In this document: positions 1 through 64,000 of the stretch, piece by piece
Layout of the letters: the number at the start of each line of letters is the position of its first letter
Position numbering within the stretch: position 1 is the stretch's first letter
Source: Eubacteriales bacterium
Lineage (GTDB): Bacteria > Bacillota > Clostridia > Christensenellales > CAG-138
Length of the DNA stretch: 64,000 nucleotides
Assembly: GCA_028694155.1 (NCBI GenBank)
Contig: JAQUTY010000007.1
Location: 50,901-114,900, forward strand
Direction: 5' to 3'
The notes under the pieces: generated by a model
The model's database searches: none
What the model was told of the DNA's origin: nothing
The model's input: only the letters and a program-made list of their open reading frames with translations
Program-made: the position numbers and the translations under genes

Positions 1-407
1 AACAGATCCGCCCTGCCGTCCTTTAGGGCGGTGTAGGAGTAGTCGGTGGTGGAGATTAGCGTGTTCTCCTCCGCCGTAGCCGCATCACAGCCTGTTGCTG
101 CACGCATAAGCGCAAGTATCAAGGGTACATCGGCAGTAGAACCATCCACAGTGGGATAGTCCTCAACCGTAACTGCAGGAGCATTGTACACGCTAAAGTC
201 GGTCACATCGACATCTACTTTCAAGTTGTCGGTGTTGGCGGAAGGGTCGTCATTTGAGATTTGACCCTTGTTAGGTTCGGTGGTAGCAGGCGGCGCATAG
301 TCTGTCGCCGTTGGAGCAGTTGGAACTACTTCCGTTTGTTTCTCGGTTGCCTGACAGCCTGTTATTAGCAGCACCGCCAAAAGTATAATTGCAATAGTTT
401 TTTTCAC
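1..407 (-). CDS. lipoprotein with periplasmic-binding (PstS-like) type domain; 3' end runs off the window; absent from the supplied ORF track
   Basis: Hand translation of the minus strand from GTG 407..405 (AGGAG 9 nt upstream; an in-frame ATG at 416 is an alternative) gives VKKTIAIILLAVLLITGCQATEK (signal peptide plus lipobox). It continues ...YPTVDGSTADVPLILAL...YTALKDGRADL and stays open to position 1. Confidence 0.5.
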   Translation of the reverse strand, partial: MKKTIAIILLAVLLITGCQATEKQTEVVPTAPTATDYAPPATTEPNKGQISNDDPSANTDNLKVDVDVTDFSVYNAPAVTVEDYPTVDGSTADVPLILALMRAATGCDAATAEENTLISTTDYSYTALKDGRADL

Positions 408-408
408 T

Positions 409-1992
409 TTACTCATCTCCTGAATGGTTAGTATTGTTATATGTATCGTAAAACATATAGAACTCGGAGTCGAAGCCGTAATCAAGCTCGGAGTCTCGTG
501 CTATATCGGGTCGGACGTTCTTGATAACCCAGTTTCCATCGTAGTCTGCAATGCCCATGTATGGCCCTCTAATTAGTATCATTAGGTCGTCCGTCAAAGG
601 GGCAAGCAAGTTGTTGTCTGTCTCATACCTGACTTTGCCATCGCTGCCAAAGATGGTATAGGAGCGTTCAACCTTAGAATTGACCTCTGAAAATGTGCGT
701 TGCAGGCAGGCGTCAGTCTTGGTCAGCACAAAAGTGTAGCTCGTGTAACCAACTGAATTATCATAATATACGTTCTTATACTCGCCAATTACCTCGCCCG
801 TGGGCAGATATACAAGGCGGCTAGTTGTGTGTTCCAACGAGCTCATTACAGCGTAATACTCGTTGTAGCTCTCCAATTCTTCATCGGTATACTTTTTGTC
901 GATATTGAGCGTTCTGCCTCCCGTACTAATGGTGATGAGCGCATCAGTTTCGGCAATCTGCATATCTGCATTTGATAGTCTGCTGTTTGTTTGACGGCGT
1001 ACATATTCATCCCGTGTTAGGTATTGCAGGTTGGAATCTAGGTACTTAACTTCATCATTTGAATTGGAATATTCCACAACGTACTGGCTGCGCATAAAGT
1101 AGGATTGGTATGTCACCAGATAATCGTCACTTGTCTGATAAACAGAGTAGCCCTCACCCGTCAACGAATAACAGTTGGAAGGCTGCATCAACAGCTTACC
1201 GTTTGCATCGAATATGGCGGCTCCACCACCGTTGAGATATCCAAGAAAATAATTTCCTATTGCTGAGCAGTTTGTCAGTCCATCATCTCCAAAGGAGTGA
1301 ATCAGCGTTCCGCCTGCGTCATAGATTGCAGGTTCCAAGGTATAGCTATCGGTAAATTGTCCATCAATATATTTCGTTTCCCCACACGCATAAAGTGCAT
1401 AATTGTCGCCTACTTTATAGACAGCAGAGTTGGTTGTATCATCAGGGTTATCGGCATTTACCGTGAACATCACCGTGCCATTTCGATCGTAGACAGCCAT
1501 ATCGCCTGTTCTTAGATCGGTGCTGAACCATATATCATCGGCAACGTTATTGACAAGCGCAACATCGTCTTTATTGAAATAAATTGGCTGCAGGGTTGAC
1601 AGCGACTCGTTTCCAAACTGAGAGTTTTTAAGATATAGACCCGTGCTTGCAGCAAAATCATTGCTGACGGACGAAAGCTCTGCAACCTTTGTGCCGTAGC
1701 AATCGTAGACGCAGTATCTGGCATTCTCAATGGGCAATACAAGCACCATGTTCTCTGAAAACATGGCGTTATCTCCCGTGGGGTAGACAAAAGGCTTGGG
1801 AATTTCTCCGTCATACAGCCTTACGCCCTTGAGGTTGACTGTGGGCGCAAAGGTCAATTCGGCAGGCGAAAGGTTCGTGGGAATTGCTGATACTATTGTG
1901 ATGGGCGCAGTTGCCTTGCTTCCTTCTGCTTTATCAGATGAACACCCGACAAGTAACAATAGCAACAATGCAACGCACAAAACTCTCTTCAT
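409..1992 (-). CDS. large secreted lipoprotein of unknown function with many short D-x-x-G-x repeats
   Basis: ORF 409..2058. The internal ATG at 1992 has AAGGAGG 8 nt upstream and begins MKRVLCVALLLLLLVGCSS (signal peptide plus lipobox), so the 22-aa extension in the track is discarded. Recurrent motifs: YDCYGTKV, YDRNGTVMF, FDANGKLL, GSDGKVRY, DYDGNWVI. Confidence 0.7.
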   Translation of the reverse strand: MKRVLCVALLLLLLVGCSSDKAEGSKATAPITIVSAIPTNLSPAELTFAPTVNLKGVRLYDGEIPKPFVYPTGDNAMFSENMVLVLPIENARYCVYDCYGTKVAELSSVSNDFAASTGLYLKNSQFGNESLSTLQPIYFNKDDVALVNNVADDIWFSTDLRTGDMAVYDRNGTVMFTVNADNPDDTTNSAVYKVGDNYALYACGETKYIDGQFTDSYTLEPAIYDAGGTLIHSFGDDGLTNCSAIGNYFLGYLNGGGAAIFDANGKLLMQPSNCYSLTGEGYSVYQTSDDYLVTYQSYFMRSQYVVEYSNSNDEVKYLDSNLQYLTRDEYVRRQTNSRLSNADMQIAETDALITISTGGRTLNIDKKYTDEELESYNEYYAVMSSLEHTTSRLVYLPTGEVIGEYKNVYYDNSVGYTSYTFVLTKTDACLQRTFSEVNSKVERSYTIFGSDGKVRYETDNNLLAPLTDDLMILIRGPYMGIADYDGNWVIKNVRPDIARDSELDYGFDSEFYMFYDTYNNTNHSGDE

Positions 1993-2074
1993 GGGTTTCC
2001 CCTCCTTAACGCGTACATTGTAGCACCCAAAATACACTATTTTGTATTCAACCTGCAAACAAGATGTAAAATAT

Positions 2075-3316
2075 TTACACTAAAACTCTGCCGCCCTTTA
2101 TCACCGTGTCAACAAGGTTTGAGCCGTAGCGATAGCACAGCTCGTTGAGGTTGTTCGTTCGCCATACAACAACGTCCGCCTGCTTGCCCACTTCGAGCGT
2201 TCCAAGGCTGTCCGCCTTGTCAATAGCGGCGGCGGCATTGAGTGTGACGGCGGTTAGAACCTCCTGTGGTGTCATTTTGAGTCTGAGACAGCCAAGCTGC
2301 ATTGCAAACTGCAAATTGAGATTGGGCGTTGAGCCGGGGTTGAAATCGGACGCAAGTGCAATGGGTACTCCATGCTCGATGAACTTGCGGGCATTTGCAT
2401 AATCCTTATTGAGATAGAACGATGTGCAGGGCAGCAGCGTAGCTATCACTCCTCCATTTTTGAGTGCAATCATGCCCTCATCAGTGGTAGCGGTCAAATG
2501 GTCGGCACTTATTGCTCCAAGCTGGGCAGCAACACTCGTGCCGCCAATCTGATGTATCTCATCGCTATGAACCTTTACTCCCAGTCCCAGTCCCTTTGCG
2601 GCACTTAGAATCTCCCTTGTCTCGTTGGCATCGAACACACCCTGTTCGCAAAATACATCGCAAAACTCGGCAAGCCCCAAATCGGCTACTGTGGGCAACA
2701 CGACATCAATCACATAGCGGATATAGCCCTCCCTATTGGAGATGAAATCCAACGGAATGGCGTGCGCTCCAAGATAGGTGGAGGCTATGTCAATTCCTGT
2801 ATCACGTTGCAATAGGCGATTAACTCGAAGCTGTTTAAGCTCTGTCTCAAGGTCCAGCCCATAGCCGCTCTTTGCCTCAAGTGCGGTCGTGCCATGTGCT
2901 ACCATCTCGTTTACAAAGCCCTCAGCACGCTCGTACATCTGCTGCTCGTCCATGTCACGGGTAGCACGAACAGTTGACAGTATTCCGCCACCCTCCCTAA
3001 GAATATCCATGTAGCTGACGCCTGCCAGTTTCTTTGCAAGCTCGCCCTCACGCCAACCGCCAAAGCTCAGGTGCGTGTGGCTGTCGATGAGCCCTGCCGT
3101 CACAAGTCCGCCCTTTGCGTCAATCTGGGCAGTATAGGGGTCGAGCATCTCCTGTGGCGGCTCGCCCTCCCCAATATTTAGCACCTTCTCATCGGCAATG
3201 GCAAGATAGGCGTTGGTGAGCATACGAATATCGCCCTGCTCAATTCCGCCCTTTGCCGCAGCACCAGTTGCCGTTGCAAGTTGTCCGATGTTGTAAATAA
3301 TGACGTCCGCTTTCAT
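2075..3316 (-). CDS. hutI: imidazolonepropionase
   Basis: 413 aa. Amidohydrolase metal motif IDSHTHLSFGGWR, and later HSDE and ASDFNPGS. Sits in an operon with hutH and hutU. AAGGAG RBS. Confidence 0.9.
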   Translation of the reverse strand: MKADVIIYNIGQLATATGAAAKGGIEQGDIRMLTNAYLAIADEKVLNIGEGEPPQEMLDPYTAQIDAKGGLVTAGLIDSHTHLSFGGWREGELAKKLAGVSYMDILREGGGILSTVRATRDMDEQQMYERAEGFVNEMVAHGTTALEAKSGYGLDLETELKQLRVNRLLQRDTGIDIASTYLGAHAIPLDFISNREGYIRYVIDVVLPTVADLGLAEFCDVFCEQGVFDANETREILSAAKGLGLGVKVHSDEIHQIGGTSVAAQLGAISADHLTATTDEGMIALKNGGVIATLLPCTSFYLNKDYANARKFIEHGVPIALASDFNPGSTPNLNLQFAMQLGCLRLKMTPQEVLTAVTLNAAAAIDKADSLGTLEVGKQADVVVWRTNNLNELCYRYGSNLVDTVIKGGRVLV

Positions 3317-3326
3317 GTAAATCTCC

Positions 3327-4223
3327 TTACATCAAATTGTTTTCCAGCACCTGCTTATGCTTATCAAATTTCTCTAATTTAAGATAGTAGTCGGCCGTGT
3401 CCACCAGTGCCTCAAGCGGGGTAAGCCCGATTATCTCGCTGCCAATAACCGATACGCCGTAGCGTGCCGCCTCGATTTTGACAAGCTCCATCACCCGATA
3501 CAGCGGGGTCTGATGGAAGTTGCACATGTTTATCGACACCTGAGCAATGTTGCGATCCTCCAGCATGATGCCAAGCGCCTTGACGTCCTTGAGTCCGCCG
3601 CTCGATTCACGAATGATTTTGGCTATTGCACTTGCAATGGCTACATCGGCTGTTCCAAGATTGATATTGAATGCAACCAGCGGCATTCTTGCGCCTACCG
3701 CAACAACGCCAGCAGTGGGGTGGATACGCTCGCCGCCGAAATCGGGATGCCATTTGTCCTCGTGCACCTTATTTGCCATGCCCTCGAACTGTCCCTTGCG
3801 GATTGAAGCTAAATTTTTGCGGTGCGATGCAGTTGCGCTCTGCTCATAAAGAAATACCGGAAGGTCAATCTCATCTGCGATGCGCTTGCCAAGTTCAATG
3901 GATAGATCCACACATTCCTTCATCTCCATCTCGCGAATTGGCACGAACGGAATAACGTCCACGGCACCCATGCGTGGGTGTTCTCCCTGATGCACGTTAA
4001 GGTCAATCAGCTCTGCCGCTTTTTTTGCAACCTTGAACGCTGCCTCGGCGACTGCTTTTGGCTCGCCTACAAATGTTATCACGCTCCTGTTGTGGCTCTC
4101 ATCGGAGGAATAATCCAGCAGGGCAACTCCTGCCGTACCTCTAACCTCATCAACAACTGCCTCTACTACCTCAAGCCTTCTCCCCTCGGAAATGTTGGGG
4201 ATACACTCCATCAATTTTGCCAT
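3327..4223 (-). CDS. ftcD: glutamate formimidoyltransferase
   Basis: 298 aa. The N-terminus MAKLMECIPNISEGR is typical of formiminotransferase domain proteins. Located between hutU and hutI. GGAGG RBS. Confidence 0.85.
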   Translation of the reverse strand: MAKLMECIPNISEGRRLEVVEAVVDEVRGTAGVALLDYSSDESHNRSVITFVGEPKAVAEAAFKVAKKAAELIDLNVHQGEHPRMGAVDVIPFVPIREMEMKECVDLSIELGKRIADEIDLPVFLYEQSATASHRKNLASIRKGQFEGMANKVHEDKWHPDFGGERIHPTAGVVAVGARMPLVAFNINLGTADVAIASAIAKIIRESSGGLKDVKALGIMLEDRNIAQVSINMCNFHQTPLYRVMELVKIEAARYGVSVIGSEIIGLTPLEALVDTADYYLKLEKFDKHKQVLENNLM

Positions 4224-4232
4224 GTAAGCCTC

Positions 4233-6221
4233 CTATTTTGATAAAAATTTATTCAATAATTCTTGGTCTGCAAGGTACGGCAATGTGATGCAATCCGTAT
4301 CCTCGTTGCTCTTATTATACTCCTTGACCACCTCGATGGCATTCTCATTCCTTGCCCAAGCACGTCTTGCAACGCCGCCCATCGTGTCCCAAGGCATAGC
4401 CATTTTCAACACCGTGTCAACTCGCTCGCTTCCATCAAGCACCATGCCAAAGCCGCCGTTTATCGCCTTGCCAACTCCTACGCCTCCGCCGTTATGCAAA
4501 GCAATCAAGCTCATGCCACGAGCCGCATTGCCTGCAAAGCATTGCGTTGCCATATCCGCCATGATGTTCGAGCCGTCCTTAATGTTGGACGTTTCCCTGA
4601 AGGGTGAATCCGTTCCCCCTGTGTCGTGATGATCTCTGCCCAGCATGATGGGTCCTATCTCGCCGTTGCGTACCATTTCGTTAAATCTAAGAGCAATCTT
4701 TGTTCTTCCCATTGCATCTTGATAAAGTATTCTTGCCTGCGTTCCCACAACCATTTTGTTCTTCTTTGCGTCTCGCACCCATACCCAGTTGTCATAGTCC
4801 TGATAGCGTGCGTTGGGGTCGATGCAATCCATTGCCGCCTTATCGGTCTTATCAAGATCGCTCTCCTTTCCCGACAGGCACACCCAGCGGAACGGGCCAT
4901 AGCCGAAGTCGAACAACTGCGGCCCTAAAATATCCTCAACGTAAGACGGGAAGATAAACCCTTCCTTATCGTTCTGTCCGTTTTTGGTGATTCCCACCGC
5001 CCCTGCATCGTAGCAAGCCTTCAAAAAGCTGTTGCCATAATCGAAGAAATATGTTCCCCTATCGTGCAGCTTCTTAATAAGCTCGTAATGCGTCAATAAT
5101 GATCTGTCAACCTCCTTGACAAATTGTGCCTTGTCGTTTTGCAGCATTGCCGTGCGTTCACTAAAGGTCATGCCCTGCGGACAATAGCCCCCGTCATACA
5201 CAGCATGGCACGAGGTTTGATCCGAAAGGAGATCAACATGAATGTCATTAATATATAGGTAGTCGAGCAGGTCAACAACATTGCCATTATAGGCTATTGC
5301 ACATGCCTCTCCCTTATCCTGCGCCTGTCTTGCCCACTTTGCACATTCATCAAGCCTGTCTGTGCATTTGCTGACCCAGCCCTGATCCAGTCTGGTCTTT
5401 ATGCGTGAGTAATCGACCTCGGCAATTATTGCTACCGCACCTGCAATCTCCGCTGCCTTACCCTGTGCGCCACTCATGCCGCCTAAGCCCGACGAAACAA
5501 AGAGTCGTCCCTTTAGATTATCTTTTTGCGGTATGCCCAGTTTTAGTCTGCCGGCATTTAGCAGAGTGTTGAATGTGCCATGCACGATGCCCTGCGGTCC
5601 AATGTACATCCAACCGCCTGCCGTCATCTGTCCGTAGTTTGCAACGCCCATAGCGGCTGCACGGTTAAAGTCCTCTTGATTGTCGAACGAGCCCACCATA
5701 AGTCCGTTGGTAATGATAACTCTTGGAGCCATCGAATGTGAACGAAAAACGCCCAGCGGGTGTCCCGATTCAAGCACCAAGGTCTGTTCCCTGTCAAGCC
5801 CACGCAGATATTGCTGAATCAGAAGATACTGCATCCAGTTCTGACAAACCTGCCCTGTTTCGCCATAGGTCACAAGCTCATAGGGATAGAGTGCAACAGC
5901 AAAGTCAAGATTGTTGTCCATCATCAGTTGGAAAGCCTTACCTTCAATACATTTGCCCTCATATTGGTCAATCGGTTTGCCATAGATGCGTCCCTGTGGG
6001 CGAAAGCGATAGCCGTATATCCTTCCCCGTGTGTCAAGCTCCTCTAAAAATTCGGGGGCAAGCTGCTCGTGCCACTCATTTGGAATGTAGCGCAAGGCGT
6101 TTTTAAGCGCAATCTCACGGTCGTGTTGGGACAGTCTCGCCTCACGCTTGGGCGCACGGCGGATACCCTCTATAAAAGGCTTCTTGGGTGGCAGTTCGTT
6201 AAGTCTCAATACACAATCCAT
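4233..6221 (-). CDS. hutU: urocanate hydratase (long form)
   Basis: 662 aa. Urocanase-like blocks GGMSGAQ, GNS, HNGGGVG and DHHDTGG. Lies directly downstream of hutH. GGAGG RBS. Confidence 0.9.
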   Translation of the reverse strand: MDCVLRLNELPPKKPFIEGIRRAPKREARLSQHDREIALKNALRYIPNEWHEQLAPEFLEELDTRGRIYGYRFRPQGRIYGKPIDQYEGKCIEGKAFQLMMDNNLDFAVALYPYELVTYGETGQVCQNWMQYLLIQQYLRGLDREQTLVLESGHPLGVFRSHSMAPRVIITNGLMVGSFDNQEDFNRAAAMGVANYGQMTAGGWMYIGPQGIVHGTFNTLLNAGRLKLGIPQKDNLKGRLFVSSGLGGMSGAQGKAAEIAGAVAIIAEVDYSRIKTRLDQGWVSKCTDRLDECAKWARQAQDKGEACAIAYNGNVVDLLDYLYINDIHVDLLSDQTSCHAVYDGGYCPQGMTFSERTAMLQNDKAQFVKEVDRSLLTHYELIKKLHDRGTYFFDYGNSFLKACYDAGAVGITKNGQNDKEGFIFPSYVEDILGPQLFDFGYGPFRWVCLSGKESDLDKTDKAAMDCIDPNARYQDYDNWVWVRDAKKNKMVVGTQARILYQDAMGRTKIALRFNEMVRNGEIGPIMLGRDHHDTGGTDSPFRETSNIKDGSNIMADMATQCFAGNAARGMSLIALHNGGGVGVGKAINGGFGMVLDGSERVDTVLKMAMPWDTMGGVARRAWARNENAIEVVKEYNKSNEDTDCITLPYLADQELLNKFLSK

Positions 6222-6230
6222 CTTGTCCTC

Positions 6231-7760
6231 CTATTCTACTTCGGGGCAGAACCGTTCAACAAGCTTCTCCACGGCACCGCTTCTTATAAACCTGTTCATG
6301 TTCTTGACAAGGGGCGCCATCTCCGTATCCTTTTCTAACAACGGCACCTCGTTTCGTATCATCTTATTCAGTTCATCATGGACAGCCGACACACCTGTAC
6401 CCCTAAGATCTATGCCCTGCGCCGCTGCCATCAGCTCGAACGCAAGCACCGAGTAAAGGTTGTCCACTATCGTGCGCAGCTTCCTTGCGGCGGTCGTTCC
6501 CATGCTCACATGGTCCTCTTGATTTGCAGAGCTGGGAATAGAATCGACTGATGCTGGATGCGCAAGAACCTTGTTCTCCGATACCAGTGACGCCGCCGAA
6601 TATTGCGTTATCATATATCCCGAATTGATGCCGCCATTGGGCGTTAAAAATGCGGGCAACCCGTTTGACAAGGTTGGATTGACCATGCGTTCAAGTCTGC
6701 GCTCCGATATGGACGCCAACTCGCTTGCGGCTATTCCAAGATAGTCCATCACCAACGCTATGGGTTCGCCGTGGAAATTGCCGCCCGATATGACGCTTCC
6801 GTCATCGCAAAACAAAATGGGATTATCGGTCACGGCATTGCACTCCGTTTCAAGTACACCTCGGGCAAATTTAAGCGTATCACGCACTGCGCCATGCACC
6901 TGTGGAATACAACGAATTGCATAGGCGTCCTGCACTCTGAGTTGCTGCGCCTTATCTATCGTTTCGCTGCCGTCCAGGAGCAAGAGAATATTTCGGGCTA
7001 CAAGCTCCTGTCCCCTATGCGGACGCACCGCATGAACACGGGGATCGAACGCCGAACGGAGTGCCATCAGTGCCTCCATTGTCATTGAAGCCGTTATGTC
7101 CGCAAGCAATGCGGCACGATTCAGATCATACCATGCAAGCGCACCTATGGCGGTCATGCACTGTGTTCCATTGATAAGCGCAAGCCCTTCCTTGGCAAGA
7201 AGATGGCATGTAGGAATGTTGGCACGTCTCATCGCTTCCGCACCGCAAAGCCGTTCGCCCTCAAAGATTGCCTCTCCCCTGCCCAAAAGCACCAATGCCA
7301 TGTGCGAAAGAGGCGCAAGATCGCCGCTTGCCCCCAGCGAACCCTGCGAAGGAATGATCGGGTGAACACGCTTGTTAAGCATGGCAATCAGCGTTTCTAT
7401 CAGCTCACGGCGTATACCCGAATAACCCTTGCAAAGCGCATTTGCCCTAAGCAGCATCATGGCACGCACGGTCTGCTCGCTAAGCGGCTCGCCCACGCCC
7501 ACGCAATGACTCAAAATTAAGTTTTCTTGAAGTTCGGCACTTCTGTCGCTCCCGATTGAAACCTTGGAAAACTCGCCAAACCCGGTAGATATGCCGTAAA
7601 CCGTTCGGTCTTCATTCAGTATTTTTTCAACGAGCGCACGGGATTGGTCAATCTGCTCAAAGGTCGATGGCGAAAGTGAAACGGGCGCATAAAAACGGGC
7701 AACCTCTACAATCTTTTCAATCGAAAGAGAATTGCCGTCCAATACCACAGAAACGTGCAT
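6231..7760 (-). CDS. hutH: histidine ammonia-lyase
   Basis: 509 aa. Contains GSLGASGDLAPLSH, whose ASG triad forms the MIO cofactor. GGAGG RBS. Confidence 0.92.
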   Translation of the reverse strand: MHVSVVLDGNSLSIEKIVEVARFYAPVSLSPSTFEQIDQSRALVEKILNEDRTVYGISTGFGEFSKVSIGSDRSAELQENLILSHCVGVGEPLSEQTVRAMMLLRANALCKGYSGIRRELIETLIAMLNKRVHPIIPSQGSLGASGDLAPLSHMALVLLGRGEAIFEGERLCGAEAMRRANIPTCHLLAKEGLALINGTQCMTAIGALAWYDLNRAALLADITASMTMEALMALRSAFDPRVHAVRPHRGQELVARNILLLLDGSETIDKAQQLRVQDAYAIRCIPQVHGAVRDTLKFARGVLETECNAVTDNPILFCDDGSVISGGNFHGEPIALVMDYLGIAASELASISERRLERMVNPTLSNGLPAFLTPNGGINSGYMITQYSAASLVSENKVLAHPASVDSIPSSANQEDHVSMGTTAARKLRTIVDNLYSVLAFELMAAAQGIDLRGTGVSAVHDELNKMIRNEVPLLEKDTEMAPLVKNMNRFIRSGAVEKLVERFCPEVE

Positions 7761-7877
7761 AGCTGTTCCTCCATGTACATATTTTAACTGCTATCATTTT
7801 ATCATTTATCCGCCAAAGGTGCAACAGCAAAAACAATATACTGTTTGCACATGATACTTAATCCGATTTGATTAGAT

Positions 7878-7911
7878 GCAAAAATTCCTTGGTTCTTTCG
7901 AGCCAAGGAAT
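7878..7911 (-). terminator. intrinsic terminator downstream of hsp20
   Basis: Read on the minus strand: ATTCCTTGG, a 10-nt loop, CCAAGGAAT, then TTTTTG. It lies about 20 nt after the hsp20 stop. Confidence 0.7.
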
Positions 7912-7932
7912 CTTGCTGTGAGTGATGAATGC

Positions 7933-8361
7933 TTACTTGATTTCCAATCGCCGTGCTGATGTAACCTGCGGCTGCTTCTTGGGCAATGTCAGCTTCAAAA
8001 CGCCGTCCTCGTATGCCGCACCGATGTTATCCGCATCAATATCCGACACATCAAAGCTGCGCCTGAATGAGCCGTAGCTGCGCTCCTGTCTCAACATTCC
8101 CTTCTTCTTCTCCTCCGACTTGCTTTGACGTGTTGCTGAGATTGTCATGCAATCGCCGTCCAAATCGATCTTGATGTCCTCTTTTTTGAATCCCGGCAAC
8201 TCTGCTTCAAGCAGGTAATGATCGCCCTCGTCCTGAATATCCGTCAAAAAGCCGTTCAGAGTTGAGTCTCCGAAAAATGCTCTCTCCAGTCTGTCCATTT
8301 CGGCAAAGGGATCATAGGGTGCCGTCTGATGTCTGCGTGTGTAGGGTGTTAAATACAACAT
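7933..8361 (-). CDS. Hsp20/alpha-crystallin family small heat-shock protein
   Basis: 142 aa. Alpha-crystallin-type core (YLLEAELPGFKKEDIKIDL...RSYGSFRRSF...A.YEDGVLKLTLPK). AAGGAGG RBS. Confidence 0.9.
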   Translation of the reverse strand: MLYLTPYTRRHQTAPYDPFAEMDRLERAFFGDSTLNGFLTDIQDEGDHYLLEAELPGFKKEDIKIDLDGDCMTISATRQSKSEEKKKGMLRQERSYGSFRRSFDVSDIDADNIGAAYEDGVLKLTLPKKQPQVTSARRLEIK

Positions 8362-8447
8362 TGATTTCTGCCTCCTTTTTTTATTGTCTACACTTTAACA
8401 TGTGATTATGACAGAAAAATGTTAAGAATTTAGCATAATTGTGAAAA

Positions 8448-8474
8448 TTAGCACTCTCGCGCAAAGAGTGCTAA
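8448..8474. promoter_or_regulatory. CIRCE operator (HrcA binding site) upstream of hsp20
   Basis: Exact match to the consensus TTAGCACTC-N9-GAGTGCTAA (TTAGCACTC tcgcgcaaa GAGTGCTAA). It lies 87 nt upstream of the hsp20 ATG. Confidence 0.85.
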
Positions 8475-8488
8475 AATGTAATCTGTTA

Positions 8489-9661
8489 TCATATCTCCAG
8501 CTTGTCGAACAAGGCTTGCTGCCTGCGGATTTGCTCCCTTGTAAGTCCCTTATTTGCCTGTATTCTTGCCTTTGCTTTGTTCCTGCGTGAGAAAAAACGC
8601 TTTGGAATACGATGAAAATAGTAAAACGGCAAAAGAAACGGAACTCGTTTCAACGAGGGATAAAGCTCTTTTATGTATGCAGCAGGCTCGAACACGATGT
8701 GCCAATAATGCTTTAACTTCGAGCCGCCCGATCTGATGACGCTCGATGCTTCCCGATGCTCCGTCTTGCCATACAGTCCGCCCTCAAGAATGAACTGGGT
8801 CAGCTCCTCCTGCGTTTTAGTAAGCTCCGCACCTGTAAACCATGCGGCGGCAAGCGATTCCATATTTGAAACCAAAGTCATTATGCCCATTTGTCGGCAA
8901 TCGTTTTGGAACTTCTCTCGGTCATACTTACCAGCCATAACGGTCGAATAGACGTACACGTCCATCACGAACCTTGCTCCTACGCCGCCTGCCCACAGAT
9001 GCTGAAGCAGGTGGAGGAACATATATTCGTAGTATCGTTCGGGCGTCATCTCAAAAATATGCTTGTGTCCCGACCTTGGGTGCGTGTATGCCCAATCATC
9101 GTCCTTGTAGGTATGCTTTGTGCCACGAGGCAGCAGCGCAGGGTGAAACTCGACCTGCGTCATTGGTGCTTTGGAAAACAGGAGGTGATTACCTGCTTCC
9201 CTCCCATTGCAGCAATAGCCCAAATTTTCCATAACCTCAATTACCTTGCGTTCGTCTGAATCGTGATAGAGTATATCCAGATCGGACATGGAACGAAGGT
9301 AGGAGTGGGGATACAGAGCTTTTATAACCGGCCCCTTTAGCGTGAGCATATCAACTTGGGCTTGTTCCATCGCTTGCTCGATCGCCTCAAGCTCATGCAT
9401 GAACACCGCATCGTTTCTGATGCTGTCATACTTCGCTTTTCTTGTGAGCTTTCTTAGCTCCTGGGGCGCGCCCGACTGCTTTTCAAGCGGCACGGCAATC
9501 GAACCTAGCAGGTGATGCCTTGTTGCCAGCGCATATATCACTCCTGCATCAACGCCCTGTGGCGATGGCGCAGCAGTCTCATTGAGTGAGGCTGCTAGAA
9601 GTGCTATAAAGAATTTTTCGCTGGCGGTTATCATGCCATAATAATACCAAATACGAAACAT
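8489..9661 (-). CDS. uncharacterised nucleotidyltransferase family protein (NTP_transf_5-like)
   Basis: 390 aa. Core LKGPVIKALYPHSYLRSMSDLDILYHDSDERKVIEVMENLGY matches the LKG...Y...R..D-h-D-h-L pattern. It is a paralogue of the divergent neighbour. No SD is visible, so the start is uncertain (M1 or M10). Confidence 0.6.
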   Translation of the reverse strand: MFRIWYYYGMITASEKFFIALLAASLNETAAPSPQGVDAGVIYALATRHHLLGSIAVPLEKQSGAPQELRKLTRKAKYDSIRNDAVFMHELEAIEQAMEQAQVDMLTLKGPVIKALYPHSYLRSMSDLDILYHDSDERKVIEVMENLGYCCNGREAGNHLLFSKAPMTQVEFHPALLPRGTKHTYKDDDWAYTHPRSGHKHIFEMTPERYYEYMFLHLLQHLWAGGVGARFVMDVYVYSTVMAGKYDREKFQNDCRQMGIMTLVSNMESLAAAWFTGAELTKTQEELTQFILEGGLYGKTEHREASSVIRSGGSKLKHYWHIVFEPAAYIKELYPSLKRVPFLLPFYYFHRIPKRFFSRRNKAKARIQANKGLTREQIRRQQALFDKLEI

Positions 9662-9663
9662 CT

Positions 9664-9691
9664 TTGCAACCGAAACATTCTATGATATAAT
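9664..9691 (+). promoter_or_regulatory. sigma-A type promoter placed for a leaderless transcript of the 9698 gene
   Basis: TTGCAA, 16 nt, then TGaTATAAT (extended -10). The A of ATG 9698 is the 7th nt after the -10, and there is no SD. Confidence 0.45.
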
Positions 9692-9697
9692 GTTGTC

Positions 9698-10909
9698 ATG
9701 AATGCAGAATTCACTTATATGATGCATCTTGCAGGTTGCAGCGCACTTGGCGTTGAGCCTCTCCCCCCTGCTTCGATTGATTGGAACAGGCTATTTGCCT
9801 ACGCAAAGGAGCAGGGCGTTCCCGTGATGGTTGCACAGGTGCTGCTTGGCGCAAAAAATATTGAGTTGCCGGATAAGGTGAAGGACTATTGCGACTTTCT
9901 CTACTATCAGTTTGTTGCAAAAGAGGGCTATAGGCGGGAGCTTGTGCTGGATTTGCTCGGCGTATTTGAGAATGCCCACATATCCGTTGCGGTGCTCAAG
10001 GGCTACGCCGTTGCAAGCGTTTATGCTCAACCCGACTGTCGCATATCAGGCGATGTCGACCTTTTAGTTGCACCCAAGGACGAAAAAGCTGCCATCAAGC
10101 TGTTGGAAAAGCAGGGCTTTGAGGTTATGCAGCGTGCGGTTGCAAGCCACCACAGCGAAGCGCATCACCAGCAGATTGGCGTTGTCGAGCTGCACAATGC
10201 CCTGTATGACAGTGCGGCGGAAAACCTCTGGTTTTCGGGAGAATCGACCTTTGCTAAGCTGGAGGAGAACTACATCACCGTTGGCGGTATGCCCTCGCTT
10301 GGCTACACCGACCATCTGATTTTTCTCACTCTACACATGATGAAGCATTTTATCGGCGGTGGGCTTAGCCTCAGAATGCTGCTGGACGTTGGACTATACT
10401 ACTTTGTCAATCTTTGCAACATCAACACGGATCGTTATTGGGCGGTTCTGGATAAGCTGCGCTTTACAAAAGCTATTCGTGTCTTTTTCTCGATACTGGG
10501 GAAATACTGCGGCTTGAGCTTTGACCTTGAGGACGATGAGCTTATGGAAGCCGTTCTTTTGGACATGGAGCGTGGCGGCGCATTTTCAGTTAAAGACAAA
10601 AGTTTGGGCATTGTCAGCGCATGGGAGTATTCCAAATCATCTATCCCATCAGCGGAATATGATAAAATTAAAGCCGAAAAAATGAGAACCTACCGACTGC
10701 GCCGTTTTTTTCCGACCTATCGCACACTGATTGCCGAGTATCCCTTGCTCAAAAAATGCCCTCTCCTCTATCCCTTTGTCTGGACTTGGCGTATTGCGGC
10801 ACACACGATAAAAAAGCTGTTTGGACGCAAGCCATCTTCGTTGGCAACCGCACCCGGCTCAAATATTCGTGGTGAATTGTTTTCTGCCCTTGGCCTTGGA
10901 AATGATTGA
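9698..10909 (+). CDS. uncharacterised nucleotidyltransferase family protein (NTP_transf_5-like), second paralogue
   Basis: 403 aa. Core LKGYAVASVYAQPDCRISGDVDLLVAPKDEKAAIKLLEKQGF has the same architecture as the 8489..9661 product. Confidence 0.6.
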   Translation: MNAEFTYMMHLAGCSALGVEPLPPASIDWNRLFAYAKEQGVPVMVAQVLLGAKNIELPDKVKDYCDFLYYQFVAKEGYRRELVLDLLGVFENAHISVAVLKGYAVASVYAQPDCRISGDVDLLVAPKDEKAAIKLLEKQGFEVMQRAVASHHSEAHHQQIGVVELHNALYDSAAENLWFSGESTFAKLEENYITVGGMPSLGYTDHLIFLTLHMMKHFIGGGLSLRMLLDVGLYYFVNLCNINTDRYWAVLDKLRFTKAIRVFFSILGKYCGLSFDLEDDELMEAVLLDMERGGAFSVKDKSLGIVSAWEYSKSSIPSAEYDKIKAEKMRTYRLRRFFPTYRTLIAEYPLLKKCPLLYPFVWTWRIAAHTIKKLFGRKPSSLATAPGSNIRGELFSALGLGND

Positions 10910-10935
10910 CATAACACTTTTGAAGGGATAAAATT

Positions 10936-11454
10936 TTGTATATGAAATATCGAAATGAAAGAATTGTAAGAAATTTGTCTGACGGCAAGACTGTAAGCTG
11001 TTTTACGCCCTGTTTGTTTCGTCTGCTGCCCCAAAACTGCGGCACTCTGAAAACCGAACGGCACATACGGCTGCGCTTTCTCTATCGTTTCTTGGTCGGA
11101 TATCGCATCTACATGCTGCGAGACGGTGAGGATTTTCTTGCCTATGCAATGTTTCAAAAGGGCAAAATTGCACGCTATCCCTTCGTTGAAAAGGGAATGT
11201 ACATGATGGGGCCATACTTTGTCGATGAAGGACACAGAGGTCATGCTCTGGGAGGAACATTGTTGAGCGTTGCAGTTGAGGACGTTGGAGAGTTTAAGTC
11301 TATCTATGCGTGGATACTGGTTGACAACCAGCCGAGCCGTCGCACCGTAACAAAGGTTGGCTTTAGGCAATGCGGCTATCTCGACTCATCAAAGATTATC
11401 CGCAGCGTCACGCAAACGCCCACAGGCTGCCAGGTATGGAGATTGGATAAATAA
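10936..11454 (+). CDS. GNAT family N-acetyltransferase
   Basis: 172 aa. Acetyl-CoA-binding-type segment VDEGHRGHALGGTLLSVAV followed by WILVDNQPSRRTVTKVGF. TTG start at 10936 (GAAGGGA 7 nt upstream), or ATG at 10942. Confidence 0.65.
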   Translation: MYMKYRNERIVRNLSDGKTVSCFTPCLFRLLPQNCGTLKTERHIRLRFLYRFLVGYRIYMLRDGEDFLAYAMFQKGKIARYPFVEKGMYMMGPYFVDEGHRGHALGGTLLSVAVEDVGEFKSIYAWILVDNQPSRRTVTKVGFRQCGYLDSSKIIRSVTQTPTGCQVWRLDK

Positions 11455-11465
11455 CGGAGGGGAAT

Positions 11466-12539
11466 ATGGGAGCATCAACTGATAAAGCGTCCGGCAGGGT
11501 CAATTCTATTATGGGAGCATTGCGCTTTGCATATCGCAGGCACTATCTGCGCAAAGAGATACGGAGCATGGGCAGCTTTAAGTCCGCCCTGACAAGGGAG
11601 CAGCGTGCGAAGGCGAAGGCTTACTGGGGCAAGTATACAAAGCACTATTCACCGTTGTGGCATGAGCTTATAGCTGCACGAACGGGCAACTTTGACGTTC
11701 ATTATATTCCGGCAGACGTCATGTTTACCGATATTGAGGGCTACCTCAATGACTGGGCAAGCGCACACGGGCTTGACAATAAAAATAACTACACGATGTA
11801 TTTTCCCGAAGTTCGTCATCCTAAGACGGCTTTCAAGAAAATGCACGGGTTGTTTCATGATGCAGATTTTAACATTATCTCAAAGGAGCGTGCAATACAG
11901 AATTGCATAGAAATGGGCGATGTGATTTTTAAGCTTGCCATTGAATCCGGCAAGGGCTTGGGAATTAGCTTTTGGCGTTCAACGGACGGCGAAGCTGCTC
12001 TGAGGCAACTTGTTGACGGGCTTTGCGATGATGTCAATGCACAGGAGTTTGTCAAGCAACACCCTGCGCTTGCAAGCATCAATCCTGTATCGGTCAACAT
12101 CATCAGGGTGATTACACTTGCTTCTTCGGACGGAATCAGGCGGATTGCCTCTTATCTTCAGCTTGGACGTGATGGCACAAGGCAAAGTCAGATAGCAACC
12201 GGTGGCGTTGCCGTAAGCATAAAATCAGACGGCACGCTCTACAAGTATGCCGTTGACACCGATTATTTTCGCACAACTGAGCATCCAAACGGGCTTGTCT
12301 ATGAGGGGTTTGAGGTGCCGGGCTACCACAAAGTAGTCGATACGGCTATTGCTCTTCACAAAAAGATTGGGAACTTTCGGATTATTTCTTGGGACTTTGC
12401 CGTTGGCGAAAACGGCGAACCGATATTTATCGAAATGAATCTCAAGAATGGTGGAATAATGTTCCATCAAATCAGCAGCGGCCCTCTGTTTGGTGATCGT
12501 ACCGATGAGCTGTTGGACGAGGTGCTTGGGAAAAAATAA
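11466..12539 (+). CDS. sugar-transfer-associated ATP-grasp protein
   Basis: 357 aa. Resembles the 'sugar-transfer associated ATP-grasp' family (..NIIRVITL...GGVAVSI...ISWDFAVGENGEPIFIEMNLKNGG). GGAGGGG RBS. Confidence 0.6.
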   Translation: MGASTDKASGRVNSIMGALRFAYRRHYLRKEIRSMGSFKSALTREQRAKAKAYWGKYTKHYSPLWHELIAARTGNFDVHYIPADVMFTDIEGYLNDWASAHGLDNKNNYTMYFPEVRHPKTAFKKMHGLFHDADFNIISKERAIQNCIEMGDVIFKLAIESGKGLGISFWRSTDGEAALRQLVDGLCDDVNAQEFVKQHPALASINPVSVNIIRVITLASSDGIRRIASYLQLGRDGTRQSQIATGGVAVSIKSDGTLYKYAVDTDYFRTTEHPNGLVYEGFEVPGYHKVVDTAIALHKKIGNFRIISWDFAVGENGEPIFIEMNLKNGGIMFHQISSGPLFGDRTDELLDEVLGKK

Positions 12540-12555
12540 TGCGATGACCAACTTG

Positions 12556-13455
12556 TCATCGGATCATGCGCATTATCCCCTCTGTAAATGAGATGTGTGG
12601 GGTAAAGCCTGTGTCACGCACTAGGCTGGTGGTATCGAATGCCCAGTCGGGCAGGAAGATTACATTGGATGTAATGCTGCCGTAGGCAATTTTTACATTG
12701 GGATTGACTATCTCATTGAGCTGCTCCAAATATTCTCTAAGTGGCTTGGGATTGCCTGAGCCAATGATATAGTTTTCGCCGTCTATTCCCTTTTCACCAA
12801 TCAAATACAGGGCGTTGGCAATGTCACTGATGTGAACAAAGTCGTATAGCTGCCTGCCCTCGCTGGTTGCAGGAGATTCATTATTTTGCAGTGCACGCAC
12901 AAGAGTATTGATGAGCCTGCCCGAACGCTCGCCCTCACCATATGCGTTGGTGATGATGGGCCACAGAAACTCGACCCCATTTGCGCCTGCAAGCGCTTTG
13001 CCCATAAAATGTGCGGCAATCTTCGACGATTTGTACATCAGCCCCAGATTTGTTATGGGTTTATTCAAGCCCATTTCTACCATTGCTTCAGTCTCGTGCA
13101 AGCTGCCTGCGCCCAAAAATCTTTTGATGCCCATGCCTTTTGCCGCAAGTATCGCACTTAACGTTGCCCCAGTGTTTCTCATCTGCACCTGAGGATCTTT
13201 CGCATCTGCATTTGACACGCCCTGCCACGCCAAATGATAGAATATATCAATATCTCTATCCTTTACCAGCGTGGGCAACATCTCAAATTCGCTTAGATTG
13301 CAGGTGACAGTCCTCACGCCCCAATTCTCCATCAGCGAGATGTTCGGGTCGCCCTCCATCGTGATGGCAATGACCTCTATCCCCTCGTCCAGCAGCTTTC
13401 TTGTGAGGTTCCGACCGATAAAACCGGTTGCGCCGGAAATGATCGCTTTTTTCAT
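12556..13455 (-). CDS. NAD-dependent epimerase/dehydratase (extended SDR), probable CDP-4-keto-6-deoxyhexose reductase
   Basis: The ATG at 13455 overlaps the upstream stop (ATGA) and begins MKKAIISGATGFIGRN (Rossmann GxxGxxG). The 31-aa extension in the track is discarded. It is the last gene of the CDP-sugar sub-cluster. Confidence 0.7.
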   Translation of the reverse strand: MKKAIISGATGFIGRNLTRKLLDEGIEVIAITMEGDPNISLMENWGVRTVTCNLSEFEMLPTLVKDRDIDIFYHLAWQGVSNADAKDPQVQMRNTGATLSAILAAKGMGIKRFLGAGSLHETEAMVEMGLNKPITNLGLMYKSSKIAAHFMGKALAGANGVEFLWPIITNAYGEGERSGRLINTLVRALQNNESPATSEGRQLYDFVHISDIANALYLIGEKGIDGENYIIGSGNPKPLREYLEQLNEIVNPNVKIAYGSITSNVIFLPDWAFDTTSLVRDTGFTPHISFTEGIMRMIR

Positions 13456-14015
13456 AGCTTTATACCTTTCTGTTGACAATAGTCCTGCAATGATGGCAGC
13501 GACCTGTCCTTCTCTGACAGAATCGGCTTTGTTCCATTCAAGGGCCACGGAATGTTCAACGCAGGGTCGTCATATCTAATGCCGCCGCAAGCAGCGGGGA
13601 CATATCTTCCCGAACACTGATACGAAAAAACAGTCCTGTCCTCAAGTGCCAAAAAGCCGTGCGCAAAGCCTTCGGGGATAAACAGTCCCAAATTATCGTC
13701 GGCTCTCATCAACTCGACATGATACTTGCCAAAGGTCTTGGAGTTTTCTCTTAAATCGAGTGCAACATCGAACAAGGTGCCACAAATTACATGTATCAGT
13801 TTTGCCTGCGATTGTTCGGTCTGATAGTGCAGCCCCCTAATCACGCCCTTGTCCGAATAAATATCGCTTGTCTCGGTGAATTGGCAGTTGATTCCATTAT
13901 CCAAAAATGCCGACCTCTCGTAACACTTTTTATACAGCCCACGCTCATCAGTAAAGGTGTGTGGCTTAACAAGAACAAGTCCGTCTATCTCCGTATCAAT
14001 AAAAGTAAATGGCAT
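13452..14015 (-). CDS. RmlC-like cupin, sugar-nucleotide 3,5-epimerase
   Basis: 187 aa. The motifs F.DERG..KK, GLHYQ and P.GFAHGF match the dTDP-4-dehydrorhamnose 3,5-epimerase family. It is embedded in the CDP-glucose genes. Confidence 0.8.
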   Translation of the reverse strand: MPFTFIDTEIDGLVLVKPHTFTDERGLYKKCYERSAFLDNGINCQFTETSDIYSDKGVIRGLHYQTEQSQAKLIHVICGTLFDVALDLRENSKTFGKYHVELMRADDNLGLFIPEGFAHGFLALEDRTVFSYQCSGRYVPAACGGIRYDDPALNIPWPLNGTKPILSEKDRSLPSLQDYCQQKGIKL

Positions 14016-14034
14016 CTGGGCTCCTTATCTGCTG

Positions 14035-15081
14035 CTATTGTCCTAAGTACTCACGAATTTGTTTGTCCATCATGCCCTCGATGTCGCCACCGTAGGCGTA
14101 GCACTTTGCCCACTCGACCGTCTTTTCTATTGCCGTTTGCAGGTTCCATACCGGGTGCCAACCGAATGTGTCCTTGAGCTTTTGACAGTCCAGTTTCAAA
14201 AAGTTTGCCTCATGCGGCCCTCCATCGTGGCGGTTGATCCATGTCATTCCCTCGCCCCACGAGTCAATGAACAGCTCAACAAGGTTGCCTGTGGTCAGGC
14301 AGTCGCAATCGTCCGGCCCGACGTTGTACCAGCCTGCATATTTTCCGTCCTCATACTGTCTCTTGGCAATCATCAGGTAGGCAAACAGCGGTTCAAGCAC
14401 ATGCTGATAGGGACGAGTTGAATGGGGGTTGCGCACGATAATTGGCTCGTGCTTCATTGCTGCTCGAATGCAATCGGGGATAATTCTGTCGTTTGCAAAG
14501 TCGCCTCCGCCAATGACATTTCCTGCTCGAGCTGTCGATATTGCAACGCTGCCATCGGCAAAAAACGAGTTTTTATATGAATGGGTCACAAGCTCAGAGC
14601 AGGATTTGCTGTTGGAATATGGGTCGAAGCCGTCCAACTGCTCATCTTCGCTGTACCCCTTCTCTCTTTCACGGTTGAGATAGACCTTATCGGTAGTCAC
14701 GTTCAAAAATGATTTGACCGTATCGCACTTTCTTACACACTCAAGAATATTGACCGTTCCCATCACGTTGGTCTGATAGGTGTAGCGTGGATACTTGTAG
14801 CTGTCACGAACTATCGGTTGGGCAGCAAGATGCAGCACTATTTCGGGTTTTGATGCAGACAATGCCGACCACAACGCACCCTCGTCACGAATATCGCCTA
14901 TTACTGAGGTCATGCCACGCTCCACATCGGCAAGCTCGAACAGGCTCGGCTGGGTGTTTGGTTCAAGCGAATAGCCCGTGACGATAGCCCCTGCGTTTTT
15001 GAGAATATGACAAAGCCACGAGCCCTTAAAACCCGTGTGCCCAGTAACAAAGACACGCTTGCCTTTGAAAAACTCCATCAT
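14035..15081 (-). CDS. rfbG: CDP-glucose 4,6-dehydratase
   Basis: About 348 aa. FKGKRVFVTGHTGFKGSWL and the length and blocks are typical of RfbG. The start is chosen at an ATG 8 nt after GGAGG (15081); the track start of 15117 lies inside rfbF. Confidence 0.85.
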   Translation of the reverse strand: MMEFFKGKRVFVTGHTGFKGSWLCHILKNAGAIVTGYSLEPNTQPSLFELADVERGMTSVIGDIRDEGALWSALSASKPEIVLHLAAQPIVRDSYKYPRYTYQTNVMGTVNILECVRKCDTVKSFLNVTTDKVYLNREREKGYSEDEQLDGFDPYSNSKSCSELVTHSYKNSFFADGSVAISTARAGNVIGGGDFANDRIIPDCIRAAMKHEPIIVRNPHSTRPYQHVLEPLFAYLMIAKRQYEDGKYAGWYNVGPDDCDCLTTGNLVELFIDSWGEGMTWINRHDGGPHEANFLKLDCQKLKDTFGWHPVWNLQTAIEKTVEWAKCYAYGGDIEGMMDKQIREYLGQ

Positions 15082-15851
15082 TTCCATATCCTCCAAGGAG
15101 CATCGCCACTTGCCCAAAGCTTCTCTAACTGCTCCTTGTCACGCTGTGTGTCCATGCACTGCCAATAGCCCTCGTGTCTGTATGCCATGAGCTGACCCTC
15201 TGTGGCAAGTGCCTCAAGTGGTTCACGCTCAAGCACGGTCGAATCCCCCTCGATGTAGTCAAGAACCTTCGGATCAAGCACCATAAATCCGCCGTTTATC
15301 AAGCTGCCGTCTGCGTCACGCTTCTCTCTAAAGGCGTCAATTCTATTATTCTCGCCCATGCCCAGCACACCGAATTTCTGCCCGGCATTGACTGCGGTAA
15401 GTGTGGCAAGCTTGCCATGTCCCTTGTGAAATGCAAGCAATGCGTTGATGTCAACATCGCTTACGCCATCGCCATAGGTTAAAAAGAAAGGCTCGTCATC
15501 CAAATATCTTCCGATGCGCTTGACCCTGCCCCCTGTCATGGTGTTAAGCCCAGTATCGACCACGGTAACACGCCATGGCTCGGAATAGTTGCAATGCTCC
15601 TGTATGGTATTGTTTGACAAATCAAAGGTAACATCGGACGAATGGAGATAGTAGTTTGCAAAGAACTCCTTGATGATGTGCTGCTTGTAGCCGCAGCAGA
15701 TAACAAAATCGTTGACGCCCTGTGCGGAGAATATCTTCATGATGTGCCAGAGAATCGGCATATCGCCTATCTCAATCATGGGCTTAGGTCTTAAATGACT
15801 CTCCTCGGATATGCGTGTGCCAAAACCTCCTGCGAGAATTACCGCTTTCAT
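15078..15851 (-). CDS. rfbF: glucose-1-phosphate cytidylyltransferase
   Basis: 257 aa. MKAVILAGGFGTRISEESHLRPKPMIEIG..PILWHIMK is a classic RfbF N-terminus. Confidence 0.9.
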   Translation of the reverse strand: MKAVILAGGFGTRISEESHLRPKPMIEIGDMPILWHIMKIFSAQGVNDFVICCGYKQHIIKEFFANYYLHSSDVTFDLSNNTIQEHCNYSEPWRVTVVDTGLNTMTGGRVKRIGRYLDDEPFFLTYGDGVSDVDINALLAFHKGHGKLATLTAVNAGQKFGVLGMGENNRIDAFREKRDADGSLINGGFMVLDPKVLDYIEGDSTVLEREPLEALATEGQLMAYRHEGYWQCMDTQRDKEQLEKLWASGDAPWRIWK

Positions 15852-17398
15852 TGTGTTATCCTCCTTTTATTGAATCGGGACGAAATTATGTCCTTTGCAT
15901 AGCTCTTTATTTGCAAATATGCCTTGCGATTGAACAACGAATTTAGCACAAAATACACACCCAGCGATACGATGGCGGCTCCTGCTGCCCACAAAATTAT
16001 TGTCCAATAGCTCGACAAATCCTTGTTTGGAATGAGGTTGAACAGCAGCACCAAGCCAGCCATCAGCGCAATGTCAAGCACCCATTTTCGGTATGTCACC
16101 CAACAGCTTCTGTCCAGCAGATGCTTGTTGGCATAGATAATCATATCGTTGGAGCGATACAGCAGAGCCACTATCGTGCCCACAAGCACGCCATAAATGC
16201 CGTTGCCCCAGTAAAGATCGCAGAGTATGACCGCAATTATTGATATGACAAGATTGATGGCAGCTTCCAATACTGAACGCCATTGTGTCTGCCTAAAGTG
16301 TCCTGCAAAGGAGACGGTTTGTCCGCAAGCAGCTCTCCCACACACCATGGTCTTATAGGCAATAAACATCAGCGGCAGCCATTCTAATAGATAGTTGGCG
16401 TCCGTTATGCCAGCCGTATACAGCCGCATAAAGGGCAGCAGGAACATATAGGTGACGGCATACAGCGCAAACGACAGTGCCATGTAGTAGGTTTCATACG
16501 CCTCAAACATTCGCAGATAACGGGGCTTGTCGGTGTTGTAAATCTGCCCAAGCTTATAGATAAAGCCTGAGTTGATATTTCCTATCAGCGTTGATATCAT
16601 ATCCACCAGCGTATTGTAAATCACATACACGCTGACGATTTTCAGGTTGGTAAATAGCGTTAGTATCAGCACATCGGTATGGTTGAACACCATCTGCGCA
16701 AGCTGATGCAAAAGTGCGGAGTTTTTCTGTGAGATTGCATCTTCGTCAGGCTGCGCCTTGACGTTTAGCCACTTGTAATGCTTGTTGATATAATAGGCAT
16801 AGTAGGCAATTTGACAGAGCGTGAACACAAGATGCGCAACCTGCAGCCAGATTATATTCAGTCCGCAATAGATTAAAACTATCTTGGTGATACTGGTCAG
16901 CAGATGGATGATGGTGGTAATGTTTGTAAGGATATACTGCTTGCCCTCCGCCTGCAGAAGGAGACGGTACTTGGCTTGGAAGAAATAGTTGAGCACGCCG
17001 CTGCCACCCAGCAGCAGAATTATCGCTACCTGCGTCAGATGGGGAATGTCCGACTGGATAACAAACGGATAGCCCACCGCAAGCACGGCAACGCCTGCCA
17101 TGTAGACTAGACCGGTGCGCTTGTAAAACTTGTTTGTGGCGGAGATGATTCCGCTTATCTTATCCCTGTCGCCTCGTCCGATAGGGCCGTACAACGCCTG
17201 TACCGTAGCTGCGCCCACACCTGCTTCCAAAAGCGTCAAATAGACATAAAGCTGATTGACAGACGACAAAAATCCATTTGTCTCCGATCCATAGCTGACA
17301 AGAAACAGCCGAGGCAAAATTACGCCAAAGGCGATTGTCACTATCTGCCCCAGCACTCCGAACAGGATATTGTAGATGCTCTTTTTGGTCGTCTTCAT
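15848..17398 (-). CDS. Wzx-type oligosaccharide flippase (polysaccharide biosynthesis / MOP superfamily)
   Basis: 516 aa, strongly hydrophobic with multiple predicted transmembrane segments. Located inside the glycan locus. Confidence 0.75.
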   Translation of the reverse strand: MKTTKKSIYNILFGVLGQIVTIAFGVILPRLFLVSYGSETNGFLSSVNQLYVYLTLLEAGVGAATVQALYGPIGRGDRDKISGIISATNKFYKRTGLVYMAGVAVLAVGYPFVIQSDIPHLTQVAIILLLGGSGVLNYFFQAKYRLLLQAEGKQYILTNITTIIHLLTSITKIVLIYCGLNIIWLQVAHLVFTLCQIAYYAYYINKHYKWLNVKAQPDEDAISQKNSALLHQLAQMVFNHTDVLILTLFTNLKIVSVYVIYNTLVDMISTLIGNINSGFIYKLGQIYNTDKPRYLRMFEAYETYYMALSFALYAVTYMFLLPFMRLYTAGITDANYLLEWLPLMFIAYKTMVCGRAACGQTVSFAGHFRQTQWRSVLEAAINLVISIIAVILCDLYWGNGIYGVLVGTIVALLYRSNDMIIYANKHLLDRSCWVTYRKWVLDIALMAGLVLLFNLIPNKDLSSYWTIILWAAGAAIVSLGVYFVLNSLFNRKAYLQIKSYAKDIISSRFNKRRITQ

Positions 17399-18354
17399 TA
17401 CCTGTGGCGAACCTTCTTTATGAGGCGGTCAACAACTCGATTGCTGCGCAGGCGAATACGCATAGTCAAGCCCCCTACTTCTTTTAGCGCACTTTTACAC
17501 TCCCTAAGCTCGTCCCTTGTGCCGTTGCCCAGCGCAATGAACAGCTGATCGGCACGCAGTCTGCGCCTTGCAAGCAGGCAATACTGCTCCCTGTCGGGAC
17601 AATCGAAGCGTATTAGGGTCTCCTCAATGGTGGTTTCCTGCGCCCTAAGTGCCGCAAGATTCTTCCTATAATCTCTCAGTTTTGCCGTATAGCTGTCGCT
17701 TCTGACCAAATAATCGCCCAGAGTCTCGGCGATGTAGCCCTGCAAATCGTTATATAGGAACGGAAGCTGCAGCTGATAATTCTCGCCATAGGTGGTCTGA
17801 TACACTTCTCTGGTTTTGCATATGCTGTCCCATGTGCTTGTTCGCATCATGTAGGCAATCGCCGTGAAGCTGATATTTCTTGACATCAGACAATCGACAA
17901 AGCCGCCCCTGCTCACCGTCTGAGGCTTGATGTGCATTGTTCCCTTTGTTGCGCCTGTATCTTCTTCGATGATTCTCAAATCGCAATAGACCATGCCCTT
18001 ATCCGCGTTGGCTTGTAGATAATCAACCATCTTCTCGATGTGTTGGGGATACATAATGTCATCGCTGTCGCAGCCGCAAAAATATTCTCCGTGCATACGC
18101 TGCATGGCGTCCTGCTTGAGCGAACAGGTCACTTGATTCTTTTTGAAATGCTCTATATTGACGATGTAGCCCTTGTCAACGAGACGCTGCCTATAGCTCT
18201 CGGCAATCGCCCCCGTGCCATCCTCCGAGCCGTTGTTATAGAAAAACAGCTCAACGTTCGGATAGGTCTGCGCAAGCAGGGCGTCAAAATACTTGTCAAC
18301 AAAGCGTTCGCCATTGTAGCAGTATGTAATTAGTGTGCATAACGGTCTAGTCAT
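17398..18354 (-). CDS. glycosyltransferase family 2
   Basis: 318 aa. The N-terminal region CTLITYCYNGERFVDKYFDALLAQTY...NNGSEDGT...CDSDD is GT-A/GT2 type. Confidence 0.8.
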   Translation of the reverse strand: MTRPLCTLITYCYNGERFVDKYFDALLAQTYPNVELFFYNNGSEDGTGAIAESYRQRLVDKGYIVNIEHFKKNQVTCSLKQDAMQRMHGEYFCGCDSDDIMYPQHIEKMVDYLQANADKGMVYCDLRIIEEDTGATKGTMHIKPQTVSRGGFVDCLMSRNISFTAIAYMMRTSTWDSICKTREVYQTTYGENYQLQLPFLYNDLQGYIAETLGDYLVRSDSYTAKLRDYRKNLAALRAQETTIEETLIRFDCPDREQYCLLARRRLRADQLFIALGNGTRDELRECKSALKEVGGLTMRIRLRSNRVVDRLIKKVRHR

Positions 18355-18859
18355 TTTCCGCGTCCTTTGCCAATATTGCCATTACTGTCACGTCAAACGG
18401 TATCCCTTGGCGCATGTAATCCTCTTTCAGAACTCCTTCTTTGACAAATCCAACCTTTTGGTAAGCCGCAATAGCAGAGCTGTTGAGTGAAAATACCTCA
18501 AGAAATATCCGATTAAGCCCAAGCGTGATAAAGCCGTAATCAACCGTTAAACGTGTTGCCTGCGTTCCCACGCCCTTTCCTCTGGCTTCAGGCTCGCCTA
18601 TGAATATGCCAAACTCAGCCTTCCTGCTGTGGGGGTCTATATTCTTTAGAAAAGAAGTTCCTACTGCTCTTCCGTCAAGCTCGATGATGAACTGGTGGCA
18701 TCTGTGAGTATCCACCATCGTTTCCATCCATCTTAGGTGGCTTTCAGGGGTTGTATCTGCCTGTGAAAACAGGTTCAACTTTACGTCTGCTCTGTTTCTC
18801 CACCTGACGATATTGTCCGTATCGTCCCTGCTTATCGGTCGAATTGATACTGTCGACAT
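18347..18859 (-). CDS. GNAT N-acetyltransferase, probable aminosugar N-acetyltransferase
   Basis: 170 aa. RGKGVGTQATRLTVDYGF is a GNAT motif A. It is translationally coupled to the upstream aminotransferase. Confidence 0.8.
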   Translation of the reverse strand: MSTVSIRPISRDDTDNIVRWRNRADVKLNLFSQADTTPESHLRWMETMVDTHRCHQFIIELDGRAVGTSFLKNIDPHSRKAEFGIFIGEPEARGKGVGTQATRLTVDYGFITLGLNRIFLEVFSLNSSAIAAYQKVGFVKEGVLKEDYMRQGIPFDVTVMAILAKDAEND

Positions 18860-28946: not shown

Positions 28947-30044
28947 CTATCTATCCCATATCCATTTGAAGGTCTTTAAGTCTGGCGATATTGATATCTG
29001 ATACCACCAGAAAGCTGCAAACAGAAGCAGTACCGCAAAAATTACTATTCTTCTTAAGCGTCCGTCTTTTATCCTGTTCATCAAAAATGAGTATCCGATT
29101 ATTACCGTAGCTGAGGAATAATCCGCCATTCGTGCAAGGTATGCGCTGTTCATGGTTGCAAACATAACAAAGGCGTTGAACAGGATACAGTTCATGTAAA
29201 AGTTCTCTTCTTTTGTCATGTTATTCTTGTCCGCCATTAACATATAGACCAGCAGTGGCGCATATGCAACGGCAATTCTTAGAATATTTACCGTGCCTTT
29301 CATATAACCTTCTACGGCAAATGCTCCGCCCTTGTATACGCCTACCAGCTCAAAGATGAAGTCATACGAGTATCGAAGGATTAACGAGGCTGCTACGAGC
29401 AGAATTACCTGCTTGAAATCGAGCTTGCGCGTCAGAATAAAATACGGAACTATCATTACAAGCGCCGAAATATGGAACAGGGATGCTAGGAACACAAACA
29501 GCAGATACTTCCAGAATTTTCTGTCAAGAATATATCTGTGCCCCATCAGCAGTACCGCCGCCGCCAAATACTGACGAACCGCGTTAAAGCTGGTAGCCCA
29601 TGCTCCCAGAAAAATATACAGCAGGATGCTCAGCGCAAACATGGTGCTGTGCTTGTAAATCTGTATAACGTACAGCACGATGGTTATGAATGATGAAGCA
29701 AAGATAACTGCGGCTCCATCGTTCCAAAATATCTTGGCTACAAAGGCAACAAGATGAATGCCCGGTTCATCATAAGTAACTAAATGGTGAATAAATGTAT
29801 TGAAGCTCCCTGAAAATACCTTGTAATATGCGCCATAGTCAGACCCGACATAATATCTGAATCCTGCGACAAATACCAGAACGGCCGTAATCAGTACAAC
29901 AAAATATATCGTGGGCTTGCGAACGTATTCTCTGCCCTCCTCTTGGCAAAGGGCTCTTTCCGCCTCTTGTTTTCGTGTTGGCAGCGTTGACATGAAGGCA
30001 AAGAAGCCTACCAGCACAACGACCACATAATAGACCAGTGACAA
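28947..30044 (-). CDS. EpsG-family polytopic membrane protein, probable Wzy-type repeat-unit polymerase
   Basis: 365 aa with about 10 hydrophobic segments, including GFRYYVGSDYGAYYKVF. Located between glycosyltransferase genes. Confidence 0.65.
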   Translation of the reverse strand: MSLVYYVVVVLVGFFAFMSTLPTRKQEAERALCQEEGREYVRKPTIYFVVLITAVLVFVAGFRYYVGSDYGAYYKVFSGSFNTFIHHLVTYDEPGIHLVAFVAKIFWNDGAAVIFASSFITIVLYVIQIYKHSTMFALSILLYIFLGAWATSFNAVRQYLAAAVLLMGHRYILDRKFWKYLLFVFLASLFHISALVMIVPYFILTRKLDFKQVILLVAASLILRYSYDFIFELVGVYKGGAFAVEGYMKGTVNILRIAVAYAPLLVYMLMADKNNMTKEENFYMNCILFNAFVMFATMNSAYLARMADYSSATVIIGYSFLMNRIKDGRLRRIVIFAVLLLFAAFWWYQISISPDLKTFKWIWDR

Positions 30045-30053
30045 GTATGCTCC

Positions 30054-30962
30054 CTACCTTTCCTTCTTTGTCTTATGCTTAATCCACAGATACCAGAGCA
30101 ACCCCATAGGCAACGCTGCTATGACATAACCTTTGCGCCTTAGCTCCTTGCAAAACAGCTTACGCTTTGCAATCATGCACTCTGAAACGTAGTGCATTGC
30201 GGTGATGAAGTAAGTCCGCTTTCTGCTCCCGTCCATAGACAGTGTGAATATCCTAAAATCAGCAAACGAATTGGGTCGTTTGAAATAGTTTTTGTATTTA
30301 TTGTTTGATACTCCATCGGTCTGATAATTGACCACTACCGTGGGCTCGTTTAGAATGAGCATATCAAAATGTTGCGCTATCTGCAAAAACTGCCGTGATG
30401 CATTCAATGATGTCTCGCCCGGATATTTTTTAGCAGGCGTAGTCAGCTCATAGCATTTTGTACGATACAGCATGGCAATATCCGTTGCAGTTCTCCCATA
30501 CAATCCCGCAACCGTCTTTCTGAAATTGATGGTTTTCAGCTCGTTGGGAAAGCTACCGCCAATGATTCTTCCATCGGCGTAACAATCAAGGCTCACTATG
30601 CCTGCCACAGCTTCACTTCCGTACTGCTTCCAAAATGAGAGCAGCCGTTCGACCGCATCATCCAATAAATAGTCGTCCGAGTCAACGCACATACACAGCT
30701 CTGTTTCAATATGCTTTATTGCTTCGACATATGCAGTTTGAAGTCCGCCATTTTCCTTATAGAAATACTCAATGCGAAAGCCGCAATCTTCATTTTGCCA
30801 TTGACTTACAACGTTCCTTGTATCATCGGTCGATCCATCATCAATGACCATCCAAATGAAATCTTTGCAGGTTTGACGCTTTAATGCCTCGAACGCCGGC
30901 AAAAGCAGCTTTGCCCTGTTGAATGTTGGAGTGAAGATGGTAAGGCGAATATTACTTTCCAT
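30054..30962 (-). CDS. glycosyltransferase family 2
   Basis: 302 aa. LTIFTPTFNRAKLLLPAFEALKRQT...IDDGSTDDT...VDSDD. Confidence 0.85.
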   Translation of the reverse strand: MESNIRLTIFTPTFNRAKLLLPAFEALKRQTCKDFIWMVIDDGSTDDTRNVVSQWQNEDCGFRIEYFYKENGGLQTAYVEAIKHIETELCMCVDSDDYLLDDAVERLLSFWKQYGSEAVAGIVSLDCYADGRIIGGSFPNELKTINFRKTVAGLYGRTATDIAMLYRTKCYELTTPAKKYPGETSLNASRQFLQIAQHFDMLILNEPTVVVNYQTDGVSNNKYKNYFKRPNSFADFRIFTLSMDGSRKRTYFITAMHYVSECMIAKRKLFCKELRRKGYVIAALPMGLLWYLWIKHKTKKER

Positions 30963-31923
30963 CTTCTCTCACAATCTTGGGGCTGTTTAGGTCTATCCAA
31001 TCGCCCATTTTCCTGTCCCATTCCTCAGGTTGAATGTCGTTGCAGCCACCGCCATGATAAAAAGTTATCTCGCCAAAGTAGACCTTGCCGTCCATGTTGT
31101 AAAGATCCACTCTGCAATGTGCAAAAGGCTTGCTTAAAATTCTTGCTGCCTCGACCATTATATCAAAGTTCTCGGGTTTTTTCACCTTATATGGTGCATT
31201 GGCTCTGGTTTCATGCACCGGTAGAAGATTGAAATCCATATCATAAATGTTTCTTGGATAGGTATTGTCGTAGCTTCCATCGTCCTTCAAAAGCTCAAGG
31301 TCGAGAAACAGCAGCTTGGGCTCGCCGTCAAAGCACATGAATTTGTAATCCAGTGGGAGCTTGCCTGCCTTATCCCGTATCACCTTGTCCGCAATGATGC
31401 AGGGCTTGATGTTCTTATAGTTCCATTCGCGTGAAATAAGGTAATACTTCTGTTTTAGGGCATACCTAAGCTTCTTAATAATTGCTTTTTTGTTGATCGG
31501 TGCGTTGGGCTTTATCAAAAAGTTCTCGCCCGAACCATGGTTGCACTTGAGTATGACCTCCTCTTTGAAAGCGGAAAAGTCAATATCCTCGGGTCTTTGA
31601 TAGACTGCCACCTCAGGAATGAGTATATCCTCAAGTCCGCACTCCTTAACATAGTCCCTTACCAAATATTTGTCTGAACAACGTGTCAAAAGACTGTCAC
31701 GATTATTGAGCTTCAGCCACCAAAGCTTCTCGTCAAAATATACAGGGGAATCCAAATGCAGGGTCTTTCCTGTATACGTCTTGTAGAACCATTTGGCGTA
31801 CTTCTCATCGCTCCGCAGCGACATGAGCTTGACAAACGTGTTCCGAATACGCTGAAACATCATGTATCCAAATTCGCTCTTGCTCGCCCAGTTTTTTAGC
31901 TTGTCCTTTATCCTTACCAGCAC
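30952..31923 (-). CDS. TupA-like ATP-grasp amidoligase family protein (copy 2)
   Basis: 323 aa. Motifs: EKLWWLKL..RD, KCNHGSGEN, DYKFMCFDGEPKL, CRVDLY..DGKVYFGEITFYHGGG. It is a paralogue of 27943..28908. Confidence 0.75.
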   Translation of the reverse strand: MLVRIKDKLKNWASKSEFGYMMFQRIRNTFVKLMSLRSDEKYAKWFYKTYTGKTLHLDSPVYFDEKLWWLKLNNRDSLLTRCSDKYLVRDYVKECGLEDILIPEVAVYQRPEDIDFSAFKEEVILKCNHGSGENFLIKPNAPINKKAIIKKLRYALKQKYYLISREWNYKNIKPCIIADKVIRDKAGKLPLDYKFMCFDGEPKLLFLDLELLKDDGSYDNTYPRNIYDMDFNLLPVHETRANAPYKVKKPENFDIMVEAARILSKPFAHCRVDLYNMDGKVYFGEITFYHGGGCNDIQPEEWDRKMGDWIDLNSPKIVREDGK

Positions 31924-32898
31924 TTACAGATTCTCCTTGTACCACTCGATTGCCAGTTTTATTCCATCTTCAAAGCTATAATCGGGGTCGTAGCCTAAAA
32001 GACGTTTTGCCTTTGAAATATCGGCGTTGCTGTGCTTGATGTCGCCCGCACGGTCGGGGCCGAATTTTGGTTCGATGTCCTTGTTCAACGCCTGTGTTAA
32101 GCCGTGATATATGTCTATAAGATACTCTCTGCCACCGTATGCAATATTGTATGCCTGACCTGCCGCTTCCTTGGGTGCGAGCATTCCCTTTAGGTTCGCT
32201 TCGACCACATTTTCTACATATGTGAAGTCTCTGCTCTGCTTGCCATCGCCATTGATAACGGGCTGCTCACCGTGCATGAGCTGCTTGATAAACTTGGGAA
32301 TTACCGCTGCATATGCGCCATCGGGATCCTGTCTTCTGCCAAACACGTTGAAATATCTGAACCCGATCGTTTCCAGTCCATAGTGCATATAATACATCTT
32401 GCCATATTCTTCATCGCAGCGTTTTGTAAGAGCATAGGGCGAAAGAAGGTTGCCCTCCCTGCCCTCGGTCTTTGGAAGAATCGGCTCATCGCCATAGACG
32501 CTGGAGCTTGAAGCATAGCAAAAACGCTTGACGCCATTCTGCCTTGCTGCCTCCATCATGTTTAGCGTGCCGCGAATGTTGATTTCCTCATACAAAAGGG
32601 GCATGGCAATGCTCCTAGGGACAGAACCCCACGCCGCCTGATGCGAAACATAATCGACACCCTTACAAGCAGCCATACAGGTATCAAGGCTGCGAATGTC
32701 GCCCTCGATTAGCGTAAAATTCGGATTTGCCTTGAACGGCTCTACATTCTCGCGCTTGCCCGTCGAAAAATCGTCAAGGCAACGCACTTTGTATCCCATC
32801 TGGAGCAACGACTCAACGATGTTCGACCCGATGAACCCTGCGCCACCTGTGACCAGAAAAACCGAATCCTTGGGGAAAATCAGATGTTTATATCCCAT
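31924..32898 (-). CDS. TviC/WbpP-like NAD-dependent UDP-GlcNAc(A) 4-epimerase
   Basis: 324 aa. Long collinear similarity to my recollection of Salmonella TviC: VTGGAGFIGSN, DDFSTGKRENV, HQAAWGSVPRS, SSSSVYGD, LSPYALTK, RYFNVFGRRQDPDGAYAAVIPKF, NGDG..SRDFTYVENV, GD..HS.ADISKA. Confidence 0.75.
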   Translation of the reverse strand: MGYKHLIFPKDSVFLVTGGAGFIGSNIVESLLQMGYKVRCLDDFSTGKRENVEPFKANPNFTLIEGDIRSLDTCMAACKGVDYVSHQAAWGSVPRSIAMPLLYEEINIRGTLNMMEAARQNGVKRFCYASSSSVYGDEPILPKTEGREGNLLSPYALTKRCDEEYGKMYYMHYGLETIGFRYFNVFGRRQDPDGAYAAVIPKFIKQLMHGEQPVINGDGKQSRDFTYVENVVEANLKGMLAPKEAAGQAYNIAYGGREYLIDIYHGLTQALNKDIEPKFGPDRAGDIKHSNADISKAKRLLGYDPDYSFEDGIKLAIEWYKENL

Positions 32899-34217
32899 TA
32901 CAGCCTCCAGTAGTAGTAGCCTGCGTCCTCAAATTCCTTGCGACTTAGCAGACCCTTTATGTCTAGCAGCACCCTTTTATCATCCTTGAACAGCTCGTCC
33001 ATCTGCGCTCTTGTGATGGAGGTAAAGTCCGTATGCGCCACCGCCAGAATGACTGCGTCCATATTCCTGATTTCGTCCATCGATACAAACTCCACCCCAT
33101 ATTCACGCTTCGCCTCGGCAGCATCTGCCTGCGGATCGGTGATGAGTGGCTCGATGCCGTATTCTTTGAGTTCATTGACTATATCAATTATCTTCGTATT
33201 TCTCGTGTCGGGACAGTTCTCCTTGAATGTGAAGCCCAAAATGGCAACTCTTGCATGCTGAACAGGCTTATCCGACTTGATGAGCTGCTTTACAAGGTTC
33301 TCGGCAACATACTTGCCCATGTCGTCATTGATGCGTCTGCCTGCCAAAATGATCTGACTGTGATACCCCAGCTCCTCCGCCTTATATGTAAGATAGTAGG
33401 GATCAACGCCAATGCAATGTCCCCCAACAAGACCGGGAGCAAATTTAAGAAAGTTCCATTTTGTCCCTGCTGCTTCAAGCACCGCCTTTGTATCTATGCC
33501 CATCTTATTAAAGATGACCGAAAGTTCATTCATAAATGCTATGTTTATATCACGTTGGCTATTCTCAATGACCTTTGCGGCCTCGGCGACCTTTATGCTC
33601 TGTGCTCTGTGTACTCCTGCCTCGACCACCAGCTCATACACCTTGGCAACCGTATCGAGCGTCTCATCGTCCATACCGCTGACAATCTTTGTGATAGTCT
33701 CCAATCTGTGTACCTTATCGCCCGGATTGATGCGCTCGGGACTATATCCTATCTTGAAATCGACTCCGCACCTAAGTCCACTCTCACGTTCCAAAATGGG
33801 AACGCAAATGTCCTCAGTTACTCCCGGATAGACCGTGCTTTCGAACACAACGATGCTGCCCTTACAGAGATTTCTTCCAAGGATTGTGCTTGCCCCCTCA
33901 ACGGGACTTAAATCCGGAGTATGATCCGGGTTCACGGGTGTGGGAACTGCTACAATGTGAAATTTGGCTTCTCTCAGCTTTGTTTCATCCGAGGTGAAGT
34001 CAACCTTGCACGCTGAAATAGCATCGTTGCCAACCTCTTTGGTTGGATCTACTCCGCTTCTGTACATGTCGATTTTATGCTTGTTGAGATCAAAGCCTAC
34101 AACATTCAGTTTCTTGGAAAATGCCACCGCTATGGGCATTCCAACATAGCCCAAACCCACCAGTGACAGCTTCTCCTCATGGTTAATCAGTTTTGCGTAA
34201 AGATCATTCATACTCAT
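32898..34217 (-). CDS. TviB/WbpO-like nucleotide-sugar 6-dehydrogenase (UDP-GlcNAc to UDP-GlcNAcA)
   Basis: 439 aa. Blocks shared with TviB as I recall it: GLGYVG.P.AV.F, VGFD.N, VPTP, ESTVYPG.TE, GYSPERINPGDK.HRL, SIKVAEAAKVIEN.QRD.NIA, PGLVGGHCIGVDPYYL, ILAGRR.ND.MG, ILGFTFKENCPD.RNT.IID. Confidence 0.8.
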   Translation of the reverse strand: MSMNDLYAKLINHEEKLSLVGLGYVGMPIAVAFSKKLNVVGFDLNKHKIDMYRSGVDPTKEVGNDAISACKVDFTSDETKLREAKFHIVAVPTPVNPDHTPDLSPVEGASTILGRNLCKGSIVVFESTVYPGVTEDICVPILERESGLRCGVDFKIGYSPERINPGDKVHRLETITKIVSGMDDETLDTVAKVYELVVEAGVHRAQSIKVAEAAKVIENSQRDINIAFMNELSVIFNKMGIDTKAVLEAAGTKWNFLKFAPGLVGGHCIGVDPYYLTYKAEELGYHSQIILAGRRINDDMGKYVAENLVKQLIKSDKPVQHARVAILGFTFKENCPDTRNTKIIDIVNELKEYGIEPLITDPQADAAEAKREYGVEFVSMDEIRNMDAVILAVAHTDFTSITRAQMDELFKDDKRVLLDIKGLLSRKEFEDAGYYYWRL

Positions 34218-35311
34218 ACTCCCATTATTCTTCGCATCTGCGCGTTGACTTTATTTACATCATATTTTTCTTCTGCGATGGTGCGACTTCTCTGCCCCAT
34301 TCGCTTGACCTCATCGCCATGTTCAATGCACCAAAGCATCTTTTCCTCTAGTGTCTTGCTGTCCCCAACTGGTATCAAAAAGCCATTATCGCCGTCCTTA
34401 ACGGTCTCCCTGCAACCGGGTGCATCTGTTGTAATTATTGCCCTGCCAGTCGCCATCGCCTCAAGCACGGTGCGTGGAGTGCCCTCATGATATGACGGCA
34501 GCACGAACACTGAACATTCCCTGTAAAACCTATCTACATCATCACGCTTACCATGGTACTCAACAACATTGCTGCACTCGTCCATGTCCTCAATCTTTAT
34601 GGCGGTAGGATTGGAGTCCAGCGGGCCGACAACGGAAAACTGTGCTTGGGGATATTTTTCCTTGGTCGCCTTGGCTGCTGCGATAAACTCTGCAATGCCC
34701 TTGTCAAAAAGCAACCTTCCGACAAAAAGAAATGATGCTTTATTCGGCATCGGCGTGAGTGCAAACTTATCAAGATTCACACCTGACCCATTGATGATAC
34801 TCGTTTTCTCCCTGCTGAGCAGCCTTTTGTTTACGAATACCTCCAGATCGTCACAATTCTGGAACATCACTCCATCGGATTTTTTTAACGCCATTGTGTA
34901 AAGCATTTCCATCACAAGGCGCACCAGACGGTTTTTAAGTCCGCCCTCCGAGCGAAACACCGAGCCTAGACCATTGATGGTGCAATAGCCCTTACAACCT
35001 TTAGGCTTTGCCATCAAGCCGTATATCACTGCCTTAGCACCGCTGAAGGCATACACCATGTCTGGCTTTTCTTCCCTGAAAATTCTCTTGCAATCCCTAT
35101 ATGTCTTTCTGTCGGACAGGGGATTGCTCCCCGTTCGCTGCATGAAGATGGTACGCATCTGTACTGCGCCGCACAAAAAAAACTTTGTTGCGTCCCAACT
35201 GTCGGGTGTGAGAACCAGCAGCTCGTGTCCCAAATCCAACAGGCCGCACATGAACTCCCGTCTCGATTTATACACGTCCTCTGCCGATACTGCAACTATG
35301 GCTATCTTCAT
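34214..35311 (-). CDS. glycosyltransferase family 4 (GT-B)
   Basis: 365 aa. The C-terminal segment VLPSYHEGTPRTVLEAMATGRAIITTD.PGCRE.V is the E-x7-E region of GT4/GT1. Confidence 0.85.
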   Translation of the reverse strand: MKIAIVAVSAEDVYKSRREFMCGLLDLGHELLVLTPDSWDATKFFLCGAVQMRTIFMQRTGSNPLSDRKTYRDCKRIFREEKPDMVYAFSGAKAVIYGLMAKPKGCKGYCTINGLGSVFRSEGGLKNRLVRLVMEMLYTMALKKSDGVMFQNCDDLEVFVNKRLLSREKTSIINGSGVNLDKFALTPMPNKASFLFVGRLLFDKGIAEFIAAAKATKEKYPQAQFSVVGPLDSNPTAIKIEDMDECSNVVEYHGKRDDVDRFYRECSVFVLPSYHEGTPRTVLEAMATGRAIITTDAPGCRETVKDGDNGFLIPVGDSKTLEEKMLWCIEHGDEVKRMGQRSRTIAEEKYDVNKVNAQMRRIMGV

Positions 35312-36000
35312 TGTTCGCCCCTTTTCAAGACGCCTGTAACGGTCTTTATCATGGTCGATATATCGTTGATTAGACCAAACGAGCGAAGCTGTTCGAGATT
35401 GTATTTCATCTTTTGGGGCAGAACCTGCTCGATATAAGCACGTTCGGGATCCTCGGCGGCACCCAAAATTTTATCCTCGTCCTTGTAACGTATGCTTGCA
35501 ACAGAAGTAATTCCCGCACTCTGCAAAAGAGTAGCTTTCATCTGATCGGTATAGTGATCAACGTATCTTACCACCTCGGGACGAGTGCCCACAAAGCTCA
35601 TCTGTCCAATCAGAACATTGAATAGTTGCGGCAGTTCATCAAGCCTATACTTGCGCAAAAATCTTCCGATTCCCGTGATGCGAGCATCCTCGCCGACCGT
35701 GACCTGTGTGCCCAGCTTCTCGGCGTTCTTGACCATTGTGCGAAACTTTACTATTCTAAATTGCTTTCCGTATCGGGTAACTCGCACCTGTCGAAAGAAC
35801 ACTCCTCCTTTTGAGCCCAGTCCCACTAAAGCGGCAAGAACCAAAAACAGAGGTGAAAACACAATCAGCATCAATGCGGACATTACTATGTCGAAACCAC
35901 GCTTAACAAAGCGTTGAACAGGCTTGCCCTTCAATATGACATAATATGGACGAACCTCCTCGGTTCGCAATTCTTGTGGCAGCCTATCCCAGCTTCTCAT
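35308..36000 (-). CDS. small (PglC/EpsL-type) undecaprenyl-phosphate sugar phosphotransferase; priming enzyme
   Basis: 230 aa. KRGFDIVMSALMLIVFSPLFL...FRQ.R.....F...KFRTM...DELPQLFNVL.G.MS.VGTRPE. Confidence 0.88.
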   Translation of the reverse strand: MRSWDRLPQELRTEEVRPYYVILKGKPVQRFVKRGFDIVMSALMLIVFSPLFLVLAALVGLGSKGGVFFRQVRVTRYGKQFRIVKFRTMVKNAEKLGTQVTVGEDARITGIGRFLRKYRLDELPQLFNVLIGQMSFVGTRPEVVRYVDHYTDQMKATLLQSAGITSVASIRYKDEDKILGAAEDPERAYIEQVLPQKMKYNLEQLRSFGLINDISTMIKTVTGVLKRGEQ

Positions 36001-37199
36001 AGACAGTCTTTAAGTGTATCAATAACATACTGCACGTCCTCATCGGATAGTTTTGTGTGCAGCGGTAGCGTGATCTCGTTTTGATACTGGCAAAACGCAT
36101 TCGGATAATCGTCCATCGAATATCCCATATTCTTGTAAGCGGTCATCATTGGCAGGGGCTTGTAATGGACGTTGGTCGCAACTCCACGCTCCGCCATTCG
36201 TGTTATCAGCGCATTTCTATCCGTTTCAGTTGCATTTGGTATCCGCAACAGGTAGAGATGCCCGCTGGACTGAACGTTATGGGAATAATGCTCGAGCGCA
36301 CTCAATCCCAAGCTCTTTGCAGCCTCATCATATCTTTCGATAATGCTTCGTCTTCTTGCCAAAATATCCGTATAACGGTCGAGCTGTATCAGCCCTATTG
36401 CCGCCATAATATCAGTCATGTTGCATTTGTATGCAGGATAAATAATGTCATATTCCCATGCGCCAATTTGATTTTTCTTGAACGCATCCTTGTTCTGTCC
36501 GTGCAGCGAAAAGAGCATGAATTGATTGTACAACCACTCGTTGTCCAATCCCTCACGGGGCAGCCATGTTGCTGCACCGCCCTCGCCCGTTGTCAAATTC
36601 TTCACAGCATGAAACGAGAAACAGGTGAAATCGGCAGCCTCGCCGCTGTTTTTGCCGTCTCTTCTTGCCCCAAACCCGTGCGCACTATCGGCTATGACAA
36701 TCACTCGGTCGAACAGCCTTTGAAGCTCCGTTGAGGGTGAATACAGTTCCTTTTTGCTTTCGATAGCAGCAAGGATGCGTTTATAATCGCACATCCTTCC
36801 CCCGATATCAACAGGCATTATCGCCTTGGTGTTTTTGGTTATCTTGCCTGCAATACTATCATAGTCGAGTTCAAATGAATCCTTCAAAACATCGATCATG
36901 ATTGGAGTTGCTCCAACGTGACAAACAACAGAGGCGGTAGCAGTATATGTGTATGCTGGAACAATGACCTCGTCGCCATCTTTGATGCCCAGTATTCTCA
37001 AGCACAGCTCCATCGCTGCGGTAGCCGAATTTAGGCACACAACCTTTGGTGCGCCGATCCATTCCGCCAACCGTTGCTCAAACAACTTAGTCCGCTTGCC
37101 AGTAGTAATCCAACCCGAACGCAAGGCTTCTGCAACTTCGTTGCACTCTGCCTCTCCTATATCGGGCGGTGAGAAGGGAATTGTTCTCATATTCTGCAT
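35997..37199 (-). CDS. DegT/EpsN/PglE-type UDP-4-keto-6-deoxy-HexNAc aminotransferase
   Basis: 400 aa. FSPPDIGEAE...V.EALRSGWITTG......FE..LA...G, and FSFHAVKNLT (PLP lysine). It is the first gene of the long minus-strand array. Confidence 0.85.
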   Translation of the reverse strand: MQNMRTIPFSPPDIGEAECNEVAEALRSGWITTGKRTKLFEQRLAEWIGAPKVVCLNSATAAMELCLRILGIKDGDEVIVPAYTYTATASVVCHVGATPIMIDVLKDSFELDYDSIAGKITKNTKAIMPVDIGGRMCDYKRILAAIESKKELYSPSTELQRLFDRVIVIADSAHGFGARRDGKNSGEAADFTCFSFHAVKNLTTGEGGAATWLPREGLDNEWLYNQFMLFSLHGQNKDAFKKNQIGAWEYDIIYPAYKCNMTDIMAAIGLIQLDRYTDILARRRSIIERYDEAAKSLGLSALEHYSHNVQSSGHLYLLRIPNATETDRNALITRMAERGVATNVHYKPLPMMTAYKNMGYSMDDYPNAFCQYQNEITLPLHTKLSDEDVQYVIDTLKDCL

Positions 37200-37352
37200 A
37201 ACCTCATAATTTATTCATGGCTTCGCCATTGGCACTCCCCTTGGGAATGTCATTATCCGACAAAGATAAGCGATAATCGACCGCAAAACCGCACTGACAG
37301 TGTGTGAATCCGCCAACTACCTATAACTAGCCATAATGCTCCAGTTCATATC

Positions 37353-37381
37353 ATTATACAACTATATATAGACTCTTGCAA
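37353..37381 (-). promoter_or_regulatory. sigma-A promoter for the minus-strand glycan operon
   Basis: Minus strand reads TTGCAA, 17 nt, TATAAT. This predicts a leader of about 147 nt before ATG 37199. It sits back-to-back with the thiT promoter. Confidence 0.55.
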
Positions 37382-37403
37382 GAAGTATTTGGTCGTAATT
37401 GTG

Positions 37404-37432
37404 TTGACAAATTCGTTATTGTGGGGTACAAT
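37404..37432 (+). promoter_or_regulatory. sigma-A promoter of the TPP riboswitch / thiT unit
   Basis: TTGACA (37404-37409), 17 nt, TACAAT (37427-37432). Confidence 0.65.
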
Positions 37433-37436
37433 CTGT

Positions 37437-37556
37437 TCATCACAGGGGCGTCGAAATCGACTGAGAAGCACCCTTTGAACCTGTTGGGTAATGCCATCGT
37501 AGGAAGTGATAATCAGCTTTTCTAAGATTGAGGATGCCCACGGGCATTCTTTTTTC
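37437..37556 (+). promoter_or_regulatory. TPP (THI-box) riboswitch with terminator-type expression platform
   Basis: ACAGGGGCGUCGAAAUCGACUGAGAAGCACCCUUUGAACCUGUUGGGUAAUGCCAUCGUAGGAAGUG contains the conserved GGGG, CUGAGA, ACCCUUUGAACCUG, UAAUGCC and CGUAGGAA elements. It is followed by the hairpin ATGCC-CACG-GGCAT plus TCTTTTTTC (37533-37556). Confidence 0.88.
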
Positions 37557-37576
37557 ATTTGTAGGAGGTACTGATT

Positions 37577-38104
37577 ATGAAATACTCTATTAGATCACTC
37601 GTTGAAGGTGCGCTGTGCATCGCCATCGCCTTTGTTCTCAGCTACATCAAGCTGTGGCAAATGCCTTTGGGCGGCTCGGTAACGCTGTTCTCCATGCTGC
37701 CCTTGATGCTGTATGCCAACCGCTACGGCTGGAAGGCAGGAGTTCTGGCAGGTCTTGCCTACGGAATGCTCCAGTTCATTCAAAAGCCTGAGATAACGCA
37801 TTGGGTTCAGGTCATTTTGGACTACCCACTCGCATTTGCCGCCATAGGTCTTGCAGGTGTTACAAAGCAGATGCAGCTTGGCTGCATCATCGGCGGTCTG
37901 GGTCGTTTTGTCTGCCATTTTCTAACCGGTGCGACCTTCTTTGCCATTTACATGCCCGAAAACTTTTCAAATCCGTGGTTCTATTCACTCTGCTACAACG
38001 GAGCGTATCTGGGAATTGATATTGCGCTTTGCGTCTTGGCTTCCTTCCCCGTTTGTGTTATACTCAAAAAAGCAAATTTAGGAGGAACGCCGCGTGCGAA
38101 TTGA
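37577..38104 (+). CDS. thiT: energy-coupling-factor transporter S component for thiamine
   Basis: 175 aa with six hydrophobic segments. Typical ThiT N-terminus (...ALCIAIAFVLSYIKLWQMPLGGSVTL.SMLPL). Sits immediately behind the TPP riboswitch. GGAGG RBS. Confidence 0.85.
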   Translation: MKYSIRSLVEGALCIAIAFVLSYIKLWQMPLGGSVTLFSMLPLMLYANRYGWKAGVLAGLAYGMLQFIQKPEITHWVQVILDYPLAFAAIGLAGVTKQMQLGCIIGGLGRFVCHFLTGATFFAIYMPENFSNPWFYSLCYNGAYLGIDIALCVLASFPVCVILKKANLGGTPRAN

Positions 38105-38288
38105 CCGTTTTGAAGGCGAAGTTGCCATTATCGAGTTGGATTCTGATGTTTTTTTCGAATTGCCTCGTGCCGCCCTGCCACAAGAAGCGTCAGAGGGCGA
38201 TAAGCTCGTTATAATCGTAAACAAAGCCGAAACGATGGCAAAAAAAGAAGAGGTTCAAGCCAGACTGAACAGATTGTTCAAAAAATAG
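38094..38288 (+). CDS. DUF3006 domain protein
   Basis: 64 aa. GTG start 8 nt after GGAGG, overlapping the thiT 3' end by 11 nt. MRIDRFEGEVAIIELDSDVFFELPRAALP.EA.EGD fits my recollection of DUF3006. Confidence 0.6.
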   Translation: MRIDRFEGEVAIIELDSDVFFELPRAALPQEASEGDKLVIIVNKAETMAKKEEVQARLNRLFKK

Positions 38289-38312
38289 CCTAAGCCACTT
38301 ACAAAAAAGTTG

Positions 38313-38341
38313 TTGACACGACAAATTATATATGGTATATT
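38313..38341 (+). promoter_or_regulatory. sigma-A promoter of the T-box leader
   Basis: TTGACA (38313-38318), 17 nt, TGgTATATT (extended -10, 38333-38341). Confidence 0.6.
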
Positions 38342-38350
38342 ATCCGCAAT

Positions 38351-38607
38351 GGTTTTGACTCGGATGCCTAGTCGCGGATTGATTGTCTACAGAGAGCTCC
38401 CGTTTGGTGTGAGGGAGTGACGCACCGCAGATGAAATTACCTCCGAAGAGCCCACGGGTGAATGACGTTTTTGTCGGTAGCCTTGTGCGGGTCGCTCCCG
38501 TTACCGAGCGAGGCGATAATAGTCGCTGCTTGAGCCCGTTTATTCGGGGAAGAAAGGTGGTACCACGGCATAGCCCGTCCTTTCCATATTTGGAAGGACG
38601 GTTTTTT
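38351..38607 (+). promoter_or_regulatory. T-box riboswitch leader (tRNA-sensing antiterminator)
   Basis: Stem I elements are present: AGAGAG bulge, distal hairpin CUCCC-GUUUGGUGUGA-GGGAG, and specifier-loop candidate GAUGAAAUUACC. The T-box sequence is AGAAAGGUGGUACCACGG (38551-38568). The terminator is CCGUCCUUUCC-AUAUU-UGGAAGGACGG plus UUUUUU (38575-38607). Confidence 0.85.
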
Positions 38608-38638
38608 ATTGCAAAAAACTACATTGGAGGAACATAAA

Positions 38639-39631
38639 ATGAAACGCATCATCACTATTACACTGGCACTTATCATCGCTCTTGCGCTCGCGCTTGCTTG
38701 CTTTGGCTGCAAGAAGGGCAGCACCGATGCAGAGCAGGCCGGCAAAAGCATTCATGTGGGCATTCTTCAACTGACCTCGCACGCTGCTTTGGACGCAGCA
38801 AGCGAAGGCTTCATCAAAGCCCTTGCCGACAACGGCTTTGTAGATGGTCAAAATGGCTTTTCGATAGATTTTCAGAACGCACAGAACGACCAGTCGAACC
38901 TGTCAACAATCTCTGACCGCTTTGTTAGCGCAAATTGCGACCTAGTGCTCTGCGTAGGCACTCCTGCCGTTCAGGCTATGGCGGGCAAGACCACGGAGAT
39001 TCCGATTCTTGGCACTGCCGTAACTGACTTTGAGTCTGCTAATTTGGTGGATTCAAACGAGCTTCCGGGCGGTAACGTATCCGGCACAACGGATATGAAT
39101 CCCATCAAGGAGCAGATTGAACTGTTGACCCAGCTTGCTCCCGATGCCAAAACAATCGGCTGCATCTATAACGGCGGTGAGGACAACTCCATTTTGCAGG
39201 CAAATATCGCAAAGTCGGAGATTGAATCGCTTGGGCTTGAGTACATTGAAGTCACCGTAACCTCCACAAACGACGTTCAGCAGGCAATGCAGAACCTTGT
39301 TGGCAGATGCGATGCAATCTATATTCCCACAGACAACACCGTTGCTTCTGCTATGCCCATCGTATCTGACGTAGCAAACGGAGCAAAAATTCCAGTTATC
39401 TGCGGCGAGAGCAACATGGTTGCTGCCGGCGGTCTTGCGACCCTTGGAATTAACTACTACAACCTTGGCTACCAGACGGGCAAGATGGCGGTTCGTATCC
39501 TAGTTGACGGCGCAGACATATCCACAATGCCGATTGAGTCGCTTGAGAACATGGACTATGCCATTAACGCTGAGGTGGTCGATCTGCTAGGCATCACCAT
39601 ACCTGAGGCACTGCAACAATTTGTAGGATAA
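38639..39631 (+). CDS. ABC transporter substrate-binding lipoprotein (ABC_sub_bind / TrpX-HisX-type family)
   Basis: The ATG at 38639 lies 8 nt after GGAGG and begins MKRIITITLALIIALALALACFGCKKG (lipobox). It continues with VGILQL.SH.ALD.A..GF. The 10-aa extension in the track is discarded. Confidence 0.8.
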   Translation: MKRIITITLALIIALALALACFGCKKGSTDAEQAGKSIHVGILQLTSHAALDAASEGFIKALADNGFVDGQNGFSIDFQNAQNDQSNLSTISDRFVSANCDLVLCVGTPAVQAMAGKTTEIPILGTAVTDFESANLVDSNELPGGNVSGTTDMNPIKEQIELLTQLAPDAKTIGCIYNGGEDNSILQANIAKSEIESLGLEYIEVTVTSTNDVQQAMQNLVGRCDAIYIPTDNTVASAMPIVSDVANGAKIPVICGESNMVAAGGLATLGINYYNLGYQTGKMAVRILVDGADISTMPIESLENMDYAINAEVVDLLGITIPEALQQFVG

Positions 39632-39640
39632 GGGCTGGAT

Positions 39641-40540
39641 ATGCTTAACGAATTTTTAAGTGCAATATCTTTGGGGCTGCTGTGGACGCTGATGACCTTT
39701 GGCGTCTACTTCAGCTACCGCATACTGGATATAGCAGACCTTACCGCAGAGGGCAGTCTCACCATGGGTGCCGCCATCGCTGCTATCTGCATCGTCAACG
39801 GCGTTAATCCCTTCGTTGCGCTGCTGCTCGCTCTTATTGGCGGAATGCTCGCAGGATTGGTGACAGGACTTTTGCACACGGTTTTGAAAATACCTGCTCT
39901 TCTTTCGGGAATACTCACCATGATTGCGCTATGGTCAATCAATCTTCGCATCATGGGCAAGGCAAACATACCCCTGCTCAGGGTTGATACCGTGTTTTCA
40001 ATCTTTTCGGATTTGACCGGCATATCAAAGAACTATTCCGTCCTCATCATAGGCTTCCTCTTTGTGGTGGCAGCAGGTCTGATAATCTATCGCTTCTTGG
40101 GTACGGAAATCGGCTGTGCGCTTAGGGCAACGGGCTGCAACGGCGGTATGGCAAGAGCGCAAGGCGTCAACACGGATTTGATGAAAATTCTGGGGCTCAT
40201 GATAGGCAACGGTCTTATCGCACTGTCCGGTGGGCTAATCGCTCAAAGTCAAGCCTTTGCAGACATTCAGATGGGTACGGGCGCAATCGTCATAGGGCTT
40301 GCCTCCCTCATCATCGGAGAAGTGCTTTTCGGACGTTCGACCGTGTCAAAAGCGATGATTGCTGTCGTTGCAGGCTCGGTGATATACCGCCTGATAATTG
40401 CATTGGTATTGAAGCTGGGTATGCCTGCAAACGATTTGAAGCTGTTCACAGCCATCACGGTTGCCATCTGCCTCTGGCTGCCGTCTATCAGATCAAAACT
40501 TGCGCAAAGAAGCAAAAAGGGAGGTCGTAATCATGCTTGA
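39641..40540 (+). CDS. ABC transporter permease
   Basis: 299 aa, polytopic. Located between the binding-protein and ATPase genes. Confidence 0.85.
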   Translation: MLNEFLSAISLGLLWTLMTFGVYFSYRILDIADLTAEGSLTMGAAIAAICIVNGVNPFVALLLALIGGMLAGLVTGLLHTVLKIPALLSGILTMIALWSINLRIMGKANIPLLRVDTVFSIFSDLTGISKNYSVLIIGFLFVVAAGLIIYRFLGTEIGCALRATGCNGGMARAQGVNTDLMKILGLMIGNGLIALSGGLIAQSQAFADIQMGTGAIVIGLASLIIGEVLFGRSTVSKAMIAVVAGSVIYRLIIALVLKLGMPANDLKLFTAITVAICLWLPSIRSKLAQRSKKGGRNHA

Positions 40541-41324
40541 TATTTCTGCATTGAATGTAGTCTTTAACCGTGGCACCGTAAACGAAAAGCAGGTGTTGGA
40601 CGATGTTACTATGCACCTCGATAAGGGCGACTTTGTGACAATCATCGGCGGAAACGGAGCAGGAAAATCCACTCTTTTGAACTGTGTGTCGGGCAGTATA
40701 CGTCCCACCTCCGGCAGCATCTCCATAGATGGCAAGAACATCACCAACCTTCCCGAGCACAAGCGTGCCGCATTTTTGGGCAGGGTATTCCAGGATCCCT
40801 TGATGGGTACGGCAGGCGATATGTGGCTTGAGGAGAACATGGCGATGGCTTATAGAAGAGACAAACGCCGCACGCTTGCCATGGGCATCAAGCCCAAGGA
40901 ACGGGCGTTCTATATCGAACAGCTAAAGATACTTGATTTAGGTCTTGAGACACGGCTGCAAACGAGTGTGAAGCTGCTCTCGGGCGGACAGCGTCAAGCT
41001 CTGACGCTGCTGATGGCAACTATGAAGAATCCTAAGGTGCTTCTGCTGGATGAACACACCGCTGCTCTGGATCCCAAAACTGCAGCAAAGGTGCTTAAAC
41101 TATCCGATAAGCTCATTAGTGAGAATAATCTGACCACGCTGATGGTTACGCACAATATGCGTGACGCAATCGCTCACGGAAACAGGCTCATAATGATGCA
41201 GGGCGGACACATTGTTCTGGATATAAAAGGCGAGCAGAAGCGGCAGCTCACCGTAGAATCACTGTTGGATATGTTTGCAAAAAGAAGCGGTACAAATGAG
41301 GTGAGCGACAAGCTGGTACTGTAA
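40533..41324 (+). CDS. ABC transporter ATP-binding protein
   Basis: The ATG at 40533 follows GGGAGG. Walker A GGNGAGKST, signature LSGGQRQ, Walker B LLLDEHTAALD. It overlaps the permease stop. Confidence 0.9.
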   Translation: MLDISALNVVFNRGTVNEKQVLDDVTMHLDKGDFVTIIGGNGAGKSTLLNCVSGSIRPTSGSISIDGKNITNLPEHKRAAFLGRVFQDPLMGTAGDMWLEENMAMAYRRDKRRTLAMGIKPKERAFYIEQLKILDLGLETRLQTSVKLLSGGQRQALTLLMATMKNPKVLLLDEHTAALDPKTAAKVLKLSDKLISENNLTTLMVTHNMRDAIAHGNRLIMMQGGHIVLDIKGEQKRQLTVESLLDMFAKRSGTNEVSDKLVL

Positions 41325-41393
41325 GGCAATTATAAGTGATTGCCCTGATGAATAAGCACCGTGGAACACACCCCCAGTTCTGCGGTCTTATAT

Positions 41394-41426
41394 AAAAGAG
41401 GACCGCCAATAACAGTCCTCTTTTTG
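41394..41426. terminator. bidirectional intrinsic terminator between convergent units
   Basis: AAAGAGGAC, an 11-nt loop, GTCCTCTTT, with T-runs on both strands. Confidence 0.7.
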
Positions 41427-41437
41427 TTATAGTGATT

Positions 41438-42217
41438 TTAGAATCCTCGTCCGCTGCCTCCGCCGCCGAAGCCTCCACCTCCGCCGCTAAAGCCGCCGCC
41501 TCCGCCGAAGCCGCCGCCACGTCCTCCTCTGCCTCTTCCGCCAAAGAACAACAGAGCTGCTGCCCCTCGTCCTCCTCGTTTGAGGGAGACACTAATAAAA
41601 ATGATTAACAATGCTGCTCCTACCAGCAGGGAAATGATATCCTTTACTGTTAAATCCTCATCGACCGTTTGGGAAGAAGCGATTGCATTTTCGATATCCT
41701 GCGGAGTTTCAATGCCGTACTTCTGGTAAATAATTGCGGCTATGTGCGTGTATCCTGCAAGCATACCGTCTGAATAATCATCATTTTTAAGGTACGGCGT
41801 CATTACTCCGTCCTGTATGCGTCCCGATTGTGCATTTGTAATGGCACCCGTCAATCCTTCGCCAACCTCGATTGAATACTGTCTGTCCTCTACGGCAAGA
41901 AATATCAATACGCCATTGTCCAGCTCTTTATCGCCGATGCCCCATCGTGTAGCAAGATCGTACGCCCTGTCACGAAGGTCGCCGCCCTCAAGACTATTTA
42001 CCGTGACAACAACAATCTGTGCCTTGGTCGCAGATTGCAGCGCAGCACCCATTGCTGACATTTGAGTCTCGGCTTCATCAGAAATTACATTGGCAAAATC
42101 GTTGACAAAGAATGCGTCCGTAGGCTCAAGCGTATCGAAATAGTCGGTCGTGCTTGAGCAGGCGCACATCAGTAAGATTATTGTCAGCAGCAACAGCGCC
42201 GCAAGACGCTTTCTCAT
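41438..42217 (-). CDS. TPM domain-containing protein (YgcG-like) with C-terminal TM segment and Gly-rich tail
   Basis: 259 aa. Signal/lipobox LLMCACSS, TPM-type core (FVNDFANVIS...QIVVVTV.SL), and a tail GGRGRGGRGGGFGGGGGFSGGGGGFGGGGSGRGF. Confidence 0.75.
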   Translation of the reverse strand: MRKRLAALLLLTIILLMCACSSTTDYFDTLEPTDAFFVNDFANVISDEAETQMSAMGAALQSATKAQIVVVTVNSLEGGDLRDRAYDLATRWGIGDKELDNGVLIFLAVEDRQYSIEVGEGLTGAITNAQSGRIQDGVMTPYLKNDDYSDGMLAGYTHIAAIIYQKYGIETPQDIENAIASSQTVDEDLTVKDIISLLVGAALLIIFISVSLKRGGRGAAALLFFGGRGRGGRGGGFGGGGGFSGGGGGFGGGGSGRGF

Positions 42218-42220
42218 CTA

Positions 42221-42817
42221 TCAATCTCCAAAGTCTACAACCGGCACATCCAAAGAACCTGCGCTCGCCTCAAAATAATCGACCTTCTCCATTCCCATTA
42301 TCCCTGCAAAAATGACCCCGGGAAAACGGCGAATCTTTGAGTTGAACGCCTGAGCAGCCTCATTGTACTTGGTGCGCGATCTCTTTATCTCGTTCTCTGT
42401 TCCCGAAAGCTCGTCTTGAAGTGCAATGAAGTTTTCATTCGACTTCAGCTCGGGATAAGCCTCTGAAATTGCCAGCAGTCTTGAAATGGCACTGTCCATC
42501 TGCTGGCTTGCATCGTTCATCTCTGCAACCGTGCCTGCGCTCATCATTGCAGCTCTTGCATCGGCTATGGCAGTGAAAATCTCCTCCTCGTGCTGGGCAT
42601 AAGCCTTGACCGTGGATACAAGATTGGGAATTAAATCCGCACGACGCTGCAAATCAACCTGCACGTTGGACTTCATGCTCTCAACATTCTCCTGCGAGTC
42701 AATCAGCCCGTTGCAGCTAGATATGCTGACAATGACCAAAATCAAAATGACAGCAGCCACTATTGCTAGTATTGTTAAACCTGTTTTACCTTTCATATTG
42801 TCCTTCCTTTCATACAA
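42221..42817 (-). CDS. LemA family protein
   Basis: 198 aa. N-terminal TM segment, then ...QVDLQRRADLIPNLV.TVK.YA.HE......A.ARA...YPELK....F..LQ.EL.GTEN.I...R..YN. Forms the classic LemA-TPM pairing. Confidence 0.85.
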   Translation of the reverse strand: MYERKDNMKGKTGLTILAIVAAVILILVIVSISSCNGLIDSQENVESMKSNVQVDLQRRADLIPNLVSTVKAYAQHEEEIFTAIADARAAMMSAGTVAEMNDASQQMDSAISRLLAISEAYPELKSNENFIALQDELSGTENEIKRSRTKYNEAAQAFNSKIRRFPGVIFAGIMGMEKVDYFEASAGSLDVPVVDFGD

Positions 42818-42867
42818 GAAACTGCGCGGACGCAGTTTCGTGTTCGTATCAATGATTCTCTATACAA

Positions 42868-43512
42868 TCAGCTCACTTGCGTATAGCCGAACAACGTATC
42901 AAATGATGCAATGTCGGTGTAATCCAGACTGCCTGCCGCAAGCACAAAATTGTTTATGTCGGGCGACACCGTAACATACAGCAGCATATACATGCGCACT
43001 CCGTCATTATCTGTCTCGGCAAGCGCCCTTATGGCAGGATAGCCTGCTATGGTGGCGTTCGCATCGGACTTGGTGACCTGAATGTCCGCATCTGCAATCA
43101 ACCCCGACAAAATCGAATTAACCTGCTCCTGCGTCAGCCCACTCTCTGCGGTGACCGTGGGAACCTGAATATTGTTGCGCATAGATATGATGGTTCCAGA
43201 GTCGATATAATATTCATTGGATATTGCCGTGAAAGTTCCGCTGAGTTCGGACGCTGTCCACTCTTGCGGAATGTATATCGTAAGTCCTGAAAATGCAACG
43301 GGCTTTGATGCAATCGAGGGCTGGGCAGTTGACGGCGATGCGCTCGGATCGGCAGCAGTCATCACATCCAAATCGGATTGCGTTGGCTCCTGCGTAGGCT
43401 CCAAGGACTGCTCTTGCGTCTGATCCTGCTCCAATTGCTCGTCCTTACTTTTGCAAGCAACGATGCTAAGCACAAGGCAGGCTGCCAAAATGATGGCTAA
43501 AAATTTTCTCAT
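42868..43512 (-). CDS. hypothetical lipoprotein
   Basis: 214 aa. MRKFLAIILAACLVLSIVACKSK (lipobox), a Q/E/T/P-rich linker, then a globular domain with no motif I recognise. Confidence 0.6.
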   Translation of the reverse strand: MRKFLAIILAACLVLSIVACKSKDEQLEQDQTQEQSLEPTQEPTQSDLDVMTAADPSASPSTAQPSIASKPVAFSGLTIYIPQEWTASELSGTFTAISNEYYIDSGTIISMRNNIQVPTVTAESGLTQEQVNSILSGLIADADIQVTKSDANATIAGYPAIRALAETDNDGVRMYMLLYVTVSPDINNFVLAAGSLDYTDIASFDTLFGYTQVS

Positions 43513-43532
43513 ACGTCCTCCTTATTCAAAGG

Positions 43533-44081
43533 CTACGGCGTTGGCGTGCCAAACAAATCTTCAAATGTTACGACGGTTGCGCCATCCTCATTCCAATCAT
43601 CACTCCAGCCATCACTTGATGATGGCAGCCCAACCTCGCCGTTTGGATCGTCAGTCGCCTGTGCAGTTGAAGTTGGCACTACGGTTGGAGCTGCTGTCTC
43701 CTTGGCAGGCGCAACTGTCTGCGTAGGTGCATTCGATGCACTGGGCGGTGCTGTTGGAGAATCGGGATAGGCTTCGGGGTTGGAATAGACGACCTGCGCA
43801 TCTTGGGGGATAACGCTGATGGTATCCAGCTCGTGCCACTGATCATTCTCATAGTAGCCTACAATAGCATCGGGCGGCAACTCTGTACCTTCCGCGATTT
43901 CAACCAGCTCATAAACGGTCTGACCCGCCTCGTTAGTCGTCTGTATCGCATACGCCTTTTTCGCTTCATCGCCACGCTTGCCGATAAACACGATGAGCAA
44001 CACAACCAACGCCAAAAGCACTATGCCAAGTGCGATGACGCCAATCCATTTTTTATCTATGGCGAACTTATTCGTCTCCAT
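43533..44081 (-). CDS. hypothetical single-pass membrane protein with Pro/Thr/Ala-rich region
   Basis: 182 aa. TM segment WIGVIALGIVLLALVVLLIVFIG. Coding looks consistent and there is a good RBS (GAGGAG). Confidence 0.55.
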   Translation of the reverse strand: METNKFAIDKKWIGVIALGIVLLALVVLLIVFIGKRGDEAKKAYAIQTTNEAGQTVYELVEIAEGTELPPDAIVGYYENDQWHELDTISVIPQDAQVVYSNPEAYPDSPTAPPSASNAPTQTVAPAKETAAPTVVPTSTAQATDDPNGEVGLPSSSDGWSDDWNEDGATVVTFEDLFGTPTP

Positions 44082-44212
44082 AACATACTCCTCGCTACTT
44101 TATTCAAGACATAATACCATACATTCAAAAAAAGTGCAAATTGTAATTGCAACAAAGGTGTAACATGAGCGTGAATTTGAACACTCCAAATACCTAAACG
44201 TATGAAGATTGG

Positions 44213-45259
44213 CTACGGGTTGACCTCAGTTGGCACAAGGTATATGACATCACGCAGGTTACGATTGCCCGTGGGACTGTTCACCAACTTGTCATGGTAT
44301 AGCAGTCGAACCGTCTCACCGCCGTCAAGATTGTATGCGGCCCGACAGCCAAGGTCATACATGAGCTTTGACAGTTCAATCAGCGTCATTCCCTGCGAGT
44401 ATCCAGACTGTCTGCCGTCCACAAGCACCAAGCAATAATGCCCTGGCTCGTAGTAACCAATAGCGGCTCTGGGATTTCTCGCGCTGATGGAATCGGGAAG
44501 GTTGAACTCTCGCATGGGCGCACCAACCGAATCGAGAAGCATCGGCCCGAAGCTCCAAGTCTGCCAAGGTTCTTTCTGCAAAATCGCATCAACATATGTG
44601 TCCTGAGGCGAATAGCACTGCATCGTGCCGTCCTTATACAGCACGCAGGCGTCCCATTTGTCAATAATTTTGGTGCGCAGCACCTCGCCGTTTCGCACGA
44701 TAAGTCCGCCCGAACGTGTCTCAACGGAATCGCCCGAAATTGCCAAAAGTGCGCCTAGCTCCTTGGATATGGACGTTGCCGATGCCGTTCTGTTGCCGAA
44801 CGATCCGCCTGCAAAATAGGTGCGCAGGCACTCGATATTCTGAACGAAAATATCAACCACAAAGTAGGTCAGCGGGTCTCCTGTTCGCCTATCGTCTGCA
44901 ACCTTTGTAATGGTGATGTCTATATCCTTGCTCTTGAATGAATTCTTTTTGTCTACTATGTCGCCATCGGTAAATCTGCCTTCAAAGCGTGTTCCGCACA
45001 GTCCGTAGGGCGTTGGCGTTGGCTCCTCTGTCGGCTCTGCCGTGGGGGTTGGAATTGGCGTAGGTATGGGGGTAGGCTCTGCCGAATAGTCCATGGAATA
45101 CACAAGTGTTTCAAGCTCTGTTGGGGTCGGCATCTGTGTATTTTGAGGTGCAGTAGTATCTGTTGCCGATGGCACGCTTGAGGATACGGGCTCGCCATTG
45201 CCACATGACGCCGCAAAAAGAATTATCAATGCTGATATAAGTATGACGCCCCGTTTCAT
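44213..45259 (-). CDS. phosphodiester glycosidase (NAGPA-type) family lipoprotein, paralogue 1
   Basis: 348 aa. Lipobox LFAASCG and linker PTPIPTPIPTPTAEPTEEPTPTP. Core: LAISGDS...GLIVRNGEV...PRAAIGYYEPGHYCLVLVDGRQSGYS.GMTL.ELS.LMYDLGC.AAYNLDGG. Confidence 0.75.
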   Translation of the reverse strand: MKRGVILISALIILFAASCGNGEPVSSSVPSATDTTAPQNTQMPTPTELETLVYSMDYSAEPTPIPTPIPTPTAEPTEEPTPTPYGLCGTRFEGRFTDGDIVDKKNSFKSKDIDITITKVADDRRTGDPLTYFVVDIFVQNIECLRTYFAGGSFGNRTASATSISKELGALLAISGDSVETRSGGLIVRNGEVLRTKIIDKWDACVLYKDGTMQCYSPQDTYVDAILQKEPWQTWSFGPMLLDSVGAPMREFNLPDSISARNPRAAIGYYEPGHYCLVLVDGRQSGYSQGMTLIELSKLMYDLGCRAAYNLDGGETVRLLYHDKLVNSPTGNRNLRDVIYLVPTEVNP

Positions 45260-45316
45260 TGCTGCCCCTCAAGTAATCTCAACCTCAATATACCACACGG
45301 CAAGCGCACATTCAAG

Positions 45317-46321
45317 CTATCCTTCGGCTTGAATGTAAATTATGTCGCTGACTACTCTTGATGAGCTGGTGGGATTGTTGTATATAGCCCCATTCCAAAA
45401 TAAACGTGCTGATCCGCCGCCATCGAGGTTGTATGCTGCCGTGCAGCCCAAATCATATGCAAGCTGAGACAGGTCTGAAAGCTTCAGGCCCTCCGAATAG
45501 CCCTCACGTCTGCCGTCAACAACTATAAAGCAGTAGTGACCCGGCTCATAATAACCTATTGCACAGCGAGGATTGCCCCCTCCTAGCGAGGAGTTGAACT
45601 TGGTCTTGACGTTGCCATCTTGATCTAAAAGCGCAGGCCCGAACGACCACGCCTGCCACGGATCACGTTCCATTATCGCGTCAAGACTATACCCGCCCGA
45701 TAGATAAGTCTCCATAGTTCCGTCTCTGTACAGAACGCAGATGTCCTCACCTTCATGCGGAGTCTTTCGATACAGCTCGCCATTTCTTATCACGATTCCC
45801 TGCTTATGGAAGCAGTAGTAATCTCCCGAAATCGCTAATATCGCATTATGGTCAACGGCAATATCTTCAACATGTCCGGTGTAGTTCTTTGTAAAATCGT
45901 CACGAGCAGCAGCCGTCTTGATGCTTGTCACATCCTGCACATAAATATCGACAACAAAATATGCGACCAAATTTGAATAGGTTTCCGTATCCGATACCGA
46001 CCTAACCTCAAAGGAAATGTTCTTGCTCTTGTACGACACATCGGTCATCTCGCCACCATCATCCGAAAATTTATCGGGATACCTTCCGCCACAAATTCCA
46101 TCAGGGGTGGGTGTTGGTTCAGCAGTTGGCGTAGGTGTCGGCATGGGAGTAGGCGCAGGCGTTGTCGTCTGTAAAATAATTACCTCCGAAGTAGGTATAG
46201 ATGTGTTTGATGCCACTTTGTCTGCTGATTCCCCGTTTTCACCGCATGAAGTGATGAACAGAAAAACACAGATGGCAATAAACAACAGACCCAATACTCG
46301 ATAATGAATATTTCTTTTCAC
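45317..46321 (-). CDS. phosphodiester glycosidase (NAGPA-type) family lipoprotein, paralogue 2
   Basis: 334 aa. Lipobox FITSCG and linker TPAPTPMPTPTPTAEPTPTP. Core: ILAISGDYY...PRCAIGYYEPGHYCFIVVDGRREGYSEGL...AYNLDGGGSA. Confidence 0.75.
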   Translation of the reverse strand: MKRNIHYRVLGLLFIAICVFLFITSCGENGESADKVASNTSIPTSEVIILQTTTPAPTPMPTPTPTAEPTPTPDGICGGRYPDKFSDDGGEMTDVSYKSKNISFEVRSVSDTETYSNLVAYFVVDIYVQDVTSIKTAAARDDFTKNYTGHVEDIAVDHNAILAISGDYYCFHKQGIVIRNGELYRKTPHEGEDICVLYRDGTMETYLSGGYSLDAIMERDPWQAWSFGPALLDQDGNVKTKFNSSLGGGNPRCAIGYYEPGHYCFIVVDGRREGYSEGLKLSDLSQLAYDLGCTAAYNLDGGGSARLFWNGAIYNNPTSSSRVVSDIIYIQAEG

Positions 46322-46328
46322 GGCTTAT

Positions 46329-47354
46329 TTAGCGTAGCCCCTCCCCTTCGGCTTGAATGTAAATTATGTCACTTATCTTTCGTGATGAGCTGCTGGGACG
46401 GTTAGTAATATTGCCGTTCCAAAATAGCTGTGCCGAGCCGCCGCCGTCCAAATTGTAGGCGGTGATGCAGCCTAGATCGAACATGAGCTGCGATAAATCC
46501 GTCATTGTAATTCCCTCAGAGTAGCTGCCGCTTCTGCCGTCTACTATGACAAACAGATAATGTCCCGGTTCGATATAGCCAAGTGCGCAACGTGGGTTAA
46601 TTCCACGCACTCTTGAATTGAAAGTGTTCGTTGGTTCGCCCTCGGGCAGCAATGCCGGCCCGAAGCACCAAATCTGCCACGGGTCACGAGCCATGATTGT
46701 GTCAAGATCATACTCACCCGATAGATAAGTCTCCATCGTACCGTCCATATACAGAACGCAGATGTCCTCACCTTTATGTATTGTGTCTCGGTACAGCACT
46801 CCGTTTCTGAGCACTAAGCCAACACTGTGGTTGTTGAAATAATCGCCCGATATTGCCACCAATGCGTTGTTGTCATTTGCCATATCCACTACCTTTGCAA
46901 TGCGATTCTTTGAAAAATCGTCGCCTGCAGCAGCAGTTTTAATAAGCGTAATATCTTGAACATAGATATCTATTACAAAATAGGTTATTACATTGTTATA
47001 CGTCTGCTCATCATGTACCTTTGTCACCGTGAAGCTGACGTTCTTGCCCTTGTATCCGTTTTCTGTAAGCTCATCATCCGAATCAACAAACTTGTCGGGA
47101 TATCTGCCTCCGCAAAGTCCGCTGGGCGTAGGCGTGGGAGATGGCGTGGGCGTTGGAGATGGCGTGGGGCTTGGGGTTGGGGTTGGAGATGGCGTTGCAC
47201 TTGGGTCAAGCGTGGGCTCGATTGAAGAAATCTCAACAATGGGTATGTCTTGTTCCGTTGCCGAGGTTGAAATCATAAGTATAACAACAGCACCGATTGC
47301 TACAAATGCAATCAGCATTGATAATGCTATTGCCAATCCAAGTCTCTTTGACAT
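46329..47354 (-). CDS. phosphodiester glycosidase (NAGPA-type) family membrane-anchored protein, paralogue 3
   Basis: 341 aa. N-terminal TM anchor and linker PSATPSPTPTPSPTPSPTPTPSPTPTPS. Core: LVAISGDYF...PRCALGYIEPGHYLFVIVDGRSGSYSEGI...AYNLDGGGSA. Confidence 0.75.
   Translation of the reverse strand: MSKRLGLAIALSMLIAFVAIGAVVILMISTSATEQDIPIVEISSIEPTLDPSATPSPTPTPSPTPSPTPTPSPTPTPSGLCGGRYPDKFVDSDDELTENGYKGKNVSFTVTKVHDEQTYNNVITYFVIDIYVQDITLIKTAAAGDDFSKNRIAKVVDMANDNNALVAISGDYFNNHSVGLVLRNGVLYRDTIHKGEDICVLYMDGTMETYLSGEYDLDTIMARDPWQIWCFGPALLPEGEPTNTFNSRVRGINPRCALGYIEPGHYLFVIVDGRSGSYSEGITMTDLSQLMFDLGCITAYNLDGGGSAQLFWNGNITNRPSSSSRKISDIIYIQAEGEGLR
47125..47200 (-). repeat. in-frame tandem microrepeat encoding the (P-T/S)n linker
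   Basis: The plus strand shows reiterated GGCGTGGG(A/C)G(A/T)TGGAGAT-like units. Weaker versions occur at about 46100-46170 and about 45000-45070 in the other two paralogues. Confidence 0.7.
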
Positions 47355-47357
47355 CTA

Positions 47358-47921
47358 TCACAGTCCTATCAAATGTTCCACCAGTATTTTTATGCCCAAT
47401 ACTACCAAAACAATACCACCTGCGATCTCCGCTTTTTTCTTGAAGCGAACTCCGAACTTGTTGCCAATACATACGCCGCAAAATGAGATGATCGCAGTAA
47501 GCACTCCTATGATTGTTATTGCAATCCATAGAGGATGAATCCACAGGGAAGGAAGCGTTACTCCCACCGCCAGAGCGTCAATGCTGGTGGCAATGGCGAG
47601 CACGAACAATTTGCCGATGCCTGCAATGCCGCCGTTCTCCTGCTCCTTATCCGTGCAAGCATCGAAAATCATCTTGGCACCGATAATAAGCAGAAGCCCA
47701 AAGGCTATATAAGGCGAGTAGCTGTCGATATATGAGGAAAACCAATCGCCCAAAAACGCACCGACAAGTGGCATGAGCGCTTGAAATCCGCCAAAGAACA
47801 ACGCTATTAAAAGCGCGCGCTTTATCATAATTTTTCTCATCGATAAGCCTTGGCACAGAGAGACCGCAAATGCGTCCATCGCCAAGCTAACCGCAACTAA
47901 CACCAGTTCCGCAATTCCCAT
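47358..47921 (-). CDS. mntP: manganese efflux pump
   Basis: 187 aa. MGIAELVLVAVSLAMDAFAVS...ATSIDALAVG carries the two DUF204-type repeats typical of MntP. Confidence 0.85.
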   Translation of the reverse strand: MGIAELVLVAVSLAMDAFAVSLCQGLSMRKIMIKRALLIALFFGGFQALMPLVGAFLGDWFSSYIDSYSPYIAFGLLLIIGAKMIFDACTDKEQENGGIAGIGKLFVLAIATSIDALAVGVTLPSLWIHPLWIAITIIGVLTAIISFCGVCIGNKFGVRFKKKAEIAGGIVLVVLGIKILVEHLIGL

Positions 47922-47982
47922 AATATTATCCTACCTCGCAGTTGTATCAAAACTGCATCAAAAAAATAAATTCTGACAAAAA

Positions 47983-48010
47983 CATGCGCATTATAACACC
48001 AATGCGCATG
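47983..48010. promoter_or_regulatory. perfect 9-bp inverted repeat overlapping the mntP -10 box (candidate operator)
   Basis: CATGCGCAT-N10-ATGCGCATG. On the minus strand the promoter reads TAGACA-17-TGtTATAAT, with the repeat arms flanking and overlapping the -10. Confidence 0.45.
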
Positions 48011-48095
48011 ATTGTCTATCATAATTGACGCTGCAAATGTGACATTTAGGTAAAGTCAAATCGACTGGCTATTTGTGATTGTGGCTAAACACCGA

Positions 48096-49124
48096 CTACC
48101 AACGATTTTTGACCTTTTCGGCAAAGCCCCTAAGGTTGTCTACGGTCAAAACGGTTCCGTCATCGAGCATGACCGTCCCATTGAAACTGCCAAACACTTG
48201 ATGCTGCTTTGAGCATATGAAAAGCGCGTTAGTATCGGAATGGCGGTCCAGAATGGGTGTGAAGGTCATTGTGAATCTTCCGTCAGTGGAGGTCATGTTC
48301 CACGGAGACATATAATCGTCCCTGCCGTTCTTTTGGGGAATACCAAAGTCCACGCCCTCGAGCTTATGGGCGATGCCGTCAAGAAAGAACATATTCTCGC
48401 TGGCAGCAGACGTGTCGCCAAATCCGTAGCCTATGTTGAATCCAATCCTGTGTCCGTCCTGCTCGCCCTGCGCCGCACCCCAGTACCATGTGTTCGAATA
48501 TGTCCACACTCCTCTGCCCCAATCAAGAAGCCCAAAGCTGTTATCCTTGTCAAACTCGTAGGTCTTGCCCCTGTACTCGGCGTGACCGCTTGCACGCATG
48601 GCAATAATTTTTTGGTTGTAGTAGAATGCGGTTGCTTTGTTTGCAAACGGTGTAGCTATAACCATGCTGTCGCGCGGCTCGTCCTCAAGCCACAGCTCGC
48701 AATAGAAGGGTGTTTTGTCCTCGAAGTTCTCCATGTACAGCACAAGATGCCGCTTGTCGTCCTCATGAGTGAAAGAACCCATGCAGCCATTCAGGCTCTT
48801 TTCAACTGCCCCGTATTTGCTGGAGGGCGGAAAATTTAGCTTACCCATGGGAAACCAAAACATCGTGGACTTGGTGCGCTCACAAGGCGTCCTAAAATCG
48901 AGAAACGATGCAGAGATCATCCCCATGTAGGAATTGTCGTCAACTGTCAGCGCAACTCCAAAATCATCGTTGTATATCAGATAGTAGTCCCATTCCTTGA
49001 TGCGGCTTTTGCCTGCCTTAATGGCAGTGCGGTCGTACTTTTTAACCAGCTCTGTTGAATAGCCTGCTTGATGTAGGCGACCGTTTTGATCGAGCAGATC
49101 TCCCTGATTTAGAATGTGCTGCAT
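48096..49124 (-). CDS. DUF2804-like conserved hypothetical protein
   Basis: The ATG at 49124 lies 5 nt after GGAGG; the 17-aa extension in the track is discarded. About 342 aa and soluble. The motifs WDYY, WGRGVWTY..TWYWGAAQG are as I recall for DUF2804. Confidence 0.5.
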   Translation of the reverse strand: MQHILNQGDLLDQNGRLHQAGYSTELVKKYDRTAIKAGKSRIKEWDYYLIYNDDFGVALTVDDNSYMGMISASFLDFRTPCERTKSTMFWFPMGKLNFPPSSKYGAVEKSLNGCMGSFTHEDDKRHLVLYMENFEDKTPFYCELWLEDEPRDSMVIATPFANKATAFYYNQKIIAMRASGHAEYRGKTYEFDKDNSFGLLDWGRGVWTYSNTWYWGAAQGEQDGHRIGFNIGYGFGDTSAASENMFFLDGIAHKLEGVDFGIPQKNGRDDYMSPWNMTSTDGRFTMTFTPILDRHSDTNALFICSKQHQVFGSFNGTVMLDDGTVLTVDNLRGFAEKVKNRW

Positions 49125-49252
49125 AGCAACCTCCGCAATACATGTATATTTTGATATTACTCTGCTCACTTTCAAAAGTCAACCTCACGCCAAGATGTAT
49201 CTTGTATTTGCATGGTCTAAATGCTATACTTTATTTTGAAAGAGGGGTCGAA

Positions 49253-49879
49253 ATGATAAAGCCCAAAGTTCTGCTTACAACCTTTGTGCCGTTTGGGGGC
49301 GAGAGCGTTAATCCTGCTCAACTCTGCGGTGAGCTTGTACATTCTGATATTGCACAGATTATGCGTGTCGATCTTCCCGTGAGCTATGCCAAGGTGGGCG
49401 TTGCGGCGGCGCAAGCGGTTGAGAATGTAAAGCCCGATATGGTACTCTGCTTAGGGCAAGCCGCCGGCAGACAGGGCTTGAGCTTTGAGCGTGTCGCCAT
49501 AAACATTGATGATGCTCAAATTTGCGATAATTGTGGTGAGCTTAGATGCGATTTGGCGATCGAGCCTTTGGGGAAAACCGCCTATTTTTCAACGCTCCCC
49601 ATAAAAGCCATGATCAATGCGGCACAAGAGGTCGGCATACCTGCTTGGCTGTCAAACAGCGCAGGAACCTACGTCTGCAATCACCTATTATATGAGCTGC
49701 TGCACAATTTTTTGGATATTCCCTGTGGCTTTGTTCATGTTCCGCTTGTAAAAGAGCAGGCGGAGCAACGACTTTCCTGTGGCAAGGTGACTCAGCTGGA
49801 GCCATATCTCTCGCCCGAATCCGCCGCAAAGGGCATTAGCGCCGCCATCGACACCGCCATAGCATCTATTGGGCTGTAA
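49253..49879 (+). CDS. pcp: pyroglutamyl-peptidase I
   Basis: The ATG at 49253 follows AGAGGGG. MIKPKVLLTTFVPFGGESVNPA...LPVSY......GQAAGR....ER.AIN......SAGTYVCNHL.Y (catalytic Cys) ...VHVP. Confidence 0.88.
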   Translation: MIKPKVLLTTFVPFGGESVNPAQLCGELVHSDIAQIMRVDLPVSYAKVGVAAAQAVENVKPDMVLCLGQAAGRQGLSFERVAINIDDAQICDNCGELRCDLAIEPLGKTAYFSTLPIKAMINAAQEVGIPAWLSNSAGTYVCNHLLYELLHNFLDIPCGFVHVPLVKEQAEQRLSCGKVTQLEPYLSPESAAKGISAAIDTAIASIGL

Positions 49880-49908
49880 GGGTGTGGAATCGCATAATAC
49901 AATCAACT

Positions 49909-49940
49909 AAAGAGACTTCCGAACACTCGGAAGTCTCTTT
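49909..49940. terminator. 14-bp perfect hairpin between convergent pcp and the GGGtGRT gene
   Basis: AAAGAGACTTCCGA-acac-TCGGAAGTCTCTTT. The U-tracts are short and come only from the stem ends. Confidence 0.6.
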
Positions 49941-49959
49941 GAGGTTTGGATATTGGGGA

Positions 49960-50952
49960 TTACAGGGTTTCGGAGACGGCAACTGCGACCGCAACCGTTG
50001 CGCCGACCATGGGGTTATTGCCCATGCCGATGAGTCCCATCATCTCAACGTGTGCAGGGACGGAGGACGAGCCTGCGAACTGCGCATCGGAGTGCATTCT
50101 GCCCATTGTATCGGTCAAGCCGTAGGATGCAGGGCCTGCCGCCATGTTGTCGGGATGCAGGGTTCTGCCTGTGCCGCCGCCTGATGCAACGGAGAAATAC
50201 TTCTTGCCGTTCTCAACACACCACTTTTTGTAGGTGCCTGCAACGGGATGCTGGAAGCGTGTGGGATTGGTGGAGTTGCCCGTGATGGAAACGTCCACGT
50301 TCTCATGGCGCATGATTGCAACGCCCTCGTTTACATCGTCCGCACCATAGCAGCGAACCTTGGCTCTCTCGCCATCGGAAAATGCCTTTGTATAGGTAAT
50401 CTCCAGCTTGCCCGTCTTATAGTCGTAGGCTGTCTCACAATATGTAAATCCATTGATTCTGGAAATAACATAGGCTGCGTCCTTGCCCAAACCGTTCAGA
50501 ATGACCTGCAGGGGCTTCTTTCTGACCTTGTTGGCCGTTCTTGCGATGCCGATTGCACCCTCTGCCGCCGCAAAGCTCTCGTGTCCTGCCAAGAATGCAA
50601 AGCAACCTGTTTCTTCTCTCAAAAGCATTGCCGCAAGATTGCCATGACCCTTGCCAACATCACGCTGGTCCGCAACTGAACCCGGAATGCAGAAGGACTG
50701 CAGTCCTATGCCGATGCACTCCGCCGCTTCCGCTGCGCTCCTAACACCCTTTTTGATGGCGATTGCTGCGCCCACGGTGTACGCCCAGCAAGCATTCTCA
50801 AATGCGATGGGCTGGATTCCACGAACTATGCCAAACGCATCAACGCCTGCCTTGTCGCAGATTTCCTTTGTTTCTTCGATGCTGTTGATGCCGTACTCTT
50901 TAAGCACGCCGTTGATCTTGTCTACTCTTCTATCGTAACCTTCAAATAACAT
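49960..50952 (-). CDS. GGGtGRT family protein (uncharacterised)
   Basis: 330 aa. The literal family signature is present in FSVASGGGTGRTLHPDNMAAGPASYG. Confidence 0.75.
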   Translation of the reverse strand: MLFEGYDRRVDKINGVLKEYGINSIEETKEICDKAGVDAFGIVRGIQPIAFENACWAYTVGAAIAIKKGVRSAAEAAECIGIGLQSFCIPGSVADQRDVGKGHGNLAAMLLREETGCFAFLAGHESFAAAEGAIGIARTANKVRKKPLQVILNGLGKDAAYVISRINGFTYCETAYDYKTGKLEITYTKAFSDGERAKVRCYGADDVNEGVAIMRHENVDVSITGNSTNPTRFQHPVAGTYKKWCVENGKKYFSVASGGGTGRTLHPDNMAAGPASYGLTDTMGRMHSDAQFAGSSSVPAHVEMMGLIGMGNNPMVGATVAVAVAVSETL

Positions 50953-50964
50953 AGCGCACCTCCA

Positions 50965-51657
50965 TTATTCCTTGCGCGGATCAATAGTTTTGACCGCTTC
51001 GGCGAATCTGCCATAGGTGCCGATGTTCTTCTCATAGGCTTCCTTGGGGTCAACGCCCTTTTTGATAGCATCCATCATCTTGCCCAGGCTGACGAACTGA
51101 TAGCCGATAATCTCGCCGTTCTCGTCCAAGCCGACCTTGATGACATAGCCCTCTGCCAATTCCAAGTAACGAGGGCCCTTTGCCTTAGTTCCGTACATCG
51201 TGCCAATCTGAGAACGCAAGCCCTTGCCCAAGTCCTCCAGTCCTGCGCCAACAACCAAACCATCGTCAGAGAATGCGCTCTGGCTTCTGCCGTACACAAT
51301 CTGCAAAAACAGCTCACGCATCGCCGTGTTAATGGCATCGCACACCAAATCCGAATTGAGTGCTTCCAAGATTGTCTTGCCCGGCAGTATCTCTGCCGCC
51401 ATAGCTGCAGAATGTGTCATGCCCGAGCAGCCCAGCGTCTCAACGAGTGCTTCCTCGATGATTCCGTTTTTGATGTTCAGGCTCAGTTTGCATGCGCCCT
51501 GCTGCGGTGCGCACCAGCCTACGCCATGCGTAAAGCCGCTAATGTCCTTAATTTCCTTTGCCTTGACCCATTTTCCTTCTTCGGGGATAGGTGCCGGCTC
51601 ATGGTTTGCGCCCTTTTTGACGCATACCATTTCTTCCACATCACGGGAATATTGCAT
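50965..51657 (-). CDS. NifU/IscU-like iron-sulfur scaffold-domain protein
   Basis: 230 aa. IscU-like arrangement ..QGACKLSLNIKNGIIEEALVETLGCSGMTHSAAMAAEIL.GKT...A....LVCDAI, with three Cys at scaffold-like spacing. GGAGG RBS. Confidence 0.6.
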   Translation of the reverse strand: MQYSRDVEEMVCVKKGANHEPAPIPEEGKWVKAKEIKDISGFTHGVGWCAPQQGACKLSLNIKNGIIEEALVETLGCSGMTHSAAMAAEILPGKTILEALNSDLVCDAINTAMRELFLQIVYGRSQSAFSDDGLVVGAGLEDLGKGLRSQIGTMYGTKAKGPRYLELAEGYVIKVGLDENGEIIGYQFVSLGKMMDAIKKGVDPKEAYEKNIGTYGRFAEAVKTIDPRKE

Positions 51658-51759
51658 TTAGTTTTCCTCCTGATTTTTATCGTGGCAATTATAGCACGAA
51701 AATTTACTCTTCGCAAGTGGGCAAATGTATGTTATAATAAGTTCTGAAAGGAGATCTGT

Positions 51760-52416
51760 ATGGACAAATTGTTTCTTTGTTTGTTTATTTTACTCTCCAT
51801 AGTGCATCTGTACGGTTGCTACTTTCGCAAGCCCAAGCTGCTTGCGCCTGTCACAAAGCCGCTTTTGATGCCTGCTCTTTTGCTTTGCTACCTTGCCATA
51901 TCCCCCGCCTACTCATACTACGTCATAGTCGCACTTGTCTTTGCCACCATTGGGGACGCCTTCCTCATAGGACACAGCAACCCCACTATGCTTCGTCTTG
52001 GCTTGGCAAGTTTCTTTTTGATGCAGCTATGCTATGTGCTCAACTTCTTCTCCTTAGTTGGCGAACCGGGAATGACTCTCATGTTCCTCACGGTCGTGTG
52101 CTATGTGAGCGTATACGGAATTGCCATTACATTCCTGTTCTCCTTTGTTCCAAAGCGTTACCATTTTTCCATTGCCATATACATGATTTCAATTAGCATG
52201 GTCGGCGTTATGGCACTTCTGACCTTCTTCACCAATTTTAGTAACTGGACGGGGCTAATCCTCTTTGGCAGCGGCATGTTCATCTGCTCCGACTTTATCC
52301 TGTGCATGGAATATTTCAAGGAGCGTACTCGCTACGGTCACTTTATTGTCATGGCGACCTACATCATCGCACAAATCTGCATCGTTATGGGACTTGCAAA
52401 CGTGGGAGGTATTTAA
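51760..52416 (+). CDS. YhhN family lysoplasmalogenase-like membrane protein
   Basis: 218 aa with about 7 TM segments. ALVFATIGDAFLI and FGSGMFICSDFIL are YhhN/TMEM86 hallmarks. Confidence 0.75.
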   Translation: MDKLFLCLFILLSIVHLYGCYFRKPKLLAPVTKPLLMPALLLCYLAISPAYSYYVIVALVFATIGDAFLIGHSNPTMLRLGLASFFLMQLCYVLNFFSLVGEPGMTLMFLTVVCYVSVYGIAITFLFSFVPKRYHFSIAIYMISISMVGVMALLTFFTNFSNWTGLILFGSGMFICSDFILCMEYFKERTRYGHFIVMATYIIAQICIVMGLANVGGI

Positions 52417-52420
52417 TTGT

Positions 52421-53575
52421 ATGGAAACTGCTCTACTCATCATTGGCATACTGTGTGTGCTTGGCCTGATTGTGGTCATCGTCCTTTTGCAAAGAAAAAA
52501 GAACGATGCTTCAGAGCTGAGTGCGCTAAGAACTGAGGTGCTCAACGGTGTCAACAACTCCGTTTTAGGCATGACGCAGATTATCGAGGGGCGGCTGAAC
52601 TCATCCGAGCAGCTCAACGAGCAAAAGCTCGATGCCATTCGTTTGACAATGGAGCGCAACCTTGTCAATTTGCAGCAGGAAAACGACAAGCGGCTCAAGG
52701 AAATGCAGGCAATCGTTGATGAGAAGATGCAAAAGACACTCAAAAATGAAGTCTCACAATCGTTTAGGCTCGTCAACGAGCAGCTTGAAAAAGTCTACAA
52801 GGGTCTGGGTGAGATGCAGTCCGTTGCCGTTGGCGTTAGCGATTTGAAAAAAGTTCTCTCCAACGTCAAGACCCGTGGTATTTTGGGTGAGATTCAACTG
52901 GGTGCAATCTTGGAGGAGATGCTTTCCCGTGAGCAATATGAAACCAATGTTATCACCAAAAAGGGCAGCTCCGACCGTGTTGAGTATGCAGTAAAGCTGC
53001 CGGGCGAGAACGGCGACTATGTGTACCTTCCCATTGATGCAAAGTTTCCGGGCGATCTCTACTCCGACCTTCAGGACGCATATGCGGACGGTTCGCCCGA
53101 AAAAATCAATGCTGCTTCGGCAAAGCTGGTGGCTCGAATCAAGCAGGAAGCCAAGGATATTCGGTCAAAGTACATTGATCCGCCTGCCACAACCGAGTTT
53201 GCAATCCTATTTCTTCCCTTTGAAGGGCTATATGCCGAGGCTGTCAATCGTGGCATGGTGGAGGAGCTTAGGCGCAACCATCATATCAGTCTGGCGGGCC
53301 CGTCCACAATGGCGGCGCTGCTCAACAGTTTGCAAATGGGCTTTAAGACGCTTGCCATTCAAAAACGCAGCTCCGAGGTATGGAAAATACTCGGAGCAGT
53401 TAAAGCTGAATTTGAACAGTTTGGAGCTATTCTTGAGTCCTCACAATCCCGTCTCAACAAGGTGAACGAGGAGCTTGATAAGCTCATTGGAACTCGTACA
53501 AGAGCCATTACACGCAAGCTAAAGGACGTGGAAAGGCTTGAAAGCTCCGAGGCGGAACGCCTGCTAAACGAGTGA
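52421..53575 (+). CDS. rmuC: DNA recombination protein RmuC
   Basis: The ATG at 52421 begins METALLIIGILCVLGLIVVIVLL (TM), followed by a coiled-coil and the RmuC core (GILGEIQLGAILE...VEYAVKLPG...YLPIDAKFP...ILFLP.EGLYAE). The 52-aa extension in the track overlaps yhhN and is discarded. Confidence 0.85.
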   Translation: METALLIIGILCVLGLIVVIVLLQRKKNDASELSALRTEVLNGVNNSVLGMTQIIEGRLNSSEQLNEQKLDAIRLTMERNLVNLQQENDKRLKEMQAIVDEKMQKTLKNEVSQSFRLVNEQLEKVYKGLGEMQSVAVGVSDLKKVLSNVKTRGILGEIQLGAILEEMLSREQYETNVITKKGSSDRVEYAVKLPGENGDYVYLPIDAKFPGDLYSDLQDAYADGSPEKINAASAKLVARIKQEAKDIRSKYIDPPATTEFAILFLPFEGLYAEAVNRGMVEELRRNHHISLAGPSTMAALLNSLQMGFKTLAIQKRSSEVWKILGAVKAEFEQFGAILESSQSRLNKVNEELDKLIGTRTRAITRKLKDVERLESSEAERLLNE

Positions 53576-53578
53576 TAC

Positions 53579-53944
53579 TTAGCTCTTTGTTTTTGGTTTT
53601 GCAATAAGCGCAAACAGATAGCCAAAGCCTATCGCAGCGGTAATACCCCCTGCGGCAGAAGTTATTCCGCCTGTAAATGCGCCTATGACTCCACCCTCTT
53701 TTGCGCCCTTGATTGCGCCCTGTGCAAGCAGATTGCCAAATCCTGTTAAGGGTACGGTTGCGCCTGCGCCTGCAAAGTCTACAAGCGGTTGATACACGCC
53801 AATACCACCCAGAATAACGCCTGCCGTTACGAACAGCACAAGTATCTTTGCAGGTGTGAGCCTCGTCAGACTGATTAGAAGCTGTCCTATCACGCAGATT
53901 GCTCCGCCTATCAAAAATGCCCAAAGAAATTGAAGTGCGTCCAT
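53579..53944 (-). CDS. spoVAE: stage V sporulation protein AE (SpoVAEB-type)
   Basis: 121 aa. FLWAFLIGGAICVIGQLL...LTPA.ILVLFV..GV.LG..G.Y.PL..FAGAGATVP..GFGN.L..GA. Lies directly after spoVAD. Confidence 0.85.
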   Translation of the reverse strand: MDALQFLWAFLIGGAICVIGQLLISLTRLTPAKILVLFVTAGVILGGIGVYQPLVDFAGAGATVPLTGFGNLLAQGAIKGAKEGGVIGAFTGGITSAAGGITAAIGFGYLFALIAKPKTKS

Positions 53945-53953
53945 CTTTACCTC

Positions 53954-54961
53954 CTATTTGTGTTCCAGTACTACTGCGTGCGCTATACCCGGAATGCTCT
54001 CGCCCTGCATACTGCTTGTTGGGCTCATAAGTGCGCCGGTCGCCAAAAAGAGTATTCGCTTGACATCGCCACGTTCAAGGTACGGCAGAAAGTGTCCCGT
54101 CAATGTGACCGCCGAGCAACCGCACCCCGAACCACCACAGTTGAACTTCTCAAGCGGCGGATATATGACGTTTCCGCAATCGAAGTGCTTACCTTTAAGG
54201 TCGATTCCCTTTTGCTCACATAGCGAGAACAGCAGCTCCGACCCATATCTGCCCAAATCACCCGTGATAATCCAGTCAAAGTCATTTGGCGTTTCCCCAC
54301 TCTCGGAAAAATAAGTGAGTATTGTGTCGCAGGCAGCAGGAGCCATTGCAGCCCCCATGTTGTTGCCATCGGTTATGCCCAAATCTATTACCCGTCCAAC
54401 CGTTGCTCCCGACAGAGCAATATGCCTGTACACCGGATTGGGAGGGAGCTTGCGACCTACAAGCAGACACCCTGCACCAGTAACCGTTCGCTGTGCGGTG
54501 GGCGGTGATGTGGTGCCCATCTCCAATGGATATCGGAATTGCCGTTCCGCAGTGGAGAAGTGGGAACAGGCGATACACGCCACGGGGTCTAAAAATCCCC
54601 CGTCCACAAACGCGCCCCCGATCAGCAGCGATTCAGCCATGGTGGAGCAAGCACCATAGAGCCCTAAAAACGGTGTCCCAAGATTTCTTGCGCCATAATT
54701 GGCAGTGATTATCTGATTGAGCAAATCTCCTGCAAACAGGCAGTTGATATCCTCTGTGCTCAATCCCGACTTGTGGCAGGAAAGCCTGACCGCGTTTTCA
54801 AATATCTGCAGCTCCGCCTGTTCGAAGCTGTCCAATCCCATCTTGTCGTCACCGACAACCACATCGAAGCAATCGCCTATGGGTCCATCGCCCTCAATTT
54901 TACTTACGATACACGCTCCCGAAAACACTCTGGGAAGCGTAGAAAAATGAAACGTTCGCAT
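53954..54961 (-). CDS. spoVAD: stage V sporulation protein AD
   Basis: The ATG at 54961 lies 5 nt after AAGGAG; the track start of 54997 is a TTG. 335 aa with a thiolase-like fold: EG.GP.G..FD....DD..G..S.E.AE...GD.LNQ....Y.AR.L..PFLGLYGACST. Confidence 0.88.
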   Translation of the reverse strand: MRTFHFSTLPRVFSGACIVSKIEGDGPIGDCFDVVVGDDKMGLDSFEQAELQIFENAVRLSCHKSGLSTEDINCLFAGDLLNQIITANYGARNLGTPFLGLYGACSTMAESLLIGGAFVDGGFLDPVACIACSHFSTAERQFRYPLEMGTTSPPTAQRTVTGAGCLLVGRKLPPNPVYRHIALSGATVGRVIDLGITDGNNMGAAMAPAACDTILTYFSESGETPNDFDWIITGDLGRYGSELLFSLCEQKGIDLKGKHFDCGNVIYPPLEKFNCGGSGCGCSAVTLTGHFLPYLERGDVKRILFLATGALMSPTSSMQGESIPGIAHAVVLEHK

Positions 54962-55056
54962 ATATTCTCCTTTGTGGAAAGTATGCTCACGCTTCAAAGA
55001 TTTTATTCTATTTTGAACCGAGTTAGATTAGCCTAAATATCGCCATTGATAATGCT

Positions 55057-56208
55057 TTACTTATGCGTTTCGCGTGATATGTTGAGCAACACACCCATTG
55101 CAGAAAGAAAAATCAGAAGTGACGTGCCTCCTGCGGATATGAATGGAAGTGCCTGCCCCGTGGTGGGCATCAGTCCCGTGACAACGCCAACGTTGATGCA
55201 AACCTGAAGTCCAAAAACCAGTGAGATACCTGCTGCCAGCAGTCCGCCGAAACGGTTTCTGCATCGAAGCGCAATGACCATGCCTCGATATACAATCCAG
55301 CCGTATGCAATCAGCACAACCACACCGCCCACAAACCCAAACTCCTCACACAGAATTGCAAAAATGAAGTCGGATTCGCCATAAGTCATGTACAGGAGCT
55401 TTTGATAGCTGTTATTTAGTCCTTTGCCGAATAATCCGCCCGATCCGATTGCATAGAAGCTCTGAACAAGCTGATACCCGGTATCCTGCGGATCGTCAAA
55501 GGGCTTTGTAAATGAGGTAAGTCGTTGTAGCCTGTATGGAGCGATGACCGCAAATAATATGAACAATATGACGAACACTACGCCCAACACTAATAATTGA
55601 CGCAAATCGCAGCCGCCAAGGTATAGCATGATTATTCCAATCAGTCCCACGATGACCGCCATTGACATATTTGGCTGGAGCATGATCAAGCCTGCAATAA
55701 CGCCGATTACCAAAAGCATGGGCATCATTCCTCGCTTGAGATCCTTCATTTGGTCTCGCCTCTTTGCCATGTAGGAGCACATATAGATAATCATACCGAA
55801 TTTGGCGACCTCACTGGGTTGAATAGACACACCAAATAGGTTGAGCCAGCGTTTGCCTCCGTTTAACTCATCGCCAAAGATTAAAACCGTTATAAGAAGG
55901 ACAACCGAGACAAGAATCGCTATTCCGTTCAGCTTCTGTATTTTTCGGTAGTTTATCCTCGAAATGATGAGCATAATCGGATAGCCAATGGCAAGATAAA
56001 TTGCTTGGCGTTTGAGATAGTAGAAGCTGTCAAAGTTACACTTTGCGGTGTTTTGCGCATAATAATAGCTGGCAGAAAACACCATCACAAGACCAAAGGC
56101 GCAAAGCGCAGATACCACCAACAGGATTGAATAATCAATTCTTCCTTGAGGCTGCTTCTCCCTTGCTCTCTTTTCTTTTTTATCCGTGCGTGTTACTGCT
56201 TGCTCCAT
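55057..56208 (-). CDS. FtsW/RodA/SpoVE (SEDS) family peptidoglycan glycosyltransferase; occupies the spoVE/ftsW position of the dcw cluster
   Basis: 383 aa with about 10 TM segments. RW...G.S.QPSE.AK, ..P.TG..LPF.S.GG.S. Confidence 0.88.
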   Translation of the reverse strand: MEQAVTRTDKKEKRAREKQPQGRIDYSILLVVSALCAFGLVMVFSASYYYAQNTAKCNFDSFYYLKRQAIYLAIGYPIMLIISRINYRKIQKLNGIAILVSVVLLITVLIFGDELNGGKRWLNLFGVSIQPSEVAKFGMIIYMCSYMAKRRDQMKDLKRGMMPMLLVIGVIAGLIMLQPNMSMAVIVGLIGIIMLYLGGCDLRQLLVLGVVFVILFILFAVIAPYRLQRLTSFTKPFDDPQDTGYQLVQSFYAIGSGGLFGKGLNNSYQKLLYMTYGESDFIFAILCEEFGFVGGVVVLIAYGWIVYRGMVIALRCRNRFGGLLAAGISLVFGLQVCINVGVVTGLMPTTGQALPFISAGGTSLLIFLSAMGVLLNISRETHK

Positions 56209-56238
56209 CTGTGCCTTTCTTTTTGGTAATTTCTGTTA

Positions 56239-57588
56239 CTATTTATATTCCTTGACTATGGCTTTGAACACTCTTCCACGCTGCTCATAATTATCAAACA
56301 TATCCCATGAGGCGCACGCAGGTGAAAGCAACACCACATCGCCCTCCTCCGAAAGGTCTCTTGCCATGCTGACTGCTCTTAGAAAGTCGCTTGCACGGTG
56401 GCAAATATCGCCATAGCCTGCTTTGGTTGCAGCATCAATAATCTTATCCGCCGTGTCGCCAAGAACCACGCAGGCACGAATGTTTGAACTGAACGCATCA
56501 AACAACTCGTCAAACTCGCTATGCTTATCAAAGCCGCCCAGTATGAGAATGGTGGGCTTTTTCATCGCCTCAATGGCACGAATTGTGCTTGCAGGGTTAG
56601 TTCCCTTGCTGTCGTTGATATAATCAACTCCGCTTCGTGTGCAGACGTACTCTATTCGATGCTCCACTCCCGAAAAAGATTCCAATGTATCTCTCACTAC
56701 CTCGGCAGGAACGTCCTGCGACAATGCCAGCAGCGCCGACAGCATTGCGTTTTCGAGATTGTGTGCGCCCATGATGCGGACATCGTCCTTGTCCATCAGC
56801 TCATGCTCCTCGCCGTTGATGCGATAGACCATCTTATCGCCACGAAGGAACATTCCGCTGTCAACCTCCTCCTTGCGAGAAAAATACAGCACCTTTGCCT
56901 TTGTAATTGAGGCAAACCTACGGACTATCGGATCGTCCCAGTTGAGCACGGCGACATCGGATTCCGTCTGGTTGTCAAAAATCTTTGCCTTTGCGGCAAT
57001 GTAGTTCTCCATGCTGCCGAAATGGTCCAAATGATCAGGCGTAATGTTGCAAACGCCCGCTGCTACTGCATGGAAGTTGACATTGCCCTCCAACTGCAGA
57101 GCAGCAGTCTCGGCGACTATCACGTCACCCTTCTTGGTGTCAAGTGCGTGTTCGGAGATGGCAATGCCAATGTTGCCAAGCACAAAGGTATTCCTTCCGC
57201 TATTTTGGAATATCTCCCCTGTCAATGCGGTACAGGTAGTCTTGCCGTTGGTACCCGTTACGCAGACAAAATCCGCCTGTGAATAACGATAGCCCAGTTC
57301 TATCTCGGATATGACCTCCACTCCCCTTTTCCTTGCCTCTACTATGAATTGGCGTGACATGGGAATGATCGGGCTTGGAACGAGAAGATCAATCCCGTCA
57401 ATTAAATCCATTGGATCTGCTCCAAGCTGCACCTCATAGGCTATGCCACAAAGAGCATCGAAAAGTCCTTTTATCTCGGGCTTTTGATCGTTAATAATGA
57501 CACGATAGCCCTCCCTGTATAGTAGCTTTGCGGCAGCTATGCCACTCTTTGCCATGCCCACGATGAGCGCCGTTTTACGCTTTGCCAT
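56239..57588 (-). CDS. murD: UDP-N-acetylmuramoyl-L-alanine--D-glutamate ligase
   Basis: The ATG at 57588 lies 7 nt after GGGAG. VGMAKSGIAAAKLL...VTGTNGKTT...GNIG. The 14-aa extension in the track is discarded. Confidence 0.9.
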   Translation of the reverse strand: MAKRKTALIVGMAKSGIAAAKLLYREGYRVIINDQKPEIKGLFDALCGIAYEVQLGADPMDLIDGIDLLVPSPIIPMSRQFIVEARKRGVEVISEIELGYRYSQADFVCVTGTNGKTTCTALTGEIFQNSGRNTFVLGNIGIAISEHALDTKKGDVIVAETAALQLEGNVNFHAVAAGVCNITPDHLDHFGSMENYIAAKAKIFDNQTESDVAVLNWDDPIVRRFASITKAKVLYFSRKEEVDSGMFLRGDKMVYRINGEEHELMDKDDVRIMGAHNLENAMLSALLALSQDVPAEVVRDTLESFSGVEHRIEYVCTRSGVDYINDSKGTNPASTIRAIEAMKKPTILILGGFDKHSEFDELFDAFSSNIRACVVLGDTADKIIDAATKAGYGDICHRASDFLRAVSMARDLSEEGDVVLLSPACASWDMFDNYEQRGRVFKAIVKEYK

Positions 57589-57601
57589 AACTAATCTCCC
57601 T

Positions 57602-58576
57602 TCAAATAGACCAGAGCAGTATACACCCAACGCAACAAATGATTGTCACCAGACTGTATCCAAATACGATCTTCGTTTCAGAATACCCCTTCTTTTCGAA
57701 GTGGTGATGCAAGGGTGCCATCAAGAAAATGCGTTTTTTGTTTCTCAACTTATATGAGCCAACCTGCAAAATAACCGATACGCTTGAGGCAACGTAGCAG
57801 ATGCCCATGATTGGCAGCAGTATTGCAGAGCGTGAGATAAGCGCAACCATTGCTACTGCTCCACCCAATGCCAACGAGCCGGTGTCGCCCATGAACACCT
57901 GCGCTCTAAAGCTGTTGAATCTCAAAAAGCCCAGCAGTCCGCCTGCGATGGCGGCGCAGAATACTGCCATATCCGCAGAATTCTTGTCCTTTAGCACAAA
58001 GAACAGCGCAGCATATGCAGCCATGAATATCAATGTCACGGACGAGGACAGACCGTCCACGCCATCGATGAGGTTCACCGAGTTGACCGTGCCTACTATG
58101 ATGAATATTGCAAACGGAATGTAGAACACACCCAAGTCCCATTCAACGTTCCAAATGGGTATCAGCAGGCTTGAGCCGACGTCCTTTGAAAAGTACAGCC
58201 ACAGGGAAGCTCCCAAAGCAAATCCGAACTGCAAAATAATCTTTTGATATGCCTTCAAGCCGAGCGAACGCTTGAAACGAATCTTGATGAAATCATCCAA
58301 GAAACCCACAAGTGCAAACGCTACCGTAACTAGCAGCGCACAAATGACCATCGTGTTGTCCGGCGCAAAAATGAGTGTAGCAACCAGCAGCGCAATAATG
58401 AACATCACACCGCCCATTGTGGGCGTGCCTGTCTTTTCAAGGTGCGTCTGCGGCCCTTCCTGACGCTCCGTTTGTCCTATTTTCATGCGCTTGAGCAACG
58501 GTATGAACAACGGCCCTATCAGCAGTACCAATACCAATGCAATCAAAAACGCAAGTAATATCTTCTGTAATTCCAT
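57602..58576 (-). CDS. mraY: phospho-N-acetylmuramoyl-pentapeptide transferase
   Basis: 324 aa. K.GTPTMGG, NLIDG.DGL, GDTGSLALGG, APLHHHFE. Confidence 0.93.
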   Translation of the reverse strand: MELQKILLAFLIALVLVLLIGPLFIPLLKRMKIGQTERQEGPQTHLEKTGTPTMGGVMFIIALLVATLIFAPDNTMVICALLVTVAFALVGFLDDFIKIRFKRSLGLKAYQKIILQFGFALGASLWLYFSKDVGSSLLIPIWNVEWDLGVFYIPFAIFIIVGTVNSVNLIDGVDGLSSSVTLIFMAAYAALFFVLKDKNSADMAVFCAAIAGGLLGFLRFNSFRAQVFMGDTGSLALGGAVAMVALISRSAILLPIMGICYVASSVSVILQVGSYKLRNKKRIFLMAPLHHHFEKKGYSETKIVFGYSLVTIICCVGCILLWSI

Positions 58577-58579
58577 GTA

Positions 58580-60019
58580 CTATCTGTGCTTACTCAGCAA
58601 CTCCTCCACAACTTCCTTATCATCAAAATGGTGCTTGACGCCATTTATCTCCTGATAATTCTCATGTCCCTTTCCGGCAATGACGATAATATCATTTTCC
58701 TTGGCAACTTGCAAGGCATGTCCTATCGCCTCTGCCCGATTTTCGATAACCACATACGGCGTGCCGGTTCTTTTTACTCCTGCCTCGACCTCCGAAATGA
58801 TGGTCATTGGATCCTCGGTGCGCGGATTATCGCTGGTAATTATGGCATAGTCCGAATGTCTGCCGCCAATCTCTCCCATAATTGGGCGTTTCGCCTTGTC
58901 CCTGTCTCCGCCGCAGCCGAACACAACGATTACCCTCGCCTTCGCAAATCCATGCACGGTGGTCAGAACATTTTCAAGTGCATCGGGCGTGTGCGCATAA
59001 TCAACATAGACAGCAATCGAATGTGCGAAGGTGTTCACGCTCTGGAGTCTGCCTGCAACGCCAGAGAGCTGACCCAAGCCTGCAATTATGTCCTTTAGGG
59101 CATAGCCGCAGCAGTCCATCAAGGCAGCAGCACCCATTGCATTATACACGGAAAATAAACCGGATATATGCAGATTTATTCTGCCGTCTCCATGCGGAGT
59201 ATGCAGATGGAACGTAACGCCGCTGGTTGTAATATCTATCCCGCTTGCCCGATAATCAGCCGAATTTTGAATGCCCATGCTTAAAATCGGGATTGTAAGC
59301 CCCTGCTTCATGCTCTCAGCCATCGGATCGTCAATGTTGATGATGGCGACCTTGCTCTGCCTAAACAGGAGCTTTTTAGCATTGAGATAATTCTCGAATG
59401 TCTTATGATAATCCAGATGATCCTGCGTCAGATTTGTGAACAGTCCTGCATCAAACATGATGCCGTGTACTCTGTCCTGCACCAGCGCATGGCTTGATAC
59501 CTCCATTATGACAAGATCGCAGCCCTCGTTTGCCATGTGGCGCAACAGAGCAAACAAATCCGCCGATTCGGGCGTTGTGCGTGCCGTGTCGATGCGTTCA
59601 TCGCCAATAAGGTTGACTATTGTGCCGATGAGTCCTACCTTCTTGCCTGCTGCTTCGGCAATCGACTTGACCATGTAGGTGGTTGACGTCTTTCCGTTTG
59701 TCCCTGTTACGGCAAGCATGTGCATACTGCGCTCAGGGTGCTCGTAAAAGCAGGCGGCAGCCTCGGCAAGCGCACTTCTGGCATCGGACACGATAAGTTG
59801 CGGCACGTCAATGTTCAACGGACGCTCACAGATGAGTGCCACCGCACCCTTGTCCACCGCTTGCTTTGCAAAATTATGTCCATCTGATACAAGTCCGACA
59901 ATACAACCGAACAAAGCCCCCGCTTCGACACGCTTGGAATTGTACTCAATGGAGCATATCTCTACATCGTTTCCGAAAAATGGGACGCAAAGCTCCTCAG
60001 CGATTCTAGATAGTAACAT
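58580..60019 (-). CDS. murE: UDP-N-acetylmuramoyl-L-alanyl-D-glutamate--2,6-diaminopimelate ligase
   Basis: 479 aa. VTGTNGKTST, and DNPR in ITSDNPRTEDP (meso-DAP specificity motif). Confidence 0.9.
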   Translation of the reverse strand: MLLSRIAEELCVPFFGNDVEICSIEYNSKRVEAGALFGCIVGLVSDGHNFAKQAVDKGAVALICERPLNIDVPQLIVSDARSALAEAAACFYEHPERSMHMLAVTGTNGKTSTTYMVKSIAEAAGKKVGLIGTIVNLIGDERIDTARTTPESADLFALLRHMANEGCDLVIMEVSSHALVQDRVHGIMFDAGLFTNLTQDHLDYHKTFENYLNAKKLLFRQSKVAIINIDDPMAESMKQGLTIPILSMGIQNSADYRASGIDITTSGVTFHLHTPHGDGRINLHISGLFSVYNAMGAAALMDCCGYALKDIIAGLGQLSGVAGRLQSVNTFAHSIAVYVDYAHTPDALENVLTTVHGFAKARVIVVFGCGGDRDKAKRPIMGEIGGRHSDYAIITSDNPRTEDPMTIISEVEAGVKRTGTPYVVIENRAEAIGHALQVAKENDIIVIAGKGHENYQEINGVKHHFDDKEVVEELLSKHR

Positions 60020-60033
60020 ATTCTCTCCCTTCG

Positions 60034-62205
60034 CTAGTCATCGGGCGTGTATGTAAAGGTGACCCATACCGTAGAACCGTAGGGAATCTCAGTCCCCTCG
60101 GCGTACTGAGTTCCCGAAACCACGCCTTGACTTTGCAATATTTCGTAATCCATCACAAGCCCCGCCTTCTTGAGCGCATCAAAGGCATCTATGCGGTTCT
60201 TGCCAATTATATCCGGCATTTTTACATACTGAATCTGCTCATCTTCCCCTCTTGCGGTCGTCCACGAGGTATACAGTATCACAGTGCTGCCCTTGACCAC
60301 CAAGGAACCTGCAGGCGGCGACTGCCGTGTAACGAATGCTGAAAGCTCATCCTCCATGTATACCGCTTTTAAGTCAACGTCGTTTAGAGCATTGATTGCG
60401 TCCTGAACGGACATATTGGTCAAATCGGGAACGACTCGCGATGATTTTGTACTGTCTGGTGCAACGCCGCCGTATGTGAGCGCATTTTGCAGAACCATCT
60501 GAACAAACGGAGCTGCAACCGTGCTTCCGTATACCACAGGAACCTGCGGCTCATTGACAACAATGATGCAAAGATACTGCGGATTGCTTGCAGGAGCAAA
60601 CCCTACAAATGACGCAATCAGCTTTGATTTGGATACCGATCCGTCCTCCTCATATTTCTGGGCAGTACCGGTCTTTCCGCCAACGGTGTATCCTACGACC
60701 TGAGCATTCTTACCGCTTCCGTTTTCGACAACACTCTGGAGTATTTGGCGCACCTGCTCGCTCGTCTGCTCGGATATGACTCTGCGCACAACAACAGGTG
60801 AATTTTGCAATATGATGTTGCCATTGACGTCCTCCACCCTGTCGATAATGTAGGGCTGCATGAGGTTTCCGCCGTTGATTGCCGCCGATGCCGCCGCCGC
60901 AAGCTGCATTGTGGTTGTAGATACGCTCTGTCCGAATCCAATGCGTGCCAAATCGGTATCGACAATATACTTGCGATGCGTGACCGTTCCGCTTGTCTCA
61001 CCCATCAATCCGCTTCCCGTGGCTGTATCGAAGCCGAACTTATATATGTAGTCATAGAAAACATCTGTTCCCATGTTCAGTGCCATGGACATGAACGCAC
61101 AGTTGCAGCTGTTCTCCGCCGCCTCCGTGAGTGTCTGATTGCCGTGACCGCCAGACTTCCAGCACTTGATGCGTTCGCCTCGAACCGTGAGATAGCCGTT
61201 GCAGCGGAAGGTATTTGTCAAAGAGACCGTGCCGCTGTCCAATGCTGCTGCCAAAGTGACTATCTTAAACGTTGACCCCGGCTCATATGTATCCGTGACC
61301 ACGCGGTTTTTCGACATCTCCAACAGCACCGTTGCATCTGTACGGGGAGGATTATTGGGATCGAAGCTGGGATAGGTCGCAATGGCAAGTATCTCTCCTG
61401 TGGAGGGATTCATAAGTATGCCCTGAACATTGGTGGCGTTATTGATGGTCGCCGCCTGCTCGCACGCAGACTCCAAATAGCCCTGCAAACCCGTATCCAC
61501 CGTCAGATAAAGGTTGTTGCCCGCAATAGGCGCAATATATTCCTCCCGACCGTTGACAATAGGTGTATTATCTCTATCAGTCTCCACTATCTGTCTGCCG
61601 TCAACACCTGCAAGCATGGAATTATACGTCAGCTCAAGACCAGTCTGTCCTACGCCGTCAACGTTTGTAAAGCCCAGCAACTGTGAGAAAAGCTGCCCCT
61701 CACGGTAGGAACGCTTGACATCGGAATAGAAGCTGATTACGCCTTTTTTGAACTGTTGTGCGCTCAAAAGCTCGACTGTTTCCTTCTCAACCTGATCCTT
61801 AATCTTAATCTGCTGATACTCCGTTTTTGCCACCTTGGCAGCAACGGTGTCATAATCAAGCTCGAGTATGGTCGATAACAGATAGGCAACGTGTTCACGG
61901 TTATCCTCAGTTACCGCCCTTGGATTGACGCAAACCTGATAGGTCGTATAGCTTGATGCCAGTACGTTTCCGCTTCGGTCGATTATCTCACCTCGCTGCG
62001 CTCGCAAAGAGGTGTTGAGTGTCCACTGTTTTTGTGCCTTTTGGGAATATTCTTCGCCGTTGCAGACCGATACATAGAAAAGACGAACAATGAGAATCAG
62101 AAACAAAGACATAGCAACACAGAAGATAACGATGAGTTTCTTCTTTGATGATGATATTTTCAGAACTGTCTTTGTCTTTTCAGTTGTTTGCTTATTCCTT
62201 GCCAT
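60034..62205 (-). CDS. class B penicillin-binding protein (FtsI/SpoVD-type) with two C-terminal PASTA domains
   Basis: 723 aa. N-terminal TM segment, dimerisation domain, then transpeptidase motifs STFK (EPGSTFKIVT), SCN and KTGTAQ. Two PASTA-like repeats follow (VPDL.NMSVQDA...; MPDIIGKNRIDAF..L). Confidence 0.9.
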   Translation of the reverse strand: MARNKQTTEKTKTVLKISSSKKKLIVIFCVAMSLFLILIVRLFYVSVCNGEEYSQKAQKQWTLNTSLRAQRGEIIDRSGNVLASSYTTYQVCVNPRAVTEDNREHVAYLLSTILELDYDTVAAKVAKTEYQQIKIKDQVEKETVELLSAQQFKKGVISFYSDVKRSYREGQLFSQLLGFTNVDGVGQTGLELTYNSMLAGVDGRQIVETDRDNTPIVNGREEYIAPIAGNNLYLTVDTGLQGYLESACEQAATINNATNVQGILMNPSTGEILAIATYPSFDPNNPPRTDATVLLEMSKNRVVTDTYEPGSTFKIVTLAAALDSGTVSLTNTFRCNGYLTVRGERIKCWKSGGHGNQTLTEAAENSCNCAFMSMALNMGTDVFYDYIYKFGFDTATGSGLMGETSGTVTHRKYIVDTDLARIGFGQSVSTTTMQLAAAASAAINGGNLMQPYIIDRVEDVNGNIILQNSPVVVRRVISEQTSEQVRQILQSVVENGSGKNAQVVGYTVGGKTGTAQKYEEDGSVSKSKLIASFVGFAPASNPQYLCIIVVNEPQVPVVYGSTVAAPFVQMVLQNALTYGGVAPDSTKSSRVVPDLTNMSVQDAINALNDVDLKAVYMEDELSAFVTRQSPPAGSLVVKGSTVILYTSWTTARGEDEQIQYVKMPDIIGKNRIDAFDALKKAGLVMDYEILQSQGVVSGTQYAEGTEIPYGSTVWVTFTYTPDD

Positions 62206-62213
62206 CTGTCTCC

Positions 62214-62684
62214 TTATGGTTCATCAGTCGAAGTAGGTTCGTCAGTATTTGTTGGCTCCTCCGCCCAGTTCATCGTGCGCCCTGCCTCCAGGTTCGCTTG
62301 GTTGATGGACGTATAGTCGTTGAGTGCGCCCTGATCGTTTATCGCCTGCGATATTTCTTCCTCATAGTCGGCAATGATTGCGTCCAGATCGCTTATCTGG
62401 CTGTATATTTTGGTGATATCTGCATCTCCCTTGAGCGCAAACACCGCCGTTCCTGCCACGATAAACATGGCAATCAGCAATAGAATCATTGAGGAAATGG
62501 GCCATGGCTTCTTCTCTGCCTTGGAAACGGTCACATCCTCCTCGGTTGGCTGGGGTACCACAACGGGCTTGGGCGAGTCGTCCTCCTCGAGCTGTACTAT
62601 TGTGACCTTGCGGTGGGTGGGTGCATATATCCTAGTCTTTGGCACATTCGTACCCCGCTTGTCATTGTCAAATTGAACCTCCAT
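62214..62684 (-). CDS. FtsL-like bitopic cell-division protein (positional call)
   Basis: 156 aa with a single TM segment (ISSMILLLIAMFIVAGTAVFAL) followed by a heptad-like segment. Located between rsmH and the PBP gene. Confidence 0.6.
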   Translation of the reverse strand: MEVQFDNDKRGTNVPKTRIYAPTHRKVTIVQLEEDDSPKPVVVPQPTEEDVTVSKAEKKPWPISSMILLLIAMFIVAGTAVFALKGDADITKIYSQISDLDAIIADYEEEISQAINDQGALNDYTSINQANLEAGRTMNWAEEPTNTDEPTSTDEP

Positions 62685-62711
62685 GGTACCTCCTTTCTAT
62701 GTTTATGCAAG

Positions 62712-63653
62712 TCATAGTTTTTCTATGGCACGCAGTTTTGCCGATGCAGACCTCGAATTTTGCTCCTGCTCTTGCTCATCGGCAATGATTGGTTTTTTTG
62801 TGAGTATATGCACCGTCGGCTTTTTGCCGCAGATGCACACGGGTGCGCTCTTGGGGCAGGTGCAGGGCTGCTCAAAGCTCTTAAACGCCGTCTTGACGAT
62901 GCGATCCTCCAAAGAATGAAAGGTCAAAACGCACAGTCTTCCGCCCAAATTCAATAGGTCATGTGCTGCTTGTATCGCCGCCTCAAGCCCACTAAGTTCG
63001 CCGTTTACCTCAATGCGAATGGCTTGGAAGCATCGGCGTGCAGGATGCTGCGGCTCGTTGCGAAATTTTGCCGGAATTGCCTGCTTTATTAGCTCGGCAA
63101 GCTGCGTTGTGGTCTCAATCGGCTTCTGCTCACGCTTTTGCACCAGTTGCTGTGCAATCCTTCTTGAGAACTTCTCCTCACCATAGCGAAAGAAAATATC
63201 CGCAAGCCTCTGCTCATCATAACCGTTGACAACATCATACGCACTAAAAGTCACACTTTGATCCATGCGCATATCCAAAGGCGCATCGAGCTTGTAGGAA
63301 AAGCCACGCTGGGCAGAATCGAGCTGATGTGAACTGACGCCCAGGTCCAACAGTATTCCGTCCGCCTTCTGAACTCCCACACCGCTGAGCAAGGTCTTCA
63401 TTTCAAAGAAGTTGCCATGTATGGCGGTGAAGCTATCCCCAAAATGAGCCAGTCTTGCCGTTGCCGTTTCCAACGCCTCACAGTCGCGATCAATTCCGTA
63501 TAAATGCGCTCCCTTGGGCAGATGCTCCAATATCGCCTCGCTGTGACCGCCTCCGCCGAGCGTTCCGTCAACAAATATTCCGCCGCGCTCCGGCATTAAA
63601 AGATCTATAACCTCGTCAACGAGGATTGGAACATGATAGCTCGAAGTCGTCAA
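62712..63653 (-). CDS. rsmH: 16S rRNA (cytosine1402-N4)-methyltransferase
   Basis: 313 aa. TTG start after AGAGGAG. HVPILVDEV...DGTLGGGGHSE..L.....L.GIDRD......DLGVSS.QLD...RGFS. Confidence 0.9.
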   Translation of the reverse strand: MTTSSYHVPILVDEVIDLLMPERGGIFVDGTLGGGGHSEAILEHLPKGAHLYGIDRDCEALETATARLAHFGDSFTAIHGNFFEMKTLLSGVGVQKADGILLDLGVSSHQLDSAQRGFSYKLDAPLDMRMDQSVTFSAYDVVNGYDEQRLADIFFRYGEEKFSRRIAQQLVQKREQKPIETTTQLAELIKQAIPAKFRNEPQHPARRCFQAIRIEVNGELSGLEAAIQAAHDLLNLGGRLCVLTFHSLEDRIVKTAFKSFEQPCTCPKSAPVCICGKKPTVHILTKKPIIADEQEQEQNSRSASAKLRAIEKL

Positions 63654-63701
63654 AAGCTCCTCTTTTCCGCAAATTGCATACTATGCCTATATATATTATG
63701 A

Positions 63702-63730
63702 ATTATACTACAATCAAATTGATTTGTCAC
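63702..63730 (-). promoter_or_regulatory. candidate sigma-A promoter of the dcw block
   Basis: Minus strand reads GTGACA, 17 nt, TATAAT. It lies about 50 nt upstream of the rsmH start. Confidence 0.45.
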
Positions 63731-63824
63731 CCTGCAAATGTAACATAAACGCAATTTTTCGTTAAACTGGAAGCACGCAGCATTTCATATTTTAAGGCGT
63801 TCGGTAATATACTATCTGCTAATA

Positions 63825-63853
63825 TTGACACCGATGGGTTTTGGATATAAAAT
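63825..63853 (+). promoter_or_regulatory. candidate sigma-A promoter of nadE
   Basis: TTGACA, 17 nt, TAAAAT. It lies about 32 nt upstream of ATG 63886. Confidence 0.5.
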
Positions 63854-63885
63854 ATTTGTGTGTAAATATGCTGTTGGAGGTAAAT

Positions 63886-64000
63886 ATGCAACACGGATTT
63901 TTGAAGGTGGCCGCCTACACACCCAAGGTGCGAGTGGGCGACTGCATATACAACACGGCGAGCATTAAAAAAGAGATTGATCTTGCTCGTGAGCACGGCG
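63886..64000 (+). CDS. nadE: glutamine-dependent NAD+ synthetase, N-terminal fragment (runs off the window; not in the ORF track)
   Basis: Hand translation after GGAGG-taaat-ATG gives MQHGFLKVAAYTPKVRVGDCIYNTASIKKEIDLAREHG. This is the typical start of the CN-hydrolase domain of long NadE. Confidence 0.6.
   Translation, partial: MQHGFLKVAAYTPKVRVGDCIYNTASIKKEIDLAREHG

Follow-up and report, generated by a model that had tools for sequence, protein, structure and literature searches.

A probable Wzx/Wzy-dependent surface heteropolysaccharide locus with a pyruvyltransferase-reductase fusion in an uncultured Eubacteriales bacterium

A large glycan locus in an uncultured, spore-forming Eubacteriales bacterium combines four nucleotide-sugar branches (dTDP, CDP, and two UDP), which raises the question of whether its genes build one polymer or several, and of what kind. 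ORF listing and translation of the 64-kb stretch analyzed here (the window) identified 28 genes within positions 8489 to 37381, in agreement with a preliminary description of this DNA. Exactly 24 consecutive minus-strand ORFs run from 37199 down to 12556, and the left end holds three plus-strand ORFs (9698-10909, 10936-11454, and 11466-12539) and a divergent minus-strand ORF (8489-9661). We consider it probable (roughly 0.72) that the locus encodes one serotype-variable, Wzx/Wzy-dependent surface heteropolysaccharide, with an assembly route whose substrates and step order we infer below. Family labels were checked with Pfam and NCBIfam profiles. The labels given earlier held, except that a CapA gene had gone unlisted and the labels "possible GT" and "pyruvyl transferase" were refined; all four sugar branches stood, with the Rml and Rfb enzymes scoring above NCBIfam equivalog cutoffs.

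The minus-strand genes are tightly packed. With longest-ORF starts, every junction is at most 51 nt or overlapping, as first described; with starts taken from independent gene calls in other assemblies, 15 of the 23 junctions overlap, 5 fall at 0 to 19 nt, and 3 are at 27, 38, and 63 nt. Two candidate signals flank the array:

37353..37381, minus strand: sigma-70-like promoter TTGCAA-17-TATAAT, a consensus match only
12542..12561, no strand assigned: terminator-like hairpin with a T-run, between convergent g24 and g25

The promoter had been proposed before at this position and was found there again. By itself, a 10/12 match carries no significance (33 sites versus 24.9 ± 4.7 in shuffles). The promoter is nevertheless plausible because it sits in the sole real intergenic region upstream of g1, back to back with the plus-strand promoter (37404-37432) of a TPP riboswitch/thiT unit. 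Judged by its sequence, the hairpin with its T-run is likely the array terminator. Inside the array, promoter-like and terminator-like matches showed no excess over shuffles, and none lay in any intergenic gap. Most likely, the 24 genes would be read as one transcription unit that starts at the promoter (about 37353-37381) and ends at the hairpin near 12550. The stretch of the array from the pyruvyltransferase fusion through the CDP branch, and on to the hut genes, is unbroken in assemblies made independently from three other samples, and a fourth, truncated independent metagenome assembly spans the CDP branch to hut. The presence of the same array in independent assemblies indicates that it is not a MAG chimera.

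Genes for assembly of a repeat unit are distributed along the array:

g2, 35308..36000, minus strand: small monotopic polyprenyl-phosphate phosphoglycosyltransferase, the priming enzyme (PF02397, 184.6 bits)
g3, 34214..35311, minus strand: GT4 glycosyltransferase (PF00534 and PF13692)
g7, 30054..30962, minus strand: GT2 glycosyltransferase (PF00535)
g8, 28947..30044, minus strand: EpsG-family Wzy-type polymerase (PF14897, 153.6 bits)
g11, 25835..26836, minus strand: WaaS/CpsH-family glycosyltransferase (NF053598, 128.9 bits; cutoff, 60)
g12, 24858..25838, minus strand: GT2 glycosyltransferase (PF00535, 122.9 bits)
g19, 17398..18354, minus strand: GT2 glycosyltransferase (PF00535)
g20, 15848..17398, minus strand: Wzx-type flippase (homologs with PF01943)

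The g2 product has a single N-terminal hydrophobic segment and is akin to PglC and to the catalytic domain of WbaP, and g8 has about 9 hydrophobic segments. The product of g20, with at least 10 such segments, has no Pfam match of its own; its earlier Wzx label holds through homologs at 49 to 54% identity that carry PF01943. The "possible GT" of the preliminary description is a transferase, now placed in the WaaS/CpsH family (g11). Together, a single priming transferase (Bac_transf), a single Wzx-type flippase, and a single EpsG-type polymerase, with five more glycosyltransferases, fit one Wzx/Wzy-made hexasaccharide repeat, and the earlier proposal of a Wzx/Wzy-dependent heteropolymer of about 5 to 6 sugars stands. 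In such a route, g3, g7, g11, g12, and g19 would lengthen the lipid-linked sugar to about a hexasaccharide, with housekeeping UDP-sugars among the donors, after which g20 would flip the repeat unit and g8 would polymerize it.

Initiation and the two UDP branches involve three further genes:

g1, 35997..37199, minus strand: DegT-family sugar aminotransferase, Spr1654 (UDP-AATGal) type (PF01041, 320 bits)
g4, 32898..34217 (alternative start, 34211), minus strand: TviB/WbpO-like UDP-N-acetylhexosamine 6-dehydrogenase (three UDPG_MGDP_dh domains)
g5, 31924..32898, minus strand: WbpP/WbgU/TviC-like UDP-GlcNAc(A) C4-epimerase (PDB 1sb8, WbpP, 7e-96)

The g1 product matches Spr1654 (PDB 6ewj), the predicted UDP-AATGal aminotransferase of pneumococcus, at 55% identity (E value, 1.9e-155; gapless over 393 residues). 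The earlier TviB/TviC-like labels hold as families, but both scores lie below the NCBIfam equivalog cutoffs (g4 against TviB, 492.9 bits, cutoff 592; g5 against TviC, 295.8 bits, cutoff 760); g4 does reach the NDP-sugar dehydrogenase subfamily cutoff. Pfam and NCBIfam found no Polysacc_synt_2-type 4,6-dehydratase in the locus, as had been reported. We do not regard this absence as an anomaly, because the enzyme is also unlinked in the Spr1654 system of pneumococcal teichoic acid (Spr0092) and in Bacteroides fragilis PSA (UngD2) (PMC5936713, PMC13063421). We propose that an unlinked dehydratase supplies UDP-4-keto-6-deoxy-GlcNAc, which g1 would aminate to give a UDP-AATGal-type sugar for g2 to load onto undecaprenyl phosphate, while g4 and g5 would supply a UDP-GalNAcA donor.

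The dTDP and CDP branches occupy the distal part of the array:

g14, 21633..22514, minus strand: RmlA (TIGR01207, 461 bits; cutoff, 360.65)
g15, 21070..21633, minus strand: RmlC (TIGR01221, 218.3 bits; cutoff, 155.75)
g16, 20054..21073, minus strand: RmlB (TIGR01181, 491.6 bits; cutoff, 365.1)
g17, 18860..20002 (likely start, 19990), minus strand: DegT-family aminotransferase of the dTDP branch (PF01041, 258.7 bits), 30% identical to g1
g18, 18347..18859, minus strand: PseH-like GNAT N-acetyltransferase (TIGR03585, 95.0 bits; cutoff, 93.1)
g21, 15078..15851, minus strand: glucose-1-phosphate cytidylyltransferase (TIGR02623, 407 bits; cutoff, 300.25)
g22, 14035..15117 (likely start, 15081), minus strand: CDP-glucose 4,6-dehydratase (TIGR02622, 429.3 bits; cutoff, 278.45)
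g23, 13452..14015, minus strand: RmlC-family 3,5-epimerase of the CDP branch (PF00908, 191 bits), 39% identical to g15
g24, 12556..13548, minus strand: SDR C4-reductase (PF01370); likely start 13455, giving 299 aa as in gene calls from other assemblies

Genes g14 to g18 would make a dTDP-4-acetamido-4,6-dideoxyhexose donor, possibly of L configuration since RmlC is retained without RmlD; alternatively, RmlC could act in L-rhamnose synthesis together with an RmlD encoded elsewhere. The four-enzyme CDP branch matches the biochemically proven Campylobacter jejuni HS:41 route of cytidylyltransferase, 4,6-dehydratase, 3,5-epimerase, and C4-reductase (PMC12369002), and g21 to g24 would make a CDP-6-deoxy-L-hexose. 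An ortholog of g19 (71% identical) is present in sister locus L111, which has a CDP branch, and only degenerate fragments of it are left in L110, which lacks one. Because g19 covaries with the CDP branch in this way, it is a candidate CDP-sugar transferase and probably transfers this sugar.

Five candidate decoration genes are listed here together with two NTP_transf_5 genes:

g6, 30952..31923, minus strand: TupA-like ATP-grasp amidoligase (PF14305, 160.7 bits), 37% identical to g9
g9, 27943..28938, minus strand: TupA-like ATP-grasp amidoligase (PF14305, 165 bits); likely start 28908 (321-aa gene call, independent assembly)
g10, 26817..27941, minus strand: CapA/PGA_cap protein, MslH family, metallophosphatase fold (PF09587, 174.3 bits)
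g25, 11466..12539, plus strand: "sugar-transfer associated" ATP-grasp ligase (PF14397, 100 bits)
g26, 10936..11454, plus strand: GNAT acyltransferase (PF00583)
g27, 9698..10909, plus strand: NTP_transf_5 nucleotidyltransferase-fold protein (PF14907, 119 bits) with an invariant G-x-DxD motif
g28, 8489..9661, minus strand: NTP_transf_5 protein (PF14907, 135.8 bits); likely start 9634, homologs beginning at Met10

[quoted passage not shown] The gene that the earlier, correct count of 28 had left unlisted is g10, whose match to MslH is weak. The adjacency of TupA and PGA_cap genes recurs in about 6 to 8 separate groups of loci from several lineages, and we take g10 to be cytoplasmic and paired with the amidoligase g9, whose product it may process by epimerization or, equally, by dephosphorylation. 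The AlphaFold2 (AF2) model of g28 (pLDDT, 87) has ANT(2'')-Ia and LnuA as its nearest, weakly matching folds. The earlier inclusion of the left-end genes is supported by orthologs of the plus-strand GNAT and ATPgrasp_ST genes inside the main operon of sister loci: that of g26 (43% identity) sits in L110, flanked there by TviC and TupA within the operon, and that of g25 (58% identity) is found in operon orientation where the retrieved L111/L112 region begins. Both g25 and g26 would attach further acyl or aminoacyl groups, and we place the decoration steps on the cytoplasmic face.

As noted earlier, LCP/CpsA, Wzz/CpsC, and BY-kinase (CpsD) genes are absent from the locus by Pfam and NCBIfam. Among the called genes of the remaining window, of which four flanking ORFs (409-2058, 42868-43512, 43533-44081, and 62214-62684) have no Pfam match, and in about 8 kb further left, neither these nor a Polysacc_synt_2-type dehydratase were found. 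The pneumococcal teichoic acid pathway is itself Wzx/Wzy-like in character. The absence of CpsA-D-type genes and the likeness of g1 to an enzyme of that pathway, which has repeat-unit polymerization and a flippase (PMC5936713), make it a serious possibility, although not the one we favor, that the product is no capsule or exopolysaccharide but a secondary cell-wall glycopolymer of a teichoic-acid-like kind, anchored to the wall by an LCP ligase whose gene lies elsewhere. However, polyol-phosphate genes (TarI/J, LicD, CDP-ribitol/glycerol) are lacking, there is no LCP gene nearby, and AATGal-type initiation is just as characteristic of capsules, among them B. fragilis PSA and Streptococcus pneumoniae type 1 (PMC10167101). 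This alternative concerns the fate of the polymer alone and is compatible with a Wzx/Wzy heteropolysaccharide.

One gene of the array carries an unusual domain combination:

g13, 22511..24868, minus strand: 785-aa fusion of PS_pyruv_trans, two [4Fe-4S], and FrhB_FdhB_C (Pfam)

The PS_pyruv_trans domain behind the earlier "pyruvyl transferase" label is present, but as part of this fusion and not as a stand-alone gene. In Foldseek searches with the AF2 model (pLDDT, 91; pTM, 0.88), the C-terminal half resembled FrhB/Fsr/HCAR and the N-terminal half Pvg1p. Twelve cysteines are invariant and the PvT motifs conserved across 52 fusions. Of 31 distinct related loci in genomes and metagenomes of different phyla, 23 have the transferase and reductase halves either fused or as neighbors, with either half first. 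In L003, L006, L015, L017, L022, L027, L028, L030, L034, and L037, the gene immediately upstream of PvT(-FrhB) encodes a g12-like GT2; by this gene order, g12 is the conserved upstream partner of g13. Among Klebsiella capsules, O-lactyl groups occur only in K22, K37, and K66, types that all lack pyruvate ketals (PMC6856556 Table 1), and only these loci have a type-specific pyruvyltransferase and reductase pair, the partner being a "nitroreductase" in K22 and K37 and a "coenzyme F420 hydrogenase" in K66 (PMC4616057 supplement). Of these O-lactyl types, only K66 shares the FrhB-type partner of g13. Since they pair a pyruvyltransferase with a reductase, g13 may be a MurA/MurB-like lactyl-ether synthase, a suggestion drawn from chemical analogy and from a correlation across three serotypes of another phylum. 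It would move enolpyruvate from PEP onto the sugar added by g12, giving an enol ether that the FrhB-type flavin/iron-sulfur half of g13 would reduce to the lactyl ether, O-(1-carboxyethyl).

Characterized PF04230 members such as WcfO in PSA give pyruvate ketals (PMC13063421), and our literature search found no paper giving a lactyl-ether role. It nevertheless seems rather unlikely that g13 is an ordinary ketal-forming pyruvyltransferase whose FrhB-type module serves some other redox purpose, unrelated or regulatory: ketal chemistry involves no redox step, the reductase half accompanies the transferase in both orders across phyla with its cluster cysteines invariant, and the three Klebsiella types with such a pair have O-lactyl and no pyruvate. 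The dense non-carbohydrate decoration described earlier is borne out by many predicted non-sugar decorations, but its "pyruvyl" part is probably a lactyl ether instead.

At this chromosomal site, sister loci share a backbone and swap modules: the CDP branch is missing or replaced by an RfbH-type CDP branch, or RmlD replaces the aminotransferase and GNAT. The size of the locus (24 genes in the array), its four sugar branches, and the dispensability of the CDP branch in L110 could point to more than one separate glycan, such as a promoter-proximal UDP-sugar polymer alongside a distal dTDP/CDP-sugar polymer. We consider this improbable, as there is a single priming transferase, flippase, and polymerase, no ABC transporter or second initiating enzyme, and no intergenic break in the array, and the whole backbone stays together in sister loci. 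An S-layer protein O-glycosylation (slg) cluster, an option raised earlier, is barely credible: slg clusters of Bacillales often carry dTDP- and rare deoxy-sugar branches, and capsule export genes are absent here, but no O-oligosaccharyltransferase (Wzy_C/WsaB-like) was found, the 28 genes and scanned flanks include no ABC transporter (exporter), S-layer, or SLH gene, and the locus carries Wzx and Wzy instead.

The module swapping among sister loci is serotype-like variation. Read as the source of one Wzx/Wzy-dependent heteropolysaccharide, the cluster is large but conventional in kind, and the g13 fusion is its most interesting part.

The locus comprises 28 genes in 28.9 kb, and both the ORF table and the translations gave the arrangement previously described: 24 minus-strand genes from 37199 down to 12556 (numbered g1 to g24 in that direction), three plus-strand genes (g25 to g27), and one divergent gene (g28). 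The ORFs of the left end, taken from the ORF table, and the signals near both ends are as follows.

8489-9661, minus strand: divergent ORF (g28)
9698-10909, plus strand: ORF (g27)
10936-11454, plus strand: ORF (g26)
11466-12539, plus strand: ORF (g25)
12561..12542: hairpin followed by a T-run, between the convergent genes g24 and g25
37381..37353, minus strand: promoter-like TTGCAA-17-TATAAT (consensus match, 10/12)
37404-37432, plus strand: opposing promoter TTGACA-17-TACAAT (near-consensus), back-to-back with the glycan operon promoter
37434-37522, plus strand: TPP riboswitch (Rfam, 65.8 bits versus a gathering score of 54.3), preceding a ThiT/YuaJ-type thiamine transporter gene

With the longest ORFs, every junction of the minus-strand array is an overlap or a gap of at most 51 nt, as had been reported. 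With starts taken from independent gene calls on other assemblies, 15 of the 23 junctions overlap, 5 have gaps of 0 to 19 nt, and the remaining 3 have gaps of 27, 38, and 63 nt. Promoter- and terminator-like matches inside the array did not exceed the shuffle expectation, and none fell in any intergenic gap. Promoter matches at 10/12 are commonplace (33 in 15 kb, versus 24.9 ± 4.7 in shuffles), and the site at 37381..37353 is of value because it lies in the sole intergenic region upstream of g1. The opposing promoter, riboswitch, and thiT-type gene, which together form a unit at 37404-38104, fix the right boundary of the locus; on the left, it is bounded by an HSP20 gene and the hut operon. 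The TPP riboswitch was the only Rfam match in the whole window at gathering thresholds. A permissive Rfam scan of the 150-nt leader (37150-37450) returned no match and thus no EAR-like or other known antitermination element. No tRNAs were found in the window, which therefore bears no tRNA-linked island signature; sporulation genes and the dcw cluster flank the locus. A 549-aa ORF at 409-2058 on the minus strand, with no Pfam match at an E value of 0.01, is kept beside the hut genes in other assemblies. Finally, independently assembled contigs from three other sequencing runs have an identical gene order from g13 to the hut genes (two contigs) or to g25 (one contig), so a chimeric MAG can be ruled out.

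Searches with Pfam and NCBIfam bore out nearly all of the family labels in the preliminary description. Five genes exceeded their NCBIfam equivalog cutoffs: RmlA (461 versus 361), RmlB (492 versus 365), RmlC (218 versus 156), the glucose-1-phosphate cytidylyltransferase g21 (407 versus 300), and the CDP-glucose 4,6-dehydratase g22 (429 versus 278). A second RmlC-family epimerase was also above the cutoff (195 versus 156), g23 and g24 match PF00908 and PF01370, respectively, and the GNAT following the second aminotransferase barely passes the PseH model (95.0 versus 93.1). The priming phosphoglycosyltransferase g2, related to WbaP and PglC, matches PF02397 at 184.6 bits (cutoff, 27), and the Wzy g8 matches PF14897 (EpsG) at 153.6 bits (cutoff, 30.1).

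Some labels needed correction. TviB and TviC remain the best matches of g4 and g5, with the same enzyme classes (6-dehydrogenase and 4-epimerase), but both genes score below the equivalog cutoffs (g4, 492.9 against 592; g5, 295.8 against 760); by these scores they are not Vi orthologues, and g5 is clearly WbpP/WbgU-like. The gene list had omitted a CapA/PGA_cap protein at 26817-27941 (g10; 174 bits). The "possible GT" is a glycosyltransferase and can now be assigned to the WaaS/CpsH family (128.9 versus a cutoff of 60), and the "pyruvyl transferase" label holds for only the N-terminal third of g13, a 785-aa protein whose remainder carries two canonical CxxCxxCxxxC motifs and an FrhB_FdhB_C domain. 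The 516-aa "Wzx" (g20) has no Pfam match of its own, even at an E value of 0.1. Several homologues (49 to 54% identity; E value, about 1e-160) carry PF01943, and g20 has at least 10 hydrophobic segments; by transitive homology it is a Wzx flippase. Two homologues in this Wzx subfamily are named "sugar isomerase" by NCBI and most members lack a Pfam match, so annotation of the subfamily in public databases is probably poor.

By gene content, the locus is a Wzx/Wzy-dependent polysaccharide cluster with an AATGal-like head (AATGal being a sugar predicted to be made via a Spr1654-type aminotransferase) and with CDP and amidation modules like those of Campylobacter jejuni. The C. jejuni capsule is ABC-transporter-dependent, in contrast to the Wzx/Wzy-dependent assembly here. 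As in Gram-positive cps/eps operons, the priming transferase, glycosyltransferases, Wzx, Wzy, and nucleotide-sugar genes are found in a long codirectional operon. Unlike in the CpsA-D/EpsA-D type, no LCP protein (CpsA), Wzz-like CpsC, tyrosine kinase CpsD, or phosphatase CpsB was found among the called genes of the window. The reported absence from the locus of LCP/CpsA, Wzz/CpsC, tyrosine kinase, and Polysacc_synt_2-type dehydratase genes held in Pfam and NCBIfam searches, and none of these functions turned up among the genes called in the rest of the 64 kb, where four flanking ORFs have no Pfam match. The preliminary description expected chain-length control and anchoring genes elsewhere, unless the polymer is a secondary cell-wall or S-layer glycan; the roughly 8 kb beyond the window to the left showed only housekeeping genes and none of the functions listed. 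An S-layer glycan had also been proposed as an alternative, but the defining genes of slg clusters were not found: by Pfam, neither the locus nor its flanks encode an O-oligosaccharyltransferase (Wzy_C/WsaB-like) or an S-layer/SLH target, and we rejected this reading. Elsewhere in the window, three tandem minus-strand paralogues with a C-terminal NAGPA (phosphodiester glycosidase) domain lie at 44213-47354, with LemA/TPM genes on one side and an MntP-like gene on the other; they might bear on the processing of a phosphodiester-linked wall glycan but are unlinked to the locus.

The first two genes suggest which sugar initiates the polymer. The aminotransferase g1 aligns with the solved structure of Spr1654 from Streptococcus pneumoniae over 393 residues without gaps (E value, 1.9e-155; 55% identity). 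Spr1654 is the predicted aminotransferase for UDP-AATGal, the sugar with which pneumococcal teichoic acid begins; the substrate of Spr1654 is itself only predicted (PMC5936713). The 230-aa Bac_transf gene g2 overlaps g1 by 4 nt, and a DegT aminotransferase likewise adjoins a small priming phosphoglycosyltransferase at the locus end in AATGal loci (Bacteroides fragilis PSA, the S. pneumoniae type 1 capsule, and spr1654/spr1655). Among the called genes of the window there is no UDP-GlcNAc 4,6-dehydratase of the PglF/UngD2/Spr0092 type. The "missing PglF" is indeed absent from the locus, but this is not an anomaly: the PSA operon holds the aminotransferase WcfR and the priming enzyme WcfS with the dehydratase UngD2 outside (PMC13063421), and Spr0092, the presumed dehydratase partner of Spr1654, has a separate locus tag (PMC5936713). 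Given these precedents, an unlinked dehydratase is the usual state in this class. These loci also lack an N-acetyltransferase for the 4-amino group, as does ours, which is consistent with a free 4-amino group, and they share with it Wzx, Wzy, and acidic groups (pyruvate type and uronic acid) encoded in the same locus; the carboxylate-group genes here are g4 and g13, and the amidoligases described below may neutralise the uronates.

There are differences as well. The locus is far larger than that of PSA, with six transferases rather than four, and additionally encodes dTDP and CDP deoxy-sugar branches together with three ATP-grasp ligases; it has no UpxY/UpxZ regulators. The likeness to WcfR/WcfS is one of gene type, and any zwitterionic character is putative. 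A published genomic screen for putative zwitterionic polysaccharides took as its criterion a wcfR orthologue accompanied, close by, by conserved genes of the PSA operon such as wcfS (PMC10167101). The Spr1654-type aminotransferase and small priming transferase mark the locus as encoding a putative AATGal-initiated polysaccharide, a class that includes zwitterionic, immunomodulatory members such as B. fragilis PSA.

Related loci were fetched via Wzx and g13 homologues. In a scan of the genome collection, the closest g13 relative among GTDB representatives was only 44% identical. One sister locus (L110/L032) occupies the same site, beside HSP20 and hut, with housekeeping flanks 74 to 89% identical and the same backbone. 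It is missing the entire CDP branch and retains only fragments of a g19 equivalent, and its operon includes an additional GNAT, which shares 43% identity with the plus-strand g26. A second (L111/L030) retains g19 (71%), RfbF (87%), and RfbG (82%). It has an RfbH-like dehydrase in place of the epimerase and an alpha/beta-hydrolase and a D-Ala-D-Ala-ligase-like ATP-grasp protein in place of g9/g10, and an orthologue of the plus-strand ATP-grasp gene g25 (ATPgrasp_ST; 58%) is in operon orientation. Because sister loci carry orthologues of g25 and g26 within the operon, we counted the left-end genes with the system. Further, the retention of g19 with the CDP branch in the second locus and its fragmentation without that branch in the first suggest that g19 is a CDP-sugar transferase.

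Two further observations concern decoration genes. At L111:5118-8043, a TupA ligase is followed by the alpha/beta-hydrolase and D-Ala-D-Ala-ligase-like ATP-grasp genes, with an Acetyltransf_9 protein upstream, a gene set that hints at a peptide-type side chain. At L115:11477-12549 (SRR24204752), in another sample, the g25 orthologue is split into ORFs of 294 and 41 aa, likely a frameshift or pseudogene, and decoration may therefore vary within the population.

G+C content falls to 0.42 to 0.45 over g6 to g11 (25000-31000; ligases, GT2, Wzy, CapA-like protein, and CpsH-type glycosyltransferase), compared with a window average of 0.48. Such a low-G+C centre typically marks the serotype-specific core in polysaccharide loci. 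Taken with the module swaps among sister loci, the overall picture is that of a serotype-variable locus in which exchangeable modules surround a single priming transferase/Wzx/Wzy core. This pattern supports one locus making one polymer and argues against two separate polymers.

From family and context, we predicted the products of three of the nucleotide-sugar branches. The pair g4 and g5 would yield UDP-GalNAcA or a related 2-acetamido-uronic acid, g14 to g18 a dTDP-4-acetamido-4,6-dideoxyhexose, and g21 to g24 a CDP-6-deoxyhexose of the type known from C. jejuni HS:41. The CDP branch consists of a cytidylyltransferase, a CDP-glucose 4,6-dehydratase, an RmlC-type epimerase, and an SDR reductase, with no RfbH dehydrase. 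In C. jejuni HS:41, biochemical work has demonstrated that the same four enzyme types (HS41.17-21; CDP-6-deoxy-L-altrose/CDP-D-fucose) produce CDP-6-deoxy-L-altropyranose (PMC12369002). Unlike HS41.17-21, our locus has no pyranose-furanose mutase, so a pyranose is expected. The five glycosyltransferases (g3, g7, g11, g12, and g19) and g2 suggest a repeat of about six residues.

The dTDP branch contains RmlA, RmlB, and RmlC but no RmlD. In one sister locus, RmlABCD is present without the aminotransferase or GNAT, and it is these two genes that take the RmlD slot here. Moreover, RmlC is retained at background divergence in three related loci without RmlD. In a natural variant (L117:2722-5156; SRR29243445), an rmlD-containing fragment interrupts the dTDP-branch aminotransferase gene: a partial rmlA and an RmlD-like gene separate the truncated aminotransferase (328 aa) from the GNAT, which suggests recombination switching the branch towards L-rhamnose. 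It is possible that RmlC instead serves with an unlinked RmlD encoded elsewhere. Because of the retention of RmlC without RmlD, the slot swap, and the rmlD-containing fragment in the variant, the aminotransferase g17 may act on the RmlC product to give an L-configured amino sugar.

Two of the ATP-grasp ligases, g6 and g9, are TupA-like (PF14305; 160.7 and 165 bits, respectively; cutoff, 25), are 37% identical to each other, and are colocated with the uronic acid genes. In C. jejuni, Cj1438 ends in a TupA-like ATP-grasp domain that joins serinol phosphate or ethanolamine phosphate in amide linkage to the C6 carboxylate of glucuronate, and Cj1435 afterwards strips the phosphate (PMC11800379); other family members are predicted to attach amino acids to surface polysaccharides (PMC13419641). 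By analogy with this domain, and given the colocated g4 and g5, we infer that g6 and g9 amidate uronic acid carboxylates in an ATP-dependent manner. A search of PDB sequences with g9 returned no match. The neighbouring g10, which abuts g9, gave only a weak match to MslH, a characterised PGA_cap-family member that epimerises a C-terminal residue and whose discoverers proposed that CapA is an epimerase (PMC8179263). Thus, g10 may convert an amide-linked L-amino acid to the D form, or it may be a phosphatase in the sense of Cj1435.

The pairing of TupA and PGA_cap genes recurs in the first sister locus as well as in about six other groups of metagenome loci; among these, L037 preserves the order seen here (TviB ... 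TupA, PGA_cap, GT2, pyruvyltransferase-FrhB, EpsG). As with Cj1438/Cj1435 of the HS:2 glucuronamide, a TupA-like ATP-grasp enzyme adjoins uronic acid supply genes and is paired with a second, hydrolase-fold protein. The ligases here are stand-alone, however, rather than C-terminal domains of GT2 proteins, and the partner is a CapA/MslH-family protein. The recurrent pair is a candidate two-step module that would attach an amide substituent to uronic acids and then epimerise or dephosphorylate it.

The two NTP_transf_5 genes at the left edge, g27 and g28, both keep the G...DxD nucleotidyltransferase motif. We retrieved nine homologues; a pair is found at the locus edge in the first sister locus and in two of the independently assembled contigs, a single copy is present in another sister locus, and more distant homologues lie near pyruvyltransferase-FrhB genes in other taxa. 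The AF2 model is confident, and the nearest PDB folds are ANT(2'')-Ia, LnuA, TM1012, and, weakly, FKRP, all at E values above 1e-3. A literature search for PF14907 found a passing mention only. At 9632-9700, the divergent genes appear to share a palindromic -35 hexamer, TTGCAA (9664-9669). For g27 (plus strand), TATAAT runs up to 9691 and is followed by the ATG at 9698; for g28 (minus strand), TATTAT runs to 9641 and an in-frame ATG at 9634 corresponds to Met10 of the listed ORF, where homologues begin. Both genes look leaderless on these spacings, and g28 probably starts at 9634.

The pyruvyltransferase domain of g13 (PF04230, 93.6 bits) is the PS_pyruv_trans domain of the ketal-forming enzymes CsaB, WcaK, and WcfO, but g13 does not share their stand-alone, redox-independent architecture, being fused to a 2x[4Fe-4S] and FrhB-type module with invariant cysteines. 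Among 665 matches we counted at least 120 full-length fusions (713 to 835 aa), a lower bound. One is annotated as Butyrivibrio fibrisolvens, a species with carboxyethyl sugars in its EPS. In 52 aligned fusions, all eight ferredoxin cysteines, C572, C595, C663, C666, and the transferase motifs are invariant. The AF2 model of g13 is confident (pLDDT, 91; pTM, 0.88). With Foldseek, its C-terminal half matched FrhB-family subunits, F420-dependent sulfite reductase, and plant 7-hydroxymethyl-chlorophyll a reductase (E values, 1e-15 to 1e-9) and its N-terminal half matched GT-B enzymes, including the yeast pyruvyltransferase Pvg1p; a PDB sequence search matched ferredoxin-like stretches only.

The two halves are fused or within about 2 kb of each other in 23 of 31 distinct related loci, a count that leaves out the window's own copy. 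In Clostridia and a Melainabacteria MAG the transferase comes first; in Bacteroidota and Proteobacteria MAGs the reductase does. A g12-like GT2 gene is usually directly upstream of the pyruvyltransferase(-FrhB) gene. Ketal pyruvylation needs no redox chemistry, so the presence of a reductase half points to a different product.

A candidate for that product comes from Klebsiella. Among 77 tabulated K-antigen structures, O-lactyl groups occur only in K22, K37, and K66, none of which has a pyruvate ketal (PMC6856556). In a separate table of homology groups, a "nitroreductase" (HG127) occurs only in K22/K37, beside a pyruvyl transferase exclusive to those types (wclZ), and a "coenzyme F420 hydrogenase" (HG203) occurs only in K66, beside a K66-only pyruvyltransferase (wcqF), adjacency being taken from consecutive table entries (PMC4616057). 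Neither paper draws a link from these genes to the lactyl groups, and a full-text literature search found no paper making it. Read together, the two papers lead us to infer that the Klebsiella pairs are tied to O-lactyl groups, with K66 alone having an FrhB-type partner. Our Wzx/Wzy locus resembles these cps loci in coupling a pyruvyltransferase-family function to a flavin-type reductase. The Klebsiella genes are separate, in contrast to the single 785-aa protein with its additional 2x[4Fe-4S] domain, and the likeness is one of gene annotation.

The chemistry has a precedent in peptidoglycan synthesis, in which MurA transfers enolpyruvate from PEP onto a hydroxyl of UDP-GlcNAc and MurB reduces the enol ether to the lactyl ether with a flavin. 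By analogy, the pyruvyltransferase half of g13 would use PEP to place an enolpyruvyl group on a hydroxyl of a sugar in the lipid-linked repeat unit, and the FrhB-type flavoprotein half would reduce the enol ether to an O-(1-carboxyethyl) (lactyl) ether. The analogy is one of mechanism, without a shared family: g13 combines a GT-B-like PS_pyruv_trans domain and an FrhB-type flavoprotein, as opposed to the MurA fold and the FAD-binding fold of MurB. We put the probability that g13-type proteins, as fusions or adjacent pairs, are the missing "lactyl-ether synthase" of bacterial polysaccharides at about one half.

Gut Clostridia can be expected to carry large, mosaic glycan loci, and as a whole the locus is a further serotype-variable Wzx/Wzy cluster from uncultured gut-type Clostridia, useful for annotation and unsurprising. 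The part that could matter more widely is the lactyl-ether hypothesis. The fusion, together with the Klebsiella structures and loci, provides a gene-level hypothesis for lactyl (1-carboxyethyl) ethers, for which we found no published answer. If it is true, the hundreds of g13-like fusions in gut Clostridia would mark glycans bearing lactyl ethers rather than pyruvylated ones, the same would hold for the separate gene pairs of Bacteroidota and Proteobacteria, and the Klebsiella K66 pair, as well as K22/K37 with the nitroreductase, would be further examples.

Follow-up and report, generated by a model that had tools for sequence, protein, structure and literature searches.

Organization of the locus

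The window (the whole 64-kb stretch of DNA that was analyzed) belongs to an uncultured monoderm Clostridia ('Eubacteriales') bacterium from the gut or rumen and contains three consecutive open reading frames (ORFs) of the NAGPA family, all on the minus strand and located as originally noticed, which are the only copies of this family in it: P1 (44213–45259, 348 aa), P2 (45317–46321, 334 aa, GTG start), and P3 (46329–47354, 341 aa). Immediately upstream of P3 lies mntP (47358–47921, minus strand; PF02659, E = 1.6e-45), a member of the Mn2+ efflux pump family. Only 3 nt separate mntP from P3 and 7 nt separate P3 from P2, and mntP is probably co-transcribed with these two genes. The best sigma-70-like promoter match upstream of mntP (47990–48018, minus strand; 11/12, extended −10) is a consensus match only and overlaps a palindrome at 47983–48010. 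Control of the operon by Mn through a Mn2+ (yybP-ykoY) riboswitch or another known RNA upstream of mntP was also considered, but the Rfam search of 40–52 kb of the window gave no hit at E ≤ 0.1. The genes downstream of P1, tm182 (43533–44081) and lipo214 (42868–43512), had no match in a Pfam search and no homologue among 80 related loci. In addition, a surface-polysaccharide cluster of roughly 20 kb is located 7 kb away within the window.

The same 3.3 kb is present on six independent metagenome contigs with 99.15–100% identity. Across 3301 nt these assemblies differ by at most 28 substitutions and by no indels, and they agree in copy number and in the length of every linker. Since the three genes are just 51–62% identical to one another at the nucleotide level, an assembler could not collapse or expand them, and an assembly artefact, one of the risks named with the original prediction, is ruled out by this and by the concordance of the six contigs. 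Nearly all of the between-strain substitutions in the 3.3-kb block (27/28) sit in P1, where 23 codons are changed, 10 of them non-synonymously. Because these differences continue into the two downstream genes, they belong to a mosaic recombination block and are no sign of decay.

The NCBI proteins equal to P1 and P2 (MDD3401331.1 and MDD3401332.1, the two looked up) are both named "phosphodiester glycosidase family protein", and one search returned more than 6000 homologues at E ≤ 1e-10. The genes are thus genuine, yet they are old paralogues in a very common bacterial family already annotated by GenBank, which makes the finding ordinary.

Family assignment and conserved residues

All three proteins match the NAGPA profile PF09992 over approximately positions 1–168 of 169, with whole-protein scores of 89.5 (P1, E = 3.8e-25), 105 (P2, E = 6.4e-30), and 108 bits (P3, E = 7.8e-31) against a curated gathering threshold of 25 bits. 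Sequence and profile matches to the family structures 3OHG and 6PKI/6PKG/6PKU/6PKY/6U11 agree with this assignment, and so does the predicted fold of P2. The AlphaFold model of P2 has a pLDDT of 90.4, with residues 29–42 disordered and the linker of low confidence and disordered. Foldseek aligned it with 3OHG, 6PKI, 6PKY, 6PKU, and 6U11 over about 262 columns (E about 1e-13, probability 1.00; TM 0.59–0.70, normalized to the target), and no unrelated fold appeared at E below 0.1 in this search. The structures matched include the DUF2233 protein of Bacteroides and catalytic domains of vertebrate NAGPA. The membership in the NAGPA/phosphodiester glycosidase family that had been proposed from motifs is therefore well founded. 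A search of the three proteins against NCBIfam yielded only sub-threshold, low-complexity matches to the linkers (SslE, TonB, S-layer).

The best match in the PDB by both sequence and structure is 3OHG (profile E = 1.5e-13; Foldseek E = 1.1e-13, TM 0.65), which is BACOVA_00430, described as a DUF2233 protein of Bacteroides ovatus (Das et al. 2013, as cited in PMC13474241). It is likewise bacterial and single-domain, but shares 22% identity and comes from a diderm host of the Bacteroidota.

In human NAGPA, D286 is essential and its mutation abolishes activity (PMC13474241). The corresponding Asp lies within an NLDGG motif in P1, P2, and P3; it is invariant among 106 homologues (D300 in P2 numbering), and in HMM alignments the DGG loop lines up with that of the PDB family members. 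Another residue invariant in P1–P3 and in all 106 homologues is an Arg 22 residues past the catalytic Asp (R322 in P2), which aligns with an Arg of 6OZD. It may be equivalent to R316 of human NAGPA, the essential phosphate-stabilizing Arg, a position before which the vertebrate NAGPA sequence alignments end. All 28 invariant columns of the 106-sequence alignment, including R322 and D326, are kept in the three proteins.

The loop following the catalytic Asp is less uniform. The motif DGGGS was called 'strictly invariant' on the basis of 8 sequences (PMC13474241), and in human NAGPA its fourth residue binds phosphate by a backbone amide. P2 and P3 carry DGGGS, whereas P1 has DGGET. Among 223 homologues of the Clostridia subfamily, 24 motif variants were found, with DGGGS in 17, DGGET in 4, and DGG-x-[ST] as the overall pattern; the complete DGGGS motif thus hardly defines the bacterial family. 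Since the fourth residue is hypervariable in this subfamily and is Glu in P1, a phosphodiester substrate is not guaranteed for every copy. Tandem copies differ at this position in 9/10 loci. As a sign of sub-functionalization this difference was dropped, because it is at about the chance level given 24 variants.

Predicted membrane anchors and linkers

The original prediction described an anchor, a linker, and a catalytic domain, and this architecture holds in all three ORFs. Substrates of Lgt/Lsp were recognized as signal peptides ending in a lipobox, [LVI..][ASTVI][GAS]-C. By inspection of the translations, both P1 (N-terminus MKRGVILISALIILFAAS-C; lipobox FAASC, ..LFAASC|G) and P2 (MKRNIHYRVLGLLFIAICVFLFITS-C; lipobox FITSC, ..FITSC|G) carry such a lipobox-like sequence. 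P3 begins with roughly 25 hydrophobic residues, lacks any Cys ahead of residue 81, and is no lipoprotein by the same inspection. A lipid-modified Cys would fix P1 and P2 to the outer side of the membrane, and P3 would be retained there by its uncleaved hydrophobic N-terminus.

In each protein, 50–61 residues with a P+T+S fraction of 0.52–0.67 lead from the anchor to a conserved G[LI]CGG motif; the value for the (P-T/S)n linker of P3 is 0.67. The P1 linker is the longest and is bipartite, with ELETLVYSMDYS between two P/T-rich stretches (45005–45187, minus strand). As a disordered Pro/Thr/Ser spacer of about 50–60 residues, such a segment may extend the catalytic domain outward into the wall. 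Linker-coding microrepeats had been noted for the copies, and this applies clearly to P3 (47121–47282, minus strand), in which Tandem Repeats Finder (TRF) detected imperfect periods of 6/12/18/30 nt with 65–92% matches at 47123–47205. The P1 linker has only 2.5 copies of GGCGTT (45009–45023), and the Pro/Thr-rich linker of P2 (46100–46249, minus strand) has no DNA tandem repeat at a TRF score of at least 30. The further suggestion that the linkers are prone to slippage is contradicted by the lack of any indel among the six assemblies.

Divergence and history of the three copies

P1 is more diverged than the other two, as had been noticed, with 42–45% amino acid identity to P2/P3. The latter, which had been described as close copies, share only 58% of all amino acids (66% within the core) and 61.5% of nucleotides. 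The synonymous difference pS is saturated in every pair (0.71–0.78), and dN/dS, where computable, is about 0.11–0.27 (about 0.27 for P1 versus P3), which indicates that all three copies are under purifying selection. A recent duplication is ruled out by the saturated synonymous sites, and the view of a recently expanding set did not survive the comparison of pairwise identity and dN/dS. In neighbor-joining trees, which carry no support values, P1 stands apart from P2/P3, on a different branch beside a solitary gene of another genomic context. Its nearest relative is this solitary gene located elsewhere, P0122 (53% identity by BLASTP, 52% over core columns). P2 and P3 are mutually nearest relatives, followed by the single copy of GCA_030527115.

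In GCA_030527115, the gene order RmuC-YhhN-x-GGGtGRT-DUF2804-MntP is followed by a single NAGPA gene, and the neighbor genes share 63–88% amino acid identity with those of the window. The syntenic relative L087 has one copy at the P3 position with a similar N-terminus (MSKRL..), and P3 is the positional orthologue of that single copy. MntP is found upstream of NAGPA genes in 6/80 GTDB loci in addition to L087, and tandem arrays of 2–3 NAGPA copies in 12/80 related loci. Several rumen and gut Clostridia loci from metagenome-assembled genomes (MAGs), such as L018, L019, L021, and L055, encode MntP, a TM-anchored NAGPA protein, and a lipoprotein NAGPA protein in the same order as mntP-P3-P2. Unlike the locus studied here, they lack a third, P1-like copy, and their pairs form their own clades, either through a duplication independent of that of P2/P3 or because gene conversion has obscured the history.

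A 25-nt string had been reported to be identical at the 3′ ends of P2 and P3, where both proteins have the C-terminus SDIIYIQAEG, and both observations were reproduced. The string occurs exactly twice (45322–45346 and 46346–46370) and extends to a 26-nt run encoding DIIYIQAEG (45321–45346 in P2, minus strand, identical to 46345–46370 in P3). Exact runs of 25 and 20 nt are also shared within an internal patch, KGEDICVLY..DGTMETYLSG (45696–45753 in P2, minus strand; 46717–46774 in P3). When codons were shuffled synonymously, three runs of at least 20 nt arose in 0/5000 replicates and one run of at least 25 nt in 5/5000, which rules out codon bias or amino acid conservation as the cause of the 25-nt identity. 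The 26-nt run, with up to 2 mismatches allowed, and the other shared strings are also absent from all other fetched loci, including the orthologue. Because the stretches of identity are short and their surroundings diverged, gene conversion fits and a recent origin does not; short gene-conversion tracts best explain the three runs.

The following history may be proposed. The ancestral state downstream of mntP would have been one TM-anchored copy, from which an old duplication produced P3 and the lipoprotein P2; short gene-conversion tracts would since then have locally re-homogenized the pair, and P1 would be a much older paralogue sitting beside them. The predicted triplication is thus correct in that three copies are adjacent, but what it describes would be an old, lineage-specific duplication of P2/P3 next to an older paralogue. 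Family membership and this history can be regarded as nearly certain.

Possible functions

We propose that P1–P3 are three extracytoplasmic, membrane-tethered phosphodiester glycosidases acting on envelope glycopolymers of their own cell, with the history given above, a statement that as a whole appears reasonably likely; for the substrate taken separately, an own-envelope phosphodiester, the chances are about even. As in vertebrate NAGPA, the NAGPA domain would cleave the C1–O bond of a sugar-1-phosphodiester, releasing the sugar and leaving a phosphomonoester on the polymer. The likeliest substrates would be wall polysaccharides or teichoic-acid-like polymers undergoing remodeling or turnover, cut at their linkage units or at side sugars attached by phosphodiester bonds.

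The vertebrate and human enzyme ('uncovering enzyme') belongs to the same Pfam family, has the same catalytic fold according to Foldseek, and shares the Asp of the D-G-G loop. It is luminal and membrane-tethered, much as P1–P3 are predicted to be extracytoplasmic and membrane-tethered. However, the chemistry is an extrapolation from vertebrate proteins with only about 20% identity to P1–P3. The bacterial proteins lack the furin-cleaved propeptide, the EGF-like stalk, and the C-terminal TM segment, in place of which they carry a lipobox or TM anchor at the N-terminus and a Pro/Thr linker. The 'invariant' DGGGS of NAGPA is also relaxed in the Clostridia subfamily, and the substrate of P1–P3 cannot be Man-6-P-GlcNAc on lysosomal hydrolases. 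Full-text searches of the literature found no bacterial member with a demonstrated substrate or activity and gave structural-genomics and comparative mentions only, in agreement with the original prediction that bacterial members are essentially uncharacterized.

Nutrient foraging is an unlikely alternative, in which the enzymes would uncap phosphodiester-linked sugars on foreign gut or rumen glycans (e.g., yeast or fungal phosphomannan, host mucin, lysosomal-type glycans, or teichoic acids of other bacteria) so that other hydrolases can proceed, with the paralogues reflecting dietary range. By far the most relatives are from rumen and gut MAGs, several paralogues per genome and a hypervariable loop residue are common in substrate-diversified glycan-degrading families, and surface tethering fits contact with external polymers. 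On the other hand, utilization-type glycoside hydrolases, sugar transporters, and regulators neither flank the genes here nor recur in 82 related loci, in which the sole recurring sugar-related neighbor is a biosynthetic gene, a GT2-GtrA/DPMS_TM fusion of the polyprenyl-phosphate-sugar synthase type that adjoins NAGPA in 23/82 loci, often overlapping it. Moreover, tethers of about 50–60 residues would probably hold the domain in or near the cell's own wall. By context, this fusion gene in the related loci and the surface-polysaccharide cluster 7 kb from P1–P3 speak for an envelope role. Against it, every NAGPA gene linked to GT2-GtrA is placed in the other half of the tree from P1–P3, and the window has no GT2-GtrA gene.

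It is considerably less probable that one or more copies, P1 especially, are non-catalytic binding proteins or pseudo-enzymes without phosphodiester recognition. In P1, Glu takes the place of the Gly that contacts phosphate through its amide in human NAGPA, and almost all strain substitutions of the block, including the 10 non-synonymous codons, fall in this gene. The argument from DGGET is weakened by the variability of the loop position, substitution being the rule in the subfamily, and P1 keeps every family-invariant residue including the essential Asp, shows a low dN/dS against P3, and owes its strain differences to a recombination block that runs into downstream genes. Given purifying selection and the retention of all invariant residues, the three proteins are probably all active and may differ in substrate. 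A tandem amplification that is recent and still ongoing, with slippage-driven, contingency-like linker variation, to which the three tandem copies, the 20–26 nt strings identical between P2 and P3, the microrepeat of the P3 linker, and the frequent clustering of same-genome copies in the tree might point, is very improbable and already largely refuted by the saturated synonymous sites and low nucleotide identity, the separate branch of P1, the constancy of copy number and linker lengths over six assemblies, and the shortness of the identical strings within a diverged background.

With P1–P3, a very large family gains three members, and by itself the locus neither opens nor answers a long-standing question. 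In gut and rumen Clostridia, NAGPA-family proteins are abundant, and one genome often encodes several of them. A first biochemical assignment would allow thousands of genes to be annotated and could reveal a new turnover step for phosphodiester-linked wall polymers. The locus is a convenient natural set for such work, its three copies being diverged and comprising two types of anchor and two variants of the phosphate-binding loop.

A broader and rather speculative extension of the proposed own-envelope activity would make the whole Clostridia NAGPA subfamily wall remodelers that cut sugar-1-phosphodiesters of their own envelope, with paralogues as loop-residue specificity variants and coupling to MntP as local metal supply. 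Candidate bonds are a linkage of the GlcNAc-1-P-MurNAc type anchoring wall polysaccharides or polyprenyl-phosphate-sugar intermediates, and the coupling to this Mn2+ exporter is treated as conserved and translational. Comparative genomics of Bacillota has also placed the NAGPA domain among surface- or cell-wall-directed enzymes, in ShfP-family calcineurin-like and prok-TelC proteins, which are large and multidomain with ligand-binding modules, whereas P1–P3 are single-domain.

Family assignment and catalytic residues of P1–P3

As originally predicted, three consecutive ORFs are present on the minus strand within 44213-47354, and their products, P1, P2 and P3, each consist of an anchor, a Pro/Thr/Ser-rich linker and a catalytic domain. 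Their assignment to the NAGPA (phosphodiester glycosidase) family held in an HMM search, which the prediction itself had named as able to overturn it: all three match Pfam PF09992 across the whole 169-position model with 89.5-108 bits (gathering score, 25 bits). NCBIfam searches of P1–P3 gave nothing beyond sub-threshold, low-complexity hits in the linkers. In NCBI, P1 (MDD3401331.1) and P2 (MDD3401332.1) are entered as 'phosphodiester glycosidase family protein [Eubacteriales bacterium]'.

P2 was modelled with AlphaFold from a 106-sequence alignment; the model has a mean pLDDT of 90.4, with a signal helix at residues 5-26 and a low-confidence linker (pLDDT <50 at residues 29-42; 90 is reached from about residue 61). 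When this model was compared with PDB using Foldseek, significant scores were restricted to family members, namely 3OHG (Bacteroides ovatus DUF2233), the catalytic domains of zebrafish, guinea-pig and Xenopus NAGPA, and the more distant 5H3K and 6OZD. The top matches had E values of ~1e-13, a probability of 1.00, ~262 aligned columns and target-normalized TM scores of 0.59-0.70, and the first non-family fold appeared at E=0.13. Searches of PDB chains by sequence and by profile agreed with this result.

A 2026 structural paper on human NAGPA describes retention of configuration when the enzyme cuts the glycosidic C-O bond of GlcNAc-1-P-Man, an essential role for both D286 and R316, and binding of the sugar-phosphate by the loop 286-DGGGS-290; from 8 sequences, it called this loop strictly invariant among phosphodiester glycosidases (PMC13474241). 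The corresponding motif is NLDGGGS in P2 and P3 and NLDGGET in P1. The loop Asp is invariant across the 106-sequence alignment, as is an Arg located 22 residues further on (R322), which we infer to be the equivalent of human R316; all 28 invariant columns are present in P1, P2 and P3. Conservation does not extend to the fourth loop residue: in the Clostridia subfamily the motif is DGG-x-[ST], with 24 variants among 223 homologues, of which only 17 have DGGGS, 4 have DGGET and a minority of 19 have Gly at the fourth position. Because this position is variable there, the Glu of P1 is unusual compared with the vertebrate enzyme but not within its own subfamily, and to judge from these sequences it is a candidate specificity position rather than a mark of inactivation.

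Gene order, anchors and linkers

In transcription order, mntP (47358-47921, minus strand) is followed by P3 (46329-47354, 341 aa), P2 (45317-46321, 334 aa, GTG start) and P1 (44213-45259, 348 aa), with gaps of 3, 7 and 57 nt, respectively. Although the DNA is identical, gene callers differ in where they start P2, giving products of 243, 322 or 334 aa. Lipobox-type signal peptides are found in P1 (..FAAS-C) and P2 (..FITS-C), and P3 begins with a hydrophobic segment of ~25 residues, with no Cys ahead of the linker. In each protein, 50-61 residues rich in Pro/Thr/Ser (fraction 0.52-0.67) precede a conserved G[LI]CGG motif. The catalytic domains span approximately residues 86-348 of P1, 75-334 of P2 and 79-341 of P3. 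No further NAGPA copy was detected in the 64-kb window by tblastn; the genome probably has more copies outside the 64 kb.

Age and history of the copies

The three genes had been described as a recently expanding triplication. P2 and P3 share 58% amino-acid identity overall (66% in the core) and 61.5% nucleotide identity, and P1 is 45% and 42% identical to P2 and P3 at the amino-acid level, respectively, with ~52% nucleotide identity in both cases. The proportion of synonymous differences (pS, Nei-Gojobori) is 0.71-0.78 in all three pairs, at or past saturation; where dS could be computed, dN/dS was 0.11 for P2-P3 and 0.27 for P1-P3. By these sequence measures, the copies are old and under purifying selection.

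In neighbor-joining trees, P2 and P3 are mutual nearest relatives, followed by P0002, a homologue from a locus (L087) of MAG GCA_030527115. P1 falls on another branch beside its nearest relative, P0122 (53% identity), which stands alone between tilS/hpt/ftsH and a gene for phosphoglucomutase. The window and GCA_030527115 are collinear over RmuC, YhhN, an unnamed gene, GGGtGRT, DUF2804 and MntP (63-88% amino-acid identity). After mntP, GCA_030527115 has a lone NAGPA gene whose product starts with a TM segment resembling that of P3 (MSKRL...), and synteny stops at this gene. The most economical history would start from one TM-anchored copy downstream of mntP, an old duplication of which would have given rise to P3 and the lipoprotein P2; P1, an older paralogue, would then have come to sit beside them. 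On this history, neither a triplication nor a recent expansion is supported.

The identical 25-nt string reported for P2 and P3 was confirmed at 45322-45346 and 46346-46370, and the full match spans 26 nt. An internal patch (45696-45753 in P2 and 46717-46774 in P3) contains two further exact runs, of 25 and 20 nt. When synonymous codons were shuffled 5000 times within P3, leaving protein sequence and codon usage unchanged, 5 shuffles gave a run of at least 25 nt and none gave three runs of at least 20 nt. Allowing up to two mismatches, the shared strings are absent from the L087 orthologue and every other fetched locus. These runs are best explained by probable gene conversion between the two genes over short tracts.

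Strain variation and linker stability

Six contigs, each from a different sequencing run, contain the same 3301-nt block with 99.15-100% identity and no gaps; thus, within the available sample, neither the copy number nor the length of any of the three linkers varies. Considering this constancy, the proposal that the linkers are prone to slippage is not supported. At the DNA level, a clear, albeit imperfect, microrepeat is found only in the P3 linker.

Between strains, all but one of the 28 substitutions that loci L004 and L005 show in the block (27) are located in P1. Relative to the window, these loci have 41 substitutions in 43000-45300 (lipo214, tm182 and P1), 1 in 45300-48000 (P2, P3 and mntP) and 76 in 48000-50000 (DUF2804 and pcp). 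The differences are thus strongly mosaic, as is usual where strains have undergone homologous recombination, and the pattern over 43000-50000 indicates recombination blocks, with a boundary in the P2-P1 gap.

Abundance and recurring arrangements

P1–P3 are additions to a family that is known, abundant and annotated already. In one word-indexed search, at least 6094 of 8000 candidates scored were homologues at E<=1e-10, nearly all from Clostridia metagenome bins. Cultured relatives with family members include Lachnotalea glycerini DSM 28816 and Anaeromicropila herbilytica TB5. In a set of 80 loci taken from GTDB species representatives, two NAGPA genes occur within 6 kb in 10 and three in 2, so that such an arrangement occurs in ~15% of related genomes. 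mntP lies upstream of NAGPA in 6 of the 80, and 4 of these 6 have a TM-anchored copy followed by a lipoprotein copy; they mirror the mntP-P3-P2 order of the window, but according to the tree their duplication is separate from that of P2/P3. GCA_030527115 alone has four or more NAGPA-family genes, spread over three loci (L011, L082 and L087): one copy is linked to mntP, one is linked to a GT2-GtrA gene, and one locus contains two copies ~3 kb apart on opposite strands. The sole real interest lies in the uncharacterized status of the bacterial family, which is not particular to the P1–P3 locus.

Predicted function and envelope context

In the literature searched, no substrate has been assigned to any bacterial family member, and the bacterial family comes up solely among structural-genomics targets or as a domain of predicted cell-surface enzymes. 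Considering the anchors, linkers, fold and conserved Asp and Arg, P1–P3 most likely hydrolyze sugar-1-phosphodiester bonds outside the cytoplasm, and their substrates are most likely the cell's own envelope glycopolymers.

A GT2 and GtrA/DPMS_TM fusion gene (PF00535 + PF04138) is present in 23 of 82 related loci, mostly directly adjoining the NAGPA gene and often overlapping it by a few bases. It lies just upstream of the NAGPA match (~6001) in co-directional orientation in L016, L020, L024, L028, L029, L042, L047, L049, L056, L057, L065, L073 and L082, and divergently in L041, L045, L048, L053, L060 and L084. Such fusions are the enzyme type that makes polyprenyl-phosphate sugars, and the conserved pair suggests that the NAGPA family works with polyprenyl-phosphate-sugar chemistry. 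Since this pairing recurs and no carbohydrate-utilization genes recur in the neighborhoods of the 82 loci, the context points to envelope biosynthesis or remodeling more than to foraging. All GT2-GtrA-linked NAGPA genes belong to the half of the tree without P1–P3, and no such fusion gene is found in the 64-kb window.

Neighboring elements in the window

Unrelated genes lie between the NAGPA genes and a surface-polysaccharide biosynthesis cluster of ~20 kb (17398-37199, minus strand). The cluster encodes two DegT aminotransferases, a Bac_transf initiating transferase, GT4, several GT2s, UDP-glucose dehydrogenase, an epimerase, two TupA-like ATP-grasp enzymes, an EpsG polymerase, PGA_cap, a 785-aa pyruvyl-transferase/FrhB-type fusion and RmlA/RmlC/RmlB; besides Bac_transf, no obvious sugar-phosphate transferase was found in it.

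Of the promoter-like sites, the best is found upstream of mntP, and a weaker one is located in the P2-P1 gap. It is proposed that mntP, P3 and P2 are co-transcribed and that P1 has its own promoter at ~45287-45315. An inverted repeat with 10-11-bp arms, CATGCGCATT(N8)AATGCGCATG, at 47983-48010 overlaps the -10 element of the best site, and on the minus strand a T-run comes after it. This repeat could serve as an operator or, alternatively, as a terminator for the DUF2804 gene upstream. Neither a Mn riboswitch nor any other Rfam family was detected in 40-52 kb.

Directly downstream of P1, and within its divergent strain block, two small minus-strand genes (42868-44081) encode a 182-aa TM protein (tm182) and a 214-aa lipoprotein (lipo214), both with low-complexity stretches rich in Pro/Thr/Ser/Ala; they have no Pfam match and no homologue in the 80 related loci. 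At 41438-42817 (minus strand), a LemA-family gene precedes a TPM-domain gene, the product of the latter ending in a long Gly/Arg-rich tail (..GGRGRGGRGGGFGGGGGFSGGGGGFGGGGSGRGF).
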